A stretch of 64,000 nucleotides of DNA from the NCBI GenBank assembly GCA_024704765.1, contig JAKMXF010000003.1, positions 124,001 through 188,000 on the forward strand. Reading direction: 5' to 3'. Made by a program: the position numbers and the translations under genes. How positions within the stretch are numbered: position 1 is the stretch's first letter; each line of letters begins with the position of its first letter. The notes under the pieces are model-generated. The model was not told where the DNA came from. It ran no database searches and worked only from the letters and a program-made list of their open reading frames with translations. Source of the DNA: Oopsacas minuta. Taxonomy: Eukaryota > Animalia > Porifera. Positions 1 to 64,000 of this stretch are shown piece after piece.

Positions 1-254
1 CGATCCAATTACTAAGCTGATAGTCCAAGGTTTAAGCAATCCGTATCTTTCCCAGAGATTCATGAGAGTATATAAGCTATTGAGTTATACCCAGCTACTA
101 TGTAGAGCTATAGGAATCCTAAAATGTTCTAAATAAATATTTTCATATCAAAAAGGATTGAATATATGAAACAAGGGAGAATCTCTTATTGCCTGACCCT
201 CGTTAGTTGATCCCTAGTTGCAAAATATCACAAAAGGAATGTTCACCAAACTAT

Positions 255-380
255 ACAGTGTATGCCGGTCATAAGAACACCCCTAGGAGTATAATACATG
301 TTCTTATAACAGTAATATATGTGATCCGTTTTCCAGAGGGTAGTGCTTATATTCGGTATTCTTATAACCGACTTCCACGG
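255..380. mobile_element. MITE family A (TA-flanked, TIR like CAGTGGATGCCGGTTATAAGAAC; Tc1/mariner-pogo type)
   Basis: TA|CAGTGTATGCCGGTCATAAGAAC...TTCTTATAACCGACTTCCACGG|TA; internal sequence shared with copies near 9764, 15559, 16638 and 35860. Confidence 0.7.
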
Positions 381-401
381 TATCAAATTTACTTACAGAC
401 T

Positions 402-1979
402 ATGTATTACAGCCTTTTCGTCTGGAAAATGAAAGAATGGCTAGTCTGCCTTACACCAGTATTCATCGCTATATTTCTATTCCTGTACTTCAAGTTTGAA
501 TATGTACTAACGCATCACAGAGGATTATTCGTGTGTATCTTCCTATTACCAATATCATTCATATACGAATTATATTTCTGTCTACGAAACCGTGTGGTAA
601 TCTACCTACACAGTGCTCCAGAAAATCATCTGAAACGTGTACAACAGGTTCAAGATAGTGTCAAGAAATGGGCAGTCGAGGGCCGTGGCCGTAGGATGTG
701 TACGGCCAGACCTTCCTTCCTAACAGTCAGCATGAAGTATAGTGCTTATAAAGACACACACTGGAAAGTGCCTATTAATTTGCATGATATTTTAGATATC
801 GATATTCAGCACAAAAAATGTAAAGTAGAACCCTTGGTGACGATGGGGCAGATTTCTGCGTCCTTGAATCCGCTAGGCTGGACACTACCGGTCTTACCAG
901 AGCTTGATGACCTCACGGTAGGGGGCCTAATCATGGGTGTGGGTATCGAAACTTCCTCTCATATATACGGGCTATTCCAGCATACCTGTATTTCATATGA
1001 CGTCATATTATCTGATGGGAGTTTAATGCATTGTAATGCGGATAGTAACAAGAACATGTTCTATGCGATACCTTGGTCTTATGGTACTCTTGGGTTCTTA
1101 GTTGCTGTCGAGATTATGATTGTGCCGGCTAAACCGTTTGTAGAAATTACATATTTTCCTTACAATGAGGTCTCTAAATTGGTGGAGAAGTTTAAACTTG
1201 AATCGAATAAAAATGAATCCGATTTTGTTGAAGGGGTAATTTTGACAAAATCAGCTGGGGTAGTCATGACTGGCAAATTATGTGACACTCCCAAATCAGA
1301 GAATCTCATTAATCGTATCGGCAGGTTCTGGAAACCTTGGTTTTTCACACACGTTAATACATTCCTTACAAAGGGGATAGCGACAGAATACATACCATTA
1401 CGAGACTATTACCACAGACACACACGGAGTTTATTCTGGGAAATGCAAGACATAATCCCATTCGGAAATAATCCGGTTTTTCGATACACATGTGGATGGA
1501 TGGTTCCCCCTAAAATATCTCTTCTTAAACTGACACAAACCAACACAACTAAACGCTTATACGATGAGAAACACGTTACACAGGATATTCTATTGCCAAT
1601 TGAAACACTCTCTGAGACATTGACTGTGTTTAACGAAGAGTTTAATGTGTATCCTCTCTGGTTATGTCCATTCAAATTACCGAATAATCCAGGTCTTGTA
1701 CACCCTAAGGAGCCGGAAACAGTTATGTATGTGGATGTTGGTGCGTATGGCGTACCCAAAATACAGAATTTTAACGCGAAAAATGCGCTACGAAGTGTGG
1801 AAGCGTTTACGAGGCGGGTAAACGGGTTTCAAATGATGTATGCCGATACAAGAATGACTCGTGAGGAATTCCGTAAAATGTTTGATCACGAATTATACGA
1901 TAGAATGAGGAAAGAGCTTAAATGTGAAAATGCTTTTCCAGAAATTTATGATAAAGTCGGGAAGCATGCTTGGAAATAG
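402..1979 (+). CDS. DHCR24: Delta(24)-sterol reductase, FAD-linked, single coding exon
   Basis: LPVLPELDDLTVGGLIMGVGIETSSHIYGLFQHTC and FYAIPWSYGTLGFLVA match the DHCR24 FAD-binding region; C-terminal FPEIYDKV. The ORF track starts at 207 (TTG), but 255-380 is a MITE; the first plausible ATG is 402 (about 525 aa), with 429 as an alternative. Confidence 0.95.
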   Translation: MYYSLFVWKMKEWLVCLTPVFIAIFLFLYFKFEYVLTHHRGLFVCIFLLPISFIYELYFCLRNRVVIYLHSAPENHLKRVQQVQDSVKKWAVEGRGRRMCTARPSFLTVSMKYSAYKDTHWKVPINLHDILDIDIQHKKCKVEPLVTMGQISASLNPLGWTLPVLPELDDLTVGGLIMGVGIETSSHIYGLFQHTCISYDVILSDGSLMHCNADSNKNMFYAIPWSYGTLGFLVAVEIMIVPAKPFVEITYFPYNEVSKLVEKFKLESNKNESDFVEGVILTKSAGVVMTGKLCDTPKSENLINRIGRFWKPWFFTHVNTFLTKGIATEYIPLRDYYHRHTRSLFWEMQDIIPFGNNPVFRYTCGWMVPPKISLLKLTQTNTTKRLYDEKHVTQDILLPIETLSETLTVFNEEFNVYPLWLCPFKLPNNPGLVHPKEPETVMYVDVGAYGVPKIQNFNAKNALRSVEAFTRRVNGFQMMYADTRMTREEFRKMFDHELYDRMRKELKCENAFPEIYDKVGKHAWK

Positions 1980-2206
1980 GATTTGGAGTTATTTTAGGTT
2001 CACTCGCTTTTTAGAAACTATTATTTATTTATCGTATCAATTAAATAATTTCCCCTAATATGGTTATATCAAGCAACCGCTCCGCTAGATAAATTACATT
2101 CTTTCGTCGTTAGGCGTTGCTAGGGGCTCGACGACTGTATGGCCGTTCGTTGTTCTTATTAACGAAGTTCCACCCTATTAGAAAGATACAACTGATAGAA
2201 CTAGCA

Positions 2207-3946
2207 ATGAGAAGATGTGTGAAAACACTTCATGGTCACATATCTCATACTCGATCAGCTGATCAACTAAACAGTCGTGTGTCTCCACAACACCGACACA
2301 TATCAAACACTTATTCCATCATTACTACTGATTACGCGTATGAAACATTTTCCCCTAGTGTACGTATAGGAAAGGGTGCTACTAGGGAAGTAGGGATGGA
2401 TTTTGTGAACAAAGGTGTGAAGAGAGTTCTCCTATTCACTGATAAGAATTTGATTAAGCTTCTTCCCTTCAAAGCAACAGCTGATGCTCTCAGAGCTGAT
2501 AATGTAGAGTTTGATGTGTTCAGTGAGGTGAGGGATATATCTTAACTTTGAATTATTGTAATTTAATAGGAATACATGAATGTCAGTTTATAGGTACGAA
2601 TAGAGCCTACAGAGAAGAGCTTTAGAGAAGCTATACACAGAGCTCAGATGGGACAATATGAAGGGTTCCTGGCAGTAGGAGGAGGTTCTGTTATGGATAC
2701 AGCTAAAGTAGCTAGATTATTTGACGCCTATAGAGATAGACAACTGATAGATTTCATACCCGAACCAATAGGATTGGGGGAACATATTTCCCGCCCTTTA
2801 AAACCGCTCATCTGCATTCCAACAACTTCTAGTGGTAGCGAAGTAACTGGGAATGCGACTTTCTATTTATCATCAGAGAATAGTACATGCTCAATTTCAA
2901 GTCAAGCACTATGTCCTAGCCTAGCAATAGTAGATCCAATTAATAAATTCCAAATGCCTAAGAACGTTGCTATATTCACAGGATTAGGTGTGTTATGTAG
3001 AGCTCTGGAGGCGTACACAGCCCTCCCTCATGACATGAGATCTCCGACACCTAGTGATCCTAGGCATAGATCGATGGATCAAGGGAGTTCTCCGATGTCT
3101 GATATAGCTGTTGTACAAACCTTGAGGTGAGTTTTCTTATTTTGACACCGCCATAGACTGTAATTCAGATCTTGGCAGCTTGCCTGCAATAAGTGAACTA
3201 TCACTCCCCGTTATATTGAAGCAATTATCATGGTCCCTTGAGCTTCGATATGACAGGTGTTAAGATTAAATTCATTCCTAGGTTAATCGACAGGTACTTT
3301 CTCCCCTCAGTAGAATCGATAGATGATACACTAGCTAAGTCACAAATGAGTTTAGCTTCAGTAATAAAGGGGGCAGGATTCAGTAACGCGGGTGTACATA
3401 TATGTCACGCACTCTCCTACGCTATTTCCTCTAAAGTTATTGACTATAATCCTGACGGGTATCCTACGGATTATCCTCTGATACCTCATGGTCTGTCTGC
3501 TATTATCACAGCTCCTGCGGTCTTCTCTGAGATAGGATATGTATCACCTGATAGATGTATGTACTTAGCTCAAATACTCGGTAAGATTGTATTAACTGCT
3601 TAATACTAGAACTTCTGTATTGGTGGAAGTTTGCTGGATAAAGAGTATGAAATTTTCGTATTCTTTATCCTTGATAAGTTATACTATTTCTACAGGAGCT
3701 AATACAGGTAATGTAAAGCGATTAGAAGCAGGGAGATGTCTAGCAGGCCGTCTATGCTACTACATGAAGAGACTGGGTATACCTAATGGACTCTCTGGTC
3801 TAGGATTTACAGAGGACGATATTCCTGAAATAATAGAGGAAACTCAGAAAATTATCAGATTAACTTGTCTTAGTCCTATTCCTGTATGTGATACACTGTT
3901 AGAAGGAATCCTACACAAATCTCTTAGAATATATGATTCATTTTAA
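2207..3946 (+). CDS. ADHFE1: Hydroxyacid-oxoacid transhydrogenase paralogue A (iron-ADH family), 4 exons, divergent active site
   Basis: Exons about 2207-2527, 2594-3126, 3282-3580 and 3696-3946 splice in frame at GT-AG sites. Motifs TTDYAYE, AVGGGSVMDTAK, GVHICHAL, LIPHGLS; GVLCR replaces canonical DVLCH. Confidence 0.9.
2324..2731. repeat. 408-bp inverted repeat arm (partner 32294-32701)
   Basis: Base-by-base comparison with the reverse complement of 32294-32701 showed one mismatch (G2651 vs A), and the 66-bp intron is identical. Confidence 0.92.
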
Positions 3947-4123
3947 TAGTTTTCACTTAGAAATGATTAAATATTTGATTTCCGAGTTTTCAAATCTAAA
4001 TACAGTTAAGGGACAATCATTACCCCCCGGGCGAATTTTATTTAATACGTATGTTATGTGAATTATTTGGGATTTTGGGACCTGACCTAACTCAATAGAT
4101 AAGTTGTATAATTATACAAACAG

Positions 4124-4576
4124 TCAAACAATCTGAGAATCATTCTCATTAAGTAATTCAATTTGTTGAGGTGTCAGTGCTTTAGGTATCAATCCGATAT
4201 TCCTCGCCTTCTTAACTTCTTCTCTGAGCTTCGCTTGCATTTTCTTGCAAATACCGCTCTCATGTCTATCGATAATTCTACCTGTTGATGTAATGAATTG
4301 GCTAATAAGTAACACGTCTCTGTATGTGAATTCATCTAATCCCCGCCAGCATAATTGACAGCCTGGCCTCTTGAATACGTTACCGTCCTCTTCATATATT
4401 CCAGTAATTTTCTCTCTTACTAGCTTAATAGGGTCAGCACAATCTATAGGTTCACGATTGAATATTTGTGGCATACCTCGTTTCTCGTTTGGATCGAATT
4501 TCCATCTTCTCTGAGCTGAGATTCGAGGCAGAGATAATGTGTGTTTTGTAAGAGATCGGATTCCAGTTAATAACAT
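4124..4576 (-). CDS. MRPS18C: Mitochondrial ribosomal protein bS18m family, single exon
   Basis: CQLC...FTYRDVLLISQFITSTGRIIDRHESGICKKMQAKLREEVKKARNIGLIP is an S18 domain, preceded by a basic presequence-like N-terminus. The A/B/C subtype is uncertain. Confidence 0.8.
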   Translation of the reverse strand: MLLTGIRSLTKHTLSLPRISAQRRWKFDPNEKRGMPQIFNREPIDCADPIKLVREKITGIYEEDGNVFKRPGCQLCWRGLDEFTYRDVLLISQFITSTGRIIDRHESGICKKMQAKLREEVKKARNIGLIPKALTPQQIELLNENDSQIV

Positions 4577-4977
4577 ATCTTATACAAAATGAGTAAATTA
4601 TAAACTAGCGAGAGAGCATTTGACAGGGGACAGCTGTAATTACCAAGGAAAGGCCCCAAAATTACAATCTACACTGCGTCCATGACTTGTTAAGTGTACA
4701 TACACAAATGGGGCCTCTGGAAACGGAGGGGATAAATAGAGCGGATTCCCAGTCCCATACGTATGAACCTCAATAACGCTGAATTTGGCAGAAATGGGGT
4801 AGCATTTTCAGAGTCCCTTTCAAATAATAAAATAAACAATCAGCTACTTTCATGTAAATTATATCATTTCAATAATCAAAGTAAAATAGTCCGTAAATAT
4901 TCTATACGAATATTGGTATAAGAATTACAGTATTATGAATTTAAAATAACATAGGACTGATGTGAATGCATCGGAGA

Positions 4978-7900
4978 TCAATTTGATTTGGGAATTTTGT
5001 CTGCTGGTAAGTAGAAATCGTCTGTGCTTCCAAGAGTAGCTAAAGCATTATAATGTCTATCGTCTTCAGCAGATATGCTAATGATACGTTCAGGGGGGTA
5101 TTCACCTTGTGGATAATAGGTAAGAAAATCTTCCTTACCGAATGAGGAAATACGAGCTACTTTGATTTGTAAGTCTAGAGTGAAACCAAGCAGGAACATC
5201 TCAACCTAAAATAGTAACATGGAGTTAAATATGTGAGTTAACGGGCGAAAACCCGATGGAAATGTAAGTTTGGAAGTCAAACAAATTCCAGTGATATAAT
5301 AGCTGGTTAATACAAATATGTTACAATTCCATTGCAAGAAATGCTATCACAACATTATGTGTATTTGTGAAATAGCTAAGACATATCATGGTTGCTAACA
5401 TGTATCAAAAAATGGTAACTGAGAAATTACAGTAATCAGTCAAAGATTACACTAGTTTGTGTGTTACAAATATAAATCCCGGTCCCTATCCTTGAGAGTT
5501 CGAACTCTTCAGTAACCTCGCCCCTGGGGCGTGTTCATTAATACATATACAGTGTATGAATAGTTGAATAATTGTCCTTACACTGAAAAACTCGAGAAAA
5601 AAGTTTCTATTATCAATTCTTTAATATTTACTTACCATTTCTAGTCCACCAGAATCTCCAACATGGTTCAAATGATTAACGAGAAAATCTTCCAAATTCA
5701 TCGAATCTTCTCTAATGAAAAGGAAAAACATAGATTCAGGTACTTCTCCACCCTGAGAGTATATCTCCCAATATTTAGCTAACTCTATGAACATATAGAA
5801 CTTGAGTGCTTCCATAAGTGAGAAATCAAATATTTCCTTTTGCGTGTTGAGTTTACTGTATATGTATATCATACGGTTAATAGGCTCCCAACCTCTTACG
5901 TGATCAACCTACACAAACAAATTATAATTAGCACCAGAATAATCGGGTATTAGACAAATAAGCTAGTGAAACTCGCTCAAGCTCAAACACTCGGATAAGA
6001 GATACCCCTTCGGGAAACCAAAATCAGTAAATGCCAAGGTTGCAACCGAATAGTTCAATATCCGGTTACCAAGGGAATATCAGTATCCTGTATCCGGTTA
6101 CCAAGGGAATATAAGCATCCTGCATTCGGTTGCTATAAATATTAGGCTAAGCAACTATTCATGAATACTGATATTCGGTTCGATCGGTTTCAACCTTGGT
6201 AAATACGTACGTCTTATCCGAATACGGTAAATAAATACAAGACACCAGAGTAAGAATAAGGGTGATAGAAGTTATAGAGGAAGAGAATGTCGTACATATC
6301 AACCACCCAGTAAATAGCGAGTAGAAGATAAAATGATAATAAATCTCATCAGTAGTTAAGGAGCTAACAAAGTACAAATATTGTTTACCTCAAAAGCTAG
6401 ATTATCAATACACATCTCCAACACATCCTTCGTCTCTCCAAGTTTTTGAAATGAGGGTTTATTAGCAAATGACCATTTACTCAGAAATGGGTACTTCTCC
6501 ATCATAGGAGCAACGATCTATAATTAATAAGAGAGGGTCAGATAGAGCAATTTCTGGGAATAAAACGTAATTACCTGTCTGGCTTCGATTGGAGGTTTCA
6601 TATTGGCAAGAAAAGAACAAACATTGAAGTCTCGCACACAGAATGTTTGGAATAAAGTAGAACGAACAGCACAGTAGTTATCACCACGTATAGACATCAA
6701 GTGTGTATAATCCATCATCTCTAACTCATGATATCCCTATAGTATACATAAATAGCTACAGTAAACTCCGGTTATATAGAAATACCCGCTTTTATCGATT
6801 CTTAAATGGTACAAATATGGTCTCAAACCGTCAAAGTAACACATATTCCATCGGTTATAACGAATAAATGATCGCAGTCCCTTAAGCTTAGATATAGCGG
6901 GAGGTGTCTGTATATAGGAATTGCTTTAGCAAATAATCTTAGAATTCAAATAGCAAAAGAATACTCACATTTCTAACTCGTTTCGCATTGTCACTTGTTC
7001 CAATCCATTCCCTGGCTATATAATCACTGAATGTAATTGGGGAGTCTACGCTTCTTTGATGCAAATGAGTTTGTGTAGTGTCAAGGAGAACCTCTGAAGG
7101 AATAGGAGTAGTGTTGTTTTCATACCGATCAGTAACAAAATCGCCCTCATTTTTAGATATATTTTGTGGGACTATAGAGTCTTCATTCAGGGGGACAGCA
7201 TCATTGCCCTGTGGTTGATTTTGAACCTCATCGAAAGGTACTTGAGTAGTAGAAATTGTATTATTTTGTGAATGAATACTGAGACAATTAGATTCTATGA
7301 TGATAGTGTCGTGATCCATTTGTGCTGGGAGAGATGTACTTGGAGAAAAAGCTTGTGGAAGTTCAGGATTGCAACCAATATTTGTAAGATCAATATCTAG
7401 ATCCGTATTGTGTTCAGGGAGAGTTACAAAACTGTCAGAGGTTTGGAGAGGGGTCTGTTCAGGTGTCTATAGGCAAAATTAAATAAATCGACCCTTGCTA
7501 GCGTAGCAACTAGATGTGACATAGGAATTAGAAAATAGCTACATACGTAGTTAATACAATTAACTTGAGTGAATGACTTATTAATTAATGACACATTCAA
7601 TGATTAGACACAGCAAGCCTTATGACTAATAATTAAATATTAATTAGTTTCGAAGTAATTTCGGGTCTTACGTAATGCCTGAAATATGGAAACTTAAAGA
7701 AAACAAATTACTACAAAGTTATAACCTCCATTTTAGGAATGTGTATTATATAACTCACATTTCCGATAGAAGATATCAGTAGAGAATCTGGATAAGACGA
7801 TAGTAACTGTTGTTGTTCTTGTGTTTGTTGTTTATCAGTATGAATAGCTTCCTGTAACAATTGATAGTCTGCCGTATTTTTGGGATCATACAGAAATGTT

Positions 7901-10900
7901 GGGGGCTCCAATAAAGATAAGGGAGACATAGTATCAACTTCTTCATTGCCATTAGTAGTAACAGATAAATCGTCCATTTTTTGAGACGACGTGTCGATAG
8001 ATTGATAATCAGTTTCCGAATTATTAGCGGTTTGATATTCAGCCGTGTGTGTGGGAGAAGGGGTACAATCTGGAACTAATGTATCATTCTCGCTTTTATA
8101 TATATGGCGTTGGTCAATGCTTAATCTTTCTGTCACGTCGATCTCACCAATATTTGATCCGGTTTGTACTGAAGATTGTCCTGGAAACGAAACAGAAGAA
8201 TCGGAATTTTCAAAATGGGTCACTCCATTATCTACATGTGGTTCTGTCATCTTACTCTCAACATGGGTATCATCCGGTGCCAAGGAATGGTCTGACCTCT
8301 CTTCAGTAGAGCTATTAGCCATATTTTCAGTTTTCTCGTGAATTGTCCCCGTTATAGGATTAACAATCAAATCTATTCTATTAGGGGGACCGTCAAGAGT
8401 AAGCCCAGGTATGACGTCAGGTTTTTGAGGGCTAGCAGCAACGATATCTGGAATGTGTTGAATATTCGAAGGAGAATCCTCTATTATTGAACTATGTGTA
8501 AGTGATGGTAATGAATTCTTAGTCATCAGATCAGTTGTATTGCTAGAACCAACTGAAACTGAATCTAAAGATGGTGTTAGAATATATCTAGGACCATCTT
8601 GATATCTATCTCTCACTTCGTCGCTAACAATTGGTATACATATACTTTTATCTGAGTCTTGGTCATTCATAGAATCGGAAGGAAGTTTACGTCGAACAAA
8701 GGTCTTCTCAGTTTCATGATTTGGGTAGGATTTGTGGCTGCTAGAGATCTCTACCTCGGAAGGCATACTGCTCTTATCGCTCACTATAGAATATGGAAAT
8801 GTAGGTATACATGTAAATCAGGAGAAGTAGAGAGAAGATTATAGCAATACATTAGCAAATTGATGGGAGGTAGATATAAGAATGTCTTGCCTACTATGGC
8901 GAAACCTCCACAAACGGCCCAAAATACTACCCAGTTCCCCATTCTTGCTAAATTCCACAGTTCATTTGTATGAGACGAGGTACCATGAATTCGCTCTATA
9001 TATTTTCTCTCCGTTTCTACGTTTGTGGAGGTATCACTGCCATAGGAGGGAAAATTCGCTTTTCGGCAGGTTTTTGTAAGACAACAATCAACATAAACAC
9101 GAAAAGGTGAGACAATTGACATAGTTACACCAAATTTTATCATGGCTGTGCGAAGGAAAATGAAGATTAAGAACTATACAGTATAAATACATATAGAATG
9201 TAATTGAGTTCTATTAATAGTAACACTATGGCAACTATTGAGCACAAATATATCCATAGTTATGTACGAATAAATAATGACGTCTGATTACCTTATAAGG
9301 AAACAGGATAGACGCAATGGTATTTACATTCTTGTAATTTGGAATTTTACAAATTAGTGCGGTATTATGAATTATATTTTAAAGTCGAGCACTATTCTCT
9401 ACAGAACTTACAATTCGATCCTTCGTTTCTTTCTCCAATCTGCATTTCCTGGGAACCTAGATTATTTATGTTCTCAGTGTCCTGACGGACTTTACGTAAA
9501 CTCTCTTCTAAGTTCAAGTCGTTCCGAGATTCAATGGAATTAGTAACGATGATTTCAGAGTGTCTCAAGTCTTCTAGGGTCTGTTTTTCAGTAAATTTGA
9601 AATTGTCACCAATTTTAACAACTGTAGGGCGTTGAGAAGGACACATACTATGATCCTATTTAAGATTAAAAATAGAAACATAATTCGTAGGGATGTATTA
9701 AATTGTCACCTCCAAATTGGGACGATTTAAGGGTGAATTATTGGAATTATCAACATTTGAATACAGTGGATTCCGGTTATAAGAACATGTATGCTACTCA
9801 CAAGGGTGTTCTTATAACCAGCATCCATTAGGAACAATCATACTACTTACTAGTAATGGCGAGTTAGTAGTTATCTTCTCTTGCGATTGCGAGTAGGGAG
9901 ACACACAGTGAGGTAAATCATTTGATTCATCAAATGGCTGGGGCTTAGGAGATGGTAAAGTTCTTGTACGAGGAATAGGAATCAATGGATAGAGACTAGT
10001 CTTTATTATTTCTCCTGTAGTATTTCGTCTGGAAAATCCCTAAATTGTATGTTTGTAAGCGAACTGAATAAATCCAATTACTACGGAGATTCATATACAT
10101 TTTCAGTGAAGATAACTTAATCTCTCAAGTAATATAATTCTATAAATACTTACCCATTGTCCTGACTCTAATTGGGAATTTGGAGGAGCGAGTTGTGTTA
10201 TGGGTCCTCTAGATGCCGACTAGTAGATAGATAGAGAGATAGATAGATAGGCTAGACCAGACTAGACTAGATTAGACTTACCGTCGCAGATTCAAAAAAT
10301 TGTCCCGGTTCTTGGGTGGGGAAAGAAGAATCAGGAGAACGAACATCAGTATTTTTTAATAGCTAAACGAAAAAACAAAAACACATAATATATCAAATAA
10401 ATATTAAACACATTACGTGGACCCCTCCCATAACTGCAATACAAATTTTGAGACTCTATGGACCCGGTACTGTCGTCCGTAACCGTTCTATTATTGTATA
10501 AAGATATTACCTGTTCAGTCTGTGATGCTCCTCTTATATATATTTTTGATGACGATGTGATCTTGGGGGTACCTGGATTAGGAACATCAGGGTATAACAT
10601 TTTAACTGTCTCTCCTGATTCAAGTCGGTTACTCTTTTGTGATCCTAAAACACAATTAAACCAATATTCCAATAGAGTATAATTAATAGTATGGAATTAC
10701 CTGAGCAAGTTCCAGGATTGGGTTCAGCTCCTCTACTAAGTAAAAGATAAAACAGATGTTAAACACAGAACAAAGATTGTTAATATTTGAAAAAAGATAA
10801 ATGGTAAAGGGAATAATATGAAATAAAAATATCCGACAACTAACCTCTCTACATCTTCCGTTACCTGTGGAAAATACAAATATTTAATAATTGCAAATAA

Positions 10901-11994
10901 AATACGATAAAATTCACAGTTAAATATTAATTAATATGAAATTATACAATAGATTATGCGATGGTTATATTACTACAACGTGACATACGTTATGTATATA
11001 ATAATAATGTGGCTTACAAGTTGAAGAATTCGTATAATTGCAGATAATGAAAATAAGTCAAATTATGATTCTATCTGTTGTAAGGAAAATTGGACCGTGT
11101 TGAGGCAAATGTCTGCCTACATTTTCCATATGCGATCTGAAACACGAATTGATAAACCATATTCTGTTAGGGGTTACTCACCATTTTATCAGGAATAATT
11201 TTCCTACTAACAAGAAAAGTTGTGCACTTCATAATAGGTTTGAAGCAAATTCGAAATAGCACTGTACACGTCCAACGCATAACTTGAAACCCATAATAGA
11301 TCAACACCGACATTTTGAAAACACGATTAAAGAATAAACAAATAACAATTCTATTGAAATAGTGTATTAGTAATTGTATTTGTGTTGGGCAGATAATAAT
11401 ACCATAATTACACGCAAGTTCATTGGTAAAGGAAATAGGCTAATAGAAGTGTTACTATATTGAAAATATATGTAATATTGTATATTTGCACATTCCTGAA
11501 GAAATGCTATTAACTTCTAATAGGCAGAAGATCAATTGAATTATTATTAGTATTTGTTGGGTTTGTTACCATATGTCTGATTATAATCTAATTAGTAAGC
11601 TCTACTAGTGTAATAGTTCGATTCGTCAAATGAATATGCATAATTTTCAACTTTGTAAGATCTAAATCAGCTGTTCCCAACCTGTTAGGGCATCATGGAC
11701 CCCTTGGTGATGCACGGACGGCAGCTACCCCCCTACATGATCTCAAAATTTGTATAGTAGTATAAGGAAGGGTCTCCATAAATGTGGGACAGGTGAAATG
11801 GTTGGGAAACGCTGATCTAACTATTTGATAGAATTAGTGGTTGGGGATATGACAACTAGTTAACCATTTACCTTGTCTTCGGTTGGCTGAGCTCTAGGAG
11901 ATATCATTTTATAACAAATCAACACAGCAGTTGTTACAACTGCCACCGCAGAAACAAAAATATTCACAAAATTATGAGCAAGTACTCGTACCAT
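4978..11994 (-). CDS. OTULIN: OTULIN/FAM105-family deubiquitinase with long N-terminal low-complexity region and N-terminal hydrophobic anchor (about 14 exons, roughly 1050 aa)
   Basis: C-terminal exons encode EWIGTSDNA...GYHEL, IRGDNYCAVRSTLFQ (catalytic Cys), LMEALKF, NHLNHVGDSGGLEM/VEMFLL and SAEDDRHYNAL (His/Asn). Upstream exons (11994-11872, about 10864-10845, about 10737-10703, 10614-10511, about 10365-10285, about 10210-10145, about 10040-9850, about 9655-9413, 8783-about 7758, about 7467-6970) join with consistent phases. The domain call is firm; the 5' model is inferred. Confidence 0.8.
6759..6910. mobile_element. MITE family B (TA-flanked, TIR like CAGTCAACTCCCGTTATA; pogo/Tigger-like), intronic
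   Basis: TA|CAGTAAACTCCGGTTATATA...GATATAGCGGGAGGTGTCTG|TA; core CTTAAATTGTACAAATATGGTCACAAACCG shared with other copies. Confidence 0.8.
8896..9039. mobile_element. MITE family D (TIR like CAGTGTAACCTCCACAAACGG), intronic
   Basis: AAACCTCCACAAACG...CGTTTGTGGAGGTATCACTG inverted ends; related sequence near 4650-4810, 17837-17975, 20930-21000, 38272-38358 and 63100. Confidence 0.6.
10221..10280. repeat. GATA/TAGAC microsatellite in an intron
   Basis: tagatagatagagagatagatagatag...ctagactagattagact. Confidence 0.8.
11668..11814. mobile_element. hAT-type MITE family C with 8-bp target site duplication
   Basis: CAGCTGTTCCCAACC...GGTTGGGAAACGCTG flanked by ATCTAAAT / ATCTAACT (7/8 match). Confidence 0.8.
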
Positions 11995-14556
11995 AATGAA
12001 AGAATAACAACCAGAATTGAGTACTAAAAATAGATGCAGGGCTCTAATACAAGAATAAAATTCAAACTCCATTTTATAACAAAGATATTTACAACGATTT
12101 TAGCCTCAAATCTATACAAAGACTATTAATATACTGTGAGAACTTAATGGATCATGGATGGTAATATAGTGATTCAATTTCAAATTCCTTATGTAATTTT
12201 CGTAACTAGTCTAGCGCAATATTATATAACAAGTTCAATTGTCATGTGGATCTCCATAGCAACCATCAGTATATGAAGGTATGTGTTTAATTATAAATTT
12301 GGATAGAGAGATGATGAAATATGGAAAAAGCAAGTTAAGGTTTTAGGAGAATGTTTGCACTTCTAAATTACATCTATTCAAAATCCCAACAATATCTTAC
12401 ACAATCAGAAATGTAAATGATTTGTATTAAACCGATAACCCCTCTGACTAGTTACCTCCCTCGCTAATGGGTGTAGCCAAATACCAACAGGGTAACAAGA
12501 ATCCTGGAGGCAAATTTGAAATCATGATTAATCATTTTTGGAACGGTGCTAAGAATTAATGAAAACCCCACTTCGGTTACAATTGCTTTCAAAGCGTATT
12601 TCCCAATATTATAAAAAGTATTTGGGGAAGTATAAATCAGTTAGCATGAGCATCCCTCCTGAATGCTTAGCACATATATTTCCTATACAAGTTAAGTTCG
12701 TTTGTATCATCATTGTGGGTCAAATCATTCCATTGAATTTTGATGAATTACAACAAGTACTGAGCTCAGTGTTCTTGTAAATACAATTGTAATAGCCACA
12801 AGGTTTACCTTAATACTTCCTAATGATATAGGGAAGTATAATATGATTCTCAGGGATATAAGCATATTATTATTCTAAAAAAATAGGTGTCAATTCGGGT
12901 CTTTGGGAGGCGGGGGGGGGGGGCAGTTTGGCACCTAACTTGGTATTAAGCCAGAGGAAACTAAAACTTCATTGGCTTCATGCGTATATAACATTCCAAT
13001 GTTGATGCCCGAAATTATATATCGCTGTTACTGACATTCATTTGTCCTCGCTTAGGGTGTTATGTGTTAATAGGTAATAATTGTCACCGATAAAGTGATG
13101 ATAATAATGTCCAAAAGTTATTTACAGGCATAAGTGGCAATATTCTCAGAAATGTCTTACCTTTGGAACTGGGTCTTCATTTTGTCTCCCTTTTTTACAA
13201 TAACACCAAAGTAAAGCCGCGATGATACATAGAGCAACTATAATCGCTATTCCGGTGGGTATTAATGAGTAGAAGTAGAGATCTGAATTTTCTAAAATGA
13301 TAAACCAAATGAATAACGAGCCTTACATTAGGTTACATTGGTATTCGCCTAATAGCAAGTTCATACAATAGTAAGGGAAATGTTGCTAATAGGTGAAGTC
13401 CACTGTATATAAGTTCCCCTTCTAAACGGGAGAACAGAGAGTTCGCTATTAGCTATTATCCTCTACCTCCTGGAAACTTGCTAAACATTGGCGAACACTC
13501 CTGTAGATCAATACAACGAAGATACTCATTGGAATGTGGGCGAACGCACGTGCGTGAATTGCGGACTCACTTTTATAATCACAATCCTCCAGTATACACC
13601 ATCTGATTAAAATCAAACTTGACAATATCTCACTCATTTCACTCATTCCGTAATACACAATTGACTAATTCTGTAATATAGTATTGAATTGTATACAAAC
13701 TGAAATAACATACTATCCCCAATCAAAGATCACTTATATACCTATACACAGCTAATGAGCTCTTTACTATTGAAAATTTAGTGAATCATATATTATTAGC
13801 GATAATTAATGGAAATTTGGCCAAAAATACGAATTCCAATTAATTAATATTAATATTAACTTACCAAAAGCATTCATTCGTAAGTATGAGTATCAATAGA
13901 CGAGTATTCAAGAGGTGAATAGGAAATCTAAGTAAGATTGAATAGCTACAAAGAAGGTTATATAAATATCAGAGGAAACAACGAGTATGAAACACCTCCT
14001 CGATGGTCACATGTGTGATCCTGCCTTGATAAATACAGCATTCTTAGCAAAGAAAATAGGGAAATAATATTTTCCAATACTTACTATATATTTATACATA
14101 ATACAAAACTGCTAGAGTGTAAATACATATTCATAAAATAGGATCTAGTGTCTAACCAGATCTGGAAAGTTCAGAAAGTGTCCTCGTATGCACTTACTGA
14201 ACGAAATATTGGGCTAGGGATGATCGTTTGTACCTAGCAATATCGTTAAAATTGTACATTTTGTCTTTATAAGCATTTTGAGCACCAAATTTGTAAGTTA
14301 TACAATCTAAGGAGCATCGTTGCCCCAGAATTTCTGTGGGGTATCCCCGTGGTTATATCACACTTCTACAAAGTACAAATGGAAGACGTGCCAAAGGGAA
14401 ACGAAGTCTATAAGTTCTCGTTACTGTGAGGATACCTGATGACCTAGTATTGTAAATATATATAATTCTGACATATAACAAATGAATCACTCAATAATTG
14501 ACCTAAATATGTAAGACTCAGTTACTATTTACTACAAAATGCACAATGAATATCTT

Positions 14557-17482
14557 TCAAATCCATCTAAGCTCTGTCATATCAATTACCTCAGATAATT
14601 CTCTACCCCCGATAGAGAATGAGAATTTAAGTTTCAATACAATTTCAATATCTTCCGGTTGTATAAGCAGGATTTGAGTTAGGACGGGACACGATTGGAA
14701 AGGAGTAAAGGGTAAAATTGATTGTAGAGATGGAGGGAATAATTTGAGCTTCGAATTCTTGGATGTTGCAGCGTGTAGGACAAATCGATCAATTCCAAAC
14801 GGACTTATATTTATCATGGAAATAATAGCTACTTTCAATTCAGGGGCGTTTAATATTGGTTCAATTAGTTTCCCAGTTGATAGAGTTAGTATAATATTAT
14901 CCTTGTTATATGCTAATACAGCAGGAATAGGGCAAAGCTGTATAGAATTGTTTGTAACTTCAACTGCGTCTAAATTATATGAACTAGGAATAGTTTGAAG
15001 TATTGGTTGGGGTAATTGGGGGTTTTGAATTAACGGAAGGTCAACTGATTTAGCGGATACCAAAGGATCTGGGGTCATTGAGAGAGGCATGGAATTGAAA
15101 GGACCAAAATCGTCCAGCAGCGAGGAAATATCCGAATTACCACTATGCTGTATTGGGATTGGACTAGGCTGTATTGGGATTGGATTAGGTTGTATTGGGA
15201 TTGGATTAGGCTGTATTGGGATTGGATTAGGTTGTATCGGGATAGGAGTAGGAACGGTAGAGCTAAGATCTAAGTCAATTAATGAATCCAGAAGAGAGTC
15301 GGTAGTAATATTAACTTGCGGTTGTATAACCGCAGTAGGAGGTGAAGATATAAGAGGGGGAATATCTTGACTATTCACTTGTCTTGTTTGATTTATATTA
15401 GCCATTACGGTCTCATACTTATCCAACACTTTAACTAGACCATCACTGCTAGTACATAGCTTGTTAAGTAGTACATCATCGTCTGTACATTGCTCTGCTA
15501 TTTTTTGGAGCTTTTCTCTCATTGTTACACATGATCTATAAGAATACAAATTATAATACAGTGGATACCTGTTATAAGAACATGCCGGATATAAGCACCA
15601 TCCTCTCGAAATCTGTTCTCATATATTCCTGTATATTTATACCGGTTATAAGGACATGTATTGCTACTCCGAAGGATGTTCTTATAACCGGTATTTTTCA
15701 ACATCACAGATGCCCGTTAGGAAAGGGGAGTTAGCGAATAGATCCATATCTAGAATGCTACGATTCATGGTATGTTATGTCCCCCGTCCGAGGGTGCTAA
15801 AATATGAATAAACATCTAGACAACTATTTGATACAATAGTTATTTAATAATCAAATAACCCAAAGAAATAGTTCAGACAATATAGCGCTGATATTTAAAC
15901 CACCAGACTTCTAATTTCTAATTATAATTCACTATTTGTAATGTGGTAGAATACTGACTCGGCGTTGCAGCATTGAGTCTACAAATTATAAATATTAATT
16001 ACATGTCTGCGGGTGTTAGTTTCAATGAATTTATACACGCAAGTAATCAGATGATGTAAATGGAAATTATCTACAAATAATCACAATTATTCGGCAAATA
16101 TCGAAGAGAATACGTTCGCTATTTTCTGTTTCAGGTGGATGTGAAATAAGTTTCCCCGGAGATGATTACGTGTATTTGGTATGTTCGGCATCCGCAGCCG
16201 CAGGACTATGAAATTGTAAATACAGTCAACTCCCGTTATACCGGAGCTCAAGGGACCGCGATAATTAGTTCGATAACCGATGTGATATATGTTACTTTGA
16301 CTAATTCCAGGCTTCGATATATCCGTGTTCGTTATAACAGGAGTGGACTGTAATTGAATTTTCCCTCACTTTTTCAGTTCTTCGATTAAGTCCCTCTCAG
16401 GCTGAGATGAGTTGAGTGAGAAGTGTCCTAATAGTTCATCCAATAGTTTAGCATTATTGTCTACTAGGTCAAGCTCCCTAGAGCGGTGCTGTAACTTCTC
16501 TAGCTTTATGTTCTCTCGCTTATATCTGTCCTGAATCATCTCGTTAGCTCTAACGAAATCTGTTCAAACAGGAATTTATCAAATAAATACTCGTGAGAAA
16601 TAGAACAACTATTTTGGGGACAATTCAACAGGAAATACAGTGGATACCACCCGGAACATGCCAGTTACAAGAACTCACTTGAGAGTAGCAATGCATATTC
16701 GTATAACCGGTATAAATATACAGGAATATATTAGAACCATTCTCCAGAGGATGGTGCTTAAACCGGCATGTTTTTATAACCGACATCCAATTTATTTAGA
16801 CCGATAAATACAAGACACCCAGGGTGTAGTGACTCCCTACTGTCTTTGGTTGCCCCCTATGTGTCTTACAACCCCTAGAATGCCTGTAAATCTTGTCACC
16901 TAATATAGAATATTTGAATATACCTTGTGGGTTTTTAGACTTGAGTAATCTCTCAAGAGTCTCAATCTCTCTCTCATCTTTGATAATTGAATCTCTAGCC
17001 GGCTCATCTAAAACTTGAGGAGGTGGAGCATCAGGTAGATTCCCTTCATCATCAATTAACCCCTCTTTCTTCAACATCTCATACGCGTCAAGGATTTTCC
17101 CTTGCTTAGGTAGTCCTCTCCTCCATTGAAAGAATAGCCCCCTTACTTTACCCTTAAGTTGTTCCGAGCTATTACTAGCGCTGTATTTTGGGGATATTAG
17201 CTTAATAAGCTCGTTCAATAGCTTAAACTTACCGACTTCATTATGAAACTTCACCCCACAATTCTTCACACAGGCCTCGATTACAGCTAGAGCCAATAAC
17301 TGAGTCTCTTCATCCTCCGATCGAAGTTTTGTTACGAGGACTTTTATCGCAGCTTGTGGACCCTCTGGCTCCTCATTGACTCTCTCACAGAATGACATCA
17401 CAAATTCCCAATCCTGAAATCTATTTGTTGTATTTTTGGCTTTGTTGAAGATAGAATCGAATCCATCATCCTTGGTTACCAT
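14557..17482 (-). CDS. GGA1: GGA clathrin adaptor (VHS-GAT-hinge-GAE), 3 exons
   Basis: Exons 17482-16924, 16559-16370 and 15535-14557 total 576 codons. VHS (QDWEFVMSFCERVNEEPEGPQ...CVKNCG...EVGKFKLLNELIKLISPKY), GAT (DFVRANEMI), clathrin box LIDLD and a C-terminal gamma-ear domain. Equally GGA1/2/3-like. Confidence 0.9.
15150..15246 (-). repeat. 21-nt tandem repeat encoding PIPIQP(N/S) about 5 times in the GGA hinge
   Basis: Repeated ctgtattgggattggattagg units in the coding exon. Confidence 0.9.
15559..15694. mobile_element. MITE family A, in GGA intron
   Basis: TA|CAGTGGATACCTGTTATAAGAACATG...TGTTCTTATAACCGGTA. Confidence 0.75.
16223..16350. mobile_element. MITE family B, in GGA intron
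   Basis: TA|CAGTCAACTCCCGTTATACC...GTTATAACAGGAGTGGACTG|TA. Confidence 0.85.
16638..16790. mobile_element. MITE family A, in GGA intron 1
   Basis: TA|CAGTGGATACC...TTTTTATAACCGACATCC; core in the opposite orientation to the 15559 copy. Confidence 0.7.
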
Positions 17483-17781
17483 GTTGGTGTATTGCTATGT
17501 TATTCTAATATTATATCAGTATATTTGATTATTAATAGTTGCCTCCAGTCCGGACTGAAGCAGGAAGTTGGTAAGAAACTTTACCCGAGGTATGATAGGG
17601 ACCATACTGATAATTCTGATTTCCTAGCCTCAGTCTGGACTGGACAACAGGTAACAAGCGACCCCAAGGATTAGTAAACTCAAAATGGAATAGAAAATTC
17701 AATTGAATAAACCACGAATAAATACGTTACTAATCGTACTAGCTATACCTACTGGGAGTTTTATGTAAGAGCTCTTTTGTA

Positions 17782-18621
17782 TTAAGCGAATCCTATAAGA
17801 GTATTTTCTATTATAATTACAGGAAAATATTTTCCACAGTGAAACCACAGCAAACAGGGAACTTCTGCAAATGGAGTGGAAAATAAACAGAGCGAATTCC
17901 TAGCCCGGTTGTCCCATACAAATGAACCCTCACAAACTGGGAATTTGGCAGAAACGTGGTTGCATTTTTCCGTTAGTGGCGGTCACACTGTATTTCACTG
18001 AATTTACCTTGGTCCATTTTACACTGCTTAAACATATAGTTAAGCCCCTCACAGAATTTGAGATCACTACTAGTCTGTGTACACTTGATGAAGTCTTCTA
18101 GCTCTTTAGCACAAGGTACTGCTCCTGCTTGTTGTTGAGTAGGTTGACTTATTTGTTGTTGATCCCTATAGAATAATAACAAATATTTACATAACTAATT
18201 TGTAATGAGAATAATCAGCGTACTTACATATAACCCTGTGAAGGAGCTGCTTGTTGTACTTCCTCTCCACTTCCTCCTCCACCCAATGATCCCACTAGTG
18301 CATGCCCTACTGTATGTCCCTATAATATTATCACAAACATGAATATGCGCTATACCTTTAGAGCTATTAATTATCAAAGTTGTCGGTTAGATGGCATACG
18401 ATACAACTTACAATTGCTACTCCAGCAGCAGTAGTAGCTATTTGTGACATCATGCTAGGTTGAGTTGGAGCGACTGCAGGAACTTGTGGTTTCATAGGGA
18501 CAGGCGGTGCGGCACTGGGAGCAGTGCTAATGGGACGAGACGTACCTCCGAAACCTCTACTAGGGGAGGGACTAGATTTAGGAGCCCCCATTCCAAAACC
18601 ACCACCACGTCTGCGAGGCAT
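17782..18621 (-). CDS. CHCHD2: CHCHD2/CHCHD10 (Mix17) mitochondrial twin-CX9C protein, 4 exons
   Basis: MPRRR...PSMMSQIATTAAGVAI/GHTVGHAL helix and CAKELEDFIKCTQTSSDLKFCEGLNYMFKQC; the last mini-exon, about 17792-17782, encodes GFA*. Confidence 0.9.
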
Positions 18622-19125
18622 ATCTCAGCTAATTAACTAATTGAACTACATAAGTATTCGCTATAAATAGAAACAAATGGCTGAGAGGTGATAACTATAA
18701 GTAATGACGGAAAAGCCCCCGCTCCTGCTTCTATTAGTGCTACTTACATGACGCATTACATAGCAAATTCTTGTGATTAATGTTGGTGTATAAATTATCT
18801 AATTATGCCTGGTGTCAATTCACTCCTGTTTGGACCGGGTTTGCCCCCCCGCTTGTCCATTGGACAGCACTATCATATATGAATTGCTCTGAATAATAAA
18901 ATTACCCTTAATTAGTTATAAGGAATGCCCGATGTATAAACGATAGATCTTTCTCATCAATCCTCCAAATAATTCTCCAGATCCAGCACTTCAATATATT
19001 TCCTGTAATCTGCCCTTTATAATAGTTATACAGGACTGAATGTCCGAATTATTTATCGCAACAGTTTACATAACAAAATAATAATAGTTTAATATCAATC
19101 AAAGTTTACAAATTTCTAAGAAAGT

Positions 19126-20841
19126 TCATAGCTCAGGATTAGCAGCTAACATAGTCAAGCCCCATCTCAAATCTGTAAGCATAAACTTCAAAGATTTTGT
19201 CCAATGCTCATCAGAGTTCAATTGTCTCCGTATCGAATAAAAACCTGACTCTTCACTGCCAATTTTATCACCCTCGATTTTGTAGGGGAGTGTCATTTGT
19301 TGGTCTCTACTCTCTAACGCGCATTTAAATTGATTGACACAGTTCAGGAATGCGACTAAACCATTATCAAACCGCGTATCAGCGAATATCCGAAGAGACC
19401 CCGAGCTGTGTAAGGGAAGCTCCCGTTTATTAGCGATATCCTCTACATACGAATGGTTCCCATAAGGAACAGGCCGATAGTTCGTGAACTGGACATGAGA
19501 CTTCTTCCCCAGACAATGCAGTAACAACACAGCTTGACCTAGCCCAGCATTAATCTCATTCCAATCCACTGATACACTAGGTAGCCTGCCAAGCCTAAAC
19601 CCATTTATCGTACCGAAGTGTCCGTTGTGCCAAATATGAAAGGCACTGTTTAATACGTTAGTTTTCTTGAGTTTACTTAACTGTGCTGTGACGTAGTGTA
19701 GCTGGTTACCTACACTCTGTTCCTCATCTTGGAATTGGAGATGTTGCTTCAAGAATTCATTGAAGTCTTTCCAGTATATTTTCTCTTTTTCGTCAATTGC
19801 TTTTTGCAATGTCTCTTGGAGTTTTATCTCTTCCTAAACAAATTTATTTCATTTTCGTTATAATTGGAGTTTACTGTACTTACACAAGTATTACGAATTC
19901 AGGTTCCTACACCATACCTCTATTTGTATTCTCTCTTCCTCCAGAGCAGCTATCTGTCTCTTAAGCTCTCTTTCTTCCTGTCTACACCCTCTCAATTGTT
20001 CATCTAGGTTATTATCCTTCTGTTTCTCCTCACTGAGAGACCTTAAGTAACCTTCATACGATTTATTCTCATCTTCAGATTGTCTGAGTGTAGCCTCAAG
20101 ATCTTCTATCAAAGTCTTAGCACAATCCTCGCATAGAGGATGATCTATTCTAGAGTTCTTGCTTAATATATCAAACAGCTGGGAAGCAGCTGGGAATTGA
20201 GATGGTGGGAAAGGAATGTTTGCATTAGTATTGGAGAGAGAAGAGCAGATTACTCGTCGTTCTATCTTTGGATTAGGAATAGATTCTTCTTCCACTGATT
20301 CACTCTATATAAGGTTACGTTAGTATAATTCTACTATATAACATGTACTAATCTTTAAGGCTATGTTAATGACAAACTTGTTTCAGCTCCACATGGTATC
20401 ATCTGAGCATTCGGGCGGGAGGCATCTCATATCTCATTATTTTTGGAGTTATCACTTACGAAGTTGCAAGTAATAGAAATATCTCGATGACTTTCTTCGA
20501 ATATAAATCACTACTATTCCCTCGTGAGTTATTAAATATATTTCGTATTTGAATTTCATCGATAAAATGGTGAAATATTGAAAATATTCATGTGACAGGT
20601 AAACTTGATGCGGGCGGTGGAGCTGAAACAAGTTTTTCCAACTAACAGTGTCCTAACTAACAATATCAATGAGTGTCTCTGTAATATTACTGATGCCTCC
20701 TAGATCAGATGTATCTATAGCTCCAGTTAATGTATTGTCCAGTGAGATTAGTTTTTGACAAGATTGACATAGATACATACAGGGATCTGTTTGATGAGAT
20801 GGGACAGCTGATTGTTTGGATACGAGAGGAAAAGTAGCCAT
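19126..20841 (-). CDS. BECN1: Beclin-1 (Atg6), multi-exon
   Basis: IDHPLCEDCA, a coiled coil, FHIWHNGHFGTINGFRLGRLPSVSVDWNEINAGLGQ and QLNSDEHWTKSLKFMLTDLRW. Confidence 0.95.
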
Positions 20842-21174
20842 TAAATAACAAATTCTACTAAAATTGATTCCTCAGAAAAAACATATATACAAATGTGTGA
20901 AAACGTTTTTACAGTATAACATATGACATACACAAATGGGGTGTCAGGGACGCCCAAAAATGTTACCCCGTTTGTGGAGATTACATTGTATAATTGTTGA
21001 TACATTATTACTACGTCCAGAGGCGAAATGCGGGTAAATCTGGTGGCTGAGATGGCACAATTTGTAAGGCAAGTTCTCAAAAATTGTAATCCAAGAGACA
21101 TATAATACCTCAAGTAGAACATTGAATTAATAGTTTGTGATTAGAATTAATATATTACACTCAGCAGTAAATTC

Positions 21175-23432
21175 TCAATATCTTGATTTCTTACTGTCCG
21201 AATCTTTATCCATTGTTACTCCGGAACGTTTTACTCGTTGTAGAAATTTGTTAATATCAAATGGATCTTGTTCCTTTGCAAATTGGACAGGACCAGTTGG
21301 CCTCGCCCCTTCCGTGTCTGCTCCTGAGAAGGGTTTATCCGCTTCAAATCTCTTTCCCATACCTCTATGACCATCTTCGTCCCCGTAAATATCCTGATCC
21401 AAGTCTTTACGGGGGCGATAGATCTTCTCTGCCATGGACCCTCCTTGTCGGAACGGCTGATCGTACACGTTATAGGAATCATCCTCAAATTCATAGCCAG
21501 AACTAACACCCTTGTTTTGATTGAATAATCTCTGATCAAACAAACTCTCCTGTCCTGCTGTTTTAGCTGGCATCCCTAAAGCAATCTTTTCAGAGATGTC
21601 ACGGTCCTTCCCACGATCCGGTTTCCCTTTCTTGTCTCCTCCGACTTTGCTTAGCCTCTTCTGACGTTCCCTTTCCTTGTGACGCTCGTACTTTATCTCC
21701 TCTCTCTCCATCACTTCTTCTTGTTCCTGTTCATCTGCTGGAGCAGTTCGGATACCCACTCGCCTAGACGGAAGTTGTAATTAATGCAAATATAGGAAAT
21801 AGAATGATAGTTGTTTTCCATTGTTTGTGAGTTAATTACTAAATTCAATAACGAATTAAGCGAATTTCGCCTAGAATTATCCTCCGATTCATTACTCACT
21901 TATCTCTAGCTAGTTTAGCTATCCTCTCTAAATCTTTCTCTCTCTTAGCATTCAATTTCTCCTCATATTTCTTCTCGATCTGATATCTCATCTCAATAGC
22001 TTGTCTAGCCTTCCTATCTGCTGCGTATAATGATTGAGACAGTTTAGCAAAGTTATCGTTAATGAGAGGGTCTTGTAATCCCCTTCCGTCTGCAGCTAGA
22101 CGCTTGTCTAATGGGACTGTGAAGCCTCGAGGATTTGTCCAGTTTGATATCGACGGAGGAATCTTCCAATCTTGTTGCTCCTTTGCTGTCACCTAATTTG
22201 ACAATAGAAATGATACAATAAACATCCATAAACAGGGGCATGAGGAAACGGAATGAAAATAATTTACTGTATTATATTTCAGTGGCTATATTTAGATTAC
22301 CTTTCTATTAGGGGAGTGTAGTACCGGAACAGGGGGTGAGGGAGGGCCTCTTGGTATTTTCTTGTTGATAGTAAACCTCGGGGGCTCCATAGGATCCTTT
22401 TGTACCTCCACCATATGGATAAGTCTCTGGTTACAACCTGAATTGAATTGTTCCCCTTGCAGAGCTGGTGTGTAACGGATGTACTCAACTGGCGCCCGTT
22501 TTTCAGCAGCTTTTGCTGGGAGAGCAGCTGATATTTTAGTTTGTATGATTTTCTCTAAAGCTAGTCGGGTTTCTTCAGTCGTCTTATCCACCTGTTCTTG
22601 ATCAGGACGAGCTAGTTCTGGGTTATTCCTGCTGATGGGGAGAGCATCTTGAGGCTTTGTGTGTAATACCTATAGTATAGCGAGATTATGAAATGTGGAC
22701 TCTATTTCTCAGCCAAATATCTGAATCGAGCATTCAATTGATTCGCTGAGTAGGATAATTGAGTGAGAAATACAATAATACAGGTTACCCCCATGTATGT
22801 CCAGACATCCTATGGCCTTTTCAATCTTATGTCTAGGAGGAATTACATACTATACAATAATACATTAGCTTAAATAGACATGGGGTAAACACATCTCAGC
22901 CCTTAATATAGTGAAACCAGCATAAACCAAACACTCGTTGAGACATGAAAATTTTGTCTGTTTTGCAAATTGTCGGAAGCTATTTCAGATCAGAAACACT
23001 GTTGAATTGTCTATGCAGGTTCCACAATATTAAAAGTCTACATCTGTATGTAATATTATAGCTTGCAACTGAATCTATTCCCAGTTGATATTAGTAACTA
23101 ACTCAACTAACTTTATCCTTTCTCTGTCCTTGATACACAACAGCATCATACTTTATGTGTCCATCTTTATCCATCTGTAACGGTATAACACTTCTGTTAC
23201 CAGACCCAGGGGTCTTCCTACCCATGTTCATGGGGTATTGAGCGACTGGGATCTCTGGAAATGCGCCTCCATCCCCGAAATCCTCCAGGCACCGCGGGAT
23301 CCAGCCCTTCCGTGCACCGTAAACAGGAGGACCCTGTTTAGCTACTGCTTGAATAGTATAGTCGTTGCTACGATACGAAGGTGGCTCTTGGAATGTTTGT
23401 ACAGGAGCTGGTAGTATATTTGGTAGTGACAT
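21175..23432 (-). CDS. SNW1: SNW domain protein / SKIP / Prp45, 4 exons
   Basis: PPVYGARKGWIPR..DFGDGGAFPEI, EVQKDPMEPPRF, WKIPPSISNWTNPRG..LDKRLAADGRGL and EKIALG...LFDQRLFNQ. Start ATG at 23432 (MSLPNILPAP). Confidence 0.95.
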
Positions 23433-23559
23433 GTTGCTAGGCATTTGCACATAAATATTTAAATAATTATGTAACGAAAATTATAAGATAAGACTTAAAC
23501 TACACAATCAACTTCAATAGGAAATCACTACACAATACTCTAGTATGTTTTTACGTTGG

Positions 23560-26500
23560 CTAGCTTGTTAGATCTTTGTTCTTCTGTAATATTACGAATC
23601 CTTCTAGAAGAGGAGTTATGGGTATATCTAGAAATGAATATATCCCTCATAAAATTTCGCGGAGATATATTGGCCTCAAAATATTATACTTGCTCATATT
23701 AACTGCCTAGTTAATAAATATTGAATTTCTCTAAGAATATAGCTTACATTCATTCGTAGCTAACTCAGCTCTCTCCCCATAAGATAACAATACAGGAGTA
23801 GAATGAGTCTGAAACCCTGTTATAGTCTTTGGCTTTCCTGCTTGTCCTACTACATCTACTGCTTGACCTACACGTACACTCACAGACAGAGGCTTGAGGT
23901 CTGTATCTAGTGTTACCAGCATACGAGGCTGTATTGCTAAGGCTATGCAGTAGAGAAGGTAGCAAGGGTTGGAGTGCCCGATTAATACTAAACAAATTCA
24001 CAAGTAAACTGGAGCAACTTTTCTATAGCAGCCACAGGAACATGCTAAGTTATTGTCTCACCCCTTCTACATTCCAAATATCAACTCAGGTAACTAGGGA
24101 TTTAATTTATCTTTGGAACGTCAAGGGTGCTAATTGACACCCCCAGACCCAGGAAGTACAACACTTACTATTTTTAACATCCATAGCAGCTACCAATACA
24201 GTCACCAGACTACCGACAGCAACAGGAGTAAACAATCCTCTGTCAGAATGATAAGGATTTAGTGTAAGGGTACCTTTACCGAGATGTATTAGACCTTGTG
24301 CTAGTCTTACTATATAGAGATTATTACTATCCTTCTGGTAATAAGTAGCTAGTTGTTTTAGCATGTTAACTAGCCTCGAGTTGTTAGTCCCTAATAAATA
24401 TATATATATGGAATAGATGGAACAATGAAACCTCCACAAACTGTTTGTCCCGTATTGACCCTTTTAATTATAGTTTATTGTATTACAACAATACTCTTAC
24501 CAGCTCCAACAATCCCCATTGCTAGTATAGCATTGTGTGCTGTCTCAGCATCATTATCATGTGATAGCTTAGATAGAGCATCAAGTACAGGAAGCTGTGG
24601 ATTAGAGGCTGATATGAGGGCTAATGCTAGAGGTACTGATCTCTTTATTACGCTATCTCCATACTGCAACTATAATATATACAGAATTAAGTCAGTCAAC
24701 TCCCGGTATATCTAACACGGATATATAGAAATACCCGCTTATGTCTGAGCCTTAAATTGTCCAAATATGGTCACAAACAGCTGAAGTACCATATATTCCA
24801 TAGGTTATATCGAGTAATTATCGCGGGTACTTGAGCTTCGATATAACGAGAGTAGACTGTACGTATGTGAATTCACATAACACTTAATAATCAAGTACAA
24901 TAAATAGAATGACATACACAGATTATCACGAATATTTTCCATGTTTACAACTCATATAATGCCATTAAAACTACTCACAACATATCGCTATAGACTGCTA
25001 TTACAACATACATACAGACATAACCATATGCTACAGGTGAGAAATGTCGCTAACAATGAGAATAAACTTGTAGGCTGTAGTGACCTTACAAACATGAGGA
25101 ATATCGGGATACTAGCACACATCGACGCGGGTAAAACAAGCACAACAGAATGCATGCTGTTCCACGCGGGTGTTGTGAAGAAAATAGGCCGGATAGATGA
25201 CGGGGACACTCGTATGGATTTCATGAAACAGGAACGAGAGAGAGGGATAACTATAAATGCGGCGAACATCGCTTTCAACTGGTTAAATCGGACAGTTAAT
25301 TTGATCGATACACCAGGCCATGTTGATTTTAACTTTGAAGTAGAAAGATGTTTGCATGTGTTGGACAGTGCGGTGCTAGTGCTAGACGGGACCGAGGGTG
25401 TACAACCACAGACTATATCCATCAACAAACAAATGACAGAATGGACACTACCTAGACTAATATATACAAACAAAATGGACAGAAAAAACGCAGACTTCGA
25501 TCGTTCAATAAAAGCACTTAGAAAAGAATTGGAAGTTAATCCGGTTGTATATACACGACCGGTTTATATCAATGGAATGTTCAGAGGTGTTGTTGACCTA
25601 ATTTCAATGATTGTAAGGATTCACACAAAAAATAATATACAATGTTTCCCTGTAAACGGAGAGAATGGAGGGTTTAATGAACAGCTGATCGAGATGGGAG
25701 TAAATCGTGAAAACTTGGAAATAATAATCCATTCAAGAACCAAATTGATTGAAGAGTTAGTCAGTTTTGATGAGAATTTGTTAGAAGAATATTTCGAAGG
25801 CAAAACACCGTCACCAGAAAATCTCAAACGTCTACTAAGATCTTGCTGTGTAAATCAACAGGTCTCCCCTGTGCTATGTGGTAGTGCAGTAACCAACATA
25901 GGAATAGACTTGTTGCTAAACGCAATCGTTGAATATCTTCCCTCACCGCTAGATAGGATTGAAAGTCATTTCCCAGTCAATTTCCACCATGATGCAAATT
26001 CCCCGTTGATAGCTTATGCATTTAAAGTAATACAAGATAGAAACAGAGGCTCACTCGTGTATCTACGTGTATATTCAGGGGTGTTAAAATCTCATTCACA
26101 CATTTATAGACTAGGGGATAGAGGCAGTGAGAAGATTAATCGTTTATTGCTCAGTCAAGCCGGGGATTTGAAAGAAATCCGCGCAGTAGGACCTGGAAAT
26201 ATCGGCGTGGCAGTTGGCCTGAAGGAGACACAAACAGGTGACGTCATCACGAGTGACGAAACTATTCTAACAGAAATAACTAAACAAATAGAAACGGCGA
26301 ATGATTGTGTTACAAAACGAACTGCAAGCCCCAGTCAAACCTGGCTTACTAATTTAATAAAGCTTAACGTGCCTGATGCAGTATTCTACTGTACACTATA
26401 TGTAGACAGTAAGGAGGAAGAGAGAGAGCTAGTGAAAGCCCTGAACCAGCTGACTACAGAGGATCCCAGTCTTAGATACAAGATAGATCCGAATAATGAG

Positions 26501-29500
26501 GACTTAGTCGTGTCAGGCATGGGGGACCTGCATCTACAGATTCTTATAGACCGATTGAAACACGAATACAGGATTATAGTCAAACTAGGGAAACTGAGTA
26601 TCGCTTATCAAGAAGTCCCAACTATTGTAAGTAAGGAAGTATACGAGACGACAAGCACTATGAGTGGGAGAGAGCAACATGTAGAAATAGGCCTGAGAGT
26701 TATACCCGGTGGACAGAACATTAAAGTTGTCAACCGATTAGGAAACGAGGTTGTTATAAGCCGCGACCAACTCAAAGCAATACAGAATGCAGTCAGGGCA
26801 GTTTGCGTAGGAGGTGGCCCGTTAATACATGGTCCTGTTACAGAATTATCAGTCGAACTGACTGACTTTACCTGTGAAGAAGTGACGTCACTCAATATTG
26901 TGAGTTATGCGACAAGAGAATGTTTGACTAAAGCACTACGTAATAGTGAACTAAGGTTAAGTGAACCTGTTATGAAAGTGGAAATTAAACTATCAGAAGA
27001 ATACGTGGAAGCTGTACTGGCGGATTTAGCTAATAACAGACGAGGTATAGTTAAGAGAGTTCTGACAGACGCTAGGGCCAGCTGTTTAGAGGCGGAGGTA
27101 CCGCTAGAACATTTACTGCAGTATAGCAATGTAGTGAGGGGGCTTACGTCAGGATATGGAGAGTATTCAAGCAGATTCCTAACCTACAGACAGGTTGCTA
27201 ACGAGCACCAGAAGACTATTATAGATAGATATAAAGGATATTAATTCGTTATTATCTGATATTGTAACTTAGCTTAGAAATAATATGTACTCAAAGTAGG
27301 ATAGAGTTCAATTGTTCTTCCTAGAGCGGCCGAAACGCGGTATCAATCGGTTCCCAACCCAGGTTCCATGGATTCCTTAGTGGTCTACGAACGACAGTAG
27401 GGGGTCTACAGAGCGTCTTTTAAATGGGGAATGGGGGTCCATGTGTGAACAGTTGGGAACTGCTGGGTTAGGAATTTAATTATATATGAACCTTACCAAA
27501 TGCGAGAAAGTTCTGAGTGACATTTCAGCTCCTATCTCCTCCCCCATGGCTACTAACGCTATGCCCAACACAGTAATAGCTTGATGAGCTCCTGGCTCAT
27601 GGAGAGCTCCAGCTACAGCTGTAGGGTCTTTTAAGTTTTCCTTCCCTTTCGTATCTTTCTCTTTCTCATCTTCCTCAGAGAAGAACTCACTGGCTTTATG
27701 CAGAAGAGACTGTATTTTCAATACATTACCAGTTCCTAATATTAAGATAATAAGGCATTTGAATACGGGCGACTTAATTATGACGTCATGAATATTACCT
27801 GCATAAGCACACACATCTAATAGAATAACACCAAAATCCTTGAGATGAGCAGGTAGACTATCAAATGCATTAGCTATGTCATTAGCTGCTTTCTGCTTAC
27901 CAAGGAATATTAAACCAACTGCCAATATAATGAATCTAAATACATTTTTTTGTTAAAAACCTATATTATAATGGTATAGAATATGTCAGTGTGTGATGGA
28001 ATCTTATGACAGGCTTCAATTTAATAAGAATTAAGTTTCCAACCTGTTGTATGTAGATTTGACATTGTATCCTTCCTTACTGAAAATAGTTAACAGCTTT
28101 AAAGCTAGTTCAGCATTACAAGATCCCAAAGCAATAAATCCTATTGACAGAGCTGTAACACTGATAACCTCACTGGTTATTAGTTTATCATTTGCATTAG
28201 ATACTTTATCTGTGAATACTTCTGTTAACATCACAATTAAGTCTTCACGGCATGATCCAGCATATGCTAATCCTAATCTAATAGAAATACAATGCGAGCT
28301 CGTTAATAAGAACACAAACAGATTAATAGTGGACTATGTGAAGAGGTTCTTGTCGTTATAACTCACCCTAGAATAGCAGCTATCTTCATTTTGATATGAC
28401 TAACATTAGCATCTGATACAAACTCAGATAGAATACCCATAGCAGGATCACACTCATTCCTTATACCACAATTTACTATACCGGTTGCTAAGAGAGCTCC
28501 TGCCTACAGAAAATACGTCAAAATATAACAGCTGATCGTAAGCATAGGAAGCACCATAAGCGCCGACACAAGGAGTATTTCACGGGTAACATCGAAGTAA
28601 TTATCGCGGTTCCTTGAGCATCGATATAACGAGAGTTAACTGTACAATATATCATAGCTTACTTTAATTTCAATATCTTGTGAATATATATACTTGTCAA
28701 TATGTGTCAGACCTGTATCAACATCCCATAACATTATAAGTCCCAGAGAAGCTACAGCGCTAATCATTCCGTTATCTTTAACTTTACCAAGCCAAGCTTG
28801 ATTATCTGCATCCATTGTAACTTTATCTTTACCAAAAGCACAATTAACAAATCCATTAACGAACGTGGAAGCTAGGAACATTTTGCTTTGGTCTTGTGTA
28901 GCAGTTCTAGGAGGATCTGAGTGATTCTTCATGACGTCATCTGGTAGTTTTGGTTCAACGATATCTAACTGGAGAGATGGAATGTATCAATTCTTAATTG
29001 TAATTGGCTGAAGATATGTACAGTGGAACATCGTTAATACGTATTTCCTGATAAGAACTTATTCAATTGGTATTACACCGGATAAAGCGAACAGATTTGA
29101 CCGTCTGTTAGTATTCCTATTAACGAGGCTACACTGTATGCGGAACTTACTTCTCTAGCTAATGCCAGGAAATGTTGATTTAATTGAGAATTAGAAATAA
29201 TCTCTCGTAACAACTCATTACTACTCTCCATCTCATCTTCTGGTATTTCTAAGAATACTTGCTGTCTGCCTAGCATAAAGCAGAGCTGTTTCTTCAATAA
29301 TCTACGAGATGAATCGAATTAAAATGTAGTTTGGTAGGAAATTGGAAAGTGTTCCCATCAAATGCCTATTTTCCCATCCATGTATCCAATAGATTAACTC
29401 ACTCATCGTTACAAGAGAAGAATATATCTTTAATGAGTTTGAGATCATTCAGCTGCATTGCTAGTTTCATAGCTGCAGCTAGCTTATTATACTTCCTGAA

Positions 29501-30615
29501 AATACTAATTGCTACCGTTAAGAGTGTTGTGTTCTCAGGTTCTGCTACATACTGGACACAGCTATTGAATAAAACATACAGTAAACTCCTGTTATATGGA
29601 GATAACGTAATAATAATGATCCTACCTGACTAGGTATAGACATACTCTCTCATGCGCCAGCTCATCCACATAATCCTCTAGCCTTTCTAACATCTCTACT
29701 TCCATAAGGAGGTCACAAGCTTCACATTCTGCATTATGTTGCATATTGAATGGTACTATCTCTTTAACTAGGTGTATTAGGTAGTCAGCATCTTGTTCCA
29801 TCTCATCATCACCCCCCTTTATCTTTTCTTGATATTCTGCTTGTATTTCTCCTGATAAATGTCTAAATTATAACAATAACACAAGGAGAGAACTATACGT
29901 TAGCAGGGGGACATAGAAATGCGAATACAATGTAATTGCAGTGTATTCTATTTTAATAGGAGTATTGTATTATGTAAGGAGATGTTCTAACCTGATGTAT
30001 TCATGTCCCCAAGTGCTGACAGCATCTGAAGTACCCTGTAATCTGTATTTCAAACAGTCTCTCTTCTCTCCTATTGTCATGCCAAGGACACTCAGGACAT
30101 CTGCTAGCTCTTTCTAACCAATAAACAACAATACATAAATACCTATGTAACCACTTGGTATCCATGATATACCTTGATTTCTCCTTCTGGGTATTTATCG
30201 TATATCAATACAATTTGCTGGAAATGAGGTCTCAGGAATTTAAGAGGTTTGGGTACTGAAGTCATTGAGCTGGTAGAAGATCGAATTTGATTTCTCAGAA
30301 TGTTTAGTGAATTCTGACGGAGCTCAGCCTCTTCATCCTAAAGAAAATAAACAAAAACAACAAACAAATAAGAGATGAATCCACAAACAAACAAACTTAT
30401 TACTTCTAATCTCTCCACCAATAACAGTAGCTCCTCTTTCAATTGTATATCTTCTTCAGACTATAGCAATAAGATAAAATATAAATACGTATTGATTACA
30501 AAAATATATTTCTTTAAAGTTTACTTACCAATTCCTCGGCTGGTAACTTAGGTTCCTCTGTATCAGCTTCCTTTGTGGGTTTAGTATCAGATTTCTTTTC
30601 AGTTTTCTCAGACAT
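23560..30615 (-). CDS. PSMD2: 26S proteasome regulatory subunit Rpn1, many short exons
   Basis: [94 protein letters not shown] and [25 protein letters not shown]; ends [14 protein letters not shown]. Confidence 0.95.
24693..24859. mobile_element. MITE family B, upstream of GFM2 in the PSMD2 intron
   Basis: CAGTCAACTCCCGGTATA...GATATAACGAGAGTAGACTG|TA. Confidence 0.8.
24941..27244 (+). CDS. GFM2: Mitochondrial ribosome-recycling factor 2 (EF-G2mt), intronless, nested antisense in a PSMD2 intron
   Basis: [51 protein letters not shown] and SGMGDLHL. Lies wholly inside the PSMD2 intron at about 24664-27496. Confidence 0.9.
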   Translation: MFTTHIMPLKLLTTYRYRLLLQHTYRHNHMLQVRNVANNENKLVGCSDLTNMRNIGILAHIDAGKTSTTECMLFHAGVVKKIGRIDDGDTRMDFMKQERERGITINAANIAFNWLNRTVNLIDTPGHVDFNFEVERCLHVLDSAVLVLDGTEGVQPQTISINKQMTEWTLPRLIYTNKMDRKNADFDRSIKALRKELEVNPVVYTRPVYINGMFRGVVDLISMIVRIHTKNNIQCFPVNGENGGFNEQLIEMGVNRENLEIIIHSRTKLIEELVSFDENLLEEYFEGKTPSPENLKRLLRSCCVNQQVSPVLCGSAVTNIGIDLLLNAIVEYLPSPLDRIESHFPVNFHHDANSPLIAYAFKVIQDRNRGSLVYLRVYSGVLKSHSHIYRLGDRGSEKINRLLLSQAGDLKEIRAVGPGNIGVAVGLKETQTGDVITSDETILTEITKQIETANDCVTKRTASPSQTWLTNLIKLNVPDAVFYCTLYVDSKEEERELVKALNQLTTEDPSLRYKIDPNNEDLVVSGMGDLHLQILIDRLKHEYRIIVKLGKLSIAYQEVPTIVSKEVYETTSTMSGREQHVEIGLRVIPGGQNIKVVNRLGNEVVISRDQLKAIQNAVRAVCVGGGPLIHGPVTELSVELTDFTCEEVTSLNIVSYATRECLTKALRNSELRLSEPVMKVEIKLSEEYVEAVLADLANNRRGIVKRVLTDARASCLEAEVPLEHLLQYSNVVRGLTSGYGEYSSRFLTYRQVANEHQKTIIDRYKGY
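27345..27465. mobile_element. hAT-type MITE family C, downstream of GFM2
   Basis: CGGTTCCCAACCC...AGTTGGGAACTGCTG; core GTGGTCTACGAACGACAGTAGGGGGTC shared with 58998-59111. Confidence 0.7.
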
Positions 30616-30903
30616 TCCACGCTATGTCTACTAATTCATACAAAAACATCACCAAATTAAGAGATGGAAATTTGGTAGAATTCGAGTCAAAACATGTTGT
30701 AACGGATTGACTGCCAGAAGTTACCGTTAAGGAAGTAATGTGTAGAAATTACTACCCATCAGTTTAATGTATGAAATTCGATAAAAAAGTGAACAAAAAA
30801 GTTATACAAAAGAATTTGATACGAAATAGTAAGTGAATCGCTAAAACTTTCCAAAAATCTCGGAAAAAGTTTCGTAGCTAATTAACATAAGATAAGTGCT
30901 CTA

Positions 30904-32866
30904 TCAGTTGTATACAGTCATTGAATTGAGTAGTATCCTCTCTAGAAGGGAGGAGGTTACTTTATTGGGGTATAGTCTAGTTATTCTTTCCTGTGGTAAG
31001 GTCTTCTCTACAAGCATAGGGATATCTTCAGGAGAGAATCCTAGAGACTTGAGACCGTTAGGAATCTCTAGACGGTTCATTATCTTACAGAGCTGGTCTG
31101 ACAGACAACGACCTGCATCTTCTGTTTTGATGTTATTCGTGTTTGCACCTGTAAATATATAACACATGAAATAAAAGAAGAGGCCTTGGGGGAGAATTAT
31201 GTGCCGAATATTACAGTCAACTTCCGTTATGTCGAAGCTAAAGGGACCGTGATAATCACTTCGATCTAAGCGGAGTACGGTGTAACAGATTAAAAGTATG
31301 CTACTTTGACGGTTGGTGACCATATTTGTACAATTTCAGACTTCAATATAGCGGCTCTTTCGATATATCCGTGTTTGACATATCGGGAGTTGACTGTATT
31401 TAATGAACAACAAGTTGTAGTATTAGTATGAATGAGATTGTCTGGTTGTTCAGGTTTCATAGTATACAACAAGTCATTACCTATTAACCCAGCTAGCTGA
31501 ATACATCTATCTGGAGCTACAAGTGCAACCTCCTTAAATACAGCAGGAGCTGTCATGACAACAGAAAGGCCGTGTGGAATGATCGGATGATCATTAGAAT
31601 AGTCAGATGGACAATAATCCTTTACAGAGCCAGATAATGCAAAAGATATAGCATGGCATAGATGTACACCAGAGCTACTGAATCCTATTCCTGCTAGTAG
31701 TGATGCAAAACTCATCTGTGCGGATGATTCTTGATCAAACAGACTCTCAATTGAACCCAGAAAATTATCATTGATAATCCTACAGGAAATATTTCAATAT
31801 AACATTAATGGATGGTTTTGAAATTTTGACGAGCAGTTTTTGTCGTCAAGGTAGAATGAGTTCGTATTTACGAGAGTCTACTATTGATAACTTACTTCAG
31901 AGTCTCAACAGCCCAAATATCAGATATAGGATTAGCTCCTTGATGTTGTGGTCTATGAAGAGGATTCAATGGCTTCGGTGATCTATTATCATAACGAATA
32001 TTAGTGAAAGATTCCAACGCATGACATAGCACATCAAATCCTGAGTATATAGCCACGTTCTTAGGCATTGATAGTGCATTCAGTGGATCTACTATAGCTA
32101 AATTAGCACATAGTGCTCTATTAGAAAATCCTGTCTTAGCATTTATTGATTCCATTTGGCAGATGGCTACTCCAGTAGTTTCGCTACCAGTTCCTGATGT
32201 TGTTGGAATACATATAAGAGGTTTTAACTGTTTGAAGATCGGTTCTCCTTTCCCAACAGGTTTATTTACGAAATCAAAGAAGTCCTTTTCTGGATAGGCG
32301 TCAAATAATCTAGCTACTTTAGCTGTATCCATAACAGAACCTCCTCCTACTGCCAGGAACCCTTCATATTGTCTCATCTGAGCTCTGTGTATAGCTTCTC
32401 TAAAGCTCTTCTCTGTAGGCTCTATTCGTACCTATAAACTGACATTCATGTATTCCTATTAAATTACAATAATTCAAAGTTAAGATATATCCCTCACCTC
32501 ACTGAACACATCAAACTCTACATTATCAGCTCTGAGAGCATCAGCTGTTGCTTTGAAGGGAAGAAGCTTAATCAAATTCTTATCAGTGAATAGGAGAACT
32601 CTCTTCACACCTTTGTTCACAAAATCCATCCCTACTTCCCTAGTAGCACCCTTTCCTATACGTACACTAGGGGAAAATGTTTCATACGCGTAATCAGTAG
32701 TGATTGAATCAGAAGAAGTTTGTCTATGTCTTGGAGGTATACTACTGTTGAGTATACCGGATGAGTGAGCAGGACATCTACAAGGGCTACCTGCTATAGC
32801 ATGTAATGTCTCTCTAACTATTTCTCTTCTGGATAGTTCTTTTATGATACGGACACCACGATTCAT
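30904..32866 (-). CDS. ADHFE1: Hydroxyacid-oxoacid transhydrogenase paralogue B, canonical active site, 4 exons
   Basis: Exons 32866-32498, 32431-31896, 31779-31481 and 31148-30904. CRCPAHS leader motif, IPTTSGTGSETTG, FDVLCHALESFT, GVHLCHAIS, IIPHGLS and TLPQERIT; same intron positions as paralogue A. Confidence 0.95.
31214..31396. mobile_element. MITE family B, in ADHFE1-B intron 3
   Basis: TA|CAGTCAACTTCCGTTATGTCG...CATATCGGGAGTTGACTG|TA. Confidence 0.85.
32294..32701. repeat. 408-bp inverted repeat arm (partner 2324-2731)
   Basis: Reverse complement of 2324-2731 with one mismatch. Confidence 0.92.
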
Positions 32867-33051
32867 TAGTGATAATTAGATCAATTGATACTACAGTAGA
32901 CACCACTTAACACCTAATATGGTCATACGAAATTTACATTGGAAAAAAATTTGTGTAAAAAATCTTTCTATGATTTTAGAATTAATTCCAAAACAAACAA
33001 ATAAACAACAAAACAACAAACTTTGTAGGTTTAAAGACAACTAAAATATTA

Positions 33052-34422
33052 TTAATCTCTAATAACACGCTTAACATATAAATACCATCTATTGTGAGTA
33101 GGACAAGACTCGACCAGTAACCAACTACACGTACAGAGTATAGCTCTAACAAGTAACAGAATCTTGAATACTAATACTCTATCACTAACGGGTATATCCA
33201 CAGGGTAATATGACTGAGTACCAATTGAATACAGCTGACAATTTTGTGTAGTAGAATTTGTTAGGAGATCAGGCCATAGAGTATCCCAGCCGTCTGAATA
33301 AGGCAATGATATGTAGTGTATTTGTAGATCTATGTACATGAGGGAGAGACATATGATAAGCGAGAGGGAGGTCAGAAAAAACGCGATCACATTGAGAATA
33401 ATAATATACTGTTTCTTATGAAAAGCTTCTAATACATATTTCCTATTCAAACTTGGTAAATCTATTCTATCAGCTAAATACACTACAGTGACAGTTGACA
33501 GGGAATAGAATATGCAATGAGATGGCAATGACAGTTTTGACACGTTCAAAACTGAGTTAAGATCTAGATTACTGTATGATGCTAGTGTGTATACAAATAC
33601 TGTATGCCATATTGTGATACCAACCAGTAGGCTATGTGATAGTAGCCCAAAGGTGTGAAAAATAGGGTTACATATATGAGCAAGGTTCGTACGAGAACAT
33701 GACAACCTTGAGGAACAATTGGAATGCGGGATAGGGTCAATTGGAGGTGTGTCTTGCTTTGAAACAGGAATAAATCTACCGTCTTTCCTTTCAAAAAACG
33801 CCTTTTCAGATTTCATTAGGAATTGTGATTGCGTATTATGTGTAGAGATCGGGTTGCCAAGGATGGTAGTCTCGGTATGTGAGGCTATGTCTTCCACTGA
33901 TAGGAGATGGATAGGTTCATATGATACATTCAGAGGTTGTTGTAGGTGGACATGAGGGGGCGGTTCATTAGGTGTTACAGCCCTTCTAGAAAAGTAGCAT
34001 TTATTATAAACAATATACAGACAGTAATTATACTTTTACAGATGTTCCCAACCTTGGAGTCCATGAACCACAGGTTGAGAACTTCTGCACTATTATATAA
34101 CTCACACAGGGGAGCTACTGTCAGTTTCCAGCGGGGGTAAAGGTCTATTAGAAGTAGGCATTACTGTATCTAACTGTATAGAAGGGGAGTGCTTCATAAT
34201 TCTACGTTTCTTCTTTTTCCTAACACCAGTGACGCCACGAGGTAATATCGGATCTAGACGTGACGCTGGCCTGGCTATCAATACAGGAGAGGGAGAACCA
34301 GAGGGAGACAGGTCAGGGAGAGGTGTGTCCAGGGCTAAATCAATGTCTTGAGAATGGTCTGTGATTACTTCATCAAGTGACTGTGTTAAATTCGTTATTA
34401 TATCCTCTGATAGTGACGTCAT
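33052..34422 (-). CDS. TMEM237: TMEM237-like ciliary transition-zone membrane protein, 2 exons
   Basis: Exons 34422-34106 and 33985-33052. RKKKKRR motif, KAFFERKDGRF, FHTFGLLSHSLLVGITIWHTVFVYTL and LADRIDL follow the TMEM237 pattern; about 4 hydrophobic segments. Confidence 0.7.
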
Positions 34423-34802
34423 TTTATATATCTCTTATATCTTATATGTGGAAATAGGAATAGTTGTAAAATATGAACAAACTCTACGCTCTCATAACAA
34501 AGAGAATACAGTTGTGTTTAAGTTGTATGTTGCATGGATTCCCCTTGCTATTAGAGGAATTATTTTCAATACAAAATGGACTCTAACTCACTGAAAAAAA
34601 CTTCGAATATTGCTAATAGGGAACACCACCATATTCATAGTTATTGGAAATATTGAAAGGAAAACTCAGTGGAGTCGTGTACACTGGAAAGGGAGTAGCC
34701 ACAAAATTCACCTAGCCTCGCTTCCAAGATTTCAAAGCTGTATGTAGCCACAAAATATCACAATTAAAGCTGAAAATTGAATTAATTCATATTCACAAAT
34801 TA

Positions 34803-36573
34803 TTACTTTTGAGCTCTAACTTTGGATCTAAAGCAAGTAGTAAATAATTCCCAATTATTCTTACCCACAAATGTTCCTCTCTTCTGCCATCTACGCAACA
34901 CGTCTAAGAACTCTTGATAATCCAGAAATCCATCTTTTTTAATATCGAAAATAGAAAATAGAATCTCTAGAAGATTATTATCAAACTTATCACCGCAACA
35001 AATCTCGACTGCGTGGTTAAATTCGCGTTTATTAACACCTTTTCCATCAACAGTATATATACTCACTACAGTAGATAGATCTTCTATGTTAAGAAGGAGG
35101 TCACAGAACCTTTCATATTGATGTAGGTCGAATTCTGGGATAGCATTCTTTGAATAATTACGATATAATCTAGACTACAAGGAAAACGACAGTAAATATG
35201 TGTAATAAGGATATATCGAAGTCTTAAATTGTACAAATATGGTCACAAACCGTCAAAGAAACATAATCTCACCGGTATCTCGGGGAGTAATTATCGCGGT
35301 CCTTGAACTTCGATATAACCAATCAAATATATGTCACTTGGAATGTTTGGGAGCATATTTGTACAATTTAAGACTTGGATATAACGGGGAGTTGACTGTA
35401 CATACGAACTTTAATTTCCTTCATAGACAAGCAACTATATCTCATAATTAACTTCGCAAAATCCTCCCCTGATATAGTTTTATTGCCTTTAGCATATACA
35501 TTAAACTCATAAAGCAGGACTTCCTTCTGGAAAGCATCAATGAATGTAGAAAACTCATCAAACGATAGAGTTCCCTTTCCATCAGTTCCGAACAGATGTA
35601 CCAGTAGAGACGACTGTACGCCTGTAGTCCTAGGATCCAGGAGCTCAGGAACATTCCCTAACATAGAATTCTGTACCTGAATAAACTCACTAAGCTCTAT
35701 ACATCCGTTACAGTCTCTATCGTATATACTGAATGCTATCTTGAAATGATGATTACACTTAGCAAGAGTTGATACGAGGAATCTATATAATAGGCAAATA
35801 TTGTGTATGTTAATACCACACAAATTCTATGAATACAAACCCCTTGTGAACGAGATATACGGTTTATGCTGGATATTAGCACCATCCTCTGGAAAATGGT
35901 TCTCATATATTCCTGTATATTTTATTTCGGCTATATGAACATGTATTGCTACTCCTAAGGGTGTTCTTATAACCGGCATCCACTGTATCTCACTATTTCC
36001 CTATGACGTAATCACTTAAACTCACCTATAATCTGGATATGACAGTATACCATCATTCCAAATATTCTTCAAGAATCCCTCATGATTTCTCTCCCTATTA
36101 GATGACGTCAAATCCGACCATTTATTAACCTGTTTGGTATCTACCTTATTAACAGAGTGTGCATTCTTATCAAGTGTTGGGACTTGTGTTACTAAGCGGA
36201 TAAAACTAGCAGGAGACATGTACAGAACTCCCTGGTATAAATAGGTCGAATTTTCTGCGAAAATTCTCTCCTGTTTCGTCAATTTTGAATCACCAACTAG
36301 TTCATTTGCGTGGAATGTTTGTTGTGTGTGTATATTTGTTGTTGATAAGTTTGGTTGTTTACTTTCGCGTTTTGTATATAAATACAAAGTAACACCTCCC
36401 CCGAGTAACAGGGCAAGGATTATCAGTCGGTTAGATGTATATTTCGAGGAAGTTGTGTCTAGGATTTGAGTTGTGGACTTCGTGTGTATTTTGTTGAATT
36501 TATAAGAATTGTTGGGTTGAAATTGTGATAAGTTTGTGAGAAGTGAATAACGAGATATTAGAAATCTAGACAT
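34803..36573 (-). CDS. MICU2: Mitochondrial calcium uptake regulator (MICU2/3-like EF-hand protein), 3 exons
   Basis: Presequence plus TM-like segment, LTKQERIF...LYMSPASF, GILSYPDY/RFL, EF-hands DRDCNGCIELSEF and DIKKDGFLDYQEF. Confidence 0.8.
35190..35398. mobile_element. MITE family B filling almost the whole MICU intron 2
   Basis: Right end GATATAACGGGGAGTTGACTG|TA lies a few bases from the splice donor; the left end is degenerate. Confidence 0.75.
35860..35985. mobile_element. MITE family A, in MICU intron 1
   Basis: ...GGTGTTCTTATAACCGGCATCCACTG|TA; core shared with 15559. Confidence 0.75.
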
Positions 36574-37030
36574 CTCATATGGTAAGCTTTTATAACTGGA
36601 AATATAGCAGGAAATGACAGATAATTTCGGTGGGACATTCCGAAAAAACTGGGGTATTTAGGGAGGCCCAGCCCCTCGGGACTACGCCTATGGGATACCC
36701 GTGTGTGTGCAGGGCCACCGTAAGAGCGTCACCAGGATCATTCAGCTTCCTAGTCGGATTGCAGCTGGTTGGGAAGTAGGGAGAATGAATGATGGACAGC
36801 AATATACGGTTAGTATGACGTCATAAAACAATGAATATACGTAAATAAAATCAACATTGCATAGATCCTAATTCACATATAATCACACATTTTGTAATAA
36901 TTATCTTCTAATAGCAAATAACAAGGAAAAGAACAATAAATTCAATTTTTGGGGAGAAATAATACAAAATACTACACACATCTGAATGGAAGCTTAAAAT
37001 AGCAGTTAAAAAGGATACCAGTAGAGTATA

Positions 37031-37879
37031 CTAATAATGCTGATAAACAGTAAAGTTCAATACGATATTGATACCAATAATGATACAAGACAGAGCTATG
37101 CCAAATCCTGCGAATATCCTTGCTACCCTCGCGTTAGTCAGGGCCTCAGCATAGCGTCCATTCTCTTGATCAGAGCTAGCCATTATGAGGAAGCAAAGAG
37201 CAATACATCCTAAGATAGGACAGAACAGTATAGCGATAATTACGTATATCCAAAGGAAAGGGTTCACTACTACTTGACGAATAGGTGGAGTCAAATATAC
37301 CTAAATAGAAAATGACGTCAGTATTGTAAAGCTATTCAGTAAACTCCCATTATAAGAAGTGAATACCGCATATAGCTTCAAAGTAATTGATTTACCCAGC
37401 TTACAACGAATGAAGCAGGGTCCCGAGTAAGTAATAATGAGAGTTTAGTGTTAGAAATATTATGGAAAACAGGACACTTAAAATCCATAATTATTAAATT
37501 TGTATACAGTCAACTTCCGTTATACCGAAGCTCAAGTGACCGCGATATAACCTATGAAAATATGTGACCATATCTGTACAATTTAGACTTATACGTAAGC
37601 AGGTATATCAATATATCCGTGTTAGATAAAATGGGAGTTGAGTGTATATTATTCTACGAACTCTACCTGTGTAGTAGGCACAGTCCTCTCAGTCACAATA
37701 ACGGTACGAGTTGTACCATGCACTGGTGGTTGGTGAGGATATTCAGGTGTTACTGTGCCCTGATAAGGAGGGGGTGGGGCATTTGCGTAGGCATTAGGCC
37801 CTGGCTGTTGGTAACGAGGTTGCTGGGAACCTGAATAGGTAGGGGGAGCGTATTCTGGGATTAATTTATCAGTAGACAT
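37031..37879 (-). CDS. CD225/dispanin (PRRT/IFITM-like) membrane protein, 2 exons
   Basis: Pro/Gln-rich N-terminus with PPPY; exon 2 (37300-37031) encodes IIAILFCPILGCIALCFLIMAS...GRYAEALTNARVAR plus a C-terminal TM helix. Confidence 0.8.
37507..37644. mobile_element. MITE family B, in CD225 gene intron (second degenerate copy about 37334-37452)
   Basis: TA|CAGTCAACTTCCGTTATACCGAAGCTCAAGTGACCGCG...GGGAGTTGAGTG|TA. Confidence 0.75.
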
Positions 37880-38538
37880 CTTAAGCAGATAAGCTAATAT
37901 AATATTAAGTAATAAAACAAGCAATTATCCCTTTTATACTATCTCTTATCTTAGGCCACTTTTAATGACGTCATTCAATTAATATAGCTGCAAATCAGAT
38001 ATAGTAAGAAGCTATAAGATATGTGTATTTATAGAATTCAAGTATCCGTTCCATTTCCAACTTTAAACTTTAAGCAAACATCACTCTTAATACTATTGTA
38101 TCATCATTATATAATATTATAAATATATTGCTCTATTAGAGGATTACGGAGAGATAACTCAGATAAAATGTACTGCTTCCTGCAAACAAGGAAATCCTAA
38201 TCATTCGATACAATATCTATTCGAATAAGACGTACACTCGGATAGTACGTAATAAATTTGTTTCTCGAAGGTAGTGAAACTTCCACAAAAGGGGGGCCTG
38301 TGGGAACAGGGAAGCATTTTCGGCGTCACTAGCACCACGTTAGTGGAGGTTACACTGTATTGCACATTTCAACGGTAGTACGTATGATTCTAATTAAAAT
38401 TACAAAAGTCTTTCTATCGCTAACTTATCATTAATAATAATAAGATGGTAGTACACAGTAATTATCGACCTATTCAACCCTACAGGATTATAACAAAGTG
38501 AATAACAATTATCACATGAATACATGACGTCATAATAA

Positions 38539-39036
38539 TTAATTCTTCTCGCCTTCCCTCTCTTCCACAAGTTCATAGTTCTCCCATTCCCAATCGATCT
38601 GCCTCTCCAAATCAGGTTTATCGGCTAAATACTCATCAACTGTCATATCTTCTATCGGTTTCATATTATTGATTCGGACAACTTCTGCCTTATACTCCTC
38701 AGCTCTTTGTTTCGATTCCTCTAATAACCTGACTGCTTCTTTCTCCATTTCTACTTTCTTTTGTTCTATCTTATCGCTCTCAGTGTCTTTAGGGAATTGT
38801 ATTTTTAGCTGGTCAAACTGTTTCTTGAAATCGGCGACTATCGCGGATTTTGACACATTAGTTTGGTAGAAAGACCAATCTATAGTAGTCGGCCTTTCGG
38901 TGTAGTTTGTGTTTTGAGTTTGGAGAGATTCGTACTTTGCTCTCAAACTCATGTAATCACCCCGAGCCTCTTTAGGGACACGAGATAGAATGCGTGACCA
39001 ATCAAATACTCGCTTTCCAACCGTTTTACTTGCCAT
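38539..39036 (-). CDS. ATP5PD: Mitochondrial ATP synthase subunit d, single exon
   Basis: FDWSRI...IDWSFYQTNV....VADFKKQF....PKD...MKPIEDMTVDEYLADKP. Confidence 0.9.
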   Translation of the reverse strand: MASKTVGKRVFDWSRILSRVPKEARGDYMSLRAKYESLQTQNTNYTERPTTIDWSFYQTNVSKSAIVADFKKQFDQLKIQFPKDTESDKIEQKKVEMEKEAVRLLEESKQRAEEYKAEVVRINNMKPIEDMTVDEYLADKPDLERQIDWEWENYELVEEREGEKN

Positions 39037-51132: not shown

Positions 51133-54100
51133 ATGACGTCAGAAGTAAAGCTACTAAATCTCCAGAAACAAGTTGATGACTTGAAACGAAAACTCCGGGA
51201 TAGTACACAAGATAAAGTACAAGCTATCAACCGTAATAATCAGGATTGGGAGAGGAAGCTAGCTTCTCAAGTATCAATAGCTCTGAAGAGATCACAAGCA
51301 GAACACGATACACAGATAGCTTCATTGCAGGCTGATATAGATTTACGCGTAGATAGAGAAATAGCTACAGCTACTAGTGGGAAGGATGCAGAGATTAGGA
51401 AGATCAAGGATTCTATTGGTAAAAATACAGAGTAAACCTCTCCAGTGTAGTTATTCTCCATTTGTATACATAAAATCACACTTAAATTGTACAAATATGT
51501 TCCTAAACCGCCATAAGTAACAATTTTCATCGGTTATATCGAAGTAATTATCGCGGCCCCTTGAGCATCGATATAACAGGAGCAGACTATGCTAATATAC
51601 TTTATTTCTATTCTTAGATAACGACAAGGGAACTGCAGTCAAATTGGCTTGCTTCAAAACAGAAGACAAATACTCAGAAATAATTAAACAGATAGAAGGG
51701 GAGTTTAAGGCTCGAGAGGCTGCTCTAACACGCGAAATATTTCATCTCTCAGGAGATAGAGAAGAAGTCAATAACCAACTCGCATTACTCAAGCAAGCAG
51801 ACCTCGAAAAGGCCGCGATAATTAAAAATCTGAATTTCGAACATGAAAAATCCGTGAAAGAACTGATTGAAGTTAGCAAACAAGATCAATTGAAGGAATA
51901 CACAAAATTCAAAGCAATTGAAAAATACGCACAAGACAAGGAAAGCGAGGTAAAACGACTAGAAGGAAAAATCGATATTCTCAAAGTCGATAAAGAAATT
52001 CTAGAAAAACAATTGAAAAAGCGGCAATCAACTCCTGACACGTCACCCTCCGTCCCTCGTATAATGCGTTACACAGAACGTGAGAGAGAACTGACTAAGA
52101 AAATACGTGATCTTGAGGATAAGGTTAAAACACTACATCGAGGTAGTAGTAGTCTATCTAATTATTCTCTTGACACTATATCATCACCGTATAGCTATAC
52201 CGAGAGTACTGCATCTCCTACAAGGTCTATTAGCTCGGATTCTGGTGAGAAACCTAGTCAACTCAAACGGCAAGTTAAGGAACTTAAAGAACAAGTTATA
52301 ATGTTAGAAGATAAATGTTATGCTTTGCAACAAAAAAGTAATATCCCTGAAAGAGATTCGTTTACTAAAGAAAATATTGAAGTTGAATATCTGGAGCGTG
52401 AGCTACAGCTTAAAGAAAAATATCACAAAGAAATTGAAGTGTTAGAAAACGAAGTGAGAGAGTTGAGACACAAAATACGTGATTTATCTGTTAACACATC
52501 GATTTCTGGATCTACCATTGATGATATGCAAACGATAATTGATGGCTATGATGCACGTTATAAGAAATTATGTAAAGATTCCATTATGAATCAACAGGCA
52601 TATTCGTTATGGTGCGAGACTGACGCTGTTAAGAATCTAAGGAATGATTTGCAGGACAAAATTGAAGAAACGGAAGAGTTGAAATCTCAGAATAATTCGC
52701 TACAGATTAAGTGTGATAATTTTAAGGAGGAATATAGTTCTGTTCTGTCTCAGAATAATCAGCTGATCGAGGAGAGAGAAATCGCAATTTCTGAGAAAAA
52801 CGCGGTTGAGACTGAATTGAAAGTACTACAAGAAACCATGAATACTAAAGCAGAACGAATCGAGGAATTGGAAATTAATGATAGCGAACTTGTCTTTCTT
52901 AGAGAAAAGAACGAAAGTTTCAAATTAGAACAGGAAAGTTATTCTCTTATAATAGAGAAACAAAATAAAGAAATTGATTTACTAAAATCCTATGAATCTG
53001 AAGCAAACGACTGTAAAGTTCTTCAAGAAAGCTGCGAGCAGTTACGAGAGAAAATAATCCATGAACAGACCAAAGAGAAAGAGCTAATGGTAATCATACA
53101 AACTTTAGAAGATCAAAACTCTTACTTACAGAGCGAATTACAATCGAAAGACGATAAACTTTCTGACCTTACATCTGTTATATCTAATCTCACTGATAAA
53201 CTAAAAGTACAAAAAAGCTCTGAAATGAATGAGGTTAACCGTAGAGAAGGTCATGATATATTATTCTATCCCCCGATGTACAAAAATAACAGAAATAATA
53301 ATAACAATGATGACGAGATGAATTTTGAAGCGATTGAAAGCCCTATTACAACTGTACAGAAAATAGAATTGGATACAGAGTTGTATAAATCTGAAGAAGC
53401 ATATAACAGTGAAGCTCCACTGTCTCTCTCAACAGCTGATCAGTTATCAACTGACTCTACGAATAGTAGCGATGCACAAGATGAAATATTTCCTCTTTCA
53501 GCTGTTGGTGAGACAGATCAGTTGATCCCCGATCAGACCTATCTCCTAGAAGATGTGAGCATAGATGAATGGTCCCACGCGTCAGAAGAGGAGGTCATCT
53601 ATACCCCTAAACCTCCAGATGTCTCTCCAATTCCGACCCCGGACAAGGCATCAAAAAATTCCACCCCTGACCTGTTCCTTATTCGGTACAACTACGATCC
53701 TCTCGTATCCTCTCCCAACCCACATCCTGAGCAAGAGCTCTCCCTTAAAGCTGGGGATTGTGTATACATATATGGGATTCCAGATCAGGACGGATTTTAC
53801 CTAGGAGAGCTAAATGGGGGAAAGAGAGGACTGGTCCCGTCTAATTTTGTCGAGAAAATGCCCTATCCTGGGTTCCAAAACGATAGGAACCTAGATGTCC
53901 CACAAAAGAACATTCCCCCTACTCCTCCCACAGTTGAGGACAGGGGAACAGTGGGACCATTGGACCTATACACACAGGGTACCTCAGATCAGCTGCTACA
54001 CACATACACTTCAAATCTGAGTAATATTGTTGAGGAAGACGAATCACTTTTGGATAACTCAAATCTAACAAGAATTTCTGGAAACATTTCAAGTACAGAG

Positions 54101-55780
54101 TCAATTGACAGATGTCAAACTGAGGATAATTCCTCAACAGAATCACTCGATAAAATTACTGATATACAAACTCCAGTAGCTTCACCGCGACATATCCCTC
54201 AAACAGCTGATTTACGTGTCAAATACACTGACAATGACGTAGAATTATCCTGGACTGTACCTCCTAATATGCTCGACACCATACAAGGATATCATGTTTC
54301 AATTGGTAGTGAAATTACACAATATATAGAAGGAGCGAGGAACACATTTCTATCGATGAATTCTCTAGAAGATAAGCTTAATCCAGGTAGATACACACTA
54401 GTTATTTGTACAGTTACGAACTATGGATATTCTGATCCTGTAGAATGTACTATAGACACAACACTACTGAATCCTCCGTATGAATTGAGGGTAGTAGAAG
54501 ATGGAGCTTGTGTGTTAATCAGCTGGTCTTCACCTGATACATTTTCCCTGTCAAGTCCATTAGTATCATTCACAGTGTATTTGAATGATACTATATTAAC
54601 TAGTGTTGATTTCTCAGATTTCTTGGTAAGTAAGGGTGTGTCAATTCCTCGTGTTGATCTTTTGAAGTTTTACGAATCTAGCCCCGATCAACAAATGAGT
54701 CTCACTGTCAAATCATTTCTGAGTGACGGACGTTTCTCATGTCCCAGCGAAATTCTAGATCTCCCTCTGCAGTTTCTAACACGTTTTGAGTCAACTTCCG
54801 GTAGCATGACAGTTGAATCTGAATCCAGTGAAGGATGTTCCAGACATTCCACAAGCTCTGAAAGTGAAGTATTAGAAGTATTTCGTAGATCTTCTATAGA
54901 ATCTGATCAGCTGTTGAAAGCAAGACAAAACACTTCGGATGTAGTAAGCAAACCTCCTCTAGACAGACATACACAACTTATCCAATCAACGGGCTCCAAA
55001 CAGAGGCAGAGTTTCACACCAAATGAAGAGAATCTTTTCACAGAGCTAGAAGCACAAGGGGAGCCAGATTTCTCTCAGGAGATGTTTGCTCTACAACAAA
55101 ATTCAAGTCAATCTGATAGTGACGATGATAAAGCTCTGTATGCTGAGATTCCCCCTCTTGACGTCACTGTTACTTACTACGTAGCTTTATACGACTATAA
55201 TCCTGTAGACCAATCACCGAATAGAGGCGAATATCAATCTGAATTGCCTCTTAAGAAAGGCGAAGTTATAGCTATTTTCGGTGGAATTGATAATGAAGGA
55301 TTTTTCACTGGACAAGTTGACACAAAAGTTGGGTTAATTCCTTATAATTTGATTGAAAAGATTAACTTGTGCGATGTGAGCGGAGAGACAAGCTCAGCGC
55401 TTTTGTTCCAAGCAACTAAACAGGCCTTCCCCTCTCGAAATTTCACAGCTCTCTACTCCTACAATCCACGTACTGACTCTCCAAACTGTGATGATGTTGA
55501 TGACGAGCTCTCTTTCAAGAGTGGTACCTCCATCTCCATATTTGGAGATGTTCAAGACGATGGATTCTTTATTGGAGAACGAGACGGACAACTTGGATTT
55601 GTCCCTTCTAACTTCATCGAGCCTGTCGATCATATTAAACCACAAGACACCAAACAATCGACAAACGAATCAACAAATACAAAAGGCGCTACCCACCCAC
55701 AAGGCGAAATTCCTAAATCGAACAAAAATATTTTAGCTAAAACAAAAGGCATATTCAAAAGTCTTTCCAAGAAATCCTGA
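51133..55780 (+). CDS. RIMBP2: RIM-binding protein (coiled coil - SH3 - FN3 repeats - SH3 - SH3), about 1480 aa, 2 exons
   Basis: Exons 51133-51418 and 51618-55780. Three RIM-BP-type SH3 domains (RYNYDP..SPNPHPEQELSLKAGD..DGFYLGEL...GLVPSNFVE; ALYDYNP; ALYSYNP) and FN3-like segments (VELSWTVPP, VLISWSSP). Confidence 0.9.
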
Positions 55781-56285
55781 ATACACTTATGTATACACAG
55801 AACTAACACACAACCTTATCTCTTGTATATTATACTAGTTATTTGTTAATCTATCAGTTTCTATGCAAATTGACTCACTTGAACTATACCTCTACTATTT
55901 TTGGCACAAACAGTTATAGCCCATAATTATTTATAGAAGTAATTTATGTAAATGAATGAGTATCTAATCAAGTAATTTATTTGTTATAATGGTTTAATAC
56001 GAGGGGAGGGTGTCCTCGCGCTTTCATGGCCCGATTGTCTAAATTAACGGCCCTTTCTTAGTGTCCGTGCGGCCCAAAGCCCTGAACAAACTTTACAACG
56101 TTGCATACAGAAGAACCTCTCCATCAGGGGCCGTGTAACCGGGAAATTTCTGGATTTCAACCTACAAAATTAGCTTACTATTATCAAAAAATAAATTTGT
56201 GTATTATGTATGCTACTCGAATTTGTATTTTAATTCTCTCTTTTAGTTGTTATTACTTGTTTATATTATTGGCTGTTAATTTAAG

Positions 56286-57840
56286 ATGGGCTGTGGTTCT
56301 AGCTCTCAATCTGATACAACACATTCCATTCAACAAACATCAGTAACAACAACAACAACAACAACAACAAACAAACAACATGTACCTTCTCTTGACACAA
56401 CAGCACTTTTCAGACAAGATAATACTCAACCTGATATCAAACAAACTACTCATTCATCCCATAATGTTGATACAGCTATAAACGAAGATATCCAACTTAA
56501 GCGTATGAGTTTATAAATATACCTAAATCTGACATTACTTTCATGTATAACTTTTCCCACAGCTATTCAATCAGATACACAGAATACATCAAATGACATA
56601 TCTATATTCGCTAAATCAGACAGATTAGTTAAAGTGAATTCATTATACAATCTGGGTTCGATATACATATATGCTACTTCAAGAGTTGAATACCATATTT
56701 GTATAATTCAGACTCCGATATAATCGGGTATTTTGATATATCTGCCTCTAGTATAACAGGAGTGACTGTATTCACATATACACGTGGATATATACCTTGC
56801 TATATTCCTGTAGTTACAGGAAGAACACAAAACTGATATAAAGGAAGATCTACAGTTGAATGGGAATCAAATCTTAGCTCAACAATTACGAAATAAAGTT
56901 AGCTAACCCTTTAGCTCAAAATTCATATTATATATTGGACAAAATTTCTTATTTAGCAACTTGACTGTAAATCGATAAATAAGGAAAGAACTAAAAGAGA
57001 AGTGAAATCAGCAAATGAAATTAATGAATCTCAGAAACAAGAACACAAGGTTACTAGAGTAATGTATAGGTTATACATTTCATACCCTTGACATCATTAG
57101 CACCGACCCTGGGGGCAAGGGCCTCGGCGGCCCTGGATGGCAACTGAATGAATTCAATGGAATGTATGTTTCCGTGTTTTTATAGATTGAAGAGGATTTC
57201 ATTGCTCATAAACTGGTTAAAAGTAAAGAAATATCAGATACACAAAATAACAACAGAGAAAATAATGATACACATGCAAGCAGAGTTAGTATTTATGTTT
57301 AAAATTTACTTACGAGTTACGACACTTTATTTTATCAATAATATCTTCTAGACTGATGTATTAGATGATACTTATATTGACTCAGAAGAAGAACCCGTTA
57401 TATTAGAGAATGATACGTCTTATAACAGAGATACTGGTGAGTAGTTTGCATACGTTCATATAAGTACAGGTAAAACAGGTTTAACACCAGAAGTTCCCAG
57501 TTTCCACAGGCCAGTGTATGGAAGTTACACTCTACCAATATTTAAACTGTTCGTTGTTTAGGAAACATTTGGGGAGACTATTATCCATCAGAACAACCTG
57601 ATCCCTTAGATCTTGAAGCACCAGACTCGGTGATTATTATGTGATATACCATATATGGTATATGTGTATATTTATTTTAGACCTCTCTTATCAACTATTA
57701 AATCTACTTTCTATCTTTATGATAACGCATATTTGTCTGTATATATCTCTTTATGGAATTACACACCCAGTAATCTTACTAAGAATATTTTCAAAGATTA
57801 TGATGACCAGTTCCACAAGAAAATAGAGCATGTGGGGTGA
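56286..57840 (+). CDS. Unknown multi-exon protein with MGCGSS N-terminus; 3' end unresolved
   Basis: Exons 56286-56502, 56563-about 56631, about 56814-56897, about 56958-57059, about 57186-57287, about 57352-57436 and about 57562-57629 join in frame. Poly-Thr and acidic low-complexity sequence; no family recognised. Confidence 0.55.
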
Positions 57841-58157
57841 TTTCATTCCCATTTTCGCATTATTTTGCGAAGTTATCTATGAAGCCTGTTTTATTCGTTG
57901 AATTATGAAGCACTGTACTTACTACAGGGGGGCAAATGAATTGCCCCGCTGCTTACTTTTCCTTATTAGCATATACGCCGTGTACATCCACCATAGATAC
58001 GTATTAACAACCAGGCAAAATCTCAATTACCTAAACTCTAACAAACAATTTATAATATCAAATTACACTATCCAAATGTTATGCATAGGATAAGTTATTA
58101 CTTAAACTGGCTCAATCAGTCTATTCACGTATTCCTACAGACTCACCAGAAGAAGAC

Positions 58158-58805
58158 ATGAATTATAACAGAGGACCAAATGTATCGCATGCAGATGACA
58201 TGGAACAAATGCGGGGTCAGATCGACAAGAAAACTGACGAGTCTCTAGCCGCTACCCGAAGGATAAAACAGATAGCTGTCGAGACGGAGCGTACCGGTGC
58301 GGACGCACTCATCACTCTACACGAACAAGGAGAACAGCTAGACAATGTTGAAGATAATCTGGAGGACATAGGCTCTGCCATGAAGAGAACAGACAAGGAA
58401 TTGACAGAACTTGAAAAATGTTGTGGGATCTGTCGGCTACCAGGTAGTAGAGTTAAAAGCTACCAAAAATCTAAAAACTACAAACAAGCGTTCGGAGCAA
58501 AGGCGCGTAAACAGGAAATGATTAGTAGCCAACCAGGCAACTATGGTGCAACCGGGAATGTGGTAACAAAACAACCAAAAGGCCCAATAATAAACCGAGT
58601 TACAAATGACGTCAGGGAAGATGAGATGGAAGGAAATATGCAAGATGTTAACAGAATGTTGGATAACATGAAAAACATTGCGGGGGACATGGGTGATGAA
58701 TTGGACAGACAGAATGACCAACTTGGGCGTATTGAGAAGAAAATAGTAGCAAATGAGGAACATATTCGTGTGGCTAACTATAGGGTAGCAAAACAAATGA
58801 ATTAA
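58158..58805 (+). CDS. SNAP25: SNAP-25/23 family Qbc-SNARE, single coding exon
   Basis: TDESLAATRRI...LHEQGEQLDNVE, Cys cluster LEKCCGIC, and second SNARE motif REDEMEGN...MGDELDRQNDQLGRI. Confidence 0.93.
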   Translation: MNYNRGPNVSHADDMEQMRGQIDKKTDESLAATRRIKQIAVETERTGADALITLHEQGEQLDNVEDNLEDIGSAMKRTDKELTELEKCCGICRLPGSRVKSYQKSKNYKQAFGAKARKQEMISSQPGNYGATGNVVTKQPKGPIINRVTNDVREDEMEGNMQDVNRMLDNMKNIAGDMGDELDRQNDQLGRIEKKIVANEEHIRVANYRVAKQMN

Positions 58806-58997
58806 TACCTGTCTGTTTGTATATAACTATGTTGTTAGTTCTTATACGTATATGTAATTCCTACTCTATATACTGACTTTGTTATCAATATTACTTGAAT
58901 ATGAATGTTCTAATCTAAGTGTAAATAGGATATCTAATTTGGCAGACATAAATAATCGAAAAACTTGCTCTATAGTTTTCAATTTTAAGCCTTAGTG

Positions 58998-59111
58998 CAG
59001 TAGTCCCATCCTGGGGTCCATGGAACCCTTGGTGGTCTACGGACGACAGTAGGGGTCCACAGGATCTCAAAATTAGTATCTCAGTCATGGCCACTGAATT
59101 GGGAACTGCTA
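58998..59111. mobile_element. hAT-type MITE family C, degenerate
   Basis: Core CTGGGGTCCATGGAACCCTTGGTGGTCTACGGACGACAGTAGGGGTCC and end TTGGGAACTGCT. Confidence 0.65.
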
Positions 59112-59175
59112 TCCTATCCTGGACAAACAAATAAATAACATTTCTTATTACGCATTTCAATTAACTATATAAGCA

Positions 59176-59910
59176 ATGGCCGGGAATGAGAAAACATCAT
59201 TCCGTCTAAAAAAACGTTCAAAGAAGAGCGCAGTTAACGCTGTTCCCTTAGAAAAATTCGACTACTTAACTCTGCGTAAAAACACTCACTGGCTGGCTAT
59301 TATTGGCTATGTACAGCCATTATTTCGTGAACCGTTCTTATATCCACGTGGCATGGATCCTGTGGACGTTAACAAACGTATAATACTACTACAAAGTAAT
59401 AAGGAGAATGAAGGTAAACTACAGTATGTGCTTCAAGAGGAAGTTAAGCGGTTTTTAGTTGCTATAAGGGACAGTTTGAAGAATTTATCCGGTCCTGAGT
59501 TATTGAATAAAATCGCTTCAATTTGGAAATCTTTATTTGCTGTTACAATACCGTGCATGACTGCTCTATTCTCTCAATTTGAGACTAAGATGCCTGTGCA
59601 TAAGATTATAATGAATATTTTTCGTGACGTCATCTTGTTTAAGGTTAAAATCAAAGATAGTCTTGTCGATGCAAGAAAGGAAATTCAAGACGCAGAGTTT
59701 CCAGACCGGAGTTTAATACCTCGCGAAATTACACACATGTTTCTGATCTTACAAATGGAGATCGATTTCTATCCTGAGTTACAGGAAATGATTATTTTAG
59801 CCATGGATGATCAGTATGAGCCTATATGGGCCCCTGTAATCTCTATTATAGAGGAGAGATGTGATTCTCCTGAATTCTCTGAAGTTGGAGTTCAGAACAA
59901 AATTCAATAG
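59176..59910 (+). CDS. PRR5: PRR5/Protor (HbrB-like domain) mTORC2-associated protein
   Basis: ELLNKIASIWKSLFAVTIPCMTALF...IFRDVIL...IPREITHMFLILQ follows the PRR5 family pattern (recognised from memory). Confidence 0.65.
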   Translation: MAGNEKTSFRLKKRSKKSAVNAVPLEKFDYLTLRKNTHWLAIIGYVQPLFREPFLYPRGMDPVDVNKRIILLQSNKENEGKLQYVLQEEVKRFLVAIRDSLKNLSGPELLNKIASIWKSLFAVTIPCMTALFSQFETKMPVHKIIMNIFRDVILFKVKIKDSLVDARKEIQDAEFPDRSLIPREITHMFLILQMEIDFYPELQEMIILAMDDQYEPIWAPVISIIEERCDSPEFSEVGVQNKIQ

Positions 59911-60364
59911 AATATTATTTGTGAGAGTTATGAATATTATATCATTATAATATACGTAGATTCTTTGGAAATATTATTGTTATCTAATTGGTAAGTATAT
60001 AGGGGATCGACTGCACGGTTTGGATTAATCAGGGGAGGTGTTGGAACCATGCACATATATAATCTGGTGGAATATGACTCTAGGAGCAGTTCAAACGTTA
60101 CGTAACGTTACCTAGGGGTAAAACTTCTGGAATTTTGCGTGACATAACGATAGAATGACCTCTTTAGTATGTACCAATAGAAGTCCCATTGGTCGCTACA
60201 ATTCATCTTGTCGTTTTCAAGAGGTAAATTAACAAGATAAGTTCATAAGCTTGTACATAAGAGTTTTAATCCCGAAACACCTCCCCAGCTGAACATGGGA
60301 AGGGTTTGAAATACGTATACGTCTAAGTATTTTACGATTCTTATTACTTCATTAGATCTATTCT

Positions 60365-61252
60365 ATGCTCCTTCGAACATTCCGATCTACCATACCAGCA
60401 GTTAAGAGAATGTATTCTCAAATAGCAGCATATGATAAATACACTACGCTAAAGGTAACCGCCCCATCTGAATACGTATGTCATGTAGAGCTGAATAGAC
60501 CTGATAGTCTTAATTCTATGAATAAACAATTCTTCACAGATCTCCGTCAATGTTTCGAGCAAATTTCCTCTGATTCTTCTATTCGTTGTGTAATGTTATC
60601 CGGTGCAGGGAGATTCTTCACATCGGGATTAGATTTAAAAGATGCAGCATTATTGACAAGTGATCAACCCGATGTAGGTAGGAAGGGGTTGGCTCTCCTT
60701 AGGGGGAGTATAACACCATTTCAAGAGTCGATTTCATCGCTTGAGAAGTGTTCTAAGCCTGTCGTGTGTGCGATACACTCCGGCTGTGTCGGGGGTGGGG
60801 TAGACTTGGTTACAGCAGGGGATATTAGGCTCGCTACTTCTGACGCTTACTTCCAAATAAAAGAGATTGATATTGGCCTAGCAGCTGATATAGGAACGTT
60901 ACAACGATTTCAGAAAGTCATTGGTAACGACAGTATATTCCGTGAATTAGCGTACACATGTCGAAAACTGTTTGCGGATGAGGCATTCAAAATTGGTTTA
61001 ATTAGCTCAATTTTCGTTAATAAAGAAGAAATGATGAAATTTGCATTGGAAACTTGTACCATAATTGCTAGTAAAAGTCCTATAGCAATACAAACTAGTA
61101 AGAAAAGTATTAACTATTCGAGAGATCACTCGGTTAAAGAGGGGCTGGAGCATGTAGCTGCATGGAATATGACGATGTTACAATCTGAGGACCTTATTAA
61201 GGCTGTTATGGCTGCTGTCAATAAGGAAAAACCGGTATTTTCTAAGTTGTAA
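60365..61252 (+). CDS. ECH1: Delta(3,5)-Delta(2,4)-dienoyl-CoA isomerase, intronless
   Basis: HVELNRPDSLNSM, FTSGLDL, GGGVDLVTAGDIR, FQIKEIDIGLAADIGTLQR; presequence-like N-terminus and C-terminal SKL. Confidence 0.95.
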   Translation: MLLRTFRSTIPAVKRMYSQIAAYDKYTTLKVTAPSEYVCHVELNRPDSLNSMNKQFFTDLRQCFEQISSDSSIRCVMLSGAGRFFTSGLDLKDAALLTSDQPDVGRKGLALLRGSITPFQESISSLEKCSKPVVCAIHSGCVGGGVDLVTAGDIRLATSDAYFQIKEIDIGLAADIGTLQRFQKVIGNDSIFRELAYTCRKLFADEAFKIGLISSIFVNKEEMMKFALETCTIIASKSPIAIQTSKKSINYSRDHSVKEGLEHVAAWNMTMLQSEDLIKAVMAAVNKEKPVFSKL

Positions 61253-61392
61253 TTGTTTTGTATGTGATTTGCTATATAGACTAGAGTATATTGCGCATTA
61301 ATTGGTGTTTATTGTCAAATTCTTTGTTTGATTCATTACATGAACTATACTCACGCAGTTAATGCTTCCGAAATATCTAAACTAGTTGCTAG

Positions 61393-62965
61393 ATGTGTGC
61401 GAGACGATTTACTATTGAAGAAATTCCTCTCACAGAACTGGATCACACTGCTTATGCAGTACTCTCCAGACATCTAGATGCTCTACACACACGTAGAAAG
61501 GATTGGAAAGGAATAGCTAAAGCAATTAACCTAGATTATAAGGAAATGAATTTGGTAGAAGCTTCTAACGAGCATATGAAGAAGCTAATTGAAATATGGA
61601 ATAGATCACCACCTTATCCGGTACTCAAGGATTTGTTAGAAGTATTAGAAGAATTGGGTTGTGATTTAGTTATTACTGAGTTAAGAGAATGTTTTGAGGT
61701 GAGAAATACAGTGGACTGTTCGCCAATTAGCATGTCGATAATTGCGCGATTTCCCCTTGCTAATAGCGGAATTATTTCCAATACAAATGGACTCTTAAGT
61801 TTCTTGAAAAAACTAACTAGCAGGCGAACACCACTGTATGTATTCATTTTCAATACACTTTTCAGAGTTGAGAATGGTGTCACAATTGATAAACATTCCT
61901 GCCATTATTTTAGACTCTACCTTGTACGAATAAGAAAACTTCATCTATAACTCACGATGTACCACCACAGCCTATTCAAGTATCAGGTCCAACTCTCATA
62001 AGCCCTCAAACAGTGACAACTAACAATAACTTACCAGTAAATACAGTTACAAATTATGATAGCTCTCCAATAGCAATACCTTCTAATTCGCCAGTTCCTA
62101 GCTCAAAAGAATATGAGACTATATCTAAACCAATAGTCACGGAAATGAGTGAGAAAGATTTACAAATTAAAGATGGATTTTTCGTGTCTTTTCACGAGAA
62201 CGATGCTCATATAGGAAGAGAAATTATCGATGAAATGAGGCAGAAAGGCATACAAATATATTCACAAGATGATATCTATGCGGGAGATTCGGAGATACAG
62301 CGACGTGAGGAATTATTCGTTATGTCTAAATCAGTCATAGCAGTTATATCACCTGATTATTGTGAGAAGGAAGGTTATCATCAGCTGGAGGCTCTGAGTA
62401 AATTAGTACCTTGTGAGTTGATTCTGGATATAGTCGCGATTTTTACTCGATTTTCAGATTTATCTGTACAGTCAACTCTCATTATATTGGAGCTCAAGGG
62501 ACCGTGATAATGACTTCGGTATAACTGATGTACTATATGTTACCATATTTGTACAATTCAGACTTCAATATAAGCGGGTATTTCGAAATATTCGTGTTCG
62601 ATATAACAAGATGCCACAATTATCGTAGTTATTGATATTTCAATCATTTACTCATATTATTTTCTATTGCTTATGAGAACCTGAAAGTACCAAATTCGAA
62701 CTCATGATAGCCATTGATAAAATGAGAAATTAAAGAATACCATTTTGCAAAAATTTTGCTCTGATTCTACACATATCCGAGGTATCAGACATTTATTCAT
62801 ATTTATTATTTGTTATTATTTCTAGCTGTAGGCAAGAGGACATTCATTCCTGTGATATACAAGCAAGTAGAAGTTCTCCCCTCTTTCATTAGGACCAGAT
62901 CTAAAGTGGATTGGAGGAGACCTGATAAGTTTACACATTTGTACAATTCTATTAAAAATATCTGA
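61393..62965 (+). CDS. MYD88: MyD88-like adaptor (death domain + TIR), 3 exons
   Basis: Exons 61393-61698, 61914-62412 and 62826-62965 join in frame. Death domain (LSRHLD...DWKGIAKAINL...LIEIW...LLEVLEELG) and TIR (FFVSFHEND, DIYAG, VIAVISPDY, KRTFIPVIY). Confidence 0.8.
62469..62612. mobile_element. MITE family B (partial), in MyD88 intron 2
   Basis: TA|CAGTCAACTCTCATTATATTGGAGCTCAAGGGACCG...GTGTTCGATATAAC. Confidence 0.75.
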
Positions 62966-63845
62966 TTTTTTGATTTTCAGTTGTGTGTTCAACTGAATAG
63001 GTTTGTATATTTTGTTTTTTATCATATATTTCTACCAACAAAAGTCTTTCTATATTTTGAAACACCACAACAGTGATTAATTCTCATTTATGATATAGTG
63101 TAACCTCCACAAACGGGATGCCAGAGACGCCAAAAAGTTTCACAATAATATGACGTTACAAATATTACTCCAAATTGCTTTTACAACAACTTGGATAAAG
63201 CTTGAACAAAATTTTGGATTTTTCACATCCGCTGGCTCAATAAATATAGTAAACTTCCTGCTTTCCTAACGGATATTAATTCAAGTAAATTCTAGCAAAA
63301 TGAATACTCTAATAGTCTTATTTGGATATGGCACTTGCCATTCCATAATAACTAAATTTTCTTTATTATTAACTCACTTCTCTTATATTAATAATCTGTA
63401 ACTAATTCTATTTTAAAACACTTTTCAAGAAGCATTTCTAATTACCACAATTCTGAACCCATTTCTTAGTAAGAATTTAAATAACAGCTAAGAGAATCCA
63501 AAAGGCCAAATTCTATTAGTAATCGATACCACTCTCTTCTCTCAAATCTAGCTATCTCTCTTATAGACCTTGCACTAATTCAATTCATGATATGCCTATA
63601 GAACTTCCAATTTATTCTTATAAAAGCCAAGAATTTATGCAAATATTATCTATCCATTTCTTGCCATTTTTATAATTATTGCTTACATTTTTTATTGTAA
63701 ACATACAAAGAAGAACGGTAGTAGTTAATAGGTGTGAAAATGTATTTAATACTTTAGAAAACATTTCAATTCGTCTAGAAATGATATTATAAGAATTCTC
63801 GCTATTATTTGTCTCTCTCTTAGCTTTTTATTCCTAACATACGAA

Positions 63846-64000
63846 ATGTCTGTTGGAGCCAGAAGGATGAAGGGACAAGGTGACTACCAACAGCTGAGAA
63901 ATGAGCTCGAGGCGCTGAAACACAAACTAGCTCAATCACGAAACGCCGTAAAAGACCGCGAACTCCTTGACGTAGCAGGCAGTGTAGAGCCTCTGCCTAA
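63846..64000 (+). CDS. G-protein beta subunit N-terminal helix (GNB5/GNB1-like), truncated by the window end
   Basis: LRNELEALKHKLAQSRNAVKDRELLDVAGSVEPL resembles the G-beta N-terminal coiled coil; only about 51 codons are visible. Confidence 0.55.
   Translation, partial: MSVGARRMKGQGDYQQLRNELEALKHKLAQSRNAVKDRELLDVAGSVEPLP

What the first reader, a model, noticed from the sequence alone, without database searches (positions are those of the whole stretch)
2324..32701. Near-perfect 408-bp inverted identity between otherwise diverged ADHFE1 paralogues 29.6 kb apart
Seen: 2324-2731 and the reverse complement of 32294-32701 match at 407/408 positions, including the whole 66-bp intron 1. The sequence on both sides is clearly diverged at protein level, and the other introns are unrelated and carry different MITEs. 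Inference: recent ectopic gene conversion. A crossover in the tract would invert about 29.6 kb and swap the C-terminal catalytic halves (canonical vs degenerate) between the two N-termini. It would also move PSMD2...MRPS18 from the minus-strand array onto the end of the DHCR24 plus-strand array, leaving every gene still co-directional with an upstream run. This is a candidate flip-flop inversion polymorphism.
Basis: partly seen in the sequence, partly recalled or inferred. Interest (0 to 1): 0.75.

Follow-up and report, generated by a model that had tools for sequence, protein, structure and literature searches.

The report
Recurrent gene conversion between sponge ADHFE1 paralogues
Two old, tail-to-tail copies of a mitochondrial dehydrogenase gene in the glass sponge Oopsacas minuta share a 408-base patch because one copy keeps overwriting the other there, and related sponges show the same; this is real, repeated gene conversion, a familiar process, and nothing shows the proposed inversion.

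Summary
Window 2324-2731 equals the reverse complement of 32294-32701 at 407/408 positions, including the whole 66-bp intron 1. The rest of the two four-exon Fe-ADH/ADHFE1 genes is 42-52% identical in protein, with saturated synonymous sites.

The genome is the glass sponge Oopsacas minuta. Gene B is canonical. Gene A has lost two metal ligands.

Gene conversion is supported, and it is not a single event:
- A dead 7.5-kb duplicate of the A region on another contig already has the B-like tract next to A-type sequence. It keeps an A-type codon where A and B are now identical. So the tract predates that duplicate, and B overwrote A again afterwards.
- In four unnamed related assemblies, A-type and B/C-type exon-2 ORFs on one contig are 92-100% identical before the motif ARLFD (97-100% in three) and diverge after it.
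- Trees of the two parts conflict strongly (AU p 2.6e-7 and at most 1.5e-4).

The inversion idea is untested. The repeats could mediate it, but no alternative junction exists in the assembly, and 5'/3' gene halves stay in parental combination in relatives.

The scan found two similar conversion patches elsewhere in this genome. This is an ordinary mechanism in a neat, long-lived example.

The parts
2324..2731 (+). Conversion tract, copy in gene A (end of exon 1, intron 1, start of exon 2)
   Evidence: 407/408 identical to rc of 32294-32701
32294..32701 (-). Conversion tract, copy in gene B
   Evidence: the single difference is at 32374 (A on the coding strand, Arg) vs 2651 (G, Gly). The Gly state is shared by paralogue C and the C41 fossil copy, so Arg is derived in B
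2207..3946 (+). Gene A, an ADHFE1-like Fe-ADH paralogue with a degenerate metal site. Exons 2207-2527, 2594-3126, 3282-3580, 3696-3946 (467 aa)
   Evidence: GT/AG splice sites and an open joined frame; Pfam PF00465 and PF25137 on exon ORFs; GLGVLCRALE where solved Fe-ADHs have D...H
30904..32866 (-). Gene B, the canonical ADHFE1-like paralogue. Exons 32498-32866, 31896-32431, 31481-31779, 30904-31148 (482 aa)
   Evidence: Pfam; GFDVLCHALE aligns with the D/H metal motif of solved Fe-ADHs
2528..2593 (+). Intron 1 of A (66 bp), identical to intron 1 of B (32432-32497)
   Evidence: intron 1 of paralogue C is 58 bp and not alignable
2732..32293 (.). The 29.6-kb interval between the inverted tracts, which a crossover would invert. 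It holds the A body, MRPS18, an OTULIN-like gene, GGA, Beclin, an EF-G-like gene (+), PSMD2 and the B body
   Evidence: Pfam on ORFs
2255..2323 (+). Eroded older edge: about 20 codons upstream of the tract that still resemble B/C-type sequence (SPQHRH shared with paralogue C)
   Evidence: tblastx 44% A vs B; C exon 1 translation

Best explanation
A and B are ancient paralogues of the mitochondrial hydroxyacid-oxoacid transhydrogenase gene (ADHFE1, Fe-ADH family) in the glass sponge Oopsacas minuta. They lie tail to tail, with 27 kb and at least seven other genes between their 3' ends. A 408-bp segment (end of exon 1, intron 1, start of exon 2; it encodes the first part of the NAD-binding domain, up to and including the GGGS motif) is kept nearly identical by repeated non-reciprocal intrachromosomal gene conversion. 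The rest of the genes has escaped homogenisation and diverged. A belongs to a conserved clade that has lost the His metal ligand, and in O. minuta the Asp ligand too.

Shown here:
- The tract is of B/C type.
- It already existed when a now-dead duplicate of the A region was made.
- A and B were homogenised again after that, with B as donor at the 3' edge.
- The same segment is homogenised within four related assemblies, with the same 3' limit (after ARLFD).

Inferred:
- The island of identity perpetuates itself, because strand invasion and heteroduplex extension need homology that exists only inside it.
- Its edges are held by the divergence, probably selected, of the flanking parts.
- The inverted orientation lets this continue without deleting the essential genes in between.
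For: Tract and flanks: (tract pS 0; flanks dS 0.9-1.6, 42-52% aa).

Genome identity: one search gives 61.46 Mb in 365 contigs. One search returns P0121, named O. minuta, on a 96,659-bp contig that matches C41. The genome paper PMC10280926 agrees.

B/C-type origin of the tract: paralogue C (G000:C166) is 76-77% nt identical to B both inside and outside the tract, but aligns to A only inside it. In the tract, A-C dN is 0.158 and B-C dN is 0.163, against A-C dN 0.35 after the tract.

Fossil copy: C41 holds a 7.5-kb duplicate of window 2563-10108 at about 94% identity, with stop codons in its MRPS18 and OTULIN-like parts. It carries the B-like tract contiguous with A-type post-tract sequence, differs at 7 of 169 tract positions, and keeps ACC (Thr, the A-type state in most relatives) where A and B both have GCC. 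With about 6% neutral divergence since that duplication (dS 0.058), about 9 differences are expected at the roughly 146 neutral tract sites of A vs B. None is seen (Poisson P about 1.5e-4).

Relatives: A-type and B/C-type exon-2 ORFs on the same contig (contig lengths 999377, 310587, 595985, 2021315) are 36/36, 35/36, 35/36 and 33/36 identical before ARLFD and 54-65% identical after it. Even the close pair 310587 / 595985 co-vary (QYDAFL in both paralogues of one, QYDGFL in both of the other). The post-tract tree gives an A-type clade with 100/98 support and rejects within-assembly clades (p-AU 1.7e-6, 1.5e-4, 1.6e-32). The tract tree groups by lineage and rejects A-type monophyly (p-AU 2.6e-7).
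Against: - No reads were available. The assembly is a SPAdes hybrid, scaffolded with SSPACE, then treated with Pilon and GapFiller. That pipeline could make near-identical repeats look more identical than they are, so 407/408 is an upper bound on identity.
- The cross-species evidence is protein-level only and covers only the exon-2 part of the tract (36 aligned residues).
- The groups for the AU tests were named after seeing the alignment.
- There is no GC-biased conversion signature (GC3 0.32 in the tract vs 0.28-0.30 after it).
Confidence: 0.85

Rival explanations
1. Flip-flop inversion. The 408-bp inverted repeats undergo crossovers that invert the 29.6-kb interval. Both orientations segregate, and the tract identity is a by-product of this exchange.
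For: The geometry is right: inverted repeats 407/408 identical, 29.4 kb apart. From general knowledge, not tested here: a 408-bp identical stretch is likely long enough for homologous exchange, and crossover between inverted repeats inverts rather than deletes.
Against: The whole assembly holds only four copies of the tract: A, B, paralogue C, and the dead C41 duplicate, whose tract joins A-type sequence in the parental arrangement. No contig carries a recombinant junction, and neither the DHCR24 side nor the B side has an alternative contig. In O. minuta and in two related assemblies the short A-type presequence sits with an A-type body (P0250 with P0245 on contig 7687), and the CRCPxHS-type presequence sits with B/C-type bodies (P0248 with P0132 on contig 1570907; O. 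minuta B and C). Frequent neutral crossovers would have shuffled these. The sample is small.
Confidence: 0.1
2. Assembly or polishing artefact. The true A copy differs from B, and the identical patch was created by graph collapse, Pilon or GapFiller.
For: The assembly pipeline was a de Bruijn hybrid assembly, then SSPACE, Pilon and GapFiller. Two other letter-perfect patches between linked paralogues were noted in the same assembly.
Against: An independent contig (C41) carries the same chimeric junction: B-like tract followed by A-type sequence. Independent assemblies of related sponges show the same homogenised segment in their paralogue pairs. The flanks are only about 60% identical, so mis-mapping could at most erase a few differences, not create the tract.
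Confidence: 0.04
3. One single recent conversion in O. minuta. The within-species identity in relatives reflects strong purifying selection on a conserved motif region, not conversion.
For: The exon-2 part of the tract is conserved (78-89% identity between species) and contains the GGGS nucleotide-binding motif.
Against: Constraint cannot produce lineage-specific substitutions shared by both paralogues of each assembly. The variable stretch reads MGQYEG, RGQYQG, LGQYDA, LGQYDG or RGQFDG by lineage. The tract alignment rejects A-type monophyly at p-AU 2.6e-7. Within O. minuta, the C41 fossil shows at least two events.
Confidence: 0.05

Closest known systems
Human RHD / RHCE
   Same: Two paralogues in opposite orientation with their 3' ends facing each other, separated by about 30 kb that contains another gene (TMEM50A). 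They undergo recurrent segmental gene conversion that blurs orthology between species (PMC4824203).
   Different: The RH genes are young and highly similar along their whole length. Here the paralogues are ancient (about 52% aa identity) and only one 408-bp island is still exchanged. One partner is a degenerate enzyme. The host is a sponge.
Interlocus gene conversion between linked paralogues in general (e.g. Caenorhabditis hsp16 / hsp70 inverted pairs, fog-2/ftr-1)
   Same: Short, sharply bounded identical tracts in otherwise diverged, closely linked duplicates, in direct or inverted orientation (review PMC3966223).
   Different: Here the same segment is homogenised in several related species, while the flanks form deep orthologous clades.
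Inverted-repeat-mediated inversion polymorphisms (e.g. human Xq28 FLNA-EMD, F8 intron 22; from general knowledge, not tested here)
   Same: Identical inverted repeats flank a gene-containing interval.
   Different: Those repeats are kilobases long and both orientations have been observed. Here the repeat is 408 bp and only one orientation is seen.
Other conversion patches in the O. minuta assembly (scan notes s1-221523, s1-266764)
   Same: Tracts of 324 bp and 234 bp, letter-perfect or nearly so, between diverged linked paralogues of the same genome. Earlier agents of this scan read them as ordinary gene conversion.
   Different: Different gene families. Those notes report no cross-species recurrence.

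Membership tests
Interlocus (ectopic) gene conversion tract | Sharply bounded segment of near-identity inside otherwise diverged paralogues | tested here: met
   407/408 identity against 57-60% nt identity on both sides
Interlocus (ectopic) gene conversion tract | Identity extends to neutral sites (intron, synonymous positions), so constraint cannot explain it | tested here: met
   Intron 1 is 66/66 identical; tract pS is 0 vs 0.52-0.66 in the flanks
Interlocus (ectopic) gene conversion tract | Phylogenetic incongruence between tract and flanks | tested here: met
   The post-tract tree gives an A-type clade with 100/98 support. The tract tree groups by lineage. AU tests reject the opposite topology in both partitions
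Interlocus (ectopic) gene conversion tract | Non-reciprocal transfer with an identifiable donor | tested here: inconclusive
   The tract is of B/C type, and the GCC vs ACC site points to B-to-A for the latest event. Reciprocity cannot be assessed from one assembly
Interlocus (ectopic) gene conversion tract | Both copies verified by reads with unique flanks | not testable with these tools
   No read data. The C41 copy gives indirect support for the 3' junction
Inverted-repeat (NAHR) inversion polymorphism | Highly identical inverted repeats flank the segment | tested here: met
Inverted-repeat (NAHR) inversion polymorphism | Both orientations, or recombinant junctions, are observed | tested here: not met
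   There are no recombinant junctions among the four tract copies of the assembly. A single collapsed assembly has little power to detect them
Inverted-repeat (NAHR) inversion polymorphism | 5' and 3' gene halves found in recombinant combination in relatives | tested here: not met
   Only parental combinations were found: contig 7687 (P0250 + P0245), contig 1570907 (P0248 + P0132), and O. minuta A, B and C. The sample is small
Fe-dependent alcohol dehydrogenase / ADHFE1 (HOT) | Fe-ADH N-terminal and C-terminal domains | tested here: met
   PF00465 (E 1e-20 to 1e-22) and PF25137 on exon ORFs of both genes. The closest named hits are hydroxyacid-oxoacid transhydrogenase
Fe-dependent alcohol dehydrogenase / ADHFE1 (HOT) | Asp and His metal ligands of the D-x-x-x-H motif | tested here: not met
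   This row is for gene A, which has G...R at these positions; A-type relatives have Q at the His position. Gene B keeps D...H, aligned to solved Fe-ADHs. So B is a full member and A is a degenerate member

The most novel reading that the evidence does not exclude
The 408-bp island is a long-lived, possibly selectively maintained shared module. A canonical ADHFE1 enzyme and its metal-site-degenerate paralogue would have kept an identical N-terminal nucleotide-binding segment, by continual conversion, since before the hexactinellid lineages sampled here diverged. One possible reason is that the two proteins must pair or be handled alike. The inverted arrangement would protect the essential genes between them and occasionally allow promoter and presequence swapping by inversion.
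Probability: 0.2. Interest if true: 0.55.

Novelty: new member of a known kind. Interest (0 to 1): 0.38.

Why it matters
This is a clean, datable example of partial concerted evolution in an early-branching animal. A fossil duplicate brackets two conversion events within one genome. Related glass sponges show that the same segment has been homogenised repeatedly while the rest of the genes formed deep orthologous clades.

It has three practical consequences:
- Exon-level trees of this family, and probably of other linked paralogues in this genome, will mislead orthology calls.
- The degenerate paralogue A is an old, conserved gene rather than a recent pseudogene.
- An annotated O. minuta 'protein' on contig C41 is part of a dead duplicate.

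It does not reveal a new mechanism.

Tried and rejected
- **C41 as an allelic haplotig.** I first read contig C41 as the second haplotype of the A region. I rejected this because its MRPS18 and OTULIN-like copies carry stops and frameshifts, transposable elements bound it on both sides, and no neighbouring region has a second contig. It is a dead partial duplicate.
- **Looking for an inverted junction.** I searched the whole assembly with the tract and with all three flanks. None was found.
- **Exon-1 search for the 5' boundary in relatives.** It returned only four hits, with no A/B pair from one assembly.
- **GC-biased conversion signature.** None was seen.
- **Naming the relatives.** The listing of cluster members gave no accessions.
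- **Joined models.** Every database search used single exon ORFs by reference. Joined coding sequences were built only inside local scripts, to fix frames, to place the exons of paralogue C and the C41 copy with a local tblastn, and to count substitutions.
- **Big protein search.** The search of protein representatives was not used, because the family was not in doubt.
Full report
**Observation**

The inverted-repeat scan reports arms 2321-2829 and 32196-32704 at 92%. The pairwise alignment shows that the core, 2324-2731 against the reverse complement of 32294-32701, is identical at 407 of 408 positions. The one difference is at 2651 (G) against 32374. Identity falls abruptly to about 60% on both sides.

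**What the genes are**

The assembly has 61,460,524 bases in 365 contigs, and the window is contig C3:124001-188000. A protein that NCBI names as Oopsacas minuta sits on a contig of 96,659 bp, the length of contig C41 of this assembly. The O. minuta genome paper reports 365 scaffolds and about 61 Mb (PMC10280926). So this is the glass sponge O. minuta and not human DNA.

Splice sites and reading frames give two four-exon genes:
- **Gene A**, + strand: exons 2207-2527, 2594-3126, 3282-3580, 3696-3946 (467 aa).
- **Gene B**, - strand: exons 32866-32498, 32431-31896, 31779-31481, 31148-30904 (482 aa).

Exon ORFs of both match Pfam Fe-ADH (PF00465) and ADH_Fe_C (PF25137). The nearest named relatives are hydroxyacid-oxoacid transhydrogenases, i.e. 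ADHFE1.

B has GFDVLCHALE. This aligns with the Asp/His metal motif of solved Fe-ADHs. A has GLGVLCRALE, so two ligands are lost.

The genes lie tail to tail. Between them are MRPS18, an OTULIN-like gene, GGA, Beclin, a + strand EF-G-like ORF and PSMD2.

All database searches were made exon by exon, by reference. Joined coding sequences were used only inside local scripts, for frames, exon placement and substitution counts.

**Size of the contrast between tract and flanks**

| Segment, A vs B | aa identity | nt identity | synonymous sites |
|---|---|---|---|
| Before the tract | 42% | 57% | pS 0.52 (dS 0.9) |
| Tract | 99% | 99.7% | pS 0 |
| After the tract | 52% | 60% | pS 0.66 (dS about 1.6) |

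Intron 1 (66 bp) is identical in A and B. Introns 2 and 3 differ in length and do not align, except for one 52-bp fragment of a common MITE family that lies in different introns. Constraint cannot explain identity at intron and synonymous sites.

**Origin of the tract**

A third paralogue, C (G000:C166, about 329290-331000), is 76-77% identical to B in DNA both inside and outside the tract. It aligns with A only inside the tract. In the tract, dN is 0.158 for A-C and 0.163 for B-C. After the tract, A-C dN is 0.35. So the shared sequence is of B/C type.

B-C synonymous divergence is lower in the tract (dS 0.49) than after it (1.17). This suggests that C took part in an older exchange.

About 20 codons upstream of the tract, A still resembles the B/C type (SPQHRH is shared with C). 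This looks like an eroded older edge.

**A fossil copy dates the events**

Contig C41 holds a copy of window 2563-10108 at about 94% identity. I first took it for the other haplotype. It is not, for four reasons:
- Its MRPS18 copy has an in-frame stop, and its OTULIN-like exons have stops and frameshifts.
- Its copy of A has lost about 30 in-frame bases that encode the conserved KPLICIPTT motif.
- Multi-copy transposable elements bound it on both sides.
- No adjacent region of the window has a second contig.

It is a dead partial duplicate.

The copy starts inside intron 1 and carries 169 bp of the tract, contiguous with A-type post-tract sequence. So A already had the B-like tract when the duplicate was made. 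This junction also comes from an independent contig.

It differs from A and B at 7 of the 169 positions. Of the six coding-base differences, five are derived changes in the dead copy (His to Cys, which takes two bases, Ala to Glu, and Val to Gly in or beside the GGGS motif). The sixth is ACC (Thr), the state of nearly all A-type orthologues, where A and B now both have GCC. So B overwrote A again after the duplication, reaching two codons further than before.

Neutral divergence between the duplicate and its parent is about 6% (dS 0.058). Without further conversion, A and B should then differ at about 9 of their roughly 146 neutral tract sites. They differ at none (Poisson P about 1.5e-4).

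**Related species**

The DHCR24 gene next to A has unnamed ENA relatives at 76-77% protein identity. All named animals are at 59% or less.

Searching with A's exon-2 ORF returned about twenty exon-2 ORFs from such assemblies. In four assemblies, an A-type ORF and a B/C-type ORF come from contigs of the same length:

| Contig length | ORF pair | Identity before ARLFD | Identity after ARLFD |
|---|---|---|---|
| 999377 | P0122 / P0126 | 36/36 | 61% |
| 310587 | P0124 / P0130 | 35/36 | 54% |
| 595985 | P0246 / P0242 | 35/36 | 58% |
| 2021315 | P0125 / P0129 | 33/36 | 65% |

Between lineages the same 36 residues are only 78-89% identical. The lineage-specific residues are shared by both paralogues of each assembly. 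Even the closely related 310587 and 595985 co-vary.

The two partitions give conflicting trees:
- **Post-tract part (134 columns):** an A-type clade with 100/98 support. Grouping paralogues by assembly is rejected (p-AU 1.7e-6, 1.5e-4, 1.6e-32).
- **Tract part:** sequences group by lineage. A-type monophyly is rejected (p-AU 2.6e-7).

The A-type clade shares the loss of the His ligand (Gln in relatives, Arg in O. minuta). So A is an old, conserved gene and not a recent pseudogene.

Caveats on this evidence:
- It is protein-level only.
- It covers only the exon-2 part of the tract.
- 'Same contig' is inferred from equal contig lengths.
- The groups were named after I had seen the alignment.

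**Mechanism**

The data fit partial concerted evolution. The two inverted, linked paralogues keep exchanging a short island of identity by non-reciprocal intrachromosomal conversion. Outside the island, divergence removes the homology that strand invasion and heteroduplex extension need, so the island perpetuates itself. Its 3' limit has stayed within two codons across lineages.

It is not resolved whether the island is a remnant that never escaped homogenisation after the duplication, or was created later by one conversion and then maintained. No A-type gene sampled has a 'native' tract, which favours the first view.

**The inversion proposal**

A crossover in the tract would invert 2732-32293 and would exchange promoters and presequences between the two gene bodies. 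Nothing here shows that this happens.
- The assembly has only four tract copies, and none is a recombinant junction.
- The short A-type presequence is found with an A-type body in O. minuta and on contig 7687 (P0250 with P0245).
- The conserved CRCPxHS-type presequence is found with B/C-type bodies (O. minuta B and C; P0248 with P0132 on contig 1570907).

Frequent fixed crossovers would have mixed these combinations. The sample is small, and a single collapsed assembly cannot show a polymorphism. The idea remains open but unsupported.

**Artefact**

The assembly is a SPAdes hybrid of Illumina and PacBio reads, scaffolded with SSPACE and then treated with Pilon and GapFiller. This could erase a few true differences between near-identical repeats, so 407/408 is an upper bound on identity. 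It cannot create a B-like tract inside flanks that are only 60% identical. The C41 junction and the independent assemblies of relatives argue that the chimeric structure is real.

**Comparison with known cases and verdict**

The closest analogue is human RHD/RHCE. Those genes have opposite orientation with 3' ends facing, lie about 30 kb apart with a gene in between, and undergo recurrent segmental conversion that blurs orthology (PMC4824203). Interlocus conversion between linked direct or inverted paralogues is well documented (PMC3966223). Earlier agents of this scan read two other short identical patches between linked paralogues of this same genome as ordinary conversion.

This finding is therefore a new member of a known kind. 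It stands out for the fossil copy that brackets two events and for the recurrence across hexactinellid lineages.

- The exon-1 search found too few relatives to test the 5' boundary.
- The big protein search was not used.

Noticed in passing
G000:C41:77000-83206 (L006 1-6207; L007 1-207): A dead 7.5-kb partial duplicate of window 2563-10108 (about 94% nt). It has a stop codon in the MRPS18 copy, stops and frameshifts in the OTULIN-like exons, and a deletion of about 30 in-frame bases in the ADHFE1 part, and it is bounded by TEs. NCBI's annotation nevertheless lists its ADHFE1 piece as a protein (P0121).
   Followed up: yes
Exon-2 ORFs of relatives (P0122-P0135, P0241-P0247), aligned to window 2594-3126: The His of the D-x-x-x-H metal motif has been replaced independently in several hexactinellid ADHFE1 clades. 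The A-type clade has Gln (Arg in O. minuta, which has also changed Asp to Gly). The b-type of contigs 310587/595985/17346 has Asn. The clade P0131/P0133/P0135 has Ser.
   Followed up: partly
G000:C166:329290-331003 (L005 5290-7003): A third, canonical ADHFE1 paralogue (C, 483 aa, 75% aa identity to B). Its synonymous divergence from B is lower in the tract region (dS 0.49) than after it (1.17), which suggests an older three-way exchange.
   Followed up: partly
window 10100-13940: A multi-copy transposable element inside the OTULIN-like gene region, with copies at about 90% identity on C363, C302, C55 and C52.
   Followed up: no
L007 208-3000 (G000:C41:83207 onward): A Tc1/mariner-like element and other repeats with dozens of copies at 85-94% identity across the assembly. 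They fill the rest of contig C41 to its end.
   Followed up: no
window 24941-27244 (+): An intronless 767-aa EF-G-like ORF (all EF-G domains in Pfam) on the + strand, inside an otherwise minus-strand gene block.
   Followed up: no
window 31212-31400 (intron 3 of B) and 3203-3254 (intron 2 of A): A MITE of about 190 bp with more than 40 copies genome-wide and about 15 fragments in the window. A 52-bp fragment of the same family lies in a different intron of A.
   Followed up: partly

Follow-up and report, generated by a model that had tools for sequence, protein, structure and literature searches.

Directional clusters of unrelated genes in a 64,000-nucleotide window of the genome of the glass sponge Oopsacas minuta

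Operons in animals have been described from a few lineages, namely nematodes, tunicates, chaetognaths and flatworms, and they are short. Extreme co-orientation of genes is seen in other eukaryotes, the kinetoplastids and dinoflagellates, where it accompanies polycistronic transcription and spliced leaders; to our knowledge, co-oriented arrays of 15 or more unrelated genes are restricted to protists with polycistronic transcription. Dinoflagellates (Symbiodinium, Amoebophrya) are protists with unidirectional gene blocks, universal spliced leaders and unusual chromatin. Some compact eukaryotic genomes lack operons yet have overlapping or read-through transcripts, such as the bicistronic ones of yeast, together with a near-random orientation of neighbouring genes. 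The hexactinellid spliced leader was reportedly first described by Douris and co-workers in 2010.

Spliced-leader trans-splicing has indeed been published for glass sponges. In Aphrocallistes vastus, long cDNA reads joining neighbouring genes were found at a rate of about 1:100. Its leader, about 37 nt long, was present on only 4% of the long reads, and the many different leader sequences were attributed by the authors to Nanopore error (PMC10282587). According to the same paper, inversions between the two glass sponges are unusually rare and microsynteny is extensive, and a 2021 review of spliced-leader lineages gave operons as unreported in hexactinellids. Directional arrays are undescribed in both glass-sponge genome papers, where gene orientation is unmentioned and the word "operon" occurs only in one reference-list title.

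The window analyzed here, i.e., the whole stretch of 64,000 nucleotides at JAKMXF010000003.1:124001-188000 of O. minuta (Hexactinellida), is made of directional gene clusters, in which unrelated, tightly packed genes share one direction and lie between a tiny convergent gap and a large divergent one (Table 1). Gene identity and strand were established from open reading frames with Pfam domains, together with the GenBank gene calls on the same contig, which cover the window outside 14.6-31.4 kb and up to 53.9 kb. The original prediction, of 15 unrelated protein-coding genes and a tRNA all on the minus strand and of an intron-nested GFM2 as the only opposite-strand gene among them, was thereby re-derived, and the tRNA was the sole match of an Rfam scan. 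The array is flanked on both sides by plus-strand genes, at least four on the left, including two called in GenBank immediately outside the window, and at least six on the right. The common plus strand from 51133 to the end of the window held good, and of the seven genes counted there five to six could be confirmed. As the genes to the left of 3946 are again on the plus strand, the gap between ADHFE1-A and MRPS18 is a convergent strand switch, which is absent from the original prediction.

Table 1. Genes, spacers and strand-switch regions in the window (positions counted from its first nucleotide).
Feature	Position	Strand	Source or remark
FAD_binding_4 gene (FAD oxidase)	429-1979	+	GenBank gene calls, Pfam
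ADHFE1 paralogue A (ADHFE1-A)	2207-3946	+	GenBank gene calls, Pfam
Convergent (tail-to-tail) strand-switch gap, ADHFE1-A/MRPS18	3947-4123		177 bp
Minus-strand array	4124-47678	-	15 unrelated protein genes and tRNA-Arg
MRPS18	4576-4124	-	
OTULIN-like (Peptidase_C101)	13877-4978	-	
GGA	17482-14557	-	
CHCHD2	18621-about 17712	-	
CHCHD2 3' intron	17792-18006	-	RNA contigs, GT..AG
BECN1-CHCHD2 spacer	18622-19125	-	504 bp
BECN1	20841-19126	-	
SNW1-BECN1 spacer	20842-21174	-	333 bp
SNW1	23432-21175	-	
PSMD2-SNW1 spacer	23433-23559	-	127 bp, PSMD2 stop to SNW1 ATG; tightest head-to-tail
PSMD2	30615-23560	-	Start and stop both read from sequence
GFM2 (mitochondrial EF-G2)	24941-27244	+	Pfam; nested antisense in PSMD2 intron
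ADHFE1-B	32866-30904	-	
TMEM237	34422-33052	-	
MICU-like	36573-34803	-	
CD225	37879-37031	-	
ATP5PD	39036-38539	-	
TBP	40291-39530	-	
MTMR	43894-41399	-	
tRNA-Arg	44953-44879	-	tRNA search, Rfam
Coiled-coil RIMB1_N paralogue	47678-45975	-	Head gene of minus array
Divergent (head-to-head) strand-switch region	47679-51132		3,454 bp, largest gap, 33% GC
Plus-strand array	51133-62507	+	RIM-BP to MyD88
RIM-BP	51133-55780	+	
Small MGCG... ORF	56286-56516	+	ORF
SNAP25-like	58158-58805	+	
244-aa ORF	59176-59910	+	ORF
ECH1	60365-61252	+	
ECH1-MyD88 spacer	61253-61392	+	140 bp; TAG immediately 5' of ATG
MyD88 (Death+TIR)	61393-62507	+	Pfam

The directional gene architecture of the window is confirmed as real. 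Only 2 strand switches occur in 24 adjacencies, which has a probability of 1.8e-5 under random orientation and of about 0.012 after correction for the about 656 such blocks in a genome of 16,413 genes. The value of (1/2)^14 formerly attached to the run was overstated for that single run alone, since runs of at least 15 same-strand genes are expected 0.5 times per genome of this size under random orientation (0.016 times for runs of at least 20 genes). That expectation would leave room for pure chance, i.e., one long run arising in a compact genome, but a neighborhood of 25 genes with only two switches, and an arrangement kept in related glass sponges, make it highly improbable. In the two other hexasterophoran assemblies used for comparison (sp1 and sp2), gene order and orientation were the same as in the O. 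minuta array (sp1), or orientation was kept despite rearrangement (sp2), and GFM2 was nested in PSMD2 in both. The lineage-specific extra genes of these relatives (DUF7932, a 237-aa ORF and a nested MFS_1) were all inserted in the sense direction. PSMD2 and SNW1 kept their order and orientation but not their tight spacing, with a 1,302-aa gene intervening in sp1 (470 bp from its stop to the SNW1 ATG) and a distance of about 1.5 kb in sp2; a contig of a close relative ("organism B") spans the PSMD2-SNW1 spacer.

Stop-to-ATG spacers ranged from 127 to 2,080 bp with a median of 454 bp, the majority measuring 300-700 bp (a shortest group of 127, 140, 185, 288 and 333 bp, followed by 370, 380, 401, 454, 457, 490, 493, 504, 659, 679, 1107 and 2080 bp). 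The predicted sizes up to 380 bp were thus recovered, except those of 228 and 299 bp, which could not be located. In a scan of 13 minus-run spacers, eight had neither AATAAA nor ATTAAA, and both hexamers were absent from the PSMD2-SNW1 spacer. Sense-strand T-richness was present in all 13 minus-run spacers and in none of the plus-run spacers in the skew analysis; it is as expected if the former are largely transcribed, but does not decide between transcription and replication as its cause. The plus-strand AT skew of spacers was +0.115 in the minus run versus +0.008 in the plus run, with no change of sign across the divergent region.

Upstream of the genes, two short motifs were enriched. TATAWA was found 15-60 nt 5' of 11 of 38 starts, compared with a rate of 12% in control windows (p=0.004). 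Among these 11 are two internal genes, BECN1 and CD225, at which TATAWA recurs in sp1; many internal genes had none. YAG lay within 15 nt 5' of 24 of 38 starts versus 37% of control ATGs (p=8e-4), and a TAG situated 4-14 nt before several ATGs, kept across species, matched the local cis-intron acceptor TAG/G. This TAG was a conserved upstream feature of SNW1, BECN1, CHCHD2 and GGA, and the sole one for SNW1, CHCHD2 and GGA. It lies at 23437-23439 before SNW1 (4 nt 5' of the ATG, with an AT-rich TATTTAAATA about 30 nt 5' of it), at 18629-18631 before CHCHD2 (kept in sp1), and as TAGTAG at 20855-20860 before BECN1 (13 nt 5' of the ATG, following a TATAWA at about 48 nt, with both recurring in sp1). 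RIM-BP has TATAAATA about 28 nt 5' of its ATG. A long conserved promoter-proximal block was seen only at the head gene of the minus array, where the 95 bp of the divergent region adjoining the coiled-coil gene ATG, including TATATAA, are conserved in sp1. Each TAG may be either a trans-splice acceptor or a transcription-start position; as an initiator element within a fixed TATA-Inr module it is unlikely, because anything from 17 to 43 nt separates it from the TATA box (hand count). The GGGTATCCC palindrome and the GC-rich spacer islands were also considered as promoter elements and rejected, since the islands proved on alignment to be dispersed-repeat copies at varying distances from the ATG.

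The RNA evidence in O. minuta consists of contigs assembled from one run (X4) over 6 kb of SNW1, BECN1 and CHCHD2, a kind of data in which holes and depths are unreliable. RNA contigs, which cannot prove a single molecule, ran through the SNW1-BECN1 spacer up to a point about 54 nt short of the BECN1 ATG, and an unspliced SNW1 intron was assembled. By contrast, 400 nt of the BECN1-CHCHD2 spacer (18650-19049) had no contig from this run; an ATTAAA situated 33 nt 3' of the BECN1 stop fits a short BECN1 3' end. Summed contig depth was 36k-70k for CHCHD2 versus 1.7k-3.9k for BECN1 upstream of it. The CHCHD2 RNA matched the genome up to a 5' end no more than 28 nt from the ATG. It had an adapter-tagged end at 17712, and its 3' intron, which contains a dispersed repeat, removes the last codons of the ORF. 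A suspected SNW1 3' intron at about 21220 was dropped, as the C-terminus appears conserved in relatives. No spliced leader was present among the six RNA loose ends listed, of 250 for the run, and a search for leader-bearing transcript contigs with MTMR, MRPS18 and ATP5PD matched the GenBank contig only. Logan contigs (L009 and L010), from more distant sponges and different samples and of either DNA or RNA, were discarded as a leader source.

From a mechanistic point of view, we tentatively favor, at a little under an even chance, an array of packed genes, most of them with a start of their own, in which a common direction makes read-through tolerable. Such an array would not be one promoter-driven operon: most genes would make their own 5' end about 10-60 nt from the ATG, a subset probably using TATA-like boxes and others carrying a conserved TAG close to the ATG, and expression levels would differ strongly between array genes. 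Termination may be leaky in this compact genome, where canonical poly(A) hexamers appear scarce in spacers, as suggested by the eight hexamer-free spacers, by RNA over the SNW1-BECN1 spacer and by the joined reads of A. vastus. Read-through into a same-sense neighbor would then be harmless and could be rescued by trans-splicing of a spliced leader at the TAG, while read-through into an antisense neighbor would not be harmless. Because of such leakiness, selection would keep the shared direction, which is the selective reason that we propose for it.

True polycistronic units, in which the whole array, or sub-blocks of two to five genes with short spacers, would yield one precursor from an upstream promoter, form a somewhat less likely alternative. 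The divergent region at 47.7-51.1 kb would then serve the first block, and downstream 5' ends would arise by trans-splicing at the TAG, linked to 3'-end processing of the preceding gene, much as in the operons of nematodes, tunicates and chaetognaths or, in the most far-reaching case, in the directional gene clusters of kinetoplastids. A conserved co-orientation far above chance, spacers down to 127 and 140 bp, the enriched and conserved acceptor-like TAG identical to cis-intron acceptors, the upstream block restricted to the head gene, RNA over the SNW1-BECN1 spacer, the sense insertion of extra genes in relatives, and the dicistronic reads and leader of A. vastus all speak in its favor. Trans-splicing would however need an upstream RNA stretch for its branch point, of which CHCHD2 gave no sign, its spacer being without contig over 400 nt although even an unspliced intron was assembled, and CHCHD2 was far more abundant than the preceding BECN1. 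TATA boxes also precede some internal genes and recur in sp1 at BECN1 and CD225, tight spacing is not conserved, and no leader appeared among the loose ends listed; the leader is also rare on A. vastus long reads. Initiation only at 47.7-51.1 kb would be in line with the head-gene block, but the RNA hole, the CHCHD2 excess and the internal TATA boxes tend to speak against it. Long directional transcription units were a fair hypothesis given a real architecture, conserved orientation and a spliced-leader lineage; their directional part stands and is kept in two relatives, while the polycistronic step is hypothetical. Typical intercistronic regions of nematodes and tunicates are shorter than the median spacer found here, which also weighs against it. 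Shorter operon-like pairs (SNW1-BECN1, PSMD2-SNW1 and ECH1-MyD88) are possible. It seems unlikely that hexactinellid genomes are organized throughout in polycistronic units of the kinetoplastid or dinoflagellate kind, with starts mainly at divergent switches and TAG trans-splicing of each mRNA.

A cause unrelated to mRNA synthesis appears improbable. Genes might be aligned with replication forks that start from origins in divergent switches and end in convergent ones, in line with the large divergent and tiny convergent gaps; the spacer AT skew, however, keeps its sign across the divergent region. A low inversion rate combined with directional gene insertion would fit the few inversions and the microsynteny noted between the two glass sponges, but a low rate only maintains an existing arrangement and does not bring about the co-orientation of ancient unrelated genes. 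Among animals, we know of no precedent for gene co-orientation by causes of this kind.

If the bias is genome-wide, it would add a new feature to what is known of early-branching animal genomes, might account for inversions being so unusually rare between glass sponges, and would bear on the co-evolution of compaction, leaky termination and trans-splicing. It would also offer a concrete test of the existence of operons in sponges, and a cheap one, since public RNA reads and annotation already exist. Genome-wide polycistronic units, if true, would be a first for an animal and might explain the rarity of inversions; if each gene has its own promoter, the directional bias would still need explaining.

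Compared with the operons of nematodes (C. elegans SL2), tunicates (Ciona, Oikopleura) and chaetognaths, the O. minuta locus likewise belongs to a spliced-leader animal lineage and has co-oriented unrelated genes, some spacers as short as 127-185 bp, an acceptor-like TAG close upstream of the ATG and, in its relative A. vastus, rare dicistronic RNAs. It differs by its 15 genes instead of the typical 2-8, by spacers mostly of 300-700 bp, by internal TATA boxes and by tight pairs that are not conserved. Kinetoplastid directional gene clusters share with it unrelated genes on one strand, divergent and convergent switches as bounds, spacers of some hundreds of bp, membership of a lineage with spliced leaders and a tRNA gene inside the array. 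Unlike them, O. minuta has TBP and TATA boxes, its expression and RNA coverage suggest separate units, and the leader, present on all kinetoplastid mRNAs, is found on a small minority of A. vastus long reads. The long co-oriented blocks with strand switches of dinoflagellates, also spliced-leader eukaryotes, are comparable, but O. minuta, an animal, has genes of ordinary structure with cis-introns. Short spacers and occasional low-frequency run-on transcripts recall the bicistronic transcripts of yeast (PMC8573964), to which O. minuta adds, as a novelty, its strong directional bias.

The co-orientation of genes described for the window was confirmed. Pfam searches on ORFs bore out the gene names of the original prediction, e.g., MRPS18, GGA, BECN1, GFM2, SNW1, PSMD2, and CHCHD2, and, together with gene calls, confirmed that 15 protein genes and a tRNA gene all lie on the minus strand from 47678 down to 4124, GFM2 being nested antisense. 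The MTMR ORF (831 aa) has a single entry in the public gene-position index, on JAKMXF010000003.1, whose accession prefix is that of the O. minuta genome paper (PMC10280926). Gene calls for 14.6-31.4 kb and past 53.9 kb are our own and not GenBank's. The plus direction announced from 51133 onward stood, while five to six of the seven genes counted there could be vouched for. The gene calls also placed plus-strand genes left of 3946, which the original prediction had missed, so that the minus array lies between a 177-bp convergent switch and a 3,454-bp divergent switch. Stop-to-ATG spacers ranged from 127 to 2,080 bp (median 454), and the GC content of the window from 33 to 41%. Two strand switches among 24 adjacencies have a probability of 1.8e-5, or about 0.012 when corrected for about 656 such blocks. 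Under chance, a genome of 16,413 genes should hold 0.5 runs of 15 and 0.016 runs of at least 20 co-oriented genes. The argument from odds initially built on the 15-gene run is too strong for that run by itself; it is the neighbourhood as a whole that is significant. Co-orientation is real and conserved (see below), and it is probably genome-wide in O. minuta.

Features of the window (124001-188000 of the 204,886-bp contig JAKMXF010000003.1, GCA_024704765.1), in window coordinates; GenBank gene calls also supply gene spans
Feature	Position	Strand	Basis or detail
GGA		-	VHS/GAT domains (Pfam)
BECN1		-	APG6 (Pfam)
Two Fe-ADH paralogues (ADHFE1)			Pfam
MICU-like		-	EF-hand (Pfam)
MTMR		-	phosphatase and FYVE, 831-aa ORF (Pfam)
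RIMB1_N coiled-coil gene		-	Pfam
RIM-BP		+	SH3 (Pfam)
MyD88		+	Death and TIR (Pfam)
TMEM237, ATP5PD, TBP, MRPS18, SNW1, PSMD2, CHCHD2		-	Pfam
SNAP25-like, ECH1		+	Pfam
CD225; OTULIN-like Peptidase_C101		-	added by GenBank gene calls
GFM2		+	nested antisense within PSMD2 intron (Pfam)
tRNA-Arg(TCG)	44879-44953	-	
PSMD2 stop; start	23560-23562; about 30615	-	read by translation
Convergent switch	3947-4123		
Divergent switch	47679-51132		
Candidate acceptor TAG, SNW1	23437-23439		
Candidate acceptor TAG, BECN1	20855-20860		
Candidate acceptor TAG, CHCHD2	18629-18631		
Candidate acceptor TAG, GGA	17495-17497		
Candidate acceptor TAG, MyD88	directly before ATG at 61393	+	
MITE-like copies	16221-16355, 24693-24861, 28578-28644, 31212-31401, 35212-35393, 37505-37649, 48292-48418, 51481-51588, 56670-56761, 62467-62624	both	
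Second dispersed repeat	4768-4808, 17911-17968, 20940-20990, 38317-38360, 63093-63136		
Near-palindrome	14339, 36692, 39352		
ADHFE1 inverted stretch	2321-2829 / 32196-32704		509 nt
GGA tandem repeat	15144-15252		21-nt unit
High-copy repeats	20250-20650, 22850-23049		BECN1 intron 1, SNW1 intron 1

For MTMR and for the last exon of SNW1, the closest homologues were found on long contigs in several ENA assemblies, with 73-85% amino-acid identity, and loci from two of these glass-sponge assemblies, sp1 (ERZ25071281) and sp2 (ERZ20067936), were compared using ORF-level gene calls. On either side of the divergent switch, sp1 has its genes in the same order and orientation as O. minuta (RIM-BP, then, beyond the switch, coiled-coil, MTMR, TBP, ATP5PD, CD225, MICU, TMEM237, and ADHFE1), and both are also kept across nested GFM2, PSMD2, SNW1, BECN1, CHCHD2, and GGA, with an additional same-strand 1,302-aa DUF7932 gene separating PSMD2 from SNW1 (L008:3972-7880). 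In sp2, co-orientation is retained for MTMR, TBP, ATP5PD, CD225, and ADHFE1; BECN1 is relocated upstream of MTMR, next to it and on the opposite strand, SNW1 intron 1 hosts a nested same-strand MFS gene (L007:5468-6880), Mutator and DDE_3 transposase genes come after SNW1, and TBP and ATP5PD are separated by a 237-aa ORF (sp2 differences at L004:16063-16776 and 3895-4323). The DUF7932 gene, the MFS gene and the 237-aa ORF are all oriented the same way as the array (3/3). The PSMD2-SNW1 distance is 127 bp in O. minuta and about 1.5 kb in sp2, while in sp1 470 bp separate the stop of the inserted gene from the SNW1 ATG. These loci thus share gene direction without sharing close spacing; tight linkage kept between species, the operon feature that lent itself to a clean test, was not found for PSMD2-SNW1, whose spacing differs in sp1 and sp2. 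The sequencing run X5 came from an organism very closely related to O. minuta (“organism B”; 3-5% differences over window 19135-23636, mostly at third codon positions), which keeps the PSMD2-SNW1 adjacency; one of its contigs extends from SNW1 exon 1 through the 127-bp spacer into the 3' end of PSMD2. One intron is replaced there, with 69 nt in O. minuta versus 107 nt in X5. Extensive microsynteny with unusually few inversions has been described between Aphrocallistes vastus, another glass sponge, and O. minuta (PMC10282587). Literature searches found no report of gene co-orientation in glass sponges, and the O. minuta genome paper mentions neither operons, polycistronic transcription, spliced leaders nor orientation (PMC10280926). 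At the divergent switch, the N-terminus of the coiled-coil gene (47529-47678) resembles the N-terminal exon of RIM-BP (L005:3787-3930; 58% over 48 aa), which supports a paralogous relationship between these two flanking genes.

Upstream regions of orthologues were nearly unalignable across species, except for a TAG located 4-14 nt before the ATG, conserved in SNW1 (three species), BECN1 (TAGTAG), CHCHD2 (ATTAGC), and GGA (ACATAGC). As all five RNA-confirmed cis-introns end in TAG/G, this TAG looks like the 3' splice acceptor of this genome. YAG was present at most 15 nt before 24 of 38 starts, versus 37% of control spacer ATGs (p = 8e-4); with 12 of 22 in O. minuta alone, it cannot be said to precede “almost every gene” in the window. 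TATAWA occurred 15-60 nt before the start in 11/38 cases, versus 12% of control windows (p = 0.004), its carriers including the two genes on either side of the divergent switch and, inside the array, CD225, MICU, and BECN1; the motifs of BECN1 and CD225 recur in sp1. Within the minus array, only the first gene had a long (95-bp) conserved block before its ATG. Of the 13 minus-run spacers scanned (between 4577 and 45974), 8 had neither AATAAA nor ATTAAA, and these hexamers were rarer than base composition predicts, according to our own base-frequency estimate. TGTA/TGTGTAG-like strings were frequent soon after stop codons in these spacers, and the poly(A) signal of O. minuta may be non-canonical. 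The sense strand was T-rich in all 13 (AT skew of -0.115 versus -0.037 in introns), and plus-run spacers were without AT skew.

RNA evidence concerned three genes, through assembled contigs of one run (X4) on window 17650-23649; holes and contig depths in such data constitute weak evidence and were treated so. The depth of runs X1 and X2 was flat (about 70-100) through introns and spacers, which indicates genomic DNA, while X4, from the same sample, behaved as RNA, its coverage tracking exons. Its contigs displayed minus-strand joints with GT..AG ends (17791/18007, 18164/18227, 20304/20662, and 22190/22299) and short overhangs that are exon-exon junctions, the one at 22669 being the end of SNW1 exon 1. 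SNW1 intron 1 was assembled unspliced, at a depth of about 120-130, so that nascent RNA is visible in this run. No spliced leader was seen in the six X4 loose ends listed (there were 244 others), and no X4 contig in window 17650-23649 continued with at least 20 unlike letters. CHCHD2 was spliced from 18007 to 17791 (intron 17792-18006), with an adapter-tagged end at 17712; the long ORF thereby loses its stop codon (17973), and the true C-terminus and 3' end lie further down, so that the CHCHD2-GGA gap is about 230 bp, not 490.

Several repeats and duplications were also observed. Elements of about 180-200 bp with inverted ends (TACAGTCAACTCCCGTTATA...), located in introns and spacers, look like a MITE family. 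A second dispersed repeat, with the core ...ACAGTGTAACCNCCACWAACGG...AAAATGC...CCCATTTGTG, lies just 3' of stop codons in several spacers; its CHCHD2 copy sits inside the RNA-confirmed spliced 3' intron, and copies are cross-joined at 17928/20970 in DNA contigs of X1, X2, and X5. Three copies of the near-palindrome GGGTATCCC/GGGATACCC are present over the 64 kb, all of them in minus-run spacers and at a variable distance from the next ATG. The DNA-run depth in BECN1 intron 1 and SNW1 intron 1 reached about 1,000-2,500, versus about 75 elsewhere, and these segments are high-copy repeats. The inverted stretch shared by the ADHFE1 paralogues shows 92% complementarity, far above what is expected of old paralogues, which suggests a recent duplication or gene conversion. 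The GGA hinge-coding exon contains a tandem repeat with at least four overlapping copies.

True operons or longer polycistronic units, in line with the long transcription units originally proposed, constitute a strong rival reading, possible though somewhat doubtful in our view. They would find an analogy in kinetoplastids and dinoflagellates and would fit the acceptor-like TAG conserved before the ATG, the covering of the SNW1-BECN1 spacer by RNA (one X4 contig, 20895-21223, to about 54 nt from the BECN1 ATG), and the long reads of A. vastus that “run the two genes together,” about 1:100 versus separate transcripts, which were taken by their authors as run-on errors (PMC10282587). One long unit is, however, at odds with the BECN1-CHCHD2 spacer, where no X4 contig was placed on 18650-19049 (400 of 504 nt) and where summed X4 depth jumps from 1.7k-3.9k in upstream BECN1 to 36k-70k in CHCHD2. 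The 3' end of BECN1 RNA falls no more than about 76 nt from the stop, where ATTAAA is located. CHCHD2 RNA has its genome-matching 5' end at most 28 nt before the ATG, and no trace was seen there of the RNA that a trans-splice acceptor requires upstream. The internal TATA boxes, two of them recurring in sp1, the unconserved spacing, and the small share of leader-bearing reads in A. vastus, in which 4% of long cDNA reads carried a trans-spliced leader some 37 nt long (PMC10282587), also speak against it.

Because of this empty spacer and abundance jump, the situation upstream of CHCHD2, the internal TATA boxes, the spacing and the leader fraction, we lean, with a little less than even confidence, toward closely packed genes that would mostly be initiated separately. 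With equal reserve, their common direction would make leaky termination harmless and possibly useful via trans-splicing. Co-orientation arising from a cause unrelated to transcription is improbable, and chance, with which a 15-gene run alone would be compatible, hardly accounts for the neighbourhood as a whole.

The architecture of the window most closely resembles the directional gene clusters of kinetoplastids and the unidirectional blocks of dinoflagellates. Animal operons share with it short spacers and a lineage that uses leaders, but differ in that the tight linkage seen here is not conserved between species. Judged by its architecture, the window would be filed as directional gene clusters in an animal.
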